Source: Antedon mediterranea
Lineage: Eukaryota; Animalia; Echinodermata
Direction: 5' to 3'
DNA length: 64,000 bases
Assembly (NCBI RefSeq): GCF_964355755.1
Contig: NC_092679.1
Location: 10,151,432-10,215,431 of the forward strand
Positions within the stretch are counted from its first letter, which is position 1; the number at the start of each line of letters is the position of its first letter. The position numbers were made by a program, and so were the translations under genes. The notes under the pieces were generated by a model, which ran no database searches, was not told where the DNA came from, and worked only from the letters and a program-made list of their open reading frames with translations. Positions 1-64,000 of this stretch are shown piece after piece.

Positions 1-833
1 GCTACGACGAAAGATACAAAAATCCTAAATTTTATATTTGCGTGGCCATACGATGACGTCACAATGTCCGGTTAGCCATATTAATACATGATCCGATATC
101 TATAACTCATCAACTTCAAGAATATGTCATCCACAAAAAATTGACCGTCCAGTTTAGAAATTACGACTGTTTAAAAAAAGGCATAATTTTGACAATTTTT
201 TTTACTTTTTCATCAAAAACTCGCGAAAATTATCCAATTCTACGTTCCCGTATGACGTGATTTTAAGTCGAAATTGTTTAAAAGTTTGTAAAATTACTAG
301 AAAAGGCTGGAAAAACATAAATCACGCGAAAAAAAAGTGTTTTTGCGCTACGTGCGCACGTGTACGTAAAAAAATTGCGCGCGCCTGGGAATTTTTGACA
401 TGCTTAAAATGACATGAAACGCATAGAAAGTTGATTAGAAATTGAATTTTCGCATTTTCAAATTTTAAACGTGCGTGCGCGCGTAACATTCTGTGAAACA
501 TGCCATTTTTTTTCCACAGACAGTTAGCGCAAGATAAAAATTATACTTTTGCTAAGTTTCAATTTAAATTGTTTTATGGTTTTCGATCTATGTTAAATAC
601 GCGAAATTCATAAAAACGCGCATAAGTCATGTTGCGCAACTCTGACATCATTCAAAAATAGGAAAGCACAACTTCACGTGAATGCCCATATGTTGACAAA
701 GTTATGAAATGTTAACTTTACAGGTTTTAGAGATACGCTCTGCACAAAAATGACAGAAAGAAAGAAGAATACAGAAAAAAAAAGATGATGAAACAGGACA
801 GTTACAAGGAGTTATCCGCCATGAGCGGATTAA
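1..833 (-). mobile_element. Partial non-autonomous Helentron/HINE-like element (family A)
   Basis: Homologous by eye to 33430-34211. Ends in the hairpin GTTATCCGC-catga-GCGGAT and is followed almost directly by the next copy at 843. Confidence 0.65.
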
Positions 834-1400
834 TACAGAAAACTAGATTTGAACTCGTCACTTTGACGAGTTCGGGTTATCCGCGCAAACGCAACATGCA
901 CATACTTTAAACTATATGAACTTCGACAATTGTTATGCCATCCTATGACATGAATTAAGAATGTTTACAGTGCTGAATTGTACCTATTTTGTAGCATACA
1001 GCATATTACAGTATTTACAGAATAAACTGTATAATTATGTTATATACAGTGTAGCATAGACGAAATAACGAGACCCATCTTTTAAATCCAATTATTAACA
1101 CGATGACGTCATCAAATTGACATAAAAGATAACAATTTTAGAAGATAATTATCTAAATAATTGCATTATTACAAATTTGAAGTATTTTGGGCACTTAAAA
1201 GTGAGATGCGCTCTCGTTTAAACATGCTGAACTATGACGCAAAATATGAAAATACGACTTTTGTTATTCAACTGGCCATATAATAAATGACGTCAAAACA
1301 TCTGATTAGCAAAATATTGACATGAATTCGTATCTACAATCCAATAGCTTCTAGAAAACGTTTTATTCATGATTATTACTGTTTATTCTGATGAGCTATA

Positions 1401-2834
1401 GGGCAATTTCACAGTAACCTAGGCCGTCAGTAATAACTGAGAAATAAGCAAATAGCTCTTCATCAGGTTGTAGTTGTCTGATTTAGTTTGTAATTTTTGA
1501 TAAAGCACCTGATGGGCAAACTACAAAAAAAATTTTATTGAGCGACGATGAAAACTTTTGTTACAGCGGCCAAAGATGTCATGTTTTTAGACAAAATTGA
1601 GTGTCTCATTGCAAAAAATCATTTTTATGAAATGCATTGTTGTTGTTTGTATGTATATATATTTATATGAATTATGTACATTTAAATTGGTTGATCTACC
1701 CCCAAACGTATAAGGTATAAACAATGAGTGTGAAATGTATACATGTTTAACTTTTTTGTTGTTTTCATTATTGTAATTCTGTCCGTCCAAAATGTCCACT
1801 CCGACACGTTGGCTTATATCCAGAGCAAATAAGTAAGCAAGTCTACTGTTTTTCATCTATATACAACACTAATAAGATTAACCATACGTTAAAACTTAAA
1901 TAATATATTTAACTGACAATTTGGCTGAATGCCGGGGAATCGAAATCTGTCCGTCCAAAAAAATGTCCACTCCGACACCTCATAAACTACCATTAATTTT
2001 TATGTTAATAATATAAAAAGTTGAATATTCATAGCAAAAATTATAAGCTGACATACTACAATTAATATAATGTACATATAATGTTTCTAAACCCAAGTAA
2101 TTCACTGTAATGCACTCTAATATGGTGTTCACATAATGTCCACTCCGACACACATATTTGATCAAAGTAAAATGGCTGATTTTTTAACAACTATGATACA
2201 ATGTTATTGTTATTTTATTTATATCTGTTTGTGTCATTGTTATTTAAGTGAAAATAATCTTGTTTAACTGTGTTTTTAGTATTACTAACGAGTCACCGGC
2301 ACCTGCTTCGAGGCGGTATTTTAGTCTTTTTATCATGGTAAAGCTTAAAAAGTACAAATTTTAACACAGTAAGCTGTAGAAGTGGCAATTAGTTGGTTTT
2401 ATTGTATTTGTAGCTATATAATACAACAAATTTTTTATTTGAGTCTAATGTTTGCTAATTATTCAACATTTATTGTTAAAATTCTCAGAAAAATTCAATT
2501 TTTCCACTCATATGATGTTTATATAAAGCGCGAGTATATTTTTTATATTGATACTCTGTACTAGTAATTAAATATTAGCCAAATAAGCAGTGACTTTTGT
2601 GTTATAATAAAAAATATTGAGATGTTGATTTCCAAATTTTTCAATAAAATTCTTCCAGTTACTAAATTCCTACTATTACTGTGAAAATGTCCGGATAGTT
2701 GTAGCTTTATAATATTATTTTTTATTAAATATAAACCAGTATGTTTCAAAATTAATTGAAAAATATGTAAAAAAAGGACTTTGAATTTTTGACCCTGTGA
2801 GACACTTGCGGCCTAGGTTACTGTGAAATTGCCC
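1401..2834. mobile_element. Non-autonomous TIR DNA transposon, possibly Sola-type
   Basis: Perfect 26-bp TIR GGGCAATTTCACAGTAACCTAGGCCG with TATA duplicated on both sides. The empty site gagctataacag is seen in the sister Helentron copy near 33266. Internal repeats of atgtccactccgacac. Confidence 0.8.
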
Positions 2835-3568
2835 TATAACAGATTGAAATTTACTGTAAAGATGAAATAAGGTTACCCACGTTATTTACATTTTTAGACA
2901 TGATGACGTCATAAAAATTAAAATATTTTTAACTCATGCGAAAGATAGTTGATTGACCTAGACAGTATTAAAATATCTGAGGAAATGGAATACGTATAAG
3001 CGAGATGCGCTCTTTTTAATGTGATGAGCAATAACGAAAGAGTAAAAAATTCTATATTTTACATTCGTGTGGCCATACGATGACGTCATAACATCCAAGT
3101 GGTAAAGATTCTGCATGAATTCATATCTACAATTTATCTTCTTGCATAATAAGTTAAAAAAATTGGGGGTCACCTTTGATCCTGAAGAGCTATAATAGAT
3201 TCAAAATAGGCATTATTTTGACAATATATTGTAACTTTTTCAACTAAAACGCGCGCAAATGGTCCAAATCAACGTGCTCGTATGACGTGATTTTAAGTCG
3301 AAATTGTTTAAAAGTTGGTAAAATTACGAGAAAAGGCTGAAAAAACATAAATCACACGAAAAAATCTGTTTGTTAACGCTACGTGCGCACCGCGCGCATG
3401 GGAAATTTTGACATGCTCAAAATGTCATGATCAGCGTAGAAAGTTGATTAGAAATTAATTTTGCGCATTTTGAAACTTTAAATGCGCGTGCGCGCGTAAC
3501 TTCTTGTAAAACATGCCATTTTTAATCCATAGAAAGTTTGCCCTTGATATAACTTAAATTTTCACTAA

Positions 3569-4635
3569 GGCCCTGTTCAGACCCATGGCGTTAGACCGTT
3601 TTAGCGTACGACGCTAAAAGAATGTGTGTCTGAACAGTTGGGGATTAGCGTACAACGCGTCGTACAACGGTTGTAGCATTGTAGTGGAAAACGGTTGATA
3701 GTACCGTTTTAGCGTACGACGCTACTGTAAGTCAACGTTGTATCCAATCAGAACGTTTCCTGTTATGACGCGAAACAAGGTTTGACCTAGGCTGACATCT
3801 TGTATCGTCAATGTGTGAGATGGATTTCAATAACAAAAAGGCCAGAATAAATAAGGCCTAACTACACTACAAATACAACTGTTACAAAGGCTACAAACTA
3901 CTATCAACTGATTACCATTATATTTTCTAACAAATGACATAAATACATGCACCTTGTATTTAAACATAGGGACTACGATCCCATCCGCTTTTAGGCCTAG
4001 CTAGGCCTAGAGCCATTCACGCATTTCATTCAAGCTAAAAACTAGCGTGGGACATCAAGTCACTCATTCATACAAGGCAGACTAGACTGGACAAGTTTAA
4101 TGCTGAAAACCCCCTAACTCCTAAAAAAATCAGTAAACAAACAAGGGGGAGCTGTGTCTCTTTTATTAGCAAGTTAAGGGTTATTTTCACCAAAGAATAT
4201 ACATATCTTTGACTGGACTGGATAGACTAATCACAATAATATTTTTCTTCATCATTACGAGGCCTGCTTTATTTTCGTAACACAAGAGCCTGGGGAGAAT
4301 GTGTTTTTACTACAAAATAAAAACAATAGAAACAGAAATTTGGCTTTACTATATTTTTCTTAAATAAATGCTGAGGTATGTTTTATTTACGGCAAATTTT
4401 GTCATAATTGTAGGGCTGAGATCTAGGCCTATATACAGTGGAAATAATGATGAACACGTGTGTATGAGCACATGAATATGCAACTAGAAACAACCTGGAT
4501 GACGTACTTCCGTTGTAACGATAATCGTACGCTATGGGTCTGAACACCTCGTTTTTTTCTCTGCGGTTTGTAACGTGACCTTGATAGTAACGTTGTACGC
4601 TAAAACGGTCTAACGCCATGGGTCTGAACAGGGCC
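3569..4635. mobile_element. PIF/Harbinger-type MITE
   Basis: Perfect 41-bp TIR GGCCCTGTTCAGACCCATGGCGTTAGACCGTTTTAGCGTAC; 3-bp TAA TSD at 3566-3568 and 4636-4638. Confidence 0.88.
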
Positions 4636-6267
4636 TAAGTGTCAATTCAAAATGACTTTTATTTTTTATCCTATGATCAATCATTGAAATTCATAAAATC
4701 GCGCGTAAGTCACGTTGCGCAACTCTGACGTCATTCAAAATATGGAGGTGCACAACTTCAGGTAAATGTCCATATAATGACAAAGTTATACAAAAGATAT
4801 ATTCACAAGCAATATGGGATATGCTGCTCACAAAAATCCGGGAAAGAAAGAAGAATAAAGACGAAAAAAAAAGATATTTACAATAACAAGGGTTATCCGC
4901 AACTTGTAAAGTTGCGGATAACCAAAAAATGTTGATCCCATACAATAACAAGGAGTTATCCGCTCTACCAAGAGCGGATAACTAATAAGAAAATAAAACC
5001 ACTTAGAATTGTTAATAAGGATAAATGAGCTTAAAATTTGTATAAAGTATTATTATATAACAGCTAATATTAATATGATAAAAACATAATTTGATATAAA
5101 AAAAATGTATTTTTAATTTATGGATTACTCGCCCAGCTAGTTATGCTGCAATACTTATTTATGTTACAAAATACACATTCAACATATTTAGGTATGAATA
5201 AAATTAAATTTTTTGTGCAAAATCTTGTTTTATTATTATTTCATTAAGGTTACGGAATTAAAAAAATTATATTATAACATATTTTGCATTAAATGCATTT
5301 GCAGAAATAATTATCAAAATAAATATGCCCTATGTCCTTTAGTAGTGGTTCCTTAAAACATTATGTCCTATAAAATATTGAATATAGTCCATCCAGGGCA
5401 GGACGTTGGTCCATCATCCTTGGCACTTAAAACTGTTGATAATATGAAATACAACTATTTGTTTTGCAATGACATTAACAACATATGAAAGGACTTTAAC
5501 TGTAATTGTCACCCAAAATGTTCTCCATTCACAATTGTTAACCTGTAAATAATGCAGGTAGACATTGTCATGAACAACCAGTGAAACAATTGTTACAATT
5601 TGTGTTTAATTTTAAGTTTAATGGTAAATGTAATAATTGTTTGATGCAAATAAATAAAATGAATGTTATTTTTTTTAAATCACAATAAATTAAAAGTAAT
5701 AAAATATTAATACTAACAACTGAAACAAAACATGTTTTTAAGTAAACTGTAGTGTTTAATCTTTTTTTAAGCAAAAACACAAGTCTACCAGAGCCAGTAG
5801 CTATGTTTAAGTCAGAAAAGCTATTTTTTCATCTTTCCTATGTTAAACAATGGTTACGGAATTACGTAATTCCGTAACCACATATTGGTTACGGAATTAC
5901 AGTTTTCAAATATTAATAATTTAATAAATAAAAATATTCAAAAGAAACAACAATTGTATTCTGATACATACAAATGCTTGATTTGCATTGGTACTACATT
6001 TTACATAACAGATTATTTTTTGAGAAATGCAATGTACTAATTTGAAATATCATGCAATTAATCTTGTAACATAAAACTATTTATGTTTTATTGGAACTTG
6101 AAAATCTCTTAAATTTATCATTTTTGTTAGATTTTTGGTAGTCAATTTTTGAAATAAATTTTCTATATCATATCTTGAAGATAGAAAAATATTTCTTATA
6201 TATCCTTTTTCTACATAAATGAGGCATGGGATCACAAAATCGGCGTAGTGTCGGAAATAATATTATT

Positions 6268-6544
6268 TTAGATTAAGACAGTGGAACCATAATTACCTAG
6301 ACATAACATCGGCAGGGGTTCGAGGCTCACTCACTCCATGTTTCTGGTGGTAGAACGAGTCTTCTCGGATAAGGACTATAAACCGTAGGTCCAGTGTACA
6401 CATCTAGCTCGTGTGCACTTTAAAGAACCTAGTACATCTTTCGAGACGAGTAGGGGGTTACCCCGGTGTATTAGTACATCACAGCCACTGATCACCAACT
6501 GGGCCCTCTGGGAGACCAGTCATTGACTGAAGAGGCAACCAGTA
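6268..6544 (+). mobile_element. tRNA-derived SINE with Deu/Nin-like core domain (5'-truncated)
   Basis: B-box-like GGTTCGAGGC, then ttctcggataaggactataaaccgtaggtcc...gcactttaaagaacc...gagtaggggg...ccccggtgt, which resembles the conserved Deu/Nin SINE core. A second copy lies at 62190-62460. Confidence 0.75.
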
Positions 6545-7199
6545 CATCCATTCATAGAAGCTTTGATGAAGTAAGCCTACCTGGTGGTGGCAATAGAACG
6601 GTCCCGAGATAACGACTATACTTCGGCTTTAGTCGATAGAAGATTGAATAAATTGTTAGAGATAGAGTATACGATGTTATGATTATGTGTAGATATGTGA
6701 TTTTTTTTTTTTATTCAAGTCAAGTTCAATATTGAATATCGAAACGTGGCAGGCTGAAGGCGCTTGACCTTTGACAAGATCGCCTAAATTTTTAATATAT
6801 TAACTTTACAATACTTAGTGTTGTATATTCTGGTACAGCCGCTCCATAATCTCTTTGCTTTTCTTCCTTATATCTATATTTTTAATTTATACTAACAAAT
6901 ATCTTTTTATTAATATAATAATAATAATATATCAAACATTTATTAAATAATATTTATCGCATAATATGCAATCTACGATAATTGAATTAATTGATATAAC
7001 AAATTTATTAAATACATAACATCATTTGAATAAAAAGAACAAATCACATATCTACACATAATCATAACATCGTATACGCTATCTCTAACAATTTATTCAA
7101 TCTTCTATCGACTAAAGCCGAAGTATAGTCGTTATCTCGGGACCGTTCTATGGCCACCACCAGGTAGGCTTACTTCATCAAAGCTTCTATGAATGGATG
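6545..7199. mobile_element. Foldback MITE with about 160-bp near-perfect TIRs
   Basis: 6545-6703 is the reverse complement of 7041-7199 with about 2 mismatches; TA on both flanks. Confidence 0.8.
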
Positions 7200-8559
7200 T
7201 ACTGGTTGGGAGCAGAAAAACTAGTAGACCATACCCAGTACCATTTTGATTACGATCAATCGGGAAATTACCTCACGAAATACGAGTCACTTTCTAGCTC
7301 AAGAAATCTTTATTTTGAGAAAATCAACAATGAAGTAGCGACGCCGATTAGCTTTGCCTGGCCTGGCCCACTGGATCACTGCGACAAGACTCTCTGTCAA
7401 AACTCACTATTATCTCCTCAATAACGGCAAACTAGTCGAAAATATATCACTGTGTGGTACATAATATTATATTTGTTATTTTTTTTTAATATATGGATAA
7501 AAATAACGAATAAAGTCCTAAATATTCACAAAATGTTGAAACGTTGATTCGAAAAACTACGGTGGAAGTTTAATCGTAAACAAAAGCGTCAGCCAATTAG
7601 AGAGCGTAATTTTTCTCTATAGCCAATCACAGTCAAGGATTTACAAATTTTTGTTAGAAATTTTAGCAACCTAACACCTTAATAAAACCAATTTCCATTG
7701 GCTAGATTAACAAAAATGCCTTAGGTTGTTAAAATTATGTTAGCTGATATATTTTCAAACAGATAGGTGCCAAACATGACGTCATTCGGGTTACCGGTTT
7801 GTTTACAAAGCGCCATAAAGAACGTTGATTTTTCGTGAACAAAAGTACAATTTCCTAATAGATTTTCAATGGAAATGACTTAAATAATTGCAAAATACAC
7901 ATACTTGTGATATTTTTTCATGAACAAGAGTTTGATATGTTAAGTGTTTTAGAATAGTATCGTTTTTTATTGAAATTTTAAAATGGGTAGGTTAGGCCGT
8001 TTTTCACATTCTGAACTTCAAGGCTATATATCTCAAAAGTTTAGGTTGCGACTCTGCGCCGCTTTTGTGATGCCATGCCTCAAATTAATCTTTAATTTGA
8101 TTTGAAAAGATGAAAAAAATGCCTCTTCATCATGGAATTGCCCACAAGACAACAACCTACTCAATTATTACGTTCCAACTACTCGTCTGTATAGTTAGGT
8201 AGGCTCGCGTATCATCTACAGTAGGTCGTGCCCACAGATGGTTCTCGAATACACATTAATTTCAGCGTTAACAAAAATTGTATCTTCTAGTACGATGATA
8301 TTGACTGAGTAATTTTCGCGTAATTATCGTGTCCCTGTCCTTAAACATATAAAATCCAGCAAATTCTCAAGTACGATGATATTGACTGTGTAATTTTCGT
8401 GTGACAACAGTCGCGTTCGGCGATAAATAATCAAAAGTCATCTTGAGTCTTGAACTCGCGATGAGATTGTCACTCCATCACAAGACAATGCTTCAACTGC
8501 TGCGCTAAGGAACTTGCTTGAAGAAATTAATCAACTAAACTATTTAAGTTATGCATACA

Positions 8560-8852
8560 TAGCGCCCTCATTTGTTATTAGTCCTCCCTAGATGTGATGA
8601 AACACCGTTTGTGATTGGTCAATACTCACGGTAGTATCCTAGTAATTAGTAAGCGCTGAACATCCAGTGATTCGGCTCGAAGAAAACGAATTGTTTATTA
8701 GGCCTACCTGATTATAATATTATTATTATTAATGTAGGCTTTAATTGATGGAAATTCTTCTGTTAATTTAAACGACCTAGGGCTATTGTGAATATTTTAT
8801 TGCCATGGAATATATAATTAGTAATAATTATCTGTATATTTTTATTCGCAAG
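8560..8852 (+). promoter_or_regulatory. Candidate promoter and non-coding first exon of the CIDE-N zinc-finger gene
   Basis: Apparently non-repetitive island with TAGCGCCCTC (about 8560), an inverted CCAAT (ATTGG, about 8614) and a strong donor AAG|GTAAGA at 8852/8853. The ATG exon has an acceptor 2 nt before the ATG, which implies an upstream exon. Confidence 0.35.
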
Positions 8853-8969
8853 GTAAGATGTCTAGGCAGGCTTGTTTACATACATACAATACAAAAAGGA
8901 GGCCTATAGCCTAGCTTCACCCGACCCAGGAGATATTTTACTTGTTGTTGGCTATGTATTGTAATATAA

Positions 8970-9126
8970 CAGATATTGCCTTTTATATCTGTGAAATATA
9001 AGAGTTAACATCCCCTCGGGATGATATTATGTTCTCGGGGAATTACTTTATATATTCCCTCGAACATAATATCATTCCCTTGGGGATGTCAAATCTTATA
9101 TTTCACCTCTAAGCAGGCAATATCTG
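8970..9126. repeat. Small palindromic MITE (hairpin)
   Basis: CAGATATTGCC...GGCAATATCTG termini, with internal arms gtgaaatataaga/tcttatatttcac and atattatgttc/gaacataatat. Confidence 0.7.
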
Positions 9127-9529
9127 TATAATATCTAACAGTACACACTCGCAGGAAGAGATTTGCAGTTCAAATTGGGACCAATATTGGTTAATACGTA
9201 TTTACAATAATTGTCAAAGTATTGCAGTACTATCCTAAGCTCATAAATTTACGGTACTTGTGTTAAACCACTGGGAGACTGAGAGATTGGAATGTTCCAT
9301 TCATGGCAAATCAATACATTTGTATCATATATTAAATCTATCAAAATAGTAATTTCATTATTTCATTTTTTTAAATGGATGAATATCTGTAGATTGTTAC
9401 TGTAGCCTATGAGGACTAAAATTGCGTCATCATTTTTTCTGAAGTTAATACTATAGGCCTTTCTCTTATTGATTGTTGATCATTCTGAGAGGTATTTGAG
9501 AGCGCAACTAATTATGCATCGGAGCACCA

Positions 9530-11374
9530 GCAGGATCTTAAATTGAACACGCAACTCCGCTCCAAATACGATCGCCTCGGTCTTTTCATTAAGTAAGCTT
9601 GAGGAAGTTTAAGCCCATCCATGTCCTAATCTCAGCAGTGCATGCTTCTAAACGTTTTACGGCGGTCAGAATCTCAGTCTGACGGGGCTTGACAGAAACA
9701 TAAATTTGTATATCATCAAGAAGTTGACCAGGAATATGTCCTCTATACATTTGACCTTAGAGGGTTAGATGAAGGCACTTCCTCTTATTTGGAAATTTCC
9801 TGATGTATGGCGTGCCAAACTGTCATTTAATCATTAAAACAAGATATCACACTAGTATGAATGAACTACAAGGGCATGGTGACAGGACAGTCTGGTCATG
9901 CGGTCGTATTCTTTAAGCCCATCTTATTGATCTAGTTGAGAAAACGACCATGGAGTTGAAAGAGTATGAAGATGATGAACAAGAAATTGAATTTGAGGTG
10001 GACGATGACTGAACATCTATTGTAGTAACTTGATAAGTGGGTTTTGAATGAGTAGTTTATGTAGACCTACTGTACATATACATAGTTTTATTTTGAAAAC
10101 AGAAAAATTCTTACTATATAAGATTTCTGTGAAAATTGAGGTCCTCACTCCTGAGGACGATCAAAGCATATTGATCGAAACGTCGAAAAACTTAACAGTT
10201 CTTTTCAGAATTAATATATGTGATGTACCGCAAACTTTCAAAAATTGAGGTCAATGATTAAATGTGACAATACTAAAATTTATGACCATTTCTTGAAATA
10301 AATATTCATTAGAGTGGATAGAAACATGTATGTTTTGAACAATTTAATATAAAAAAAAAATCTTTATGACCAAGGGTTACTGAGATATGACCTTCAGGTG
10401 TAAACAAGGTCAAATGTCAAAAGTGGTATTTCTGGCCATTTTGTATGAAAATGTTTTATTAAATTGCATATTCTGAACAATATAAATCAACATCAAACCT
10501 CTATGACCACTGGTTGTCAAGATATAGAACGAATACAAAAATAGTCTAAATTATTGCGAAAATCGTTATACAATAATGTCAAAGGTCAAAAGTGATATTT
10601 TCCATCAAATTTCAAAAATATGTTTCATTAAAGCTAATATAAATATGGATACTCCGAACAATTTAAAACAAAAATAAAATCGTTATGACCATTGGTTACC
10701 GAGATATGACCCTTATGTAAAAACGAGGTCAAAGGTCAAAAGTCGTATTTCCGGTCATTTTGTATGAAAATGTTTTATTATAGTACATAGGAAAGTGCAT
10801 ATTCTGAACAATATAAGACCAAAATCAAACCTCTATGACCACTCGTTGTCAAGATATAGGTCGAATACAAAAATAGTCTAAATTATTGCGAAAATCGTTA
10901 TGCAATAATGTCAAAGGTCAAAAATGATATTTCCCGTCAAATTTCAAAAATATGTTCCATTAAAGCTAATATAAATATGGATATTCTGAACAATTTAAGA
11001 TAAAAATAAAATCTTTATGACCAGGGTTACCAAGATATGACCCTTATGTAAAAACAAGGTCAAAGGTCAAAAGTGGCATTTACGGCCATTTTGAACGAAA
11101 ACTTTTCATTATAGTACATAGAAATGTGCATATTCTGAACAATTTAAGACCAAAATCAGACCTCTATGATCAGTCTTTGTCAAGTACCGTCTATATTTAT
11201 GATTTTGATCAATCCAAGATGGCCACCAAAATGGCCCCCAAAAGACCCCATGGGACAATATTTCGTCTTGGGAACATCAAAAAATGTTAATTACATATAT
11301 TCAGGATTACAAAAATGTACATTAAAAAAATACATCATGGGAGTGCACGGTAACCCCTCCTTCCTACTAGACTA
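9530..11374 (+). mobile_element. Right end of an Academ-like transposon: decayed transposase C-terminus plus about 325-bp subterminal tandem repeats
   Basis: Frameshifted fragments DVWRA, ELQGHG and LIDLVEK with an acidic tail ending at 10012. Three repeat units start near 10364, 10683 and 11015. The terminus ...gtgcacggtaacccctccttcctactagacta resembles the TIR at 41698/44411. Confidence 0.5.
10148..10187 (+). ncRNA. Minimal type I hammerhead ribozyme motif (Penelope-type)
   Basis: CUGAGGA core (10151-10157), perfect 6-bp stem II GAUCAA/UUGAUC, then GAAA-CG-UC with a palindromic stem III. Predicted cleavage is after C10184. Stem I is short, about 2 bp. Confidence 0.65.
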
Positions 11375-11697
11375 ATAGATTCCTTGTCTGTGGTTTAGAC
11401 ATCAAGATATCGTATTACCTTCGCCTGAATGGCGAGAGGTTATTTGGTCACTTGTGTGTTTGTTAAGAAAGTTGGTTAATAATAATAGAAATTGTTTTAT
11501 TTTTTGCATTTCAAATTTTTAAACTTTTAAACAAATTCATTACTAGTATAATGTTGACCGACTTACAAAATGTTCATGTTTACAAGTTTTAGAGAAACAC
11601 AAAAATTGACAGAAAGAAATAAGCAAGAATTTGTTTAAAAGTGCAAATAACCAAATACATTTTAAATTTTCTGTGCTTTTTCTGTTTTATTGTAGCA

Positions 11698-11782
11698 ATG
11701 AAGGCTTATAAAGTTTGGGATTTACCAAGAGAGACAAAAAAAACTGTTGTTGCAAGCTCACTTGTTGAAATTATAAAAAAAG
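11698..11782 (+). CDS. CIDE-N/C2H2 zinc-finger protein, coding exon 1 (CIDE-N N-terminal half)
   Basis: Polypyrimidine tract and TAG acceptor at 11693-11695, ATG at 11698, MKAYKVWDLPRETKKTVVASSLVEIIKKG, donor G|GTAAG (phase 1). Matches the CIDE-N pattern FKV..R..KKGV.A.SL.EL..K. Confidence 0.85.
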
Positions 11783-12329
11783 GTAAGAAATGTCACAAAA
11801 GTCTATCTTTATGCTTTTTTTTTTGTGATGTTTACTTGAGTTATTAAAGATACAATATAATTTGCTGTTTATCAGAAATGCAAGACCAGAATGACTACTG
11901 CAGCTACAGCAGTTAGCGATTTTTTTTCCCGTACGATGGTTCCTCCATTTTTTAATTAACTCAATCGACTCTTCGGATCTGTGGCTGCTCACAAACCATG
12001 ATCTTACTTACTTACATCTACTTACGAACTTGAGTGCCAGATTTATAAATGCTGCTTTTTAGTTACAGTAAGAAAATAATATGCCTAGCAATTTGAAGAT
12101 ATTTTATCATTAATTGGCCTATGTCTACTACCCAGTGTATGCCCTATCGGATAGTATTTGTTGAAGTTGTCACAAACAAAGGAAGCTGTGTTCTAGCAAA
12201 GCGTGCATATTACCATGTATCAACAAAAAAGAAATTTACTCATTACCGTACTGACACGGTTATAAGCCCATACTCGGGTATAACCCTACGCCAGACTCTC
12301 AAATTCAAATTTATTCACCTCCCAATAGG

Positions 12330-13330
12330 AGAAACATAAAAAACTGTACAATAAAACACATCAAAATGAAGATTCACACGGATCAAAAGATTAAAATGGT
12401 TTTAACAAGTTACTGTAAATAAGGTGTCAAAATCATTGTGAAAAAGGGCAGACTTAACACTATCACAGATACCATGATTGACACAATCCACAGATTTATA
12501 CATTTATAAAGGATTATGGCGGTATGTACTATTAAAGACAATATTACAAAAAGAAAAGTCATTGCTTTGTATGTTTTTAATTAGGATGTTTTTTACATGT
12601 TCTAATTTAAATAGCAATTTAGAACATGTAAAAAACACCATCTATTAAAATTGATGCATCTATTAAAATAGATGCTTGTAAAAAGACCTAGATTTGGAAT
12701 CACTAATAAATATCTGGTGAAGTAATAATTCACTTGGTTATATTTAATAATGTTGGACAACTTAGGTAAATTTAAGGAGTGAAGGAGAGCAGTGTTTCTA
12801 CAGAATTTAGGTAAACCCAACGCTGCTTTAATTAATTTACTTTGTGTTTTTTCTAAGTCAAGAATATCCTTCTTGCTCAGATTTACACATTGTAGGCCAT
12901 ACGTTAGAGTTGGTATCAGGACTGTTTTCCAGACATGTAGTTTTACATCTGTAGATGAACCATATTTACACATGCCAGTTCCTTGCAATGCATAGAACTT
13001 ATTCTATTCCTGACATGAGCTTCGCCCTTAAGATTACCACCCAGTTTAACGCCTAGGTGACATAACGACATCAAGAAGATACTGTTTTCTATAGATACTA
13101 TGTGGGATCTTCAACAAATGGTGATTTTCCAAACACAGTGTAGAACGTTTTTGTTAGATTAAATCTCGGACCATGAGGAACAATGTAACTATTAGTATTA
13201 GCAACATAAATTAATTTCTAAAGACCCACAACAGATAGAAAAAATATCATCCGCATAGCAAAATGCATTATAAAAACAGTTGCTGATTGCTATACCACAA
13301 TTAAGGTTATTTAATTGAGTTTGTGTTAAC
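12330..13330 (-). mobile_element. Degraded non-LTR retrotransposon RT C-terminal fragment (RTE/RTEX-like)
   Basis: AFCYADD near 13248-13268 and ORF 12602-12988 (KLHVWKTVLIPTLTYG...LEKTQSKLIKAALGL). Confidence 0.7.
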
Positions 13331-13783
13331 GATCTAACTTAGGCCAAAGGCGATTCAGTCGGTCGCTCGAAAAGACTGCCGACAGAAGACCGTAATTAAT
13401 ACAGACCTAGTTGTTTTGGTCACATGCCATAAAACGCAAAACTCTCTTTTTTTACCGCAACCTCTTTTTTTTAAACTCAGTACAAGAGGCTGCCGTCTGG
13501 CGATTAAACAGTGCCGTAATTATGATCATGATTTTGTGCCACATGAACATGAAACGTAACTCTCTCTCTAAACTGTTCCCACACGATCGACTTTTTCACA
13601 TCTCCCCCCCCCCCCCCCCAAATTCTGGTCGTTATGTGACTTCATGTTCATTTTTGGATCCTAGGGTATAAGCCCACCCCCAAACTTGACATGATTTCAT
13701 TCAAATTTTAAATTTGTTTCAAATTACAAACTGTTTAAATCTAGTGCCCTATTTATCTACTCTATGCAACTATACTTCATATA

Positions 13784-14010
13784 CCGTATATTTCGGTGTA
13801 CAAGTCGCACTTGTGTATAATAAGACGAACCCATAATGGAGACTGAAATATCATTATTTTTTATGTTGACGATGTACTATAGGCCTATAAGACGCACTTA
13901 TTTCTAGGCCGAAATTGAAACATTTTACAATTAAAACAATGGTATTTATTAATAAAACAATGGTTTTCAAGATGATATAATTTTGTTTGATGACCTATTT
14001 ATTAGTAGTA
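13784..14010. mobile_element. Truncated pogo/Tc1-mariner MITE left end, abutted at 14014 by a Harbinger-like end
   Basis: TA-CCGTATATTTCGGTGTA matches the terminus at 14808. TAA-AGCTACGTTCACACC starts at 14014; no partner end was found. Confidence 0.55.
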
Positions 14011-14807
14011 TAAAGCTACGTTCACACCAAGCCCGGACCCGGTCCGGTGGCCGGAGAAAAAATCGTGGAAAATGGGTATAATGTTAAAGAATAGAAGCAT
14101 TCACATCAAATCCGTCCAAATTTCGTACGATTTTTCTCCGGTGGACGGATTCGGAGTGATGGATTTGGAAGCCATTTCATTTGTAAAATCGTACGGATTT
14201 TTTCTTCTGACCAATCAGCGTTGAGTACTATGACCTTTATTTTTACGTTCGTAAATATCACAGATGTACAAAACATGCGCGACGAAAGATCCTCCTGGAA
14301 AAATACTCTGCTTTTTTTTTTAATTTTGGACATTAATATATTAGCAAGTTATTTTATTAAGATAAGTATACTTCTGTTTGTTATTTTAGGCTAAACTAGG
14401 CCAATAATATAATAATTACATCTACTTTACTTCCAATTCTGTGCACACCCACCTTCAACGTCCTGTGTTCCTATGCAACACAAAACAGACGACACTGTGA
14501 CAGGCACTCCGTTTGCCTTTGCGCCTAAACGCCCAACTAGCCCAGGAGAGGAGGAGAGTATATTCGTACGCCAGCACTAGACCTAGCTGTATTCGTGATT
14601 TCTAACTAGCATTATTATTAGAGTATATTCGTTATCCAGAGGTAGGCATGTATTTTTGTGTGCAGTTATTTTTTCATGAGCACATCCATTAGACAGTGTA
14701 TACCACGATCGGAAAACACCCCTATTTGGGGCAAATCGTTGAACCTAAATTCGTTTTAATTGTCAATAACTAATTATCTAACTAAATTTAATTAGTAAAC
14801 AAGGTTA

Positions 14808-15723
14808 CCGTATATTTCGGTGTATAAGTCGCACCTGTGTATAAGACGCACCCCCTAACTGAGAGTAAAATATCGGTATTTTTTATATTGTCGATGTATA
14901 AAACGCACCTTATTTTTCATCAAAACAATGTTTTTTTAAATTGTTATCAATATTATTGTAATAATATATTTTGTTATATCTACAACGGCGTCCTTTATTT
15001 AGGTTTTTTCATACCTACTGTAGGCTCGGCCGCGCCCAGCCTCTACAAGTTCTTTCTAACTTGTTATCCATGAGTTTCGCCGCAACATCGAGTGCATGAC
15101 CGTGTGTGTAACACGTACGTGTGTGGGCTAGCCTCGCTCGATCATTTCGAGAGGGCGCACGTTTTCCCGGACAATCGTATTCGATTAGTATCTATGTATC
15201 CGAGAAGTGTATACGCTAGGCCCATGCTATAATCAACTGGAGAATATACTATTCGAATACCGTACACCATGTGGCCGCCAAGAAGGGCTTGCGCTAGGCT
15301 AGGGGTACGGCGGTCGTGCGTATAACTATAAATACACCATGTGGCCGCCAAGCTTAAGAAAGGGCTTGCGCTGGGGGTATGGCGATTGTGCGTATAACTA
15401 CTGTATAAATAATAGTATTCCAACCGTACGTAAACGTTTACAAATGAAATTTTATCGGAGCGCCTTAATGAACAAATCTTTTCATCATATTTAGTATAAC
15501 ATCATGCTAAAATGTCTTGAAAACTAGGCAGAAGCAGGTTGCTGTTACGTTAGTTAGTTACTGTAGCTAGGCCTAGCCTAGCAAACGAGGTGACGATAGC
15601 CTAGGCCTAGGCTTATGTACAATCTGTGTGGTGAGGCATTTATGTTCGGTGTATAAGACGCACCCTTAATTTAGAGGTCAAATTTGCGTGTCAAAAGTGC
15701 GACTTATACACCGAAATATACGG
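14808..15723. mobile_element. pogo/Tc1-mariner-type MITE
   Basis: TIR CCGTATATTTCGGTGTATAAGTCGCAC / GTGCGACTTATACACCGAAATATACGG with a TA TSD. Confidence 0.85.
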
Positions 15724-15937
15724 TACATCAGGTGGTTAAAATCAGTACCCAGATTCTAACCAACTTTATATACCATCGAGTAAACATTCTAAATAACACG
15801 CGATTTACCGAATTTTTCCCTTACGTAAATTTATATATAGATAATACAACTTAACACTAATTCTTATTGGTCTAATACATCATGCAACTGTTTAAAGGTG
15901 ATTATTAATAATAGTCAGTAACTTTTTTGTTGTTTAA

Positions 15938-17564
15938 AGGGGGGTTCCGGGTTTAAAATGAATAGTAAAAAATGTAAAATATATTTGTTTGTCTCTTGAA
16001 CGGTAAAAGTTTCAATTTATATAAGCGCCCAGTGAAGCAGAACGAAGGCTGTGAAATGAGGCCAGATTACAAGTGCAGCTACGGCAAAATCACACTGTGG
16101 TTACAGAATAGCAAATTCGTGAAATGGTCAATCTTCCGACGACTCGTTATCATTAACCATATCAATTACTTTTGTAAAATTATACTTATCTGATGTAATT
16201 TTAGTCGGTCTTCCCATTTATAAAGTCAATTTTCTATGAAAATCCATCAAAACAGTGAAAAATTAGATAAGTTTGCACTTTACGTTTGCCAATTTTCGCA
16301 CTGACTTAGGGAAAGCCTTCAAAATCAATGAAGCGTAACGTATACATTCCTGCTGAGCGAGGAGAGCGAGACGACGATACACGTGCTCTCTCTGCCCATG
16401 CCTGGCATCGTCACGTGATAAGCAGATACAGTATACAATACCAAACTGGTCGGGTCGAGTATACCCCGTCTATAATCACAACATGAACGATGTACAGTAT
16501 TTGATTGAAGGTCGACTCAACCTACCGGAATGGTATAGATAATATAGCTCGAATGAGAGAGTTGGAATATTTGTAAACATAAGTACAGTATTGCTAATTT
16601 TAACAAGTGTAGCCTATAGTAAAAGGCCTGGTAGTATCAATTCGCATAGGGTCTACTACACTAGCTAGCTCAATTTTAACTGGGCCGGATCGGCTAGGCT
16701 CTAGGCTAGGCCTCCTTCCTACTACCGCCCGGTCTACTTGCTTGATGCAGTATCCGCTTTTTTGGAGAGTAAACTAGGCCTACTTATTAGACGATCGGGA
16801 CACCATACGTGCGGACGGCGATCGGACCTTGTTTTGCCTCAATATTTACTGCCGATTTTTGTAGAACGTTTTAGGTTTAGATTGTTGTTTAGGAGTTTGG
16901 TTGATAGGATGGGTTTGGAATCCACTGAGTTTTGTTATTGATGGGCCAATCGTTTAGTAATAGGCTAGCTAGGCCCATGAATGATGGCCCCAATCAATGT
17001 TTTAACGTAGCCATCGTGGCATGGAATCCCTAGTCAGAAATGGCTCTCACCCCGGCATGAATAAAATGATTTAGGCTAGGCCTAGCCTAGTACGTGAAGC
17101 CGATATACGATCTGTACTATTAATTCGAGGTATAAAAATAGTATAATTTATGACTCCGTAATCTGTACTAAATTTTGTATTTCATTAAATGTCAAATAAA
17201 TATATGCTACTACTGTTATTATTACACTTTAGGCCTAGCTTAGGAAATCTACAAAAAATGTATTTAACAATGATCGGGTGGTCGTCGTTTGACAGAGGAG
17301 AGAGAACACAACGTACAAGCTTGACGTCGCGAGTTTGGAATCCACTGATGACGTGATTTTGTGAATATCTCATGAATATTAATGAGCTTCCCTAAGCTGC
17401 TGAAAAACAGATTTTCCATGAATTTACCCTAAAATGTATATGAAATTTAATTTTTTTAATTTCTTGTTATTACTTCTTCATTCTGACATGTCTATATTGT
17501 TATAATATTTTTTATTTAATAAATAAACGATATTTAAAAGCAATTTTAAACCCAGAATCCCCCT
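15938..17564 (+). mobile_element. Non-autonomous Kolobok-like DNA transposon, copy 1
   Basis: TTAA TSD, AG...CT termini and a 22-bp TIR AGGGGG(G/A)TTC(C/T)GGGTTTAAAAT. A highly similar inverted copy lies at 23798-25378. Confidence 0.82.
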
Positions 17565-17932
17565 TTAAGGTAGTAATTCATAATAAATCTGGTAAATTAA
17601 TAGGTCAGTCTGCTACTATCGGTTTGTTACCAGACCCAAGTTTGTAAATATTGATCCACCAACACCAAGGAAGCAATTAAAAATATTTTTTTTTAATCAT
17701 TAATTCCTGATACATTATTTCACGTAATGAGTATGTTACCATAAAGATTGGTAATTGCAAAAAGTATATACAGTATTGGTAAAATTGTTGTTTTTTTTTT
17801 GTCGGGCTGTTACCATTCATATTAATATCAATATTTCATTTTTGACTATAGATATTGATTTTTAGAAGATTGTCAATTGTATGTGTTTGGAATCAAGAAT
17901 AAACTTACCTCAAAGCTTTGATTTATACTGTA

Positions 17933-18437
17933 CAGTAGAACCTCCATTTTACGTACGGTACGGGACCGAAAGGCGTACGTAAAACAAGGGATTCGTAAAA
18001 TCAAGGTTGACCTTAAATTGACCCCAAATACGTAGAGATCGTAGCTAGCCGTATTTGCCTACTTCTGTACTGTGTACAGTATGCGTCACTAGCTTAGCTA
18101 GGCCTAGGCTATTCAGGCTAGGCTAGCAGGCCTAGCAAGATGTGAGGCCTAACTAGAAAAGTACAGTTATACAGGCTGTGCGATGTTTAAATAAAGTGTA
18201 AAATATAATTGTTTTCTATCAATAAAAACAGTCGCTGCTTTAGGGGGAATGCACGTGCGTAGCTTGTCCCCCACACACAGCAGAATTCCTCATACAGCCA
18301 TGATTGTGGCTTTGTGTGCTTTGTTGTTGTTAAATTGCGCCCTCAATGTAAGAAAATGATGACGTCATCGGTTATTTTAAGCGTACGTAAAATCGAGGGA
18401 ACGTAAAATCAGGGTACGTAAAACACAGGTTCTAGTG
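17933..18437. mobile_element. Tigger/pogo-like MITE
   Basis: TA-CAGTAGAACCTCCATTTTACGTAC ... GTACGTAAAACACAGGTTCTAGTG-TA imperfect TIRs. Confidence 0.75.
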
Positions 18438-19028
18438 TACTTCTTTTCTATAATATTTAAACCCTTTTAAACTGATATGAATACAAAAAAATGTCAGTAT
18501 GTTACCGTGGAATTGCCCCTTTATTAATACTGTACTACAAAATAACGTATTCATAGTCTGAAATAATTAATCTTTATTTTTTCATGTTTTTGGGAGACAA
18601 TACATCTTTAATGTTTAAACATCTCATATCTAAAACCAATAGCAAAAAAATATTGTATTCCAACTGAATTTGTTTGTATTTAGAATGGGCTACTGACTGA
18701 TATTAGAAATTCATTTCTATGCACAATTTGGATACATGATCGTTATCAAAGACAAGCGCGATAATGGTGGACAGCTAATTTTACTAGGTGAGAGTAAATT
18801 ATACTATTAATATAAATGAGAAAAAGATGCTCATAGTTGCGAGGTTTGCCATGTGTATGTTCAGATTGAGTCTGAAACAAATCGATGGAGGAACTCTTGT
18901 ATGGGAAAAAAATCACAGCAGTCATGGTTTGTAATAAAATAATGGATATACTTTAGTATACTATAAACAGATGCCTAAGCTGATGCAATATAGAAAGAAA
19001 TTAATTTATCCATTGTAAATGTTAATAG

Positions 19029-19172
19029 GATCAGAGAAACTTAATTTAAATAATGTGGTGAAAGTTGTTACTGAAGAAGATGGTACCGAGATAGATGATG
19101 AATACCTGCCACATATCAAAGAACACACAATTTTATTGCTTTTGAAGAAGAATGAAAGGTGGCAAAAACCAG
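19029..19172 (+). CDS. CIDE-N/C2H2 zinc-finger protein, coding exon 2 (CIDE-N C-terminal half)
   Basis: TAG acceptor at 19026-19028; open frame GSEKLNLNNVVKVVTEEDGTEIDDEYLPHIKEHTILLLLKKNERWQKP containing the CIDE-N EEDGT signature and the terminal W; donor G|GTTGGT. 144 nt, phase 1-1. Confidence 0.88.
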
Positions 19173-19389
19173 GTTGGTAATGGTATAGTATTTAATTTAA
19201 CAATCAATCATAGAATTTCATGACAAGACAATACTATCACAAGGGTTATCCGCATTAAGTGCAGATAGAACTGACATTATTATTTTTTTTTTTTTATAAT
19301 TTCTATACCCGTGAACTAATTGACATTGTTTTCTTTCTCTTAATTTCCCTTCCCTTTTAACAATGATTGGTTGTATTTTACATTATTTT

Positions 19390-20945
19390 ACAACATGCAC
19401 ATACGTTAAACTATATGAACGTCGACAATATTTCATCCTATAACATTAATTAAATATGTTTATAGTGCTGAATTGTAACTATTTTGTGTCATAAAGGTAT
19501 CTACAGAATACAGTGTATATGTTATATACAGTGTAGCATAGATGAAATTACGAGACCCTTCTTTTAAATCCAATTATTAACATGATGACATCATCAAATT
19601 GACATACAAAGATAACTATTTTAGAAGATTTAGCGATGAAACGCGATGAGCTTTTACGAAAAGAAAGAAAGACTTTTTGAATTCAACGGCCATATGATGA
19701 CGTCATGACATCAGATCATCTAGACAAAATTTGTATATGAATTCATATCTACAATTTAACAACTTCCATAAGTTTTAATCGCGTGGTTCACTTTTCATTC
19801 CGATGAGATATAACAGATTAAAATATTCTGTAAAGATGATATTAAGTACGGTAACTCATTTTATTCTAATATTTATATATATTAATAACAAAATAAAACT
19901 CATGTGAAAGAGAATTGATTGAGAAAGAACGTATTAAAATCTAGGAGAAAATGGGGAATGTGCTCTATTAAACTGGATTAACTAGTACAAAAGTGAAAAA
20001 AATTCTATTTCTAAAATTCGAATAGCCATATGGAGACATCAAAACAACCGGTAGGTACAAATTTTACATGAATTGATATCTACAACTCATCAGCTTCCAT
20101 AATATATTAAAAAATAATAGGGTCGGCAAACATCCTGAGGAGCTGTAACTGATTAAAGGTATTTTTTGCACACATTTGCATTAAATTACTATCTACAACA
20201 TTATCTGCTTACATAATAAGTTAGAAAAATTGGGGGTGAACAATGATCCTGAGGAGCTACAATAGATTCAAAATAGGCATAATTTTGACGATATTTTGTA
20301 ACTTTCGCAACTAAAACGCACGCATTTTTTATTTATTTTTTTTAAAATAACAATTCATGAGAATAAAACATGATTTTCATGCACCGTGGTAAAATTGTTT
20401 GCGCGAACAGGAATTTTTGACATGCGCTGAATGTCATGAATCGCACGGAAAGTTGATTAGAAATAAATTTTGCACATTGTGAAATTTTAAATGCGTGTTT
20501 TTAATCCACAGGAAGTTTGCCCTTGATTTGACTTAAATTTTCACAGTTTCATAAACAAATAATGTTTGGTTTTTAATCTATTATCAATCATTGAAATTCA
20601 TAAAGTCGTGCGTCATGTTGCGCAACTCTGACGTCTTAAAAAATAAATGCTGCACAACTTCATATAAATGTCCATGGTGTTGACAAAGTTATGAAATGTT
20701 ATGTTAACACGTTTTAGCGATACGTGAACCACAAAAAAGTGAAAGAAAGAAATAAGAAAAACATAGAAAAAGAAACAAGACGATTACAAGGAGTTATCCG
20801 CTTGTAGCTTGTAGCGGATAAGTAGTAAATATGAAAAAAAAAAAGATATTTACAAGCACAATGGTTATCCGAAACAAAGGTCGCAGATAACCAAAAAGAA
20901 ACAGGACAATTACAAGGAGTTATCTGCCGAGTGCGGATAACTAAT
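19390..20945 (-). mobile_element. Helentron/HINE-like family A copy (older, degraded)
   Basis: Colinear with 890-4986 minus its inserts; several GTTATCCGC...GCGGATAAC hairpins at 20790-20945. Confidence 0.65.
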
Positions 20946-21074
20946 AAGATAAAAAAAAAAAAAAAAAATCATCCTGACAATGACAAGGGATAACCAATTA
21001 CTGAAAAAATGACAATGCTGTGTGTATCAGTCGCTGGTTCTCAATGGAGATGCAAAATAAAATATGCAAATGCA

Positions 21075-21160
21075 AAATCAAAACGATAAAAGTAAAACAG
21101 CCAGAAAAAGTAGCAGAGCTTTCGGGCTGGACCTAAAAACCTTCAGAATTCATCAGTGCA
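21075..21160 (-). ncRNA. Penelope-type terminal-repeat fragment with a disrupted hammerhead motif
   Basis: Minus strand reads GCA-CUGAUGA-(26 nt, poorly paired)-GAAA-GC-UC-UGC. A related fragment is at 44687-44760. Confidence 0.5.
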
Positions 21161-22241
21161 ATATTTTATATATATATATTTCTTTTCAAGCTGCTGATCT
21201 AGCCAGCTAGGTCCCATGAGGAATACTCATTCAGAAGCTAAAGCAAGCAGCAGTTATAAACTCGACTATAATTTATAGATCCCAGCTGCTGGACCTAAAA
21301 ACCTTCTGGGAAAAGAGAGTCTATGAGGGCTCACTGTTGAACAATTTTGGATTCTTGTCCTTTGATTGGTTGACGCGAATCAACAGACTGGGAAGAATTT
21401 CCTCACTTGTACCACCGTGAAGTCACACTGTCTCTAGAGGGTATTCAATTGCATGCCTACAGGTTGAGGTCACACACACAGCACATTAAAGTTCAAAATT
21501 AACCATATTTAAAGGGGCATGTGATTCATAATTAAAGAACTATCTTTGATTTGTATGTATTTTTGCGATTAAAGGATATCTTTTTAATAATTAATCATAA
21601 ATATATCTGAAGAAAGAACAATGATTAATTTTAAAATGTCGAGCAGCGTTTTTTGGAAGAAATATTTCTTGTTTTACTATGATCTGAACACATGGTCTGA
21701 TGGAAACTTACCTGTGTAATAAATAGTTTATTTGTGGATTGTGACCTTGACCTTTAAATTAATTTGAAAAAATATAATATATATTTGGGTGTCTAGAAAA
21801 CTCAGATCTAGAAAACTCAGATCTGACTTTTCTAGATCTAGAAAACTCAGATATCTGACTTTTCTAGATCTAGAAAAGTCAGATATCAATATCTGAGTTT
21901 TCTAGTTCCAAAATAGAACTAGAAAACCCAGATCATCAAATATGGATCGTTCCATTATAATCAGAGGGTAGCTTGTTTGAAATACTATACTATAATTATT
22001 ATACGTTTTCTTACTAATAATAATTATTATTGCAACTTGTAGTAGCGGCCTATGTTAAATCATAAAGAAATACAGTATAAACCTTTTAAAATGTAGGCTT
22101 AACATTTAGGCCGAGCCTAGCTAAGCAAACTCAATTTTACGGCTCAATATGTGGGCGCTATAGCGATGTATCACGAAGAGTAGGCCTGGCCCGGGTACTA
22201 GGCTAGAAGTGGTCAACTCGTACCCAAAATAACTCGTACCT

Positions 22242-25200
22242 ATTTTTTTATTTTATTTATTTAATTTTGGATTTATATAGCGCTTTTCCAAGTGACCAAA
22301 GCGCTGTACAATAGAAAATACTATATACTCAACAAAACTTACAAAAAACAAAAAATAGAAAATGGAATGAAAATACAAAAATATATATAATATAAATAAA
22401 AACTATGAGGGCCTATACAAAAAGTTACCAAATTTCATTAACATTATTTAGGAAAGAGATAGGTTTTAACATTTTCTTGAAATATTGCACATTTGGGGCT
22501 TCACGAATATAAGATGGTAAGTTATTCCACAATCTAGGACCGATGACAGAAAAACACTTATCGCCAAACGACCTCTTGGTCTTGGGGATGGTAAGACGGG
22601 TATGGCCTTGGGTAGATCGAAGTCCATGCCGACCAGAATGGTGTTTGTTTATAAGGTCCTGTAAATAACCAGGTGCTGAGCCATACAGACAGTTGTACAC
22701 ATGCACTAAGATCTTGAATTCAATCCTCTGCTGGACAGGCAACCAATGCATCTCCCCAATGAGAGGAGACGCAGTGGTGCGCTTGCTAGCTTGAAAAATA
22801 AGACGTGCAGCGCTATTTTGCAGTGTTTGCAAACGTCGGACGTCTGAAACAGCCAATCCACCGAGCAAAGAGTTGCCATAGTCCAGTCGGGAAAGAATTA
22901 AAGATCTTACTGCATGTGTACAAGTAGAGCGGTCTATGAAACACCGAATCCTACTCAAATTACGAAGATGGAAGTTTACCCTACTACGCAATGTACTAAC
23001 ATGATTTTTCATAGAGAGTTGGTTATCAAGCATGATACCAAGATTTTTAATCTTACTGGATGGGGTAATAATAGATTCACCGATTTTCAAATCAAGTTGG
23101 GGTATAGCCTTAACATGCCTATTAGATGAAATCACGAAAAACTCAGTTTTTGAATCATTTAGCTTCAGTTTGTTGAGCATCATCCACGGACGTATTTCAG
23201 TAATGCATTCGGTAAGTTTAAACTTAGCAGCGGAGATATCCTCCTCCGACTTTGAATCAAAGCTAACGTAAAGCTGTATGTCATCAGCATATATGTGATA
23301 CGCTACATCAAATCGCCTAATGATATCTGCAATAGGTTGCGCATACATAGTAAAGATAGATGGACCTACGATGGACCCTTGAGGTACACCATATCTCAAA
23401 CCATGATTCTGCGAGTATTCACCTAGAACACAGACTCTATTTACACGTTCATGATAGTAACTAGCAAACCAGTTTAATGCAGTACCGGAGATACCAAATT
23501 CACTCTGCATTCGATTTACAAGGATGTCATGGTCTATGGTGTCGAATGCAGAGGAGAGATCTAGTAGGACCAACATAATTGATTTACCTTTGTCAAGTTC
23601 ATTTAACATATCATTCTTAACCCGCAAAAGGGCAGTTTCCTTACTATGAGATGATTTATGCAAACTGGTACGGTACTGGTAAGATCGTTGTTCTGGAGAT
23701 GCTCTTTAAAACTAGAGACTGCGGAATATTCAATTATTTTACCTAACGTTGGGAGGTTGGAGACAGGCCGGTAATTTTTAAACACATCAGGATTTAAAGG
23801 GGGATTCTGGGTTTAAAATTGCTTTTAAATATCGTTTATTTATTAAATAAAAAATATTATAACAATATAGACATGTCAGAATGAAGAAGTAATAACGAGA
23901 AATTAAACAAATTAAATTTAATATACATTTTATGGAAAGTCTGTTTTTCAGCAGCTTAGGGAAGCTCATTAATATTCATGAGATATTCACAAAGTCACGT
24001 CATCAGTGGATTCCAAACTCGTGTACGTTGTGTTTGTCAACTAATTTACATCTCTCTCCCCCCCCCCCCCTGTCAAACGACGACCACCCGATCATTGTGA
24101 AATACATGTTTTGTAGATTTTCTAAGCTAGGCCTAAAGTGTAATAATAACAGTAGTAGCATATATTTATTTGACATTTAATGAAATACAAAATTTAGTAC
24201 AGATTACAGAGTCATAAATTATATACTATTTTTATACCTCAGTACAGATCGGCTTCACGTACTTAGGCTAGGCCTAGCCTAAATCATTTTTTTTTCATTG
24301 GTGAGAGCCATTCTGACTAGGGATTCCATGCCACGATGGCTACGTTAAAACATTGGGGCCCATCATGGGCCTAGCTAGCCTACTACTAAACGATTGGCCC
24401 ATAAATAACAAAACTCAGTGGATTCCAAACCCATCCTATCAACCAAACTCCTAAACAATCTAAACCTAAAACATATCGGCTGTAAATATTGAGGCAAAAC
24501 AAGGTCCGATCGCCGTCCGCACGTATGGTGTCCCGATCGTCTAAGTAGGCCTAAAATAAGCCTAGTTTACTCTCCAAAAAAGCGGATACTGCATCAAGCA
24601 AGTAGACCAGGTAGTAGGAAGGAGACCTAGCCGATCCGGCCCAGTTAAAAATTGAGCTAGCTAGTGTAGTAGACCCTATGCCAATTGATACTACCAGGCC
24701 TTTTACTATAGGCTACACTTAAAATTAGCAATACTTATGTTTACAAATATTCCAACTCTCTCATTCGAGCTATATTATCTATACCATTCCGGTAGGTCGA
24801 GTCGACCTTCAATCAAATACTGTACATCGTTCTTGTTGTGATTATAGACGGGGTATACTCGACCCGACCAGTTTGGTATTGTATACTGTATCTGCTTATC
24901 ACGTGACGATGCCAGGCATGGGGCAAGAGAGCACGTGTATCGTCGTCTCGCTCTCCTCGCTCAGCAGGAATGTATACGTTACGCTTCATTGATTTTGAAG
25001 GCTTTCCCTAAGTCAGTGCAAAAATCAGCAAACGTAAAGTGTAAACATATCTAATTTTTCACTGTTTTGATGAATTTTCATAGAAAATTGACTTTATAAA
25101 TGGGAAGACCGACTAAAATTACATCAGATAAGTATAATTTTACAAAAGTAATTGATATGGTTAATGATAACGAGTCGTCGGAAGATTGACCATTTCACGA

Positions 25201-25426
25201 ATTTCCTATTCTGTAACACAGTGTCATATCGCCGTAGCTGCACTTGTAATCTGGCCTCATTTCACAGCCTTCGTTCTGCTTCACTGGGCGCTTATATAAA
25301 TTGAAACTTTTACCGTTCAAGAGACAAACAAATATATTTTACATTTTTTACTATTCATTTTAAACCCGGAACCCCCCTTTAAGGTTGGTTTCTTAATCAA
25401 AGGGGTAATAATCGCTTGACGAAGGA
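22242..25426 (-). mobile_element. L2/Crack-group LINE, 3' part (RT domain), interrupted by Kolobok copy 2
   Basis: ORF 22425-23663 with LLDLSSAFD, GVPQGS and YADD; 3' stem-loop AGCGCTTT...AAAGCGCTATATAAAT and an A-rich tail. Removing 23798-25378 plus one TTAA restores ITPLIKKPTL-NPDVFKNYRPVSNL. Confidence 0.9.
23798..25378 (-). mobile_element. Non-autonomous Kolobok-like DNA transposon, copy 2 (inverted relative to copy 1)
   Basis: TTAA TSD at 23794-23797 and 25379-25382; reverse complement of 15938-17564 with small indels. Confidence 0.85.
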
Positions 25427-28426
25427 TAATAGGAAATATTTTGACATCATCGTATGGCCATCCGAATATAAAATATAGGATTTTTGTATCTTTCGTCATA
25501 GCTTATCACATTTAATAGAGCGCATCTCCACTTATCCGTATTCCATTTTCTCCGAGATTTTAATATTGTGTAGGTCGAATCAACTATCTTTCGCATGAGT
25601 TAAAAATATTTTAATTATTATGACGTCATCATGCCTAAACATTTAAATTACGTGTGGCATTAATTTCATCTTTACAGAAAATTTTAATCTGTTATAGCTC
25701 GTAAGAATAAAATGTGATAATCACGATTAAAACGTTTTCTGGAAGCTATTGGATTGTAGATACAAAATCATGTAAAAATTTGGCAAATCGGATGTTGTGA
25801 CGTCATCATATGGCCAGTTAAATAAAAAAAGTTGTATTTTCATATTTTGCGTCATAGTTCATTACATTTAAAAGAGCGCGCATTAATATTTTACGTATTA
25901 AAATTTCTTCTACACGTTAATATGTTGGTGCTGTGATAATTTCCTTCCGAAATTGCTATATCAGTGTTTCATTTTCATACCGTCACCATGTTAAAAATTG
26001 GAATAAATGACGGGACCCGTAATTTCGCCTATCCTACACTGTATTAATATGTATACAGATTATACTATGCATACTGTAAATAGTATATGACACAAAATAT
26101 ACAGCATTTAGCACTAACAACATATTATACTCTTCAGTTCATGTCAATATGCCATAATCTTTTTCTGTGTCCAATGTATGACGTGCACGTGGCGTTTGTC
26201 GTGCGGATAACTAACTCGTCAAAGTGACGAGTTTCATGTCTAGTTAGTTATCCGCTTAATAGCGGATAACTCCTTGTAATCGTCCTGGATCTTTTTTTTT
26301 TTTTTCTTTATATTATTCTTCTTTCTTTCTCCTCCATTTTTGTGTCTCGCGTATCTCAAAAACTTGTACACATAACATTTCATAACTTTGTCATCATATG
26401 GACATTTACGTGAAGTTGTGCACCTCCTATTTTTTAATGACGTCAGAGTTGCGCAACGTGACTTACGCGCGATTTTATGAATTTCATTGATTGATCATAG
26501 GATAAAAAATAAAAGTCATTTTGTATTGATCATGACATTTTGAGCAGGTCAAAAATTCCCACGCGCGCGAACAATCTTACGCGCGTGGTCCGCATGTAGC
26601 GCTAAAAACATCTTTTTTGCGTGAATTATGTTTTTTCAGCCTTTTATAGTAATTTTATCAACTTTTAAAACAATTTAGACTTAAAATTACGTCATACGAG
26701 CACGTCGAATTGTACAATTTGTGCGTGTTTTTAATGAAAAAATTAAAAAATTCGTCAAAATTATGCCTTTTTTTAAACAATCATAGATTCTAAACTACGA
26801 GGTAAACTTTTTTTTACTTACATATTCTGGAAGGTGATTGAGTTGTAGATATCGGATCATTAATCAATATGGTTAACCGGACATTGTGACGTCATCGTAT
26901 GGCCACACGAATGTCAAATATATGATTTTTGTCTCTTTCGTTATTGCTCCTCACATTAAATGGAGCGCATCACCGTTATCTGTATTCCTTTTTCTCCGAG
27001 ATTTTAATATTGTCTAGGTCAATCAACTATCTTATGCATGTGTTAAAAATATTTATTTTTTATGACATCATCATGCCTAAAAATTTAAATTAGGTGTACA
27101 TACAGATTATACTGTGTACTTTAAAATGTATATACTATGACACAAAATAGACAGAATTTAGCACTAACAACATATCATATTCTTCAGTTCAGGTCATAAT
27201 GCCATAATCTTTTTCTGTGTGCAACATTCCAACGTATGACGTGCACGTGGCGTTTGTCGAGCGGATAACTAACTCGTCAAAGTGACGAGTTTCATGTCTA
27301 GTTCTTCTTTCTTTCCCGGATTTTTGTGTGTCGCATATCCCCTATTGCTTGTGAACATAACTTTGTATAACTTTGTCAAAAGATTGATCTGTAGCTGTAG
27401 ATGTGCAAGAAACTTCGTTATATGACGTTAGAGTCGCGCAGCGTAAGTTACGCGCGTTTTTAAGAATTTCAATGATTGGTCATAGATTATAAACCAAAAG
27501 TCATTTTTTATTGACACTTGGTGAAAATTTAAGTCATATCAAGGGCAAACTTTCTATGGATTAAAAATGGCATGTTTCACAAGAAGTTACGCGCGCACGC
27601 GCATTTAAAATTTCAAAATGCGCAAAATTAATTTCTAATCAACTTTCTACGCTGATCATGACATTTTGAACATGTGAAAAATTTCCACGCGCGCGTAAAA
27701 AATTACGCGTAAGGTGCGCACGGAGCATGAAAATCATGTTTTTTTCTCTTGAATTATGATTTTCCAACCTTTCCTAGTCATTTTAAAAAAGATTGACATG
27801 ATTTGAAATTAAAATGACGTCATACGAACACGTTGATTTATACCATTTTCGCGCGTTTTAGTTGAAAAAGTTACAAAATATTGTCAAAATTATGAATCAG
27901 GATCATCCACGACCCCCAATTTTTTAAATTTTATATGTAAGTAGATATGTTGTAGTAGATATGAATTCATGCAGAATCTTTACCCCTCGGATGTTATGAC
28001 GTCATCGTATGGCCACACAAATGTAAAATATAGAGTTTTTTACTCTTTCGTTATTGCTCATCACATTAAATAGAGCGCATCTCACTTTTACGTGCCCAAA
28101 ATTCTTCAAATTTGTTTTAATGTAATTATTTAGATAATTATCTTCTAAAATGGTTATCTTTATATGTCAATTTGATGATGTCATCGTGTTAATAATTGGA
28201 TGGGTCTCGTAATTTCGTCTATGCTACACTGTATATAACAGTTTATTCTGTAAAATACTGTAATATGATGTATGCTACATAATAGGTACAATTCAGCACT
28301 GTAAACATATTTATTTCATGTCAAAGGATGGCATAATAATTGTCGAGGTTCATATAGTTTAAAGTATGTGCATGTTGCGTTTGCGCGGATAACCCGAACT
28401 CGTCAAAGTGACGAATTAAATTCTAG
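25427..28426 (+). mobile_element. Three head-to-tail Helentron family A units
   Basis: Hairpin+CTAG 3' ends at 26240-26243, 27298-27301 and 28423-28426. Unit 2 begins directly with TTAGTTATCCGC...GCGGATAAC. Confidence 0.72.
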
Positions 28427-30050
28427 TTTTGTTATTATTGATGTTAACTAGAGCATCATTGATCATAGCCAAAAATGCTATGGGACCAATGATTGTGCCC
28501 TGGGGCACTCCACCCATCAACTCAATCCAATCAGAGTACGAATTTTTATATCGGACTCTTTGTTTTCTTTCCGTCAGGAAGTCCACCACCCACTGTACGA
28601 GTGGAGGAGGTGCCCCAAGTTCGAGTAGTTTTGTGACTGAGATTTGATGGTCAACTAACTCGAACGCCTTGGAAAAATCAGTTAGCACAAGTGTGCTAAT
28701 GTTTTTTGGCTTCTCTGCACCAGAAACTAGATGGTGGTAAATATCAATCAGACAGTGGGTGGTGGACAATCCTTTGCGGTTACCGAATTGTCTATAATCA
28801 ATCCGGGGATTAATTGCCTCAACAATCCATTTACAAACACGACCTTCAGCAATTTTTGCTAGGCACGGGGTCAAGGAAATCGGGCGTAACTTGTCAATTG
28901 ATGGTGGGGCCGTTTTAGGGAGTGGGATCACATTGGCTTCCTTCCATTGGGTGGGCACTTTGCTCTGCGTAAGGGATGCATTAACTATATTTGTCACTGG
29001 TTGACTTAGTTCGTATGCTACAACCTTTAATAAAAGTGGGGGTAAACCATCTGGGCCACCAGCCTTACAAGTGGAAAGTTTATTCATATCGTCAAATATC
29101 TCCCAAGGCTGGACCTGGGGAGGAGGCACTGGGCTAGGTAAATAGGCAGGGAGATCAGTTAAAACCAAAGGTTGTTGTGAGTTGGCGGCTATAACTAATT
29201 GCTTATTAATAGCAGCAGCTCCTACAAAATCTGTAGGTGCAATATCTGTCATTTGGATGGTAATATCAGATTTGTTCATGTTTGCTAAATACCTGACCTC
29301 TTTGTGCTATTTCCCAGGTTCAGTCCTTTGGAGTCTTCGAACTTTATTAATATTGTGTGAAGCCTTGGCTTTTTTAATTTGCTTAATAATTTCGTTTCTG
29401 AGGCTAGTCCTGGAGGTTTTATCATCCATGGTTTGTCCCTGTTATGTAATTTCACAGTTTTGGTTGGAAAAAAACTATCAACACCATGATTAACCGTTTG
29501 ATAAAAGGCGTCTGCCTTGGACTGAACATCAACAGCTTCATAAACATTAGACCAAGTTTGGTTTTGGATCCAATTACCAAATTCTCTTACTTTAGAGTCC
29601 TTAATGGGCTGGATGGTTTTCACATTTAAGATGTTTACACACTTAGAAATCTTGGGCAACCAACTGACACAGTTGTGGTCACTACGACCAATCGGAGAAC
29701 TAATATGGGGAGTATGGTATAACCCCGCAAAATCTGATATAATCAGATCAAGGATGGCGTTTTCCCTAGTTGGTGACTTAACCACCTGTGTTAATCCATT
29801 ACCCAAACATAAGGGTTTAGTATTAGTCCGGTTAAAATCTCCTAGAAGCACTAAACCAGCCTGTGGTTTAACAGTACGTAAATAATCGATAGTTTCTATT
29901 AAATGGGAGTTCAAAAGCTCTTGGTGCGGCGAATCCGGTGGTATATATATTGCACCTAATATAATGTACGGTAAACTTCTGGGTAACTTTGGGTGCGTAA
30001 TTAGTAGCCAAGTTACCTCTAATTCATTAGGCACGTTCACATCCTGTATA
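28427..30050 (-). mobile_element. CR1/L2-group LINE fragment (APE C-terminus and RT N-terminal half), frameshifted
   Basis: ORF 29285-30040 (LLGDFN, PTRENAILDL, SDHN) and ORF 28416-29279 (GPDG, LRPISLT, DFSKAF, GVPQGT). Related to 50790-53249. Confidence 0.88.
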
Positions 30051-31089
30051 GACTCCTGTATAGACTACGAAGTTTTAAGTAAGTTTGTCATCCGAAAATA
30101 GGCTGAAAACGCTGTTATTTCTGTTGTTGGTTACGCTTCGTTGCACGGCATTGTTTGTCATCGATCAAACGATCAAGATTCGTGAAAAATCTATCATGAC
30201 ATTACAAAAAAATTTCAGAAATTTGTCTGTCCAGCGTCAGCGTGTGACACACTGATATGACCCTTTGCCAATACATATATATAGTTATGTCTATGTATGC
30301 CTAACATGCATGTTAGGTGGAAGGCCAAACCGTTCGAATTCCCTGGCGAACTGGCCCGACGAGCGTCTCTAGTAGTAGTACAGTACAGAGTAGGCCTAGC
30401 CTAACTGATCGTCTGCTGCGCGCGGCCTTTGCAATGGTGGTAGACGTGGGCCATTATCGAACGGTCTTAAAATGTTAGGATTTACTGGTAGTACTCCTCT
30501 TCTAGGTCTATTTCTATATCCGCTACAAAATATTCCTCTTCACTATCCAATTTCCAAAATGATTATAAAAATAAGCACTCCTCCGTCGATCATGGAAAAA
30601 AAATGGCGTCGGGGTTTCTCTGTGTAGAGAGCGATCGTCCGCCGTGTGTAATTGATATTTTCACACATGCGCACTGTATCTACGTTTCTCCAGCTTTCCG
30701 ATGCAAAACGCTAGTAAATTTGCAGAAGATTGCCGTAACAACAGATTTTAAAACTCATTTTAAAAATTAATCGGTTGACAAAAAAAAAATATTTGTATCC
30801 GAAAATATTAAAAACATATTCATAAACAAAAATGCAAAGCAGATAAGCCAACGCTGTAATAGTATAGAGCCAATCTGCAAAAGACTGTGAATTACCCAAT
30901 TCTCCTAATGCAAATTTTTCTTTTAGTGACGTCACAAAAAGATTTTTTGTCACCGATTAGAGGGGGTCCCAGACGTCCATAACATTTAGCATAAAGGTGA
31001 CTGACATGTTTCTATGCGTAATTTCCGATAATGAAACTAACTCATTTTTTTTAACATCATTTCATATCCATTTTAACATTTTGCTTAAG

Positions 31090-32530
31090 GTACATTTCAC
31101 GATCTTCACCAGAGAGTTTTTCTCTTGCGTTCAAGTTGTCTACGCTCACGACGCGAGTCTTTTACATCATCAGTATACCATTTAGGTTGTCTGATCAGCT
31201 TCAGGGACCGTGATTTCTCTGGGCAATGTTTATCAAGTACTTCGCGAATAGAACTATTATATAACTCAGCTTGAGAATTGGGATCATTTGTCAGAAGAAT
31301 ACACTTCGTATGAAAGATTCCATGTCTAGGTCTTTAAACGATCTACGGGTGATAATTCTTCTTTCGGGACATGGTTTAAACCTATTGATACTACACTCTA
31401 TCATGTTATGATCAGATCCATATCTGCATGGTGATACAGTAATGGATGACTCGCATGTAATAAAGATCATCTTCTGGATGACAAATAACATGATCAAGCG
31501 TATTTCCACATTTATGCGTTGGGCTGTTAACGTACTGTTTCATGTTGTGTTCTGCCAAAGAAGTTAAAAATTGCGACACGTCTTGTTTTGTAGGATCATT
31601 AACATGAACATTCAGATCACCCATAATCAATGGTTTGCCAGGGAGTGTAGATACGACACCCAGGAAACTGTCAAAATCTTCACAAAAATTGATTATGTGT
31701 AAAGCCATTTTTCTTTGAGGGTGGTGGTCGATAGACTGCAATAAAACGAACAAACTTTGAGTTGTCAGTTATTGAAGCATGTTCAAAAGTGACGGTATCT
31801 ATTCCTGTAGGTGAAATACCTAGCTTCAGACTTGATTTGCTGATCATTGCAATACCGCCGTGTCTATCACCAGGTCTTGGAAAGTTTAAGAAAGAGTACC
31901 CTAATGGCGTACATTCACCAATAATAACAGGGTCTTCTTCAGACAACCAAGACTCTGTGATAGTCAAGACATCAACAGCTTTGTCGAGAATGTAGTCATA
32001 AATTGTTTGAGTTTTATTACCGATAGATTGTGCGTTCCAGAAGTGAACATCGAGATACTTTTTACTCTCCACTGTTATTTGCACAAGATTATTATAATTA
32101 ATGACGCGAAGTTCCAACTTCCTCTGAAAGCATACATCAGTTGTGTCAGAAAAGCGAGATGTCGTAAGGACTTTTATTTGTCGTCGCTTTTTCACGCCAG
32201 CTCTACATCCTCGTACGGTCTTTCTACAAATACCGAGGTCACTCAGTCGCTGCCATAATTGTTGACTAAACGATTGTGGTCTGTTTACTTGTTTGCCAAT
32301 ATTCTTGATTTCATTCAACGTGTAACGTACAAGTGACTTCATAATGAATGCAAGTCAGATGAGTTGAACCATTCACTCTGAGCAAGAAATGCCGATAATA
32401 CTGTATGCAATGAAAAACAGAGTTCGCAGAAAGTTCAGTTCAGCTAAAACAAAAGAATCAGCTGAGCATGAATAGACTTGAACAACAGGTCAGTCTAGGC
32501 TTGTCTGGAATCAAAGCAGGAGGCCTCAAA
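31090..32530 (-). mobile_element. L2/Crack-group LINE, 5' part (APE endonuclease), probably the same insertion as 22242-25426
   Basis: ORFs 31680-32342, 31412-31753 and 31291-31509: RGCRAG, WNAQS, ITESWL, YRPP, MGDLN, PTHKCGNTLDHV, SDH. Same strand and inside the same MULE arms as the 3' part. Confidence 0.82.
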
Positions 32531-32719
32531 CAGGCCTTAACTTAGCTAACTCGTACCTCAACCAACTCGTACCCACACCAACTTGTACATACCTAATTTT
32601 TAGGCCTACATTTTAACGGTAACGGGCACTGTATTTTCTTTATGATTTAAGCCGTAGGCCGCTTCTACATGTTACAATATTAGTAAGAAAACGTACACAG
32701 TAACCAGTTTCAATAATAA

Positions 32720-34211
32720 CTAGACATGTAACTCGTCATTTTGACGAGTTAGTTATCCGCACCACACAAACGCCACGCACACGTCATATGTTGGACTTTT
32801 GCACACAGAAAAAGATTATGACATGAACTGAAGAATATGATATGCTGTTTAGTGCTAAATTCTGTCAATTTTGTATTACTATCATATAGTAAATACAGTG
32901 CAAACGGCATAATCTGTATACATACATACAGTGTAGAATAGGTGAAATTACGGAACCCGCCATTTATTCCAATTGTTATATGGCGACGGTATCAAAATGA
33001 AAAACAACGATAGCAATTTCGGAAGGAAATTATCTCAGCAACAACATTAACTTGTAGAAGAAATTTGAATACATAAAATATAGATGCACGCTATTTTAAA
33101 TGTGATGAACTATGACGCAAAATATGAAAATACAACTTTTTATATTCAACTGGCCATATGATGACGTCAAAACATCTGATTGGCAAAATGTTAACATGAA
33201 TTCGTATCTGCAATCCAATAGCTTCCAGAAAACATTTTAATCATGATTATCACTTTTTATTCTAATGAGCTATAACAGATTGAAACTTACTGTAAAGATG
33301 AAAATAAATGACTCATGCGAAAGATAGTTCATTGACCTAGAAAATATCAAAATAGGGGTGAAAATGGAAAACAGATAAGTGGAGATGCGTTCTATTAAAT
33401 GTGATGCGCTCTATTAAATGTGATGCGCTATGATGAAAGATACAAAAATCCTATATTTTATATTTGGGTGGCCATACGATGACGTTACAATGTCCGGTTA
33501 ACCATATTAATACATGATCCGATATCTACAACTCACCAACTTCCAGAATATGCAATAAAAATAACTTTGACCGTTTAATTTAGAAACTACGGCTCTTTAA
33601 AAAAAGGTATAATTTAGACAAATTTGGACGAATTTTTGAACTTTTTCAAAAAAAATGCACGTAAATTATTCAATTTGACGTGCCCGTATGACGTAATTTT
33701 ATGTCAAAATTGTTTAAAGGTTGGTAAAATTACTAGAAAAGGCTGGAAAAGCATAAAAATTTGCGCACACGTGGGAATTTTTGACATGCTCAAAATAACA
33801 TGAAACGCGTAGAAAATTGATTAGAAATTGATTTTTTGCATTTATGAATTTTAAACGCGCAACTTCGTGTGCGACATGCCAATTTTTTAACACAGAAAGT
33901 TAGCACATGATAATTTATAAATTAAACTTTTGCTAAGTTTCAATTTAAAATTTTATATGGTTTTCGATCTATGTTAAATACGCGAAATTCATAAAAACGC
34001 CCGTAAGTCACGTTGCGCAACTCTGACGTCATTCAAAAATAGGAGGTGCACAACTTCATGTGAATGCGCATATGTTGACAAAGTTATGAAATGTTATGTT
34101 TTAGAGATACGCTCTGCACAAAAATTACAGAAAGAAAGAAGAATACAGAAAAAAAAAGATGATGAAACAGGACAGTTACAAGGAGTTATCTGCTCAATGC
34201 GGATAACTAAT
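32720..34211 (-). mobile_element. Helentron/HINE-like family A copy
   Basis: CTAG plus hairpin AACTCGTCA-ttt-TGACGAGTT plus GTTATCCGC at 32720-32760; terminal hairpin at 34185-34211. Splits the right MULE arm. Confidence 0.72.
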
Positions 34212-34654
34212 AAATAATAATCTAGCAGTCCTATTTCAAATGACCTACCTTCTGATTAATAATGGAATGATCCAAATGACCTACCAACCAATCATATGAT
34301 GATCTGAGTTTTCTAGTTCCATTTTGGAATTAGAAAACCCAGATATTGATATCTGTTTTTCTAGATCTAGAAAAGTCAGATATATCTGAGTTTTCTAGAT
34401 CTTAGTTTTCTAGACACCCTATATATTTTTTTTAAATATGTTTTTTGAGCCTCTTTTATAGTATAATTCCCTTATTTAGATTTTTTGTTTACTATTTATT
34501 AATACTGTAGTGCATTGTGTTTGATTTTGATTATCTCTCTAAGACAGTGGTGCCTAATTAACCATGCATAGCCATACCACTTTACTGAGATATAAGTTTT
34601 ACTAGGAAATAAACAATGCCAATGCCATGTATGCGATACAATAGAAGAAACAAA

Positions 34655-37008
34655 CTAGAATTTAATTCGTCACTTTGACGAATTATAGGTGATCATTTTT
34701 ATCGCTTTACTTACATTAATATTTTTTAAACATGCATGTACGTTAACATACAATAGGAAAATGTTGATGTATACCATCCTGTTATACGCTTACAGTGCTG
34801 AGTTGTGCCTATTATGTGTCATATACAATATGTACAGTATATACTGTATATCTATATACAGTGTAGCATAGGTGAAATTACGGGACCCACATCATGTTCA
34901 AATTTTTTGGTATGATGGAATTATCAAAATAAACTCGAAGATGACAATTTCGAAAGATAATGAATTGAGCAAATAAATATAAGGATTGGAAGATAATTTG
35001 AAACGTAGAAGCGCAATGCGCGCTCTTTGAAATTTGTATAACTTTGACTAAAGAAATTTAAAAACAACGTTATAACTTCAACTGGCCATATGATAACATC
35101 ACAACATCCGATAGGCTTAATTTTTATATGAATTCATATCTACATTTAATCAGCTTTCATAATAAATTATAATCTTCAAGGTCACCTTTAATTCTGAAGA
35201 GCTATAACATATTCAAATGTATGGTGTAGCTGAAATTACACGACCTTGGTTATTAAAGTTTTTACACATGATGACGTCATCAAAATAAAAATGTTGACAA
35301 CTGATGAGAAAGATAATTAATTGAGCAAGCACATACTAAAATTTCGGCGAAAATCGGGCTCAAATAACGGAGATGCGCTCTATTGAATGTGATAACCCAC
35401 ACAAAAAGATAAAAATTACTAATTTTTAAATTGAAGTGGCCATTTGATGACGTCATACCATTTTGTACGTCTAATGTGTACATGAATATGTATCTACAAC
35501 CCAATGGCTTCCCGAATAAGTTAAAAAAATTTGGGGTCACCTGCCATTCTGAAGAGTTATATTCATTTTAAGAAGGCCTTATTTTTCACCATTTTCAGCA
35601 CTTTGATGCAATTAATTTGCGCATTTTGTTATTTTTAACCTGCTCGTATAGCGTTATTTTAAGTCGGAACTGACTCAAATTTGGTGAATGTACTAAGGAT
35701 GGTGAGTAGAACGCAATTTGTATAAAAAAATTGCAATTTTTACGCTTTGTAAGTATCGCGCGCGCAAAATATTTTTTTTGCGCAGTAATTTTTTGAAACA
35801 CGCAAATGGCCTAATTCATGCTCTAAATTGATTAAAACGTAATTTTGAGCTTTTTAAATTTTTAATGCGCGATTCTACGCGCATGACCCTACGTGCGCGC
35901 GCGTTTTTACTTGCTAATATTTTTACCCTTGACCTGAAGTTTACGTGTAGTGAATTTCATAAATATGTGATAATGAATTATGGATATATGATTGATAATG
36001 TAATTTCACAAAATTGCGTATACGTGACGTCACGGGTGAGAGATCACGCTGAAAAGCTTATTATGGCTAAGTTAAAGTATTTGAAAGACATTGTGAAATT
36101 TTTGTGATCATTGCTATTCAACTTTTTGAGATATTTGATGAACAAAAAGTGTACAGAAAGAAGAATCCGATAGGCTTAATTTTGATATGAATTCATATCT
36201 ACATTTCATCAGCTTTCATAATAAATTATAATCTTCAAGGTCACCTTTAATTCTGAGGAGCTATAAGATATTCAAATGTATGGTGTAGCTGAAATTACAC
36301 GACCTAGGTTATTCAAGTTTTTACGCGTGATGACGTCATCACAATAAAAATGTTGACAACTCACGAGAAAGATAATTAATTGAGCAAGCACATACTAAAA
36401 TGTGTGCGAAAATCGGGCTCAAATAACGGAGATGCGCTCTATTGAATGTGATAACCCACACAAAAAAGATAAAAATTACTAATTTTTTAATTCAAGTGGC
36501 CATTTGATGACGTCATACCATTTTGTACGTCTAATATGTATATATATTTATATATTTTTTTAAACACGCAAATGGCCTATTTCATGCTCTAAATTGATAA
36601 AAACTAAATTTTGAGCTTTTTAAAATTTCAACGCGCGATTTCACGCGCATGACCTTGAAACGCCCGAGTTTTTATTTGCTAATATTTTTTACCTTGACCT
36701 CAAGTTTACGTGTAGTGATTTTCATTAATATGTGATAATGAATTATGGAGATATGATTGATAATGTGATTTCACAAAATGGCGTATACGTGACGTCACGG
36801 ATGAGTGATCACGCTGAAAAGCTTATTATGGTTAAGTTAAAGTACTTGAAAGACAATGTGAAATTTTGGTAATCATTGACATTAAACTTTTTGAGATATT
36901 TGTTACACAAATTTGTACAGAGAGAAATAAATAATAAGAATAAGAAGAAGAATAAAGATTTCATACAATAACAATAGGTGATCATTTTATTCTAAATGAT
37001 CACCTAAT
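34655..37008 (-). mobile_element. Helentron/HINE-like family B copy with an internal duplication
   Basis: CTAG plus hairpin AATTCGTCA-ctt-TGACGAATT plus AGGTGATCATTT; the far end is the hairpin TAGGTGATCATTT-tattct-AAATGATCACCTA. 35105-36150 is largely repeated at 36165-36920. Confidence 0.7.
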
Positions 37009-37069
37009 AATATTAACTTATGTAAATGTTTTTTGCTGGCTAAATTATCTATATTATTGTATATTTCAG

Positions 37070-39792
37070 CAAAAAATGCAACTCTAAAGTGTGCTAAAAA
37101 CCGGAAAAAACAAAGACAACCATTTTTAAAAGATGAAGTTAAAATTGAAGAGTCTTCCGTAAGCATGGGTAGAAGTTCTGTGAATGTTCATAAAAATAAA
37201 TCTCCAAGACGTTCTGGTCGTCAACGAAAAGAAAATAGACGCTATAGGAGTAATGGGTTTTTAGAACTTGCAGATTTACCGAATGACATAAATGAAAATG
37301 ATGACAAATTAATTTTTAAAAGTGATGATTATCCAGGAGAAAGTAGGTGTGCTTTTGTTGATCAAATTACAAATGGAGTTGGTGAAGAAACTTTAGAAAT
37401 TATTGACAAGACAGTTGTTCGATATTCAAAACGAAAACTATTGCCAACGGATTGTTCTCATTTTGTTGTTCAAGGAAATACAGACAAATTGGTAGAGTCA
37501 ATTGATTACAATTATATTCCACATGATTTAGAATTAACTGATAATGAGTCTCATGGCCCAAAAATAAAACGTGTTCGAACTCGTCCTCCTCTACCACTTT
37601 GTGAAACATGTGGAGAACAATTTCCAAAAAGATCATTTCTTTATCAGCATATTCAAACAGTTCACAATGTTCAAGATGCTTACAGTTGCTTTGGATGTGA
37701 TAACAAATTTAATGACTCTAAAGCATGGGAAAATCATGAGGAAGTTCACAAAGTACAGAAAATAGCATGTACTTATTGTGGAAAGTATTTTTCTACAAAG
37801 ACAAAATTAAATGTTCATATCCGGATACATACTGGTGAACGGCCTTATAAATGTGAGTTGTGTCCTAAAGCATTTGCCACAAACTCAACCTTTAACACCC
37901 ACATCAAGATGCATACTGGCGAAAAATTGTACACTTGTCGTGTTTGTCATAAGAAATTTGTTCAACGAAGTGGACTAAAGACTCATTTACTAACACACAA
38001 TGAAGATCGACCTCATGAATGCTCATTGTGTCGGAAAGCATTTACATTGCCAATTTATTTAAAACGACATATGTATACACATACTGGAGAACGTCCTTGG
38101 AAATGTACAATCTGCCCAAAAGCTTTTGCTAAAAAGTGGACTCTTGATGAACATATTAAAATTCATAATAAAGATAGGAAATTTCCATGTAAATTTTGTG
38201 ACAAATACTTTTATGGAACAGGTGATTTGAAGGTTCATGAACGTATTCATACTGGTGAAAAACCATATCCTTGTCCTGAATGCGAAAAATGTTTTGCAAC
38301 GCTCACTAAAATGAAAGTGCACCAGAGAGTTCATACGGGAGAGAAACCATACAAATGTAATTTTTGTTGTAAAGGGTTTGCTACAAGTTCTACCAGACAT
38401 GTGCATGAGCGTATTCATACAGGAATAAAACCATATGTATGCAGTTATTGTGGAAAAGGATTTACACAATATGGAAATTTAGAAAATCACATAAAAACAC
38501 ACACTGGGGAAAAACCATTTCAGTGTACAGAATGTGGTAAGACCTTTTCTACCCGTACAAATTATGACAATCATGTAAAGGTGCACACAAAAGAAAGGCC
38601 TTTTAAATGTCAATATTGTGAACTGGCATTTTTGAGTAAGTTTAGACTTGACGCTCATGAAAGAAAGCATACAGGTGAAAAAAAATACAAATGTAATGTA
38701 TGTCAAAAGCAGTTTGATGTACCTTCTAAATTAAAAACCCATGTGCGGTCACATGATGCCCCTCGTGTATATCAATGTAGTCACTGTAATAAGAATTTTG
38801 GAAACAAAGCAGGATTTGTAACACATTTAAAATCACATGAATCGGTTGCTCATGGACAAAACCAATGCAACATGTGTAGCACATCTTTTGAAGACAAAAC
38901 TGCTGCAGATGTACATATGCAGATACATGCAGCAGCAGAAGCCTTAATGCTTCAGATGCAGCAAGAACCTGTTACAACTGTATTAGATGGAGAGGAAATA
39001 CCTAATGATGCTGAAAAGGAACTTCAATCTAGAAAAGTTCAACAAGTAGTCCTTCAGCGTGAAGGAGAATCTGAAACTGTTCATTTGGTCCTAATACAAG
39101 AGCAGTCGTCAACAAATGATAGTGATTCACTGGATGGTATTAGTGAGGAGAAAGAGCACAAAGCTGTTGAAGCAAATCAAGAGGAACTTAATGTAACTAA
39201 AAATCATATTCAACATGTCATTTTGCAACAAAATTCAGACACTGTTGTTCATACTCAAGAAAACCTTGAAGAAGAAGTGTTTCAACAGTTAATATTACAA
39301 CAAAATCTTGATAACTCTGGAAGTCAAAATCAAGAGTCAAAACTAGATGTTGTCACTTCTGATACTGATCTTGAACAGTGCCCATCTCGGGGGGAATTTG
39401 TTCAGAAATATCAAATAAACCCAATAGAAAATCAATCTAAACAGGAGATATATCATATTGTTTCAAGTGAAACTAATTCTAATTCTCAAACATTGGCTTC
39501 AGAAACACTTATGCAGAATACATTAAATGAAACTAATGAACTTTTTTCAAATGCTGAGGTTCCCACCCAACAATTAATTATTCAGGATGGAAACATTAAA
39601 GCTAGTACTTCTGCAGCAGAACTCTTACAGCAGGTTGCCATCCAACAGGGATTGATTCAAGGTGATCATAGCTTAGTTGTTTATGAACAATCTGAATTGC
39701 CATGTGATACAGTGCAACAGGTAGTTCAAGGACAATCTCAAGAACCTGTTAAGTTGTATGTGATTCAAGAACAATTTGTAGAAAATGATTAA
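37070..39792 (+). CDS. CIDE-N/C2H2 zinc-finger protein, terminal coding exon: basic linker, 16 C2H2 fingers, Q/E-rich tail
   Basis: TTTCAG acceptor at 37064-37069 whose phase matches the exon 2 donor (G+CA = Ala). 16 CxxC-x12-Hx3-4H units, many with TGE(K/R)PY-type linkers; stop TAA at 39790-39792. Spliced CDS is 85+144+2723 = 2952 nt, or 983 aa. Confidence 0.95.
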
Positions 39793-39839
39793 TCTAAGTT
39801 ATTGTGTGAAGATTTATTTTGGATACAAGATGCACAATC

Positions 39840-39912
39840 AATAAAGTATACTGTACATGCTCGTACAAACCTATAATGATTACTCTTAAGAACCACTAAT
39901 GTGTTGAATAAA
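39840..39912 (+). promoter_or_regulatory. Candidate polyadenylation signals
   Basis: AATAAA at 39840-39845 and 39907-39912, downstream of the stop. The AT-rich background lowers specificity. Confidence 0.4.
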
Positions 39913-40850
39913 ATATGTATGTCTATAAGCAATCTATAAACTGAAAAAAAAATCATAATCCACTAATGACAAACATGGCGTTAAATGTAAAAACGTTCAG
40001 TTTGACAATTTGAATCTGCACAACCTTGTGTAATTAGAAATTGTACAAGGCAGTCTTTGCGCAATTTTAATAACATTTTATTTGTTCACAGTTCTTGCAT
40101 TTTCGTGCCTCGCCTTTAGGCAGTTATAGGTCAAAGGTCAGAAGTGACATTTACGGTCATTTTTTACTAAAATGCCCTATTAGACTGAATATGAATGTAT
40201 ACCTTTTGACCAATTTGATACCAAAATTACCAGTGGTTGTCAAGATTTAAGGACCTATTGGTGTTTGGTCTTATAACCTTTCACCCTGACCTTTGACCTT
40301 TTGCCACATTTTCAAAATGTATAACCAAGCCAAAAATGATTGTTTGACCACCCTAAACCAATTTCTGAAGTCGGATTCTCTGGACCTCAAAGCTACTGTG
40401 TATTATGATTTCGTAAACTCGACTAATTATATGTCCATGATGCTTGACCCAACGTACGTCTGGAAAAGAGAGTCTATGAGGGCTCACAGTTGAATGATTT
40501 TGGATTCTCCACCTTTGGTTGACGCGAAGTCACGTTTTCTTCGAAGAGTGTCCAATATACAGGGAAATAATGTATTGGAATTCTTTGTATAAGGTTTTTA
40601 CAGTATTTAATGAACATGTAATATCATATTTTATTGAATTTTACATTGTTGATATACAAAATGTATTACCAAAAACCTAAATTTTATGTAATTATTTATC
40701 GAAAAATGGTGTAGTTCATACAATTGCTGACTGACCAACAAGTCAGGTTTTCAAAATCCTTTCTTTATTATAAATATTGATACAAAATACTAACAGGCAA
40801 TGTATAATTGTTTGAAAAATATTAACTTAACTTTTGCATCGTTATTCCTA

Positions 40851-40960
40851 CTCTCTTAATGTAAAGGAGTGAAAATCCACTCTTTTCGAGTGAATTTTCA
40901 CTCTTTTGAGGAGTGGTAAGGACCACTGTTTAAAGAGTGAAAACAACTCTTTGAATGAAT
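40851..40960. mobile_element. Degenerate CACTA/EnSpm-like terminus with subterminal repeats
   Basis: Clustered GAGTGAAAA/CACTCTTTT direct and inverted repeats after ctctcttaa, just 3' of the last SAMD3-like exon. Confidence 0.45.
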
Positions 40961-41697
40961 GAACACATTTCAATCTTAAAATGTACTTTAAATCTGCTGG
41001 ATCAATTGATAAAATCTGTACAACAATTTTAATTGTTAATTAAGCGATCAAAGATGAATTATAAAATTAAAATATTTAATTTGTCTCTAGTGCAAAATTG
41101 TATTTTACTTTTACTTTAAATGGCTATAATATTCAATTAGTATTTAAAATAGCATTGAACACTCGTACTATGTGTAGAAAGAATAAAGGCAGCCAGGAAA
41201 GGAAACATTAAAAGCATAAAATGCCTTAATATCAAATCGGAAGCTGCACACTGCTGAACCAGGGGGCACAAATAACAAAATACTGTTCTGGATTTGTAGA
41301 AGGACCAAGATCTAATAAAAAGGGTTGGGTGAATCTGTCTTTTTATTCAAAATAAGAGAACAATTAAAGTACATTTATTTGTGTGTACTTTATGTCAATA
41401 ATTGATGAAACAGGTACAGAAAATGAAAATGAAACTATACACTATACAATTGACCAAACATAATAGGGCATTATATAAAAATATGAACAACAAAATAACA
41501 ATGAATAACAATATTATTAAACAAATTTGACAAATGCACTAAGTGTGAATTGTATAAAAACTGTCAACAGTATCAATTTCTACAAAAGATGACTCAATCA
41601 TTGTTACTGATTGTGAAATAAGAATCATTTAAACAAGACCTAACCTATTTGTTACTTACTGGTTGATGTTGGATAAGGTAGTCAACTACCTCCCTAC

Positions 41698-44411
41698 TAG
41701 TTGGGGAGCCAGAAAGGGTTTACGTGCACCCTCTAGCAAACTATGTAAACAATGTTTTTTTGCTTCCTTGTCAATCAATTTTTTGCTGTTGGCCGAAAAA
41801 AAAATTGGGATGCTTGGTCAGTACAGCAGCCAAAAGGTCAATATGGTCAAAGTTAGAACTGTGCGTAACTTGGTAACTATTAGGTGTATTGGAATATTTT
41901 TTGTGCCAACTACTCAGAAGACCCATATTTCTATTCAGTCTAATGGGAAACTTTTGCCAAAAGTGGACAGAAACCCCTTTTCTGTCCACTGGTCAAGAAA
42001 TTGGCCATATGAATATCTCATCAACCACTGGTCAGAAAGTGATAATTATGGTCTCAAATTACTCGCAACGTGTATGTTTATATTTGTTCTAATGTAATAA
42101 AAATGATAAAACTTTCAATAAACCCCTAATTTTGACCTTTGACATAAATAGCCGGCACAAATATTTTTGGCTTGGAGCACACTTTACATATCTCAGAAAT
42201 TGTTGGGCGGATATGGTCATAGTTGGTGTCAAAATACTCAGAAGATACATATTTCTTTTCACTTTAATGGACAACTTTTGCCAAAAATGACCATAAAACT
42301 TTATTTTTGACCATTAGTCAAGAAAATAGCCATATCAATATCTCAGCAACCACTAGTCAGAAAGTTATAATTTTAGTCTCAAATTACTCGCAAAACATAT
42401 ATTTATATTTGCTCTAATACAACAGAAATACACAACATGTTAAAAAACACCTTATTTTGACATTTAAGCTATAGCTGGTACAATCATTTTTGTGTGGAGC
42501 ACACTTTTATTTTTAATAACTAGCGAATGTTGTCTTTGCTTATCAAAATACACTAATATTGATATCACTCTAATAAACAAGTGCCAAAAGACAAATCATG
42601 ACCACTTATCAAGAAAATGACCATAGAAATATTTAGCAACCAGGTCACAAAGTGATAGTTTTGGTCTCAAAATACTAGGAATGAATGTTTTTAAAAAAAA
42701 TTACAAGTTATGAAAAAGTGGAGCCTTTCTTTTCGGGCATCATGTGATAAATTGAAACGTGTTGCCCACGATACACCATACGGTAGGCTTCTCTAGGCTA
42801 GTAAACTAGTTTTTATAGAGGGGTTTGAATTTGAAAGCCTACTCTACCAATTACGATAAATTTGTATGTGTCTATTAAATTTAAAATACACCGGCTCTGT
42901 GGATGATGGTTTTCAGTGGAAGAGGTGGCGATTGGAAGGAAGTTCTCAACCTCAGCCCCCCATCGTGTTCCGATTGAGTAAGGATATTTTGATAATATGG
43001 ACTTATAGTTGACCAGAAATTAAGTTATGTAAAAATCGTATCAAAGTTCCAGCTTTGAGTCAATTGTATACAACCTTAAAAAGATATTTGAATCTGAAAT
43101 ATACACATAGGTCGAGCCAATTTCAATGGTAGGGGCAGTTAAGGGAAGAGGTCTTCTGTACCACCTCAGTCCCATCACGGTTGGGGCTGAGGTAAGAAAT
43201 GCAAACATGGACCTTTTAGTTGGTACAATCGTATCAATATTCTCAATTCTTTAACAATAATGTTGTTGTTTGTACTGTCTAGTTTTAATTTATGGAGAGG
43301 GAAAGTCACGCCGTCTCCACACATAGACTGCCCAAATCATTAAACTCTTGCAATATTTCACTTTAAACTATACCCACTTTCTTTCTTGCTTGTGTTTAAA
43401 ATTATAAAAATCTAAAGACAAATCAAATAAAACCGTTACTACAGTAGTATGACTATGTTATTATAATCCTAAAGGACATTATTGTTATTATTATTTGTCA
43501 TCCTTTTTGTTGGATTTACTAAAATTCTAAGAAGCAAATAAATGATATAAAATAAATTGCATCAAACAGCTTATTGGAATGGAGGGAAACATTGGAACAT
43601 CTGAACAAAACAAACCTAAGTTCGTTAGAATTAAATTATTAATTTTTAGTTTTAATTAAAATCACATATACTGAGTAGTATGAATGATGTTTAAGGTTTA
43701 CTGTGCAATGTCATAACAAACATGGTAAGCTTCTTAATTAGTATTAGTTATAAATTATTATAAATTTTTGTGATTCCAACAAAAAGGAGAACAAGTAAAT
43801 AAACAATATCTATAATATAGTCATACTACGGTTACTTTGATTTGTTCTATCTAACTAACTATCGTTTTAAAATATGTAACAGTATACTGTATAGCATTTG
43901 TCATTTACCAGGTTTTTTTTTAAATTGTTAAACAGTGATATAGTTTAGATCTGTAATTATAATACTAAATATTAATAATGATCTTGGTGATGAGAAATTT
44001 AACTGTGATGTTATTCATTAAAATTAATAGAATTACCTACTTAGGACTTCCGATACAAAGTATTCATAGTATATACCATACTCACACAACAGTCACTGAT
44101 ATTTTGATATTAAGCAAGACAATATTCGCTTGTTATTAAAAATGTAAGTGTTCTCCACACAAAAATGATTGTATCAGCTATAGGTTAAATGTCAAAATAA
44201 GGTATTTTTTAACATTTTGTGTATTTCTGTTCTATTAGAGCAAATATATTTATATGTTTTGCGAGTAATTTGAGACTAAAATGACCAAGCATCCCAATTT
44301 TTTTTCGGCCAACAGCAAAAAATTGATTTGTATTGATATAAGGAAGCAAAAAAACATTGTTAACATAGTTTGCTAGAGGGTGTACGTAAACCCTTTATGG
44401 CTCCCTAACTA
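41698..44411. mobile_element. Non-autonomous Academ-like element with long TIRs
   Basis: TAGTTGGGGAGCCAGAAAGGGTTTACGTGCACCCTCTAGC.../...GCTAGAGGGTGTACGTAAACCCTTTATGGCTCCCTAACTA; the TIR exceeds 120 bp and 42370-42570 is inverted at 44090-44280. 3-bp TSD TAC/TAT with one mismatch. Splits one SAMD3-like exon. Confidence 0.72.
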
Positions 44412-45789
44412 TATTGGCTCCTCTTGAATTTCCCTTTGCATTTCTTTGAACAATGTGCGTTTGAAGATGGCAGCATCAAGGCTAAACCTTTAGTGCACTT
44501 AGGTCATCTGAAAATCAACACACGTACAAGATATCATCGTCTTTTTTAGAATGAAATACTGTGTACTACGCCTAGGCTGTGCACGCAAATCGGTTTACGA
44601 TGAAATCGGTCCCGTAAAAATCAACTTCCGGTGTTTTGTATGGAGCGCCGCTAGGTACGTTTTTGATAATTGAAATCGGTCGGAAATAAATCAAAACGAT
44701 AAAGTAAAACAGCCACAAAGAAATTGCAGAGCTTTCGGTTAGCATACTTCCTCACTCAAGTATTATAATTAAATACTCAAATACAGTAGGTAGATTTTGA
44801 TGATGCGGCCCAGTAGGCCTATACGCGAGATTATTTACACAGTTAATTTATTGTTTTAATGCATATTATTTGTAAGGATACTTTAGTTTAATTGACGACA
44901 ACGGATACCAGTATACAGTCAGAAAGTGGAAAAAAGGCGTGCTCAAGTGAATTGGCGATGCAGTGTGACAAATAAGAAAGTGAACTATTAGGGATTAATC
45001 CAGCAAAGATAATTAATGGACAACCAAGATTAAACAACAGTAATAATATTTACGAACTGTCGGATATTTTGTTCAGACATTTAAAATGTTTAGGCATCTT
45101 GAATATGAATAGATCGCGCAGAGGAGGTAAAATAACAAGAAGACATAGGCCTATAACTGCTATTATTACTGTTATTATTGTAGAAAACTCGCTTTATACA
45201 AGCCAAAGAGGAGCTGCTGGCTAAGAAAAATTACGCTTCGAACTAACTCGCGCCCAGAAGATACCGGTAACAATAGACAACATTTCCATCATGCTCTCCC
45301 GTGTTTCTTCCTGACTAACCCTAGGTCACTTGTCTACAGACTGGATGAACTTGAGGTGCATAACCTTGCATAACAAATGCATAACATTGATATAGTCCAG
45401 TCAATCTAATGATATACCCACCACAAATTGCAATAGTAACAAAGCAGGTATTTTTGAATTCCATATAAAGTGTAGAACGACATACTAAAAGTCACCGAAA
45501 ATCCAAGCATTGGGTCAAGGGGTCAGAGGTCAATAAAGGTCATTTTAAGTCAAAATTAATATGCCCCATTAATTACATATATTTACCCATTTGAAATACA
45601 TTATATACAAGTGTGATTTATGTCATCCGAAAGCTTATTAAATTTCCTATTCAGTGATATCAAACTTATAGTCATAACATTTTATTTAGCATGTCATTTT
45701 TGCGGAAAAACACAACATAATGTGTCAATTTTGGCTAAAAATGTTGTTTTCGCTGTAAACAACAATGGTATACAAACAGAGATACCCTG

Positions 45790-47595
45790 GGGTGAACATT
45801 TCAGTCCAAAGTGATACACATGACCAGCTCAAGATGCAGATGAGTTCCTGTTCCTGTTGCTTCTGGATGATCTACATTCCATTTTTTCCAGATGGCATTT
45901 GTTTTGCCATGGTTACAGTATTTATATTGGGATGTGTAAGTATTTTAACGATTTTTTAACCAGTAGAAATACAAAGATGTTCAACAGCAGTTTGACAATG
46001 ACCTCCATGTTGTATGACGTTCGGACCATCTGGGCTGGATTGTCAACAGACCTGGTGATTGAAAAGGTTTCTATGAGAAGTCTCAAAGAAAACCAGAGGT
46101 TTGAAAAAGATTTAGGAATGAGTACATCCAGACCAAATCTGCGCTGAATGTAATGCCTCGCAATAGTATCAGGGCGTTACTCCAGCAGCGGCCAACATAA
46201 GAACTTATGGCCACACGTCAGGAACACAATAGCAATTAAAACATCCATTTGGTTACGACTCAGAGATTTCATACCATTGACACGGGAGTTACTGCAGGTG
46301 ACTCGGAATATTGGCAATGTGGTATTAAGCATTGAATATTTTGGACGGATGTTAGGCCAGAAAATCTTGCAATGTATTCAAGATCCTGGCAATAAAGTAC
46401 ATACAGGCAAATATGTGTGCATCGATCCTACAGTTCCAGAGGAGACTCAGGGTGACAACAAGGAAGTTTTTGAGCATGAACTTTGCCACCAGTACTTTTT
46501 GAAACAACCAACTTACAATACTTTCAGCTAATAAACCAACATGATGCCATGTGGAAACAATGAATAGAGTCTAACACATCCAACTCACTGAATGATGTCC
46601 AGTAGGCCTACATTCTAGATGGTAGTGCTCTACTGCACAGCATTCCATGGAATAGTGTAGAGACTTATGATGCGATCTGTAAAAAATATTGATCTGCCAT
46701 CATAGTCTTTGATGATTATGAAAGCGGCTCATCCACCAAAGACGGCGCACATGGTAAGGCGGGTCAGGTGGTAGTATCCCTGTACATTTTACCAGTGACA
46801 TGTTCCACAAAATTGGATCACTTTCTGTAACAAACAACAATTTATAAATCTTCGTAATTAATATTTGAACAAAATGGCAATGAGTTAATGCAGCTGCTGC
46901 TGATAATTATTTCGGATAGTACAAAAAACCATTGAATCAGCAAACAGGAAAACATCTGTCATTATCCGATGACACGGATCTATCTAGTGCTCCTCTGCAG
47001 TCAAGCATTTAAAACATCTTGTGATATTCTTTAGACTGGAACTGAGATACTGGATTATCAAACTGGTTCAAATAGTACTTTTGAGAGACATCTGTGATAA
47101 CCTTCTGTTTGCTCATGCGATACTGGTGACAAAACATCCAGAGCTCTAAAAAGCTTGTCATTGCACTTATTTCTGACGTTATGCTGTAGTCTTCAGATGC
47201 AAACAAGCTACAAAAGATGACATTGTGGTTGCTAGAGAAAATGATTTAGTGTGTCTGTACAATGGACGACCTGGACAACGTGGAATGCCTTTGACTCCAT
47301 CCCATCTACAAGTACAATCTCGCATATATAACTTCATAATCGTACCACAACCATAAGGTACATAACATCATGTTCAAGTTCAAGTTCAAGTTATCTTTTA
47401 GCAATGTGTACCGAGGATTGGGGATGGAAGATCAGATGATGGAAATATGGTTCCTCTACACACAGACTTAAAGCCAGCACCTGAGTATCTCCTTGAAGCC
47501 TTCAGGGGTAACTATAACTACATGTGGTGAATGCAACGGCATTGCACTGTACTGTACTGATACCCGAACAAGAAAGTGATACTGATGACATAGTT
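45790..47595 (+). pseudogene. Academ-type transposase remnant
   Basis: Frameshifted motifs WAGLSTDLVIEKVSMRSLK, ILDGSALLHSIPW, IVFDDYESGSSTKD, EDWGW...PLHTDLKPAPEYLLE and CGECNG. ggtcaa/tgacct-rich subterminal repeats at 45480-45780 and 49880-50700. Confidence 0.65.
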
Positions 47596-47619
47596 GTGAG
47601 TCCTTTTCTATTTGAAGGA

Positions 47620-49650
47620 TTAAACAATATCATCCCACACAGGGCAATTCAAATAAAAAGGTCTGGATTAAAATGATCTTACAAAATATACAAAAATATC
47701 ACAATACACAGTACAATATAACAAGAGTCAAAGTTCAAGAATTTAAGAGTCGGGTGGCAACTGGCAAAAAAGAATTTCTTTTACGATGTGTTCTACATGC
47801 CGGCCATCGAAAGCGACGCCCATGAAGCATGAGCTCGAAATCACTGAACAAGGCATGGTTAACACTTTTTAGAATAGCTCTACTTTTTTTTTTTGAGTTT
47901 GCATACAGTCACAGAAGGAAGATAAGCTACGAAGTCGACAACCTATTAATTTAGAACTTAAATTAACAATTCTTTGTAGTAAGGCATATTGCATCCAATA
48001 CCGAAACCAGGCAAGAAAAAAGGTCCACCAAAAAACATCCGACCCATCATCCTTCTGTCGGTTCTTAGGAAAATGCTAGCAATATGCTTACTTAATAGGA
48101 TAAACGACAGATTAGATGAACATGTCCCTGTAACACAGGACGCGTATCGCAGAGGACGAAACACTACCGAACATGTACATACATGCAAAATGTTAGCAGA
48201 AAAGGCAATTGCGTCATCTAACTACGAAATAATATTACTACTACTTGACATGACCAGTGCATTTGACACTGTGCGGAGGAATACTCTATTCGACATACTG
48301 ACACATATATTACAAGATGTGAATTACACATGTTGAAAGTTTTGATAAACAATGTAAAATTAAGCGTTCGAATTGGAAAACAGACAGGAAAATTGTTTAC
48401 TACTACACTAAGAGTACCACAAGGTGACTGTATGTCTCCGATACTGTTCACACTATACCTAGCAAAGGCACTCGAATCAGCAAACACAACACCACTACCC
48501 CTACAACAGCTTAATATCCAGATGCAGTATGCAGATGACATTTCATTTATTAGCGACTCAAAAGAACACATAACTAAAATAAAGAAAAATGTAACAGAGA
48601 AATTAGCAGAATTCAATCTAAAGATAAACGAAAGTAAAACAGAAGAATACCTAATAGGAAGAAACACCGATAGTAAATGGGAAGAATGCAAATACCTCGG
48701 TAGTAACTTGGACACAGAAAAAGACATTAAAAGAAGAAAATCACTAGCAGCTATGGCATATAACAAGCTGAAGTCGTCGCTAGAACACAAAACGATGTCT
48801 ATAGACGTGAAATCCCGTTTGTTTGACGCATACATAGCAAGTATTTTCTTATATAACAGTGAACTCTGGGTACTAAACAAAAAATTACAAGAGAGTATCA
48901 CAGGAAAATGTTGCGAAAGATGATAGATATTAAATTAACAGATAGAGTGTGTAACACGAAAATATACGAGATAACAAAACAAGAAGAATGGAGTAAAAGA
49001 ATTAAACGAAGGAGACTAAAAGGGTATGGACACATAATTAGATTACCGGATGATACCCCAATCAAACAAAATGAAGGAAACAGAAAAAAATGGAAACAAA
49101 TTGTGGAAAGCGTAATGTCGGAAGACGGAAAACGTTAACAACAACAACGAGTTTCTCTCTTTGACCCTAAGACTAAAAAACCAGCATATAAAGTAAAACA
49201 GTTAAAACGTTCTCAATAAAGGAATTATAAAAAAACCCTGAGAATTACTTTATCGACATTAAAATGGTTCAGCTTCCTTAACAGATAAAGTCTCTGGTGC
49301 CCTTTCTTTACTATTGGCTCTGTATTTAATTCCCAGCTGAGATTGTCCTAGAGTAGGTATTTAAAGGAATGGACAATTTTGCTGGTTCGTCATTTATGAG
49401 GGATACCAGAGGGCTGCGTCCTTTCGCCTTCCTAAAATCTACAATCATCTCCTTGGTTTTGGTCACATTGAGTTCCATCTAATGCGGAACCATGACCGTC
49501 CTGTGAATTTTTAAGGAGAGACAGCAAGACAGTGTCGTCAGCAAATTTGACAAGATGACTATTGTCCTGTTTGCTGCGACAGTCATCCGTGTATATAATA
49601 TACAGGAGAGGAGAGAGGACGCAACCATGGGGAGATCCAATACTTGTCAT
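47620..49650 (-). mobile_element. Rex1/Babar-like LINE 3' fragment, split by an RTE-group LINE
   Basis: 49432-49650 encodes GSPHGCVLSPLLYIIYTDDC...KFADDT; 47745-47880 encodes HALFSDFELMLHGRRFRWPACRTHRKRNSFLPVATRLL. Confidence 0.7.
47960..49148 (+). mobile_element. 5'-truncated RTE-group (Proto2-like) LINE, frameshifted RT
   Basis: PKPGKKKGPPKNIRPIILLS, LDMTSAFD, VPQGDCMSP, YADD and KYLGS motifs; short (CAA)n tail at 49137-49148. Confidence 0.8.
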
Positions 49651-50789
49651 TACGTACATTCGTTGATACTAAAATCATCAAACATCTATCTATAGTAAAT
49701 CATGAGTTGATTCCAAATTATCAAGACTCATTAATTAATCAGCAATAGTACATACCACTATTGAATTTCAATATTCTTCTAGCTAGCATCATTTTTCCTA
49801 TTTCATGACGATACAATAGGTACAGGAAAAACATTATTTGCACCAAATACTTCCAATAAACATAATTTAGTTTTACGCTATTTTAAGAAAATTTGAGTTT
49901 TCGTAAAAGGTCACTGACCTCTATAGTTACATAACAACTGTTGTATCAATTAGTTTTTAGAGTAAGAAATACATAGTATACACATTTGTAGTTATTTAGA
50001 TGTTATTGGCAGGCATAAATGTTACCTCTAAACACAAGTTTCATCAAATGCATCTGCAATTATGGAATAAGACATTGCAGTTAATAATTTTGTTAGGAAA
50101 AATTTGAGTTTTTGTAAAAGGTCAATGACCTTTTGACCTCTAGTTACGTATAACTGTTGTATTAATTGTTTTTTTAATGTATATTAGTAGGATATACTAT
50201 ACACATTGGTACTAAAGCTATTTAGATATGATTATAAAACAATGGATTATAGGCATAAACGCTACCCCCTACCACAAAATTGTTTACATTACATTTGATC
50301 AAGAATCAATTTCAAGAATAGTACATCATTACTTTTAAAATTCTTCTAGTTAACATCATTATTCCTATTTTATATATCGATAGGTACAGAAAAAACACAA
50401 TTTTGATTAAATGCATCCACAATTATGGCATACGATATTACAGTTAATCATTTTTTTATGGAAAAAAATGAGTTTTTGTAAAAGGTCAATAACCTTTTGA
50501 CCTCTAGTTATATGAATAGGTGTTGTATTTTGTTTTTTTAAATTGCATATTAGAAAGAAATATATATTCTACACATTGATATCAAGATTATTGAGATTGG
50601 ATTATAAAACCACAAGTTATGTGCATAAATGTTACCCCCTACCCCAAAAATATTTACGGAATAAAATCGCTATATAGTTGTTGAGATTATGTTAAAAATA
50701 ATGTGTTCCAATGCTTCAATTTTCGGTGACTTTTAATATGTCATTCTAAAGTACATTTGGAATGAAAAAATCAATGTTTCGTTACTATT

Positions 50790-53249
50790 GCAATTTGTGG
50801 TGGGTTTACCTCTAAATATCACTAGATTGACTGAACTAATATTGCAGTCATCACTGAAACGTGGCAAACTCCTCAAATTGAGAATGATGCACTCACGATT
50901 AACGGTTATGATCTATTTACTAAACATCGTTGCCATCTACATAAGAGCTAATATTGCATCAAAAAATCTATCTAATATAGTTCCTGCTAAGCCAAAACGA
51001 CTGCCAAGATCAGTTTCGACAATCATCATATGCGCTTTTAATATACCTCCTAGTTCGCCTAATCAAACCCTACTAATGGATCATATTACGCAATCAATTG
51101 ACACATTAAAACTTGTTCATCCTGATGCTGGCTTTATAATTTTAGGTGATTTAAACAGAACTAATGTTGAGCCAATTTGCCGATCTCACAATCTACAACA
51201 AATAGTCAAGGAACCTACTCGAGGAGATGCGGTGCTTGATCTTATTGTGACCAATCTAAAAAGTCAATACGACTGTCCAAAGATTTATTCACCAATGGGC
51301 ACCAGTGATCACAATGTGATAGTCCTATCACCGAAAAGAATCCTAGTCAAGCCTGATCCTAAATCAGTGAAAAAAAAGATAACGCAACCCATGAAGGCAG
51401 CGGATATCCAAAGATTCGGTCAATGGATTACGATTTACGATTGGTCTGATGTATATAATTGTGATAGTGTTGAAGATAAAACATCTATGTTTTATGAAAG
51501 CTTAAATGTTGCGATTGATTACTACTTTCCAAAAAAATCAGTAAAAATGCATGTGCGTGATCGACCATGGATGACACCTGCAATCAAGAATCTGATAAAA
51601 AAAAAAAGCGCCAGCAAGCTTTTGCGACCAGAGGAACATCAAATGTATGGAGATTCTACAAAAACCGTGTGCAAAATCAAATCAAATCGTGCAAAAAACA
51701 CTATTACAAAGAAAATATTAGTAATCTAAAATCATCTGACTCGAAAAAATGGCACCAAGGTATCAAACTACTTTCAAATAAGCTTAAACCACAACCTACC
51801 ATTTGTGCCCCAGGTGTTCCGTTAGATAATTTGGTTGGCACGAGCAATGCTATCAACTCCTTCTTTGGTGACATAGCACGCAGCAGACCCCCTATCGCCT
51901 TAAACAAATTACCATCATTTCTACCTGCACAACTGCCGCCTTGTGTGTCGGAGTGGGAGATGTATCTAGAACTTAAGAAAGTGAAGGTTGGAAAATCTCC
52001 CGGACCCGACAATATTCCAAATAAAATCTTGAAGGAATTTGCATGTGAGATTAGCCAACCAATAACGCATATTTTCAACACATCCTTAAGCAAAGACATT
52101 GTCCCCGGCTTGTGGAAGGATGCCGTAGTTGCCACAATCGCAAAGGAGAAGAACAAAAGTATTGTGAATGTAAATACCATAGCTCTAACTTGCACTCTTG
52201 CTAAGATAGCAGAGGGATTCGTATCCCGCTGGTTAATTTGGACATTCATAAGAATATTGATAAGCGACAATTTGTTAGCCAAAAAGATTGCTCTACCAGC
52301 CATTATTTAATTGATTTGATTTATTAAATGTATTTTTTCTGGTAGTAATACACCTAAGTCCTTGGGGAGGTTGGTTTTGACCGACTTCTCCAAGGCCTTT
52401 GACAGTGTGGACCACACTATTGCTGTGAGCAAGCTAGTTAAATTAGGATGTAGACCAGAAATAATACCTTGGATCATAAGTTTTGTTTCAGAACGTACAC
52501 AAAAAGTGAGGTATAACTCTGTCTTGTCTAATAGTGTTCAATTAAACTGTGGTGTTCCCCAAGGAACCCGACTAGGACCCATCATTTTCCTTGCAATAAT
52601 AAATGATGCACTGTTGAATAGTGATCTAAAAGTATGTAAATACGTTGATGATTTATGTATCGGTGAAGTGGTTAAAAGAAACAATTCTTCTAATATCCAA
52701 CAAACAGTTAATGATTTTTGTATATGGTCAAATGAAAATAAACTCAATCTTAATGTTGATAAATGTAAAATGATGTACTTTTCGTTTCAAAAAGTACTTC
52801 CAGTCATTGATCCCATTGTAATTGACGACCGACAACTAGAATGTGTCACAGAAGTGAATATCTTAGGTGTCTGGGTCCAAAACAACCTTAAATGGGATAA
52901 AAATGTTAGTGAAATCATCTTAAAAAGTAGTAGAAAACTTCATATGTTATGTCGTCTAAAAAAATTCAGTGTCCCTGTAGAAGATCTAGTAGCGGTTTAT
53001 ACTGGCTACATTAGATCTACCCTTGAATATGCGGCACAAGTGTGGCATTCAGGTATAACTAACGAACAGAGCAATGCCATTGAGAAAATACAGAAGAGGG
53101 CATTCCGAATCATCCTAGGCCATAAATATATAGATTATCCCCACGCATTGCATAACCTTAACCTCCTAACTTTATCAGAACGTAGAACAAAGGTGTGCCT
53201 TAAACTTGCCAAAACTTGCGCAAAAGACGATCGTTTTTCATGGTGGTAG
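50790..53249 (+). mobile_element. CR1/L2-group LINE ORF2 remnant (APE and RT), frameshifted
   Basis: ORFs 50788-51729, 51567-52310 and 52362-53249: LGDLN, PTRGDAVLDL, SDHN, SPGPDNI, DFSKAFD, GVPQGT, YVDD. Confidence 0.9.
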
Positions 53250-53584
53250 TATTTTTGGTTTAAAATACAAATTAGCATACATCTATACTATCTAAAAATA
53301 AAAATATCATCTTCAGACCCAAATTAATAATATTATAGGCCAGTTATATTTTAAATATATACCTTATACAATTTAAGATATAAATAAAGTGTTAAATGGT
53401 GAAAATATTTGAGGTGATATCAATTAAAATAAAAATCAGAATTATCAAATTTACTACGTATTAGGCCTTTAGTAGGCCTACTGTAAATAGTCACTTAATT
53501 CATTTTTGCCGTTCAATATATCAATTGCTATTAATTTTTTTAAATTTTGTTGCGTGAAAAAAAAAACCTTTACATTATCTATAG

Positions 53585-55248
53585 GACGTATAAATGTTGC
53601 AACTATGAGACGAGATATAAAAGCTAAGGCCGTTAACAACCCCTTTGTATCTGTTGCCGATATAGTTGAACAGTCAATAAGGGAGGAAATTGGACCATGA
53701 AATATTGCTGTGCATCCCACATTACCTAAACCTATTAATCTTTCACAACAGGCTAATTATAAGAGAAAGCTATCACGACCGAATCATCCAAGAGATTTAA
53801 ATGTTGTTATTGACCAAGACTATATTCCTGTTGGTTTTATTCAAACTGATGTCGTTCTTGGTAACCAACGGCACATAGTGTTTGCGAGAAACTGTATGAT
53901 GGAACTTTTTTCGAACGCAAGGAATTGGTTAGTGATTGGTTAAACTATTACTTTAAATATATATTTCATGATGATTATGAATAGTTTCGTCTTTAAAACG
54001 ATATCCCTTTTTCTTCTTTTTAATATGTACGTGGATGCAACTTTCAAACTGGTTTAACAGCCGTTTATGCAACTGTTTTGTATCCATAGCTTTGTAACAT
54101 CTGGTAACTGCAGTAAGCAAGTACCTATCGTCACGGAGGCTAGAAGATTATGTTGCGATTTTAGAAGCAATCGTTGATCTTATACCGAATGTTCCTTCTG
54201 TGACCAAAGTTGTAGCCGATTATGAGGCATCTATTTGGCAAGCCTTTAGAAGAGTATTTCCTGATGTGACTATTACGGGTTGTCTATTTCATTTTACACA
54301 GGTATATAAACACATACGGTTCATCTTTGTTGATTAATTTTTTTTTAAAGTTTTTGTCAACATTTGATTTCACACTCTTTTAAATTATTGTTTCACGCAG
54401 CAGCTACTTGACTACTTTTTTATTGATCTTGGCAGGCCATATTTCGAAAAGTCCAGGAACTTGGACTACAATGAGCTTATGGAAATGAAAACGGCACACA
54501 TGAGGTATGAAATCAGTTTATTGATATTTAAAATGTTGGGCCTTATATTGTTGTAAACATGATTCATTGGATCTTAGAACTACATATTTTTTTATCATTA
54601 TTATTATTATTATTATTATTTAATACAGTTAGTAAGGCAGCTCATTGGTTTACCGTTGCTTCTTGTTGAGCACATTCAACCTATATTCGACTTCCTTTAA
54701 CGCAATGCTGGGGATAACGGCGTACGGCGTAATACGCCAACTTCTTGTGTATATGCAGCGAACATGGGTATATGGTAACGTTTTCACACCGAGAGAATGG
54801 TCTGTATATGGCCAAGACAGGCGAACGAATAACGACTTGGAAGGCTGGCATGGCAGACTAAATCGAAAAAGACGACGATGTAAGTATTCTACAGTATCAT
54901 TGCGATGATTTGATACTCAATTAAATCGTTATAATATTTATTATCTGGTTACGTAAATATAGCGACTAGCTTATATATGCTTATAATTTAATTTATTTTT
55001 TAGCGAAATTACCCTTTTGCGTGGTGATTCATCTCCTGTTCGACGAAAGCAAAACTGTTCATATTGCCATGGAGCTCGTAAATCGAGAAGATTTAGATAG
55101 AGTCCAAAGACCAAGGTATAAATTGGCAACACGACATCTGTTAAGACTATAGGAGCAATACAGATTGGGGGAGCGTTCGGCGGTGTCACTTTTAAATGCT
55201 GGATGTCGCGTGATATCGAATGATGTTCGCGACCTCGAAGATGTCTAA
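53585..55248 (+). pseudogene. Intron-containing MULE (Mutator) DDE transposase pseudogene
   Basis: Exons at about 53585-53927, 54027-54301, 54436-54504, 54629-54879 and 55004-55248 give W|YVDATFK, VVADYEASIWQA, GCLFHFTQ|AIFRKVQELGL and RTNNDLEGWH. Several stops and one mutated acceptor. Confidence 0.85.
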
Positions 55249-55833
55249 AGTGTATCAGAAGATGCTTGGTTATTTTTTACTGGTATTTGCTTAACTATAT
55301 TTTTAAATAATTTATATGATTATGTCTAGTATTTGTGATAGTGAAATGTTAATTAGTGCAATCAAGCGTTATAGGAAGTGTTAAATACCATATAAAATAA
55401 ATACATTGAGTTTATATTATAATAATATACTTGAAATGTTCACAAGTTCATCTGATTTTTTTTTTTCTGTTTCATAGGCCTACATATAAGATATAAATGT
55501 ACATTCATTTAATATTTCAAATTCAGTTCGTTCCTAGAACACAGAAATGTTGGCTATACATTTTATCTTTTGTAGCTATTGCTCACATTTTATTGTAAGT
55601 AATAACAGTAGATTCATTTTTAAAACAAGGGGCCTACATAACAAAATAATGTTACATTTATGCTATGCTATTCTAAACTATTTGAGTTGATCCACTCTGT
55701 ATGCATAGAAACTAATATATATATATATATATATAAATATCTATCTTTCCATAAAAATATTATAGGTAAAGTTTTTCAACAAGCACACATCTTTCCTTGC
55801 AACCTGTATATAAAATTGAAAACAAATCATTAA

Positions 55834-58800
55834 CTAGAAAGCCACTCCGAGAGTGCATACCTCCGCCTACTGTAAAATTCTCCTACATAGGCCTAAGATT
55901 TCTCCGGTAAAAAAAATATATATATATATTTGTGTGTGTCTTAATGCTGTTTGTGATTTAGGCTAATTTCACAACAAGCATGTGTATGCGAGTTTGGTGT
56001 AATGTTTATGTAACAAGCCTTTCAATTAACAATAGCTTCAGTTGACTAACAATAGAACAGCAACGCGAAAATCAAACGAGTGAATTTGAAAAGAAAACAG
56101 GTTTTTTAAACTACTGGCATAAAAAAAACGTGAACATTAAATAAAATTATGTTTTAAAATTACAAATCACAAATTATAACTCTTGCCTCTTGTACAAAAA
56201 TGAAGTTTTTTGGACAAGTAGACGAGAAAATGCAATTTCAGTATACTTGTTACTTTAAGACTGCTCGCCGGCTTTTGACAAATTCTGTCCTATCTTTTAA
56301 CACTAGCAGGTCTGAAAAGTATACTAAAAAGTGGTCCAGAATTGGGACAATGGTCCCAAAATTTAATGGAATGGTCCTTGACCACATATCTATCTGTATA
56401 TTCATTTTGGTAAAGATCTCGTCATTACTTTTTGAGTAATCCTGCTAACAAACAAACCAATGAAAGCACTCAGAAACTGAGTGAAGTACTTGGCAAAATA
56501 TATCCACTGATTGAGAGCATATTGAATTTTTTTTTTATTTAGTAGGTATTAGCTTTACATGGTTCAAATCCTGCTAGGGTTTATAATTTGGTTAAATAAT
56601 TTTTAATACAAATAATGACCTTTCTGAAGATCTCAAGATTGAACTGGGAAAATGTGGACGTCTAAAGAGAATGATTACAATTAAATAATACTGAAAAATA
56701 CATATGTATACATATTACTTTCTTCTTCCCGATAATAATCAATTAGTTCTGTAGACAATTTTAATTTTGCCATTCTGATTTTATCTGAACTGTGCTAAAA
56801 GCAAGTGTATTCACTGGTCACCAAACCAAGAATGTTAATTGTCCTGTGGCTGTACTGTACAGTACCCCCATGTAGGTCACTAGTGTAGCCCCAATGGGAT
56901 TAATAATAATAAATAAACAACCTGTTTATCTATAAATATATATATATATATAATATATTTGATTGATTATGAATTTTAATAACACTTTATAATCTTTGTA
57001 TTCCATTCAACTCCTAACTAAAGTTATTTCAGGTATCTATAATCAAAAGATATATAGCGAACTATATTATATCTCTCTGCTACAATATTCAGATGTTATC
57101 ATATATATCATATCATATCATTTATTTCGCCAATATACAGAACAGTACAAAAAAACAATACAAAAGTACCAAGCCAAATTCCTGCCCATCTGATTGGCTA
57201 TTGGTTTAAAAAACTGGTGTCAGTTTTGTTAATAATAGGACATGCAGTAAAAAGTCACTATTTTCTCTCTTTTATACACAAGGGAGCAGTTAAAATAATA
57301 GATTTGTCCCTAAAGGTGACTGGAAACAGGCACTTTCCATCAATCAATACAGTGTCCCTTTGGAAGACTGAAGAAAAAACCAGATCGTGGGACTCGAGAA
57401 AAGAAATAGGTTTTTTAAAACTACTCGTATAAAAAACCTGTACATTAAATCAAATTATGTTGTTAATATTACAAATCACAATTTATAACTCTTGCCTCTT
57501 AATATAATAATAATAATAAATGAAAACTTATATAGCGCCGGTATCCTCCACCCATGTGGCGCTCATGGCGCTTTGTGCATTAACAACGTGCGAGAACATC
57601 AGCGAATAGCGACGTCTTTAGGTTGGTCTTGAAACTGTTTAGACTAGTTGAGCATTTAACTGTTGCTGGTAAGCTGTTCCATACACTTGCGGCCGCAACG
57701 TAAAAAGATCTCTGACCCCACTGATTTTTCGCTCTACGCTCTTGAAGAAGGTTTTGTGACAATGATCGTAGGCCTCTGCGGGATGATTCGTAACGATCCA
57801 CAAGGTCAGATAAATAAGCAGGAGCACTGTCATTTAGGATCTTGAATACAAACAACGCAAGTTTGTACTTAATACGTTGTTGAACAGGCAACCAATGCAA
57901 ATCCATCAGAACAGGAGTTATGTGAGCGTTTGATTTTGTATAAGTTACAATTCTAGCTGCCATATTTTGCAAGCGCTGCAAACGTTGTATTTGAGATTTT
58001 GGTATGCCAAACAACAAGGCATTACCAATGTCAATTTTAGAAGTGACAAATGAGTGTACAATCAATTCAGCTGTTTTCTTGTTAAGATTACCGCGAATAC
58101 GACCAAGGTTCCTAATCGATATGCATGCTGCTTTGGATACAGTTGTTATTTGTGCTTCCATAGTGAGATTACTATCCAGCATGATTCCCAGATTCCGGAC
58201 CACCGATGAGGGAGCGATGTTAGAGTTTCCGATTCTGATATGTGTGATGTTGATTTTGGAGATGTTACATTTAGACCCGACGATAATAAACTCTGTCTTT
58301 CCATCATTCAACTTTAGGTAATTTGTTGTCATCCAATTGCGAACATCTTCTATACAGGCTTCCATCTTACTGATTGCTGCAGCAACATCCCTTTGCACTG
58401 GATTTACTGACACATAAATCTGTGTATCATCTGCATAGAAATGGAAATGTAGACTGTGTTTGCGAATAATGTCACCAAGGGGAAGCGTATAAATGGAAAA
58501 CTGGCCAGGCCCAATTACTGACCCCTGTGGTACACCATATTCCAGGCAAGCTTCATCTGAGAATGCATCATTGATACAGACTAGCTGACGTCTTCCTGTA
58601 AGATATGACTGGAACCAGTTAAGAGCAACACCATTTATGCCAATGCGATTTCTCAGACGGGTTATCAGTCTTTGGTGATCAACTGTATCAAACGCTGCTG
58701 ACAAATCCAACAACACCAATAGCGTTATTTTCCCATCATTCATTCCTTGTAACAAATCATTCTGTACCTTTAAAAGGGAACTCTCCGTGCTATGACATGC

Positions 58801-61565
58801 ACGATATGCCGACTGGTAATTCTCATTTAAATTATGCTTTTGAAGATATGGAGTAATGCGTGATGTCACTACACGCTCCAGAGTCTTTCCAAGAAAAGAA
58901 AGATTCGACACCGGGCGGTAATTTTTCAGCGTGATGATCCAAGTTTTGCTTTTTTATTAAAGGACGAACGTGAGCAATTTTCAGTTCATCTGGCACTATG
59001 CCGGTATTAAGAGAATGGTTAATGATTTCCGTTATTATTGGAACGACTGCGTCTATACACTTCTTCAGTATAGAAGTAGGAACTGGATCTAACCTGCATG
59101 ATTTTGTTGGTGATTTCATCAGAATGTTGCGGATCTCATCTTGAGATGCTGGTGTAAATGTTGTGAGATGGTGATGAACAGCTGTCACAGGCTCATTAAA
59201 TGACATGTCATCAATCTTGAAGTCGTCTCTGATGATCTTGATCTTGTCTTGTGCAAAAATGAGGTTTTTTAGACAAGTAGTTCTCCAGAAAATGCAATTT
59301 CAGTACACTTGTTACTTTAAGACTGCTCGCCGGCTTTTGAAAATTGTCTCCTATCTTTTAACACTAGCCGGTCTGAAAATAATATCATTTTTGTTATTTG
59401 TGAAGTTATTAATAAACCAATTGTCATGATTTTCAATAGGCATGGCCTGAGAGTATATACCTTTCTACACCAAAAATTTCAGAATGATAACTTGAAAACT
59501 GTAGGCGCTATCGTGCTAACAAACAAACAAATGAAAGCACTCAGAAACTGAGTGAAGTACTTGGCAAAATATATCCACTGATTGAGAGCATATTGAAATT
59601 TTTTTTGATTTAGTAGGTATTAGCTTTACATGGTTCAAATCCTGCTAGGGTTTATAATTTGGTTAAATAATTTTTAATACAAATAATGACCTTTCTGAAG
59701 ATCTCAAGATTGAACTGGGAAAATATGGACGTCTAAAGAGAATGATTACAATTAAATAATACTGAAAAAATACATATGTGGCTTAATTTTTTGGAACTTA
59801 AATGTTTTATTATGATAAATTAAATAAATTATCACAATTATTAACAACACCAGAACAACATCAAAGAGTGACACAAGCACTATAGTATACAAAGTGCCTT
59901 TCCTCCTGTGTCAATCCCGCCAATGTTCAGTCAACACTTTTATTGGTTTGGGTAGAGAGGCTATAAAAACCCAGGGAAGGACTGAGCCTCCCTTTTCACC
60001 AAGAGATAATAATATGAAGTGATCGTAGAAGAATGAAATAGAATGTCAATAAGCTTGCAATTTAGGGACAATCTTTGTATACTGTATATTCAGAAACAAA
60101 AAGCATATAAATGTATCTTTCTTATATATTTTTTTTCTAGGCAACACTTATTCTTATTTAACGCCGCTTTTCGTTTATCTCTGTCCTTATAATTATTCTG
60201 GCATCAGAATATGCCATAACACTTCTTCTTCCCGATAAAAATCAATTAGTTCTGTAGACAATTTTAATTTTGCCATTCTGATTTTATCTGAACTGTACTA
60301 AAAGCAAGTGTATTCACTGGTCACCAAACCAAGAATGTTAATTGTCCTGTGGCTGTACTGTACAGTACCCCCATGTAGGTCACTAGTGTAGCCCAAATGG
60401 GATTAATAATAATAAATAAACAACCTGTTTATCTATAATTATATATAAATATATAATATATTTGATTGATTATGACTTTTAATAACACTTTATAATCTTT
60501 GTATTCCATTAAACTCCTAACTAAAGTTATTTCAGGAATCTATAATCAAAAGATATATAGCGAACTATATTATATCTCTCTGCTACAATATTCAGATGTT
60601 GATCCCTACCAAGCCAAATTCCTGCCCATCTGATTGGCTATTGGTTTAAAAAACTGGTGTCAGTTTCGTTAATAATAGGACATGCAGTAAAAAGTCACTA
60701 TTTTCTCTCTTTTATACACAAGGGAGCAGTTAAAATAATAGATTTGACCCTAAAGGTGACTGGAAACAGGCACTTTCCATCAATCAATACAGTGTCCCTT
60801 TGGAAGACTGAAGAAAAAACCAGATCGTGGGACTCGAGAAAAGAAATAGGTTTTTTAAAACTACTCGTATAAAAAACCTGTACATTAAATCAAATTATGT
60901 TGTTAAAATTACAAATCACAATTTATAACTCTTGCCTCTTGTGCAAAAATGAAGTGTTTTAGACAAGTAGTTCTCGAGAAAATGCAATTTCAGTACACTT
61001 GTTACTTTAAGACTGCTCGCCGGCTTTTGAAAATTGTCTCCTATCTTTTAACACTAGCCGGTCTGAAAATAATATCATTTTTGTTATTTGTGAAGTTATT
61101 AATACACCAATTGTCATGATTTTCAATAGGCATGGCCTGAGAGTATATACCTATCTACACCAAAAATTTCAGAATGATAACTTGAAAACTGTAGGCGCTA
61201 TCGTCCTAACAAACAAACAAACAAACAAACAAATAAACCAATTGTCATGATTTTCAGTAGGCATGGTCTGAGAGTATATACCTATCTACACCAAAAAATT
61301 CAGAATGATAACTTGAAAACTGTAGGCGCTATCGTGCTAACAAACAAACAAACAAACAAAGTGAATACTATACTTGGCAAAATTATTTTTGCCAAGTAAC
61401 AAACAAATAAACCAATTGTCATGATTTTCAATATGCATGGCCTGAGAGTATATACCTATCTACACCAAAAAATTCAGAATGATAACTTGAAAACTGTAGG
61501 CGCTATCGTGCTAACAAACAAACAAAGTGAATACTATACTTGGCTAAATTATTTTTGCCAAGTAA
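55834..61565 (-). mobile_element. Helentron/HINE-like family C compound locus with a tandem duplication
   Basis: CTAGAAAGCCACTCCGAGAGTGCATACCTCCGCC at 55834; (AAAC)n and hairpin TACTTGGCAAAATTATTTTTGCCAAGTA near 61371 with a variant near 61537. 56460-57500 plus 59251-59530 is duplicated at 59530-61210. Confidence 0.6.
57501..59246 (-). mobile_element. 5'-truncated L2/Crack-group LINE (RT)
   Basis: ORF 57580-58911 with LDLSAAFD, GVPQGS and YADD; 3' stem-loop AGCGCC...GGCGCTATATAA and an (ATT)n tail; TCTT on both flanks. The empty site is visible at 60930-60950. Confidence 0.92.
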
Positions 61566-62189
61566 AAAGAACACTTGATAAATATCGGTACATTTTGAAA
61601 TCCTAATTGTTTTGTAATTTTTATTGAGACGATTAAAGGAAATCGAGTTTTTTAGTTTTTTCTAATCAAGAAACAGTAAAAATTGAGCCTTCATTCAAAA
61701 TAGCGCGACCGATTTCAATTTTTAAAAAACGTACCTAGCGGCGCTCCATACAAAACACCGGAATTTGATTTTATCGCGACCGATTTCAAACGCGACCGAT
61801 TTCATCTGACACCCGCAAATCTAGCCTAGCCTAGGGCTGTATGTTGTTGGTGGGCTGTTGGGCCACTATTTACGCCTAATTCCCTACAGACAACGTGTGG
61901 GTTTATAACATGGCAATGTGTGCTGGTTAGATGTTTCCACACCCAAAAGTCTTTAAATTGTATTACTTACGATCTCCACCATTCTCAAAATGTTTAAGAA
62001 TGCCAACCGCATTGCTTTGATCTTTTGCGTACTTTAATGTTGGTTCTAAAAGAAAAACCTTCCATCTAGATAAAAATCCATCTGAAATAGCATCTCCATA
62101 TTTAATATTAAAATCAAGATTTATCTGTGGGAAAACAATGGTAAAAGACAAGTGATCAATATGTGAATAATGTCATTGTGTTAAGTTAC

Positions 62190-62460
62190 GGTGTATTGTC
62201 GAGCGGTAAGGCAGGGGCACCACAGACCATAACCAGTGAGCCTCGAACCCATAGGCATGGCTTCGAGGCTCACTAGCTCCATTATTCTGGTGGTAGAACA
62301 AGTCTTCTCGGATAAGGACTAAACCGTCCAGTATACACACACAAGCAGAATTCGAAAATATAAACCTATAGTACATCTTTCAAAAAAGAATAGAAGTTTA
62401 CCCCGGTGTACTAGTCCACACAGCCCGTCGTCTAGTCTGGGTTCCAGACGGAGTTTTGTC
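62190..62460 (+). mobile_element. tRNA-derived Deu/Nin-like SINE, degraded copy
   Basis: A-box-like GTCGAGCGGTAAG, B-box-like TTCGAGGC, and a core shared with 6268-6544. Confidence 0.7.
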
Positions 62461-63644
62461 TTAATATTAGTAAAAAAATAAATATTTTGGCACATATGGC
62501 GTTTCATACGTATACTACTTGAGACAAAAATTGAAATAAAAACAAATAAATAAAAAAAAAAGACAATGAATACAGACTTGGGGCAAATCTGCCCGTCGTC
62601 ATGGTAGATTCTGCACTGTGTCTGCCGTGATCTTCAGCTTCCAGTTAAGCTGAAGTCCAATTTATATACCGTAAATAATAGATTTACAGCCATCACTCTT
62701 AAATCATCATTGAAAACATCTTACAAATGAGGGCATGTCCTTTATTCATGGGAACATCTCCAGCACTTCAGTAATCGTTGGATTTTAGTTGTTATTATAG
62801 TGAACCTCATGGTGGCTGTCTCCTTAAAATATGCTTTTATTTGAGCATTATTTTCTTAATTAGGTGGATGGTACTTAATACATTCAAACTTAAATAAAGT
62901 TATTTGTATATATAAAATATATTTATATTTATAGACAGGTTCCATTTCTCAAAAAAACGGCCTAGAAAACGAATCAAGAAGCATTTTTGGGTAGAAGCTG
63001 GGATCCACTTGATTTAGGATATTTCGACCTCGCTGATTACGAATATGGCGGATCCCAAGCGAAATTCGGCCATCTAAGCCCTTAATTTGCATAAATAAAA
63101 ATGGCGGCCATTTTTAATAATTACCTTATATCTCGAGAACCACTAGTCACAGATAATTAATTTTGGTCTCAAAATGTTTTAAATATATGTTTTTATATTC
63201 ACTTTAATGACACATTTTCTCAAAAAATGGATGCAAGTTTTATTTCTGACATTTTGACCTTTGACCTTGATTTATTGTATCTCAGTAACCAATAATCGGA
63301 GAGACACGAAATAGGGCTCAAATTGTTCAGAAACTATACATTCATATTTATTATAATGAAATGTTTTTACAAAAAATGGCCGATTCTACAACTATTGACC
63401 TTTGAACTATTAGTCAAATATAATAATATAACTTTGAAAATTGTGGTCTTATGAATTTTTTTTTCTTTTTAAATTGTTTAAAACATGTGTGTTTCTATCC
63501 AGTCTAATGGCACATTTTGTACAAGAATGGCCGATAGTATGGTTATTGACCTTTAAACTATAGCATAGGCCTACTGTATACTAAATAATATAATTGCATA
63601 ACTATGAAATTATTTATACACAATAATAATTAGTAAAATTATAA

Positions 63645-64000
63645 AATTCATTGCCATCAAATATTATGTGTTATGATTTATATAGATTTTAAAAAAAATT
63701 GAACGCGCAAGTTACATTTGTTGAAATTTGAAATTTGAAATTACCTGCCATCAATATGATGGAGTATGATTATAGATTTTTTTAAATGTGAACATGTCAG
63801 CTACATTTGGAAATTAACTGCCATCAATATGATGGATTATGATTATAGATTTAAAAAAGAATTTGAACACATCAGCTACATTTGGAAATTTGGAAATTAC
63901 CTGCCATCAATATGATGGATTATGATTGTATAGAGGCCTACCTGCCATCAATATGATGGATTATGATTATAGATTTAAAAAAGAATTTGAACACGTACTA
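63645..64000. repeat. Minisatellite with variable units, mostly about 70-90 bp
   Basis: Repeated tgccatcaatatgatggattatgattatagatt...gaac...tacatttg units with cores near 63652, 63745, 63820, 63902 and 63942. Confidence 0.85.

What the first reader, a model, noticed from the sequence alone, without database searches (positions are those of the whole stretch)
11698..39792. CIDE-N domain spliced onto a 16-finger C2H2 array: a candidate new class of effector-domain zinc-finger protein
Seen in sequence: two small exons buried in transposon debris encode a complete CIDE-N-like domain (YKVWD..R..KKTVVASSL..IIKKG / VVTEEDGTEIDDEY...TILLLL...ERW). They join through canonical phase-1 GT-AG introns in frame with a single large exon of 16 C2H2 fingers, giving 983 aa without stops while all neighbouring ORFs are decayed. 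Established: CIDE-N is a ubiquitin-like, charge-bipolar interaction module of DFF40/CAD, DFF45/ICAD, CIDEA/B/C and Drosophila Drep proteins, and can polymerise head to tail. Small N-terminal domain exons plus one finger exon is the layout of KRAB-type zinc-finger genes. Inference: CIDE-N may serve here as a lineage-specific oligomerisation or effector module, analogous to KRAB, SCAN, ZAD or BTB. It could support transposon control or recruit a DFF40-type nuclease to specific DNA. I am not aware of a characterised protein with this architecture but cannot search for one.
Basis: partly seen in the sequence, partly recalled or inferred. Interest (0 to 1): 0.88.

Follow-up and report, generated by a model that had tools for sequence, protein, structure and literature searches.

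The report
Feather-star CIDE-N zinc-finger fusion gene
A gene found in two families of feather stars is predicted to join a small self-stacking module, best known from the cell-death DNA-cutting machinery, to 16 zinc fingers, and likely acts as a conserved gene regulator that chains up on DNA rather than as a fast-evolving anti-transposon family.

Summary
Exons 11698-11782, 19029-19172 and 37070-39792 join through GT-AG phase-1 introns into 983 aa without stops. That protein is identical to RefSeq XP_071962627.1 of the feather star Antedon mediterranea. Both small exons hit Pfam CIDE-N; there are 16 C2H2 fingers. An orthologue with the same layout exists in Anneissia japonica, another crinoid family. 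No read naming both exons was seen; support for the splice is indirect.

The 'KRAB-like class' reading is not supported. Only these two genes turned up in three searches, and the DNA-contacting residues of fingers 3-15 are frozen (0 of 52 changed against 25 of 143 other finger positions), the opposite of an arms race. Both charged faces of CIDE-N are kept, and a three-copy model gives a head-to-tail chain (0.42 against 0.00), possibly from memory of solved filaments.

Best reading: a conserved, probably single-copy crinoid transcription factor that uses CIDE-N to self-associate. I found no paper on the architecture, and the scan had not noted it on other DNA.

The parts
11696..11782 (+). First coding exon (ATG at 11698; residues 1-28 of CIDE-N, basic face K5, W7, K14, K15). 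Acceptor AG at 11694-11695 implies a further upstream exon, not located.
11783..19028 (+). Intron 1, GT-AG, phase 1, splits codon G29; position appears ancestral among invertebrate CIDE-N genes
19029..19172 (+). Second coding exon (residues 29-76 of CIDE-N, acidic face D46, T48, E49, D51, E53, Y54)
19173..37069 (+). Intron 2, GT-AG, phase 1, 17.9 kb, filled with repeats and LINE fragments on the minus strand
37070..39792 (+). Large last coding exon: linker, 16 C2H2 fingers, acidic and glutamine-rich tail, stop
37201..37236 (+). Basic 12-residue block (residues 121-132) identical in both crinoids inside a variable linker; candidate nuclear-localisation or chromatin-contact motif (inferred)
37600..38928 (+). 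C2H2 array, residues 254-696; fingers 3-15 92% identical to the Anneissia orthologue
38929..39789 (+). Tail predicted disordered; residues 701-983 hold 49 D/E, 13 K/R and 43 Q in 283; short conserved hydrophobic blocks; candidate activation region (inferred)
39840..39912 (+). Two AATAAA hexamers (39840, 39907), candidate polyadenylation signals

Best explanation
This gene, conserved in two crinoid families and probably single-copy, likely encodes a sequence-specific transcription factor whose N-terminal CIDE-N domain is predicted to stack head to tail with copies of itself. Step 1 (shown in sequence): a two-exon CIDE-N cassette with phase-1 ends stands in frame with a one-exon zinc-finger gene. 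Step 2 (inferred): the cassette was shuffled in from an invertebrate CIDE-N gene before Antedonidae and Comatulidae split. Step 3 (inferred from conservation): fingers 3-15 read a fixed, old set of DNA sites. Step 4 (predicted): the basic face of one CIDE-N binds the acidic face of the next, so DNA-bound molecules form open chains that give avidity, cooperative occupancy of clustered sites or bridging of distant ones; the long flexible linker would allow it. Step 5 (inferred): the acidic, glutamine-rich tail carries the transcriptional output, more likely activation than repression.
For: Identity with RefSeq XP_071962627.1. Orthologue XP_033114916-9 in Anneissia japonica, a different family of Comatulida. 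CIDE-N is more conserved than the linker: 17 of 76 against 93 of 172 positions differ, p 4e-6. Base-contact positions of fingers 3-15: 0 of 52 differ against 25 of 143 other non-structural finger positions, p 4e-4. Of the 12 Drep2 interface residues listed in PMC6292858 (passages), the alignment gives 7 identical, 3 similar (R22/K14, Q59/E49, E61/D51) and 2 not kept (K9/M1, N72/H61); the ten matching positions are identical in both crinoids. The domain models at pLDDT 95-98 and fits FSP27 4mac and DREP3 7v6e at 1.1 A rmsd over 77 columns. Three copies fold as an open head-to-tail chain: score 0.42, best of 3 controls 0.00, runs agree in at least 96% of contacts, partner pLDDT at least 88; the mark was reached by 21 of 30 proteins solved as pairs and 0 of 23 solved as single chains (animals 7 of 16). 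Head-to-tail assembly is described as general for CIDE domains (PMC8647176).
Against: No experiment. The complex pass may come from memory, since like filaments are solved, and the job held three copies, unlike the calibration. Conservation of the two faces fits binding to other CIDE-N proteins just as well. Only two species are known, so selection rests on one protein pair and no dN/dS. Single copy could not be checked in the genome (none held). The activation role of the tail rests on composition alone. The exon 2 to exon 3 joint is not among the joints listed (110 rows not shown).
Confidence: 0.6

Rival explanations
1. The CIDE-N mainly binds other CIDE-N proteins: it would co-assemble with DFF40, DFF45 or a Drep-like protein, tethering the apoptotic nuclease (or its inhibitor) to the sites read by the fingers, or being held inactive by them.
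For: The same two faces serve hetero- and homo-assembly (PMC6292858 passages; PMC5730196 abstract). The acidic motif is intact, and the Anneissia domain is strongly acidic overall (11 K/R, 18 D/E), as inhibitor-type domains are. The closest relatives by identity (about 50%) include DFF45-like proteins with a DFF-C domain.
Against: The basic face is fully kept as well, unlike DFF45, which keeps only acidic residues. No DFF-C or DFF40 domain in either protein. In the quick tree the crinoid pair lies outside the groups holding DFF40 and DFF45 rows, with weak support. No crinoid DFF40 was looked for.
Confidence: 0.15
2. It is the visible member of a KRAB/ZAD/FiNZ-like family in which CIDE-N recruits silencing to transposons.
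For: Exon layout is KRAB-like. Tandem ZNF number tracks retroelement number across animals regardless of accessory domain (PMC10547256 passages). Anneissia has 169 ZNF ORFs (supplement file 2). The locus is rich in repeats.
Against: Only 2 hits, one per species, among 43 candidates and among 7943 candidates scored with a CIDE-N profile; 0 of the other 149 listed CIDE-N representatives carry a C2H2 pattern. No second CIDE-N exon in the window and no other finger-pattern match outside the exon. Contact residues are frozen, whereas arms-race families show positive selection there. An old, domesticated transposon-derived target is not excluded.
Confidence: 0.1
3. The CIDE-N acts as a chromatin-contact module, binding histones next to the DNA site rather than chiefly itself.
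For: DREP4 CIDE binds histones H1, H2A and H2B in pull-downs (PMC8891305 passages).
Against: DREP1 CIDE does not, so the property is not general; nothing here tests it; it is compatible with, not exclusive of, self-assembly.
Confidence: 0.08
4. The fusion is a gene-model artefact: the CIDE-N exons and the finger exon belong to separate transcripts.
For: The intron is 17.9 kb. No listed joint names both exons. No holder is on record as RNA. The finger exon has its own Met at 37165.
Against: Two independent genome annotations give the same fusion. The Anneissia isoforms differ by one residue exactly at this junction, which in NCBI's pipeline normally reflects spliced reads (recalled). In run X1 a 3233-nt contig starts at 37067 with 27 letters that do not fit the intron, while contigs of X2-X4 run into the intron to about 36985. 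Sequence identity continues across the junction in both species.
Confidence: 0.05

Closest known systems
Drosophila Drep2/Drep3/Drep4 and mammalian DFF40, DFF45, CIDEA/B/C (PF02017; PDB 4d2k, 7v6e, 4mac, 1d4b)
   Same: CIDE-N sequence and fold, both charged faces; best solved match Drep2, E 1.5e-11.
   Different: No DFF40 nuclease, DFF-C or lipid-droplet region; the domain is followed by a linker, 16 C2H2 fingers and an acidic tail.
BTB-, SCAN- and ZAD-zinc-finger proteins (self-associating N-terminal domain plus C2H2 array; functions recalled)
   Same: N-terminal interaction domain, flexible linker, tandem finger array.
   Different: Unrelated fold (ubiquitin-like roll); predicted open-ended head-to-tail chain rather than a closed dimer; apparently one gene, not a family.
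KRAB-ZNF and FiNZ-ZNF families (PMC10547256)
   Same: Small N-terminal exons spliced to one finger exon.
   Different: No expansion found and no change at contact residues; no repressor domain recognised.
Transcription factors with head-to-tail polymerising domains: PB1 of plant ARF/Aux-IAA, SAM of TEL/Yan and Polyhomeotic (recalled, from no call)
   Same: A bipolar small domain on a DNA-binding protein that could form open polymers; PB1 shares the ubiquitin-like fold.
   Different: Different domain family and DNA-binding domain; polymerisation here is predicted only.
Octopus CIDE-N plus Myb/SANT-like protein (CAI9723676.1, XP_029637809.1, XP_014776568.1; uncharacterised)
   Same: CIDE-N at the N terminus of a likely DNA-binding protein, conserved in three species.
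   Different: Different DNA-binding domain; its CIDE-N does not group with the crinoid one, so probably an independent capture.

Membership tests
CIDE-N domain (PF02017) | Profile match above the curated cut-off over the whole domain | tested here: met
   each exon above cut-off; orthologue E 1.3e-22, profile 2-75 of 76
CIDE-N domain (PF02017) | Alpha/beta roll fold | tested here: met
   1.1 A rmsd to 4mac and 7v6e; TM 0.88-0.92 to CIDE-N clusters; predicted models
CIDE-N domain (PF02017) | Basic and acidic interface patches | tested here: met
   10 of 12 Drep2 interface residues identical or similar
CIDE-N domain (PF02017) | Head-to-tail oligomerisation | tested here: inconclusive
   passes the mark but may be from memory of solved filaments; no experiment
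DFF40 / DFF45 apoptotic nuclease system | DFF40 nuclease or DFF-C domain after CIDE-N | tested here: not met
   neither family found
DFF40 / DFF45 apoptotic nuclease system | Binding to DFF40 or DFF45 | not tested
   the one complex job went to self-association; no crinoid DFF40 was identified
Tandem C2H2 transcription factors | Canonical fingers with TGEKP-type linkers | tested here: met
Tandem C2H2 transcription factors | Sequence-specific DNA binding | not testable with these tools
   inferred from frozen contact residues
KRAB/ZAD/FiNZ-type expanded ZNF families | KRAB, SCAN, ZAD or BTB domain | tested here: not met
KRAB/ZAD/FiNZ-type expanded ZNF families | Many paralogues sharing the effector domain | tested here: inconclusive
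   none found, but the genome was not available and 247 of 397 hits were not listed
KRAB/ZAD/FiNZ-type expanded ZNF families | Fast change at base-contacting residues | tested here: not met
   0 of 52; 59 of 64 identical over all 16 fingers, the 5 changes in fingers 1, 2 and 16
KRAB/ZAD/FiNZ-type expanded ZNF families | Binding and silencing of transposons | not testable with these tools
   needs DAP-seq or ChIP and knockdown

The most novel reading that the evidence does not exclude
The protein is a sequence-specific adaptor for the CIDE-N filament network: its fingers pick fixed genomic sites and its CIDE-N seeds or caps a filament that includes the DFF40 nuclease, giving site-directed cutting or protection of DNA in crinoid development, autotomy or regeneration. 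With the Octopus CIDE-N plus Myb/SANT gene, it would show CIDE-N repeatedly recruited to DNA-binding proteins in invertebrates.
Probability: 0.12. Interest if true: 0.85.

Novelty: new variant of a known kind. Interest (0 to 1): 0.47.

Why it matters
It adds a polymer-forming domain to the short list of N-terminal partners of C2H2 arrays, and moves CIDE-N from apoptosis and lipid droplets to gene regulation. The fusion is kept under selection in two crinoid families, so it is a testable case of a transcription factor that may use an open filament for cooperativity, and a possible link between sequence-specific DNA binding and the apoptotic nuclease. Its reach is limited: two species, apparently one gene each, no functional data.

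Tried and rejected
No genome is held for this window, so paralogues could not be counted by tBLASTn. No RNA holder is listed; X1 is RNA only by guess. X1 shows no long piece across exon 2 and its flanking introns where X2-X4 do, but lack of cover proves nothing, and X1 also covers intronic stretches, so it may hold DNA. A structure from two sequences was poor (pLDDT 58.8) and was replaced by one from 50. The Atlas search on residues 1-340 returned generic finger clusters only. A metagenome scan found 254 pattern matches and no relative. The tree of 148 domains is a quick tree on 83 columns with 73 of 143 inner branches open; it cannot name the donor. P0010, high, is a chance match to leucine-rich repeats, not a shuffled exon. 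The idea that the donor was a transposon accessory gene (P0034/P0133 type) rests on recall; one paper search gave no support and identity favours DFF45/Drep-like domains, so it was dropped. One search did not return the short CIDE-N proteins of its own alignment, so its candidates were probably chosen by finger words: it tests finger proteins resembling this one, not all CIDE-N proteins. Earlier scan notes held nothing on this architecture.
Full report
1. Observation. Exon 1 matches Pfam CIDE-N positions 2-28 and exon 2 positions 31-76, each above the curated cut-off. Sixteen C2H2 fingers lie at residues 254-696. A search with exon 2 alone returned one protein among 16 candidates, RefSeq XP_071962627.1 of Antedon mediterranea, identical to the joined sequence at 983 of 983 residues. 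The window is therefore most likely from this feather star. An AG acceptor two bases before the ATG suggests an upstream exon that I did not locate.

2. Is the splice real? No read naming both exons was seen. No holder is on record as RNA. On 18980-37750, run X1 (RNA by guess) has a 3233-nt contig that begins at 37067 with 27 letters that do not fit the intron; contigs of X2-X4 continue into the intron to about 36985. 27 letters plus the shared CAG make 30, which is what a 31-letter assembly graph would leave after a branch at a donor ending in CAG, as exon 2 does (inference; the partner exon is not shown and 110 joints were not listed). Stronger is the orthologue: Anneissia japonica XP_033114916-9 has the same architecture, is 71% identical, and its isoforms differ by one residue at this very junction. 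The two species belong to different families of Comatulida.

3. What selection says. Identity by region: CIDE-N 59 of 76, linker 79 of 177, fingers 1-2 31 of 50, fingers 3-15 329 of 357, tail 171 of 287. CIDE-N is more conserved than the linker (p 4e-6). In fingers 3-15, 0 of 52 base-contact positions differ against 25 of 143 other non-structural positions (p 4e-4). Over all 16 fingers 59 of 64 contact positions are identical; the five changes lie in fingers 1, 2 and 16. Families in arms races with transposons show positive selection at these positions (PMC10547256, passages). This gene shows the reverse. The comparison rests on one pair of proteins.

4. One gene or a family? Three searches found only the two crinoid proteins: residues 1-78 against proteins of 540-1721 aa (2 of 43 candidates); a 50-sequence CIDE-N profile over the 7943 candidates sharing most words (2 of 7943; probably mostly finger proteins); and a full profile scan of 1.84 billion representatives, with 397 hits, of which the best 150 were listed and 0 of the 149 others carry a C2H2 pattern. 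The other 247 were not seen. The window has no second CIDE-N exon. No genome was available, so single copy is likely, not shown. Anneissia has 169 ZNF ORFs, so CIDE-N does not look like the hallmark of the crinoid finger repertoire.

5. The domain. The best solved match is Drep2 (4d2k, E 1.5e-11). Of 12 Drep2 interface residues (PMC6292858, passages), 7 are identical, 3 similar and 2 not kept; the ten matching positions are the same in both crinoids. The model has pLDDT 95-98 over the domain and under 50 over the linker and most of the tail, and fits FSP27 and DREP3 at 1.1 A. Three copies fold as an open chain, residues 2-18 and 60-63 of one copy against 42-57 and 73 of the next: score 0.42, best of 3 controls 0.00, contacts agreeing in at least 96%, partner pLDDT at least 88. 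The mark was reached by 21 of 30 solved pairs and 0 of 23 single chains (animals 7 of 16). Like filaments are solved, so the pass may be from memory, and the job is unlike the two-copy calibration. Charge-based head-to-tail assembly is reported for DREP2, 3, 4 and DFF40 (PMC8647176, parts 1-3 of 5 read).

6. Origin. CIDE-N is a mobile module in invertebrates. Of 60 of the 149 hits scanned with Pfam, partners include Sushi-transmembrane receptors, CARD, NYN, zf-CW and Myb/SANT, besides DFF40 and DFF-C. Of 10 hits whose best stretch starts at profile position 25 or later or ends by 30, 7 break at the glycine that intron 1 splits here, 2 break elsewhere and 1 is a chance match. This suggests an ancestral intron and a phase-1 cassette suited to exon shuffling (inference from mispredicted proteins, not from gene structures). 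The tree cannot name the donor.

7. Mechanism. Best reading (0.6): a conserved transcription factor whose fingers read fixed sites, whose CIDE-N chains DNA-bound molecules, and whose acidic, glutamine-rich tail gives the output. Rivals: hetero-assembly with DFF40/DFF45/Drep proteins (0.15), a KRAB-like silencing family (0.1), histone contact as for DREP4 (0.08; PMC8891305, passages), an annotation artefact (0.05).

8. Literature. Searches for CIDE-N with C2H2, echinoderm, zinc finger protein fusion, domain architecture, and CIDE domain with C2H2 and for crinoid zinc fingers gave no description of this architecture. Passages read: PMC7642931 (CIDE-N only in a table of Hydra-enriched domains), PMC10547256 (no 'CIDE' in the main text; supplement files 3-5 not searched and could bear on the claim), PMC11861897 (one supplement), PMC9552553. 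PMC5730196: abstract and outline only. The library lacks most subscription journals, and InterPro could not be queried; the domains are already in automatic annotation. BTB, SCAN, ZAD, PB1 and SAM functions are recalled, from no call.

9. Verdict. Real, conserved and apparently undescribed domain combination; a new variant of the known design 'self-associating N-terminal domain plus C2H2 array', not a new expanded class. Interest 0.47.

Noticed in passing
P0043, P0154, P0155 (Octopus): A 370-aa CIDE-N plus Myb/SANT-like (MADF-like) protein in three Octopus species: a second, probably independent, fusion of CIDE-N to a DNA-binding domain.
   Followed up: partly
P0005 cluster (oysters), P0015, P0057, P0060, P0110: Likely membrane receptors with Sushi-like outer parts, a transmembrane segment and three tandem CIDE-N domains in the tail; uncharacterised. 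CIDE-N as a receptor signalling tail could merit its own look.
   Followed up: partly
P0034 (Anneissia), P0133, P0157, P0158 (Lingula): CIDE-N followed by a shared region with no Pfam family (37% over 124 aa between crinoid and brachiopod).
   Followed up: partly
P0124, P0084, P0024, P0022: Further fusions: CIDE-N plus NYN nuclease, CIDE-N plus CARD, zf-CW plus CIDE-N, and a DFF45-like protein with a long extra C-terminal region. Single records; could be model artefacts.
   Followed up: no
window 16100-16585 and 24732-25217; also 15934-17568 against 23794-25382: Two young copies (94-98% alike) of one element lie inverted in intron 1 and intron 2, on either side of exon 2; they could pair in the pre-mRNA and affect exon 2 inclusion.
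   Followed up: no
window 19173-19182: A second GT donor lies 4 nt downstream of the used one; its use would shift the frame and give a CIDE-N-only product, a possible chain-capping isoform.
   Followed up: no
window 56368-61526: Recent duplications (87-99% alike, 1.7-3.5 kb apart) around a LINE fragment.
   Followed up: no
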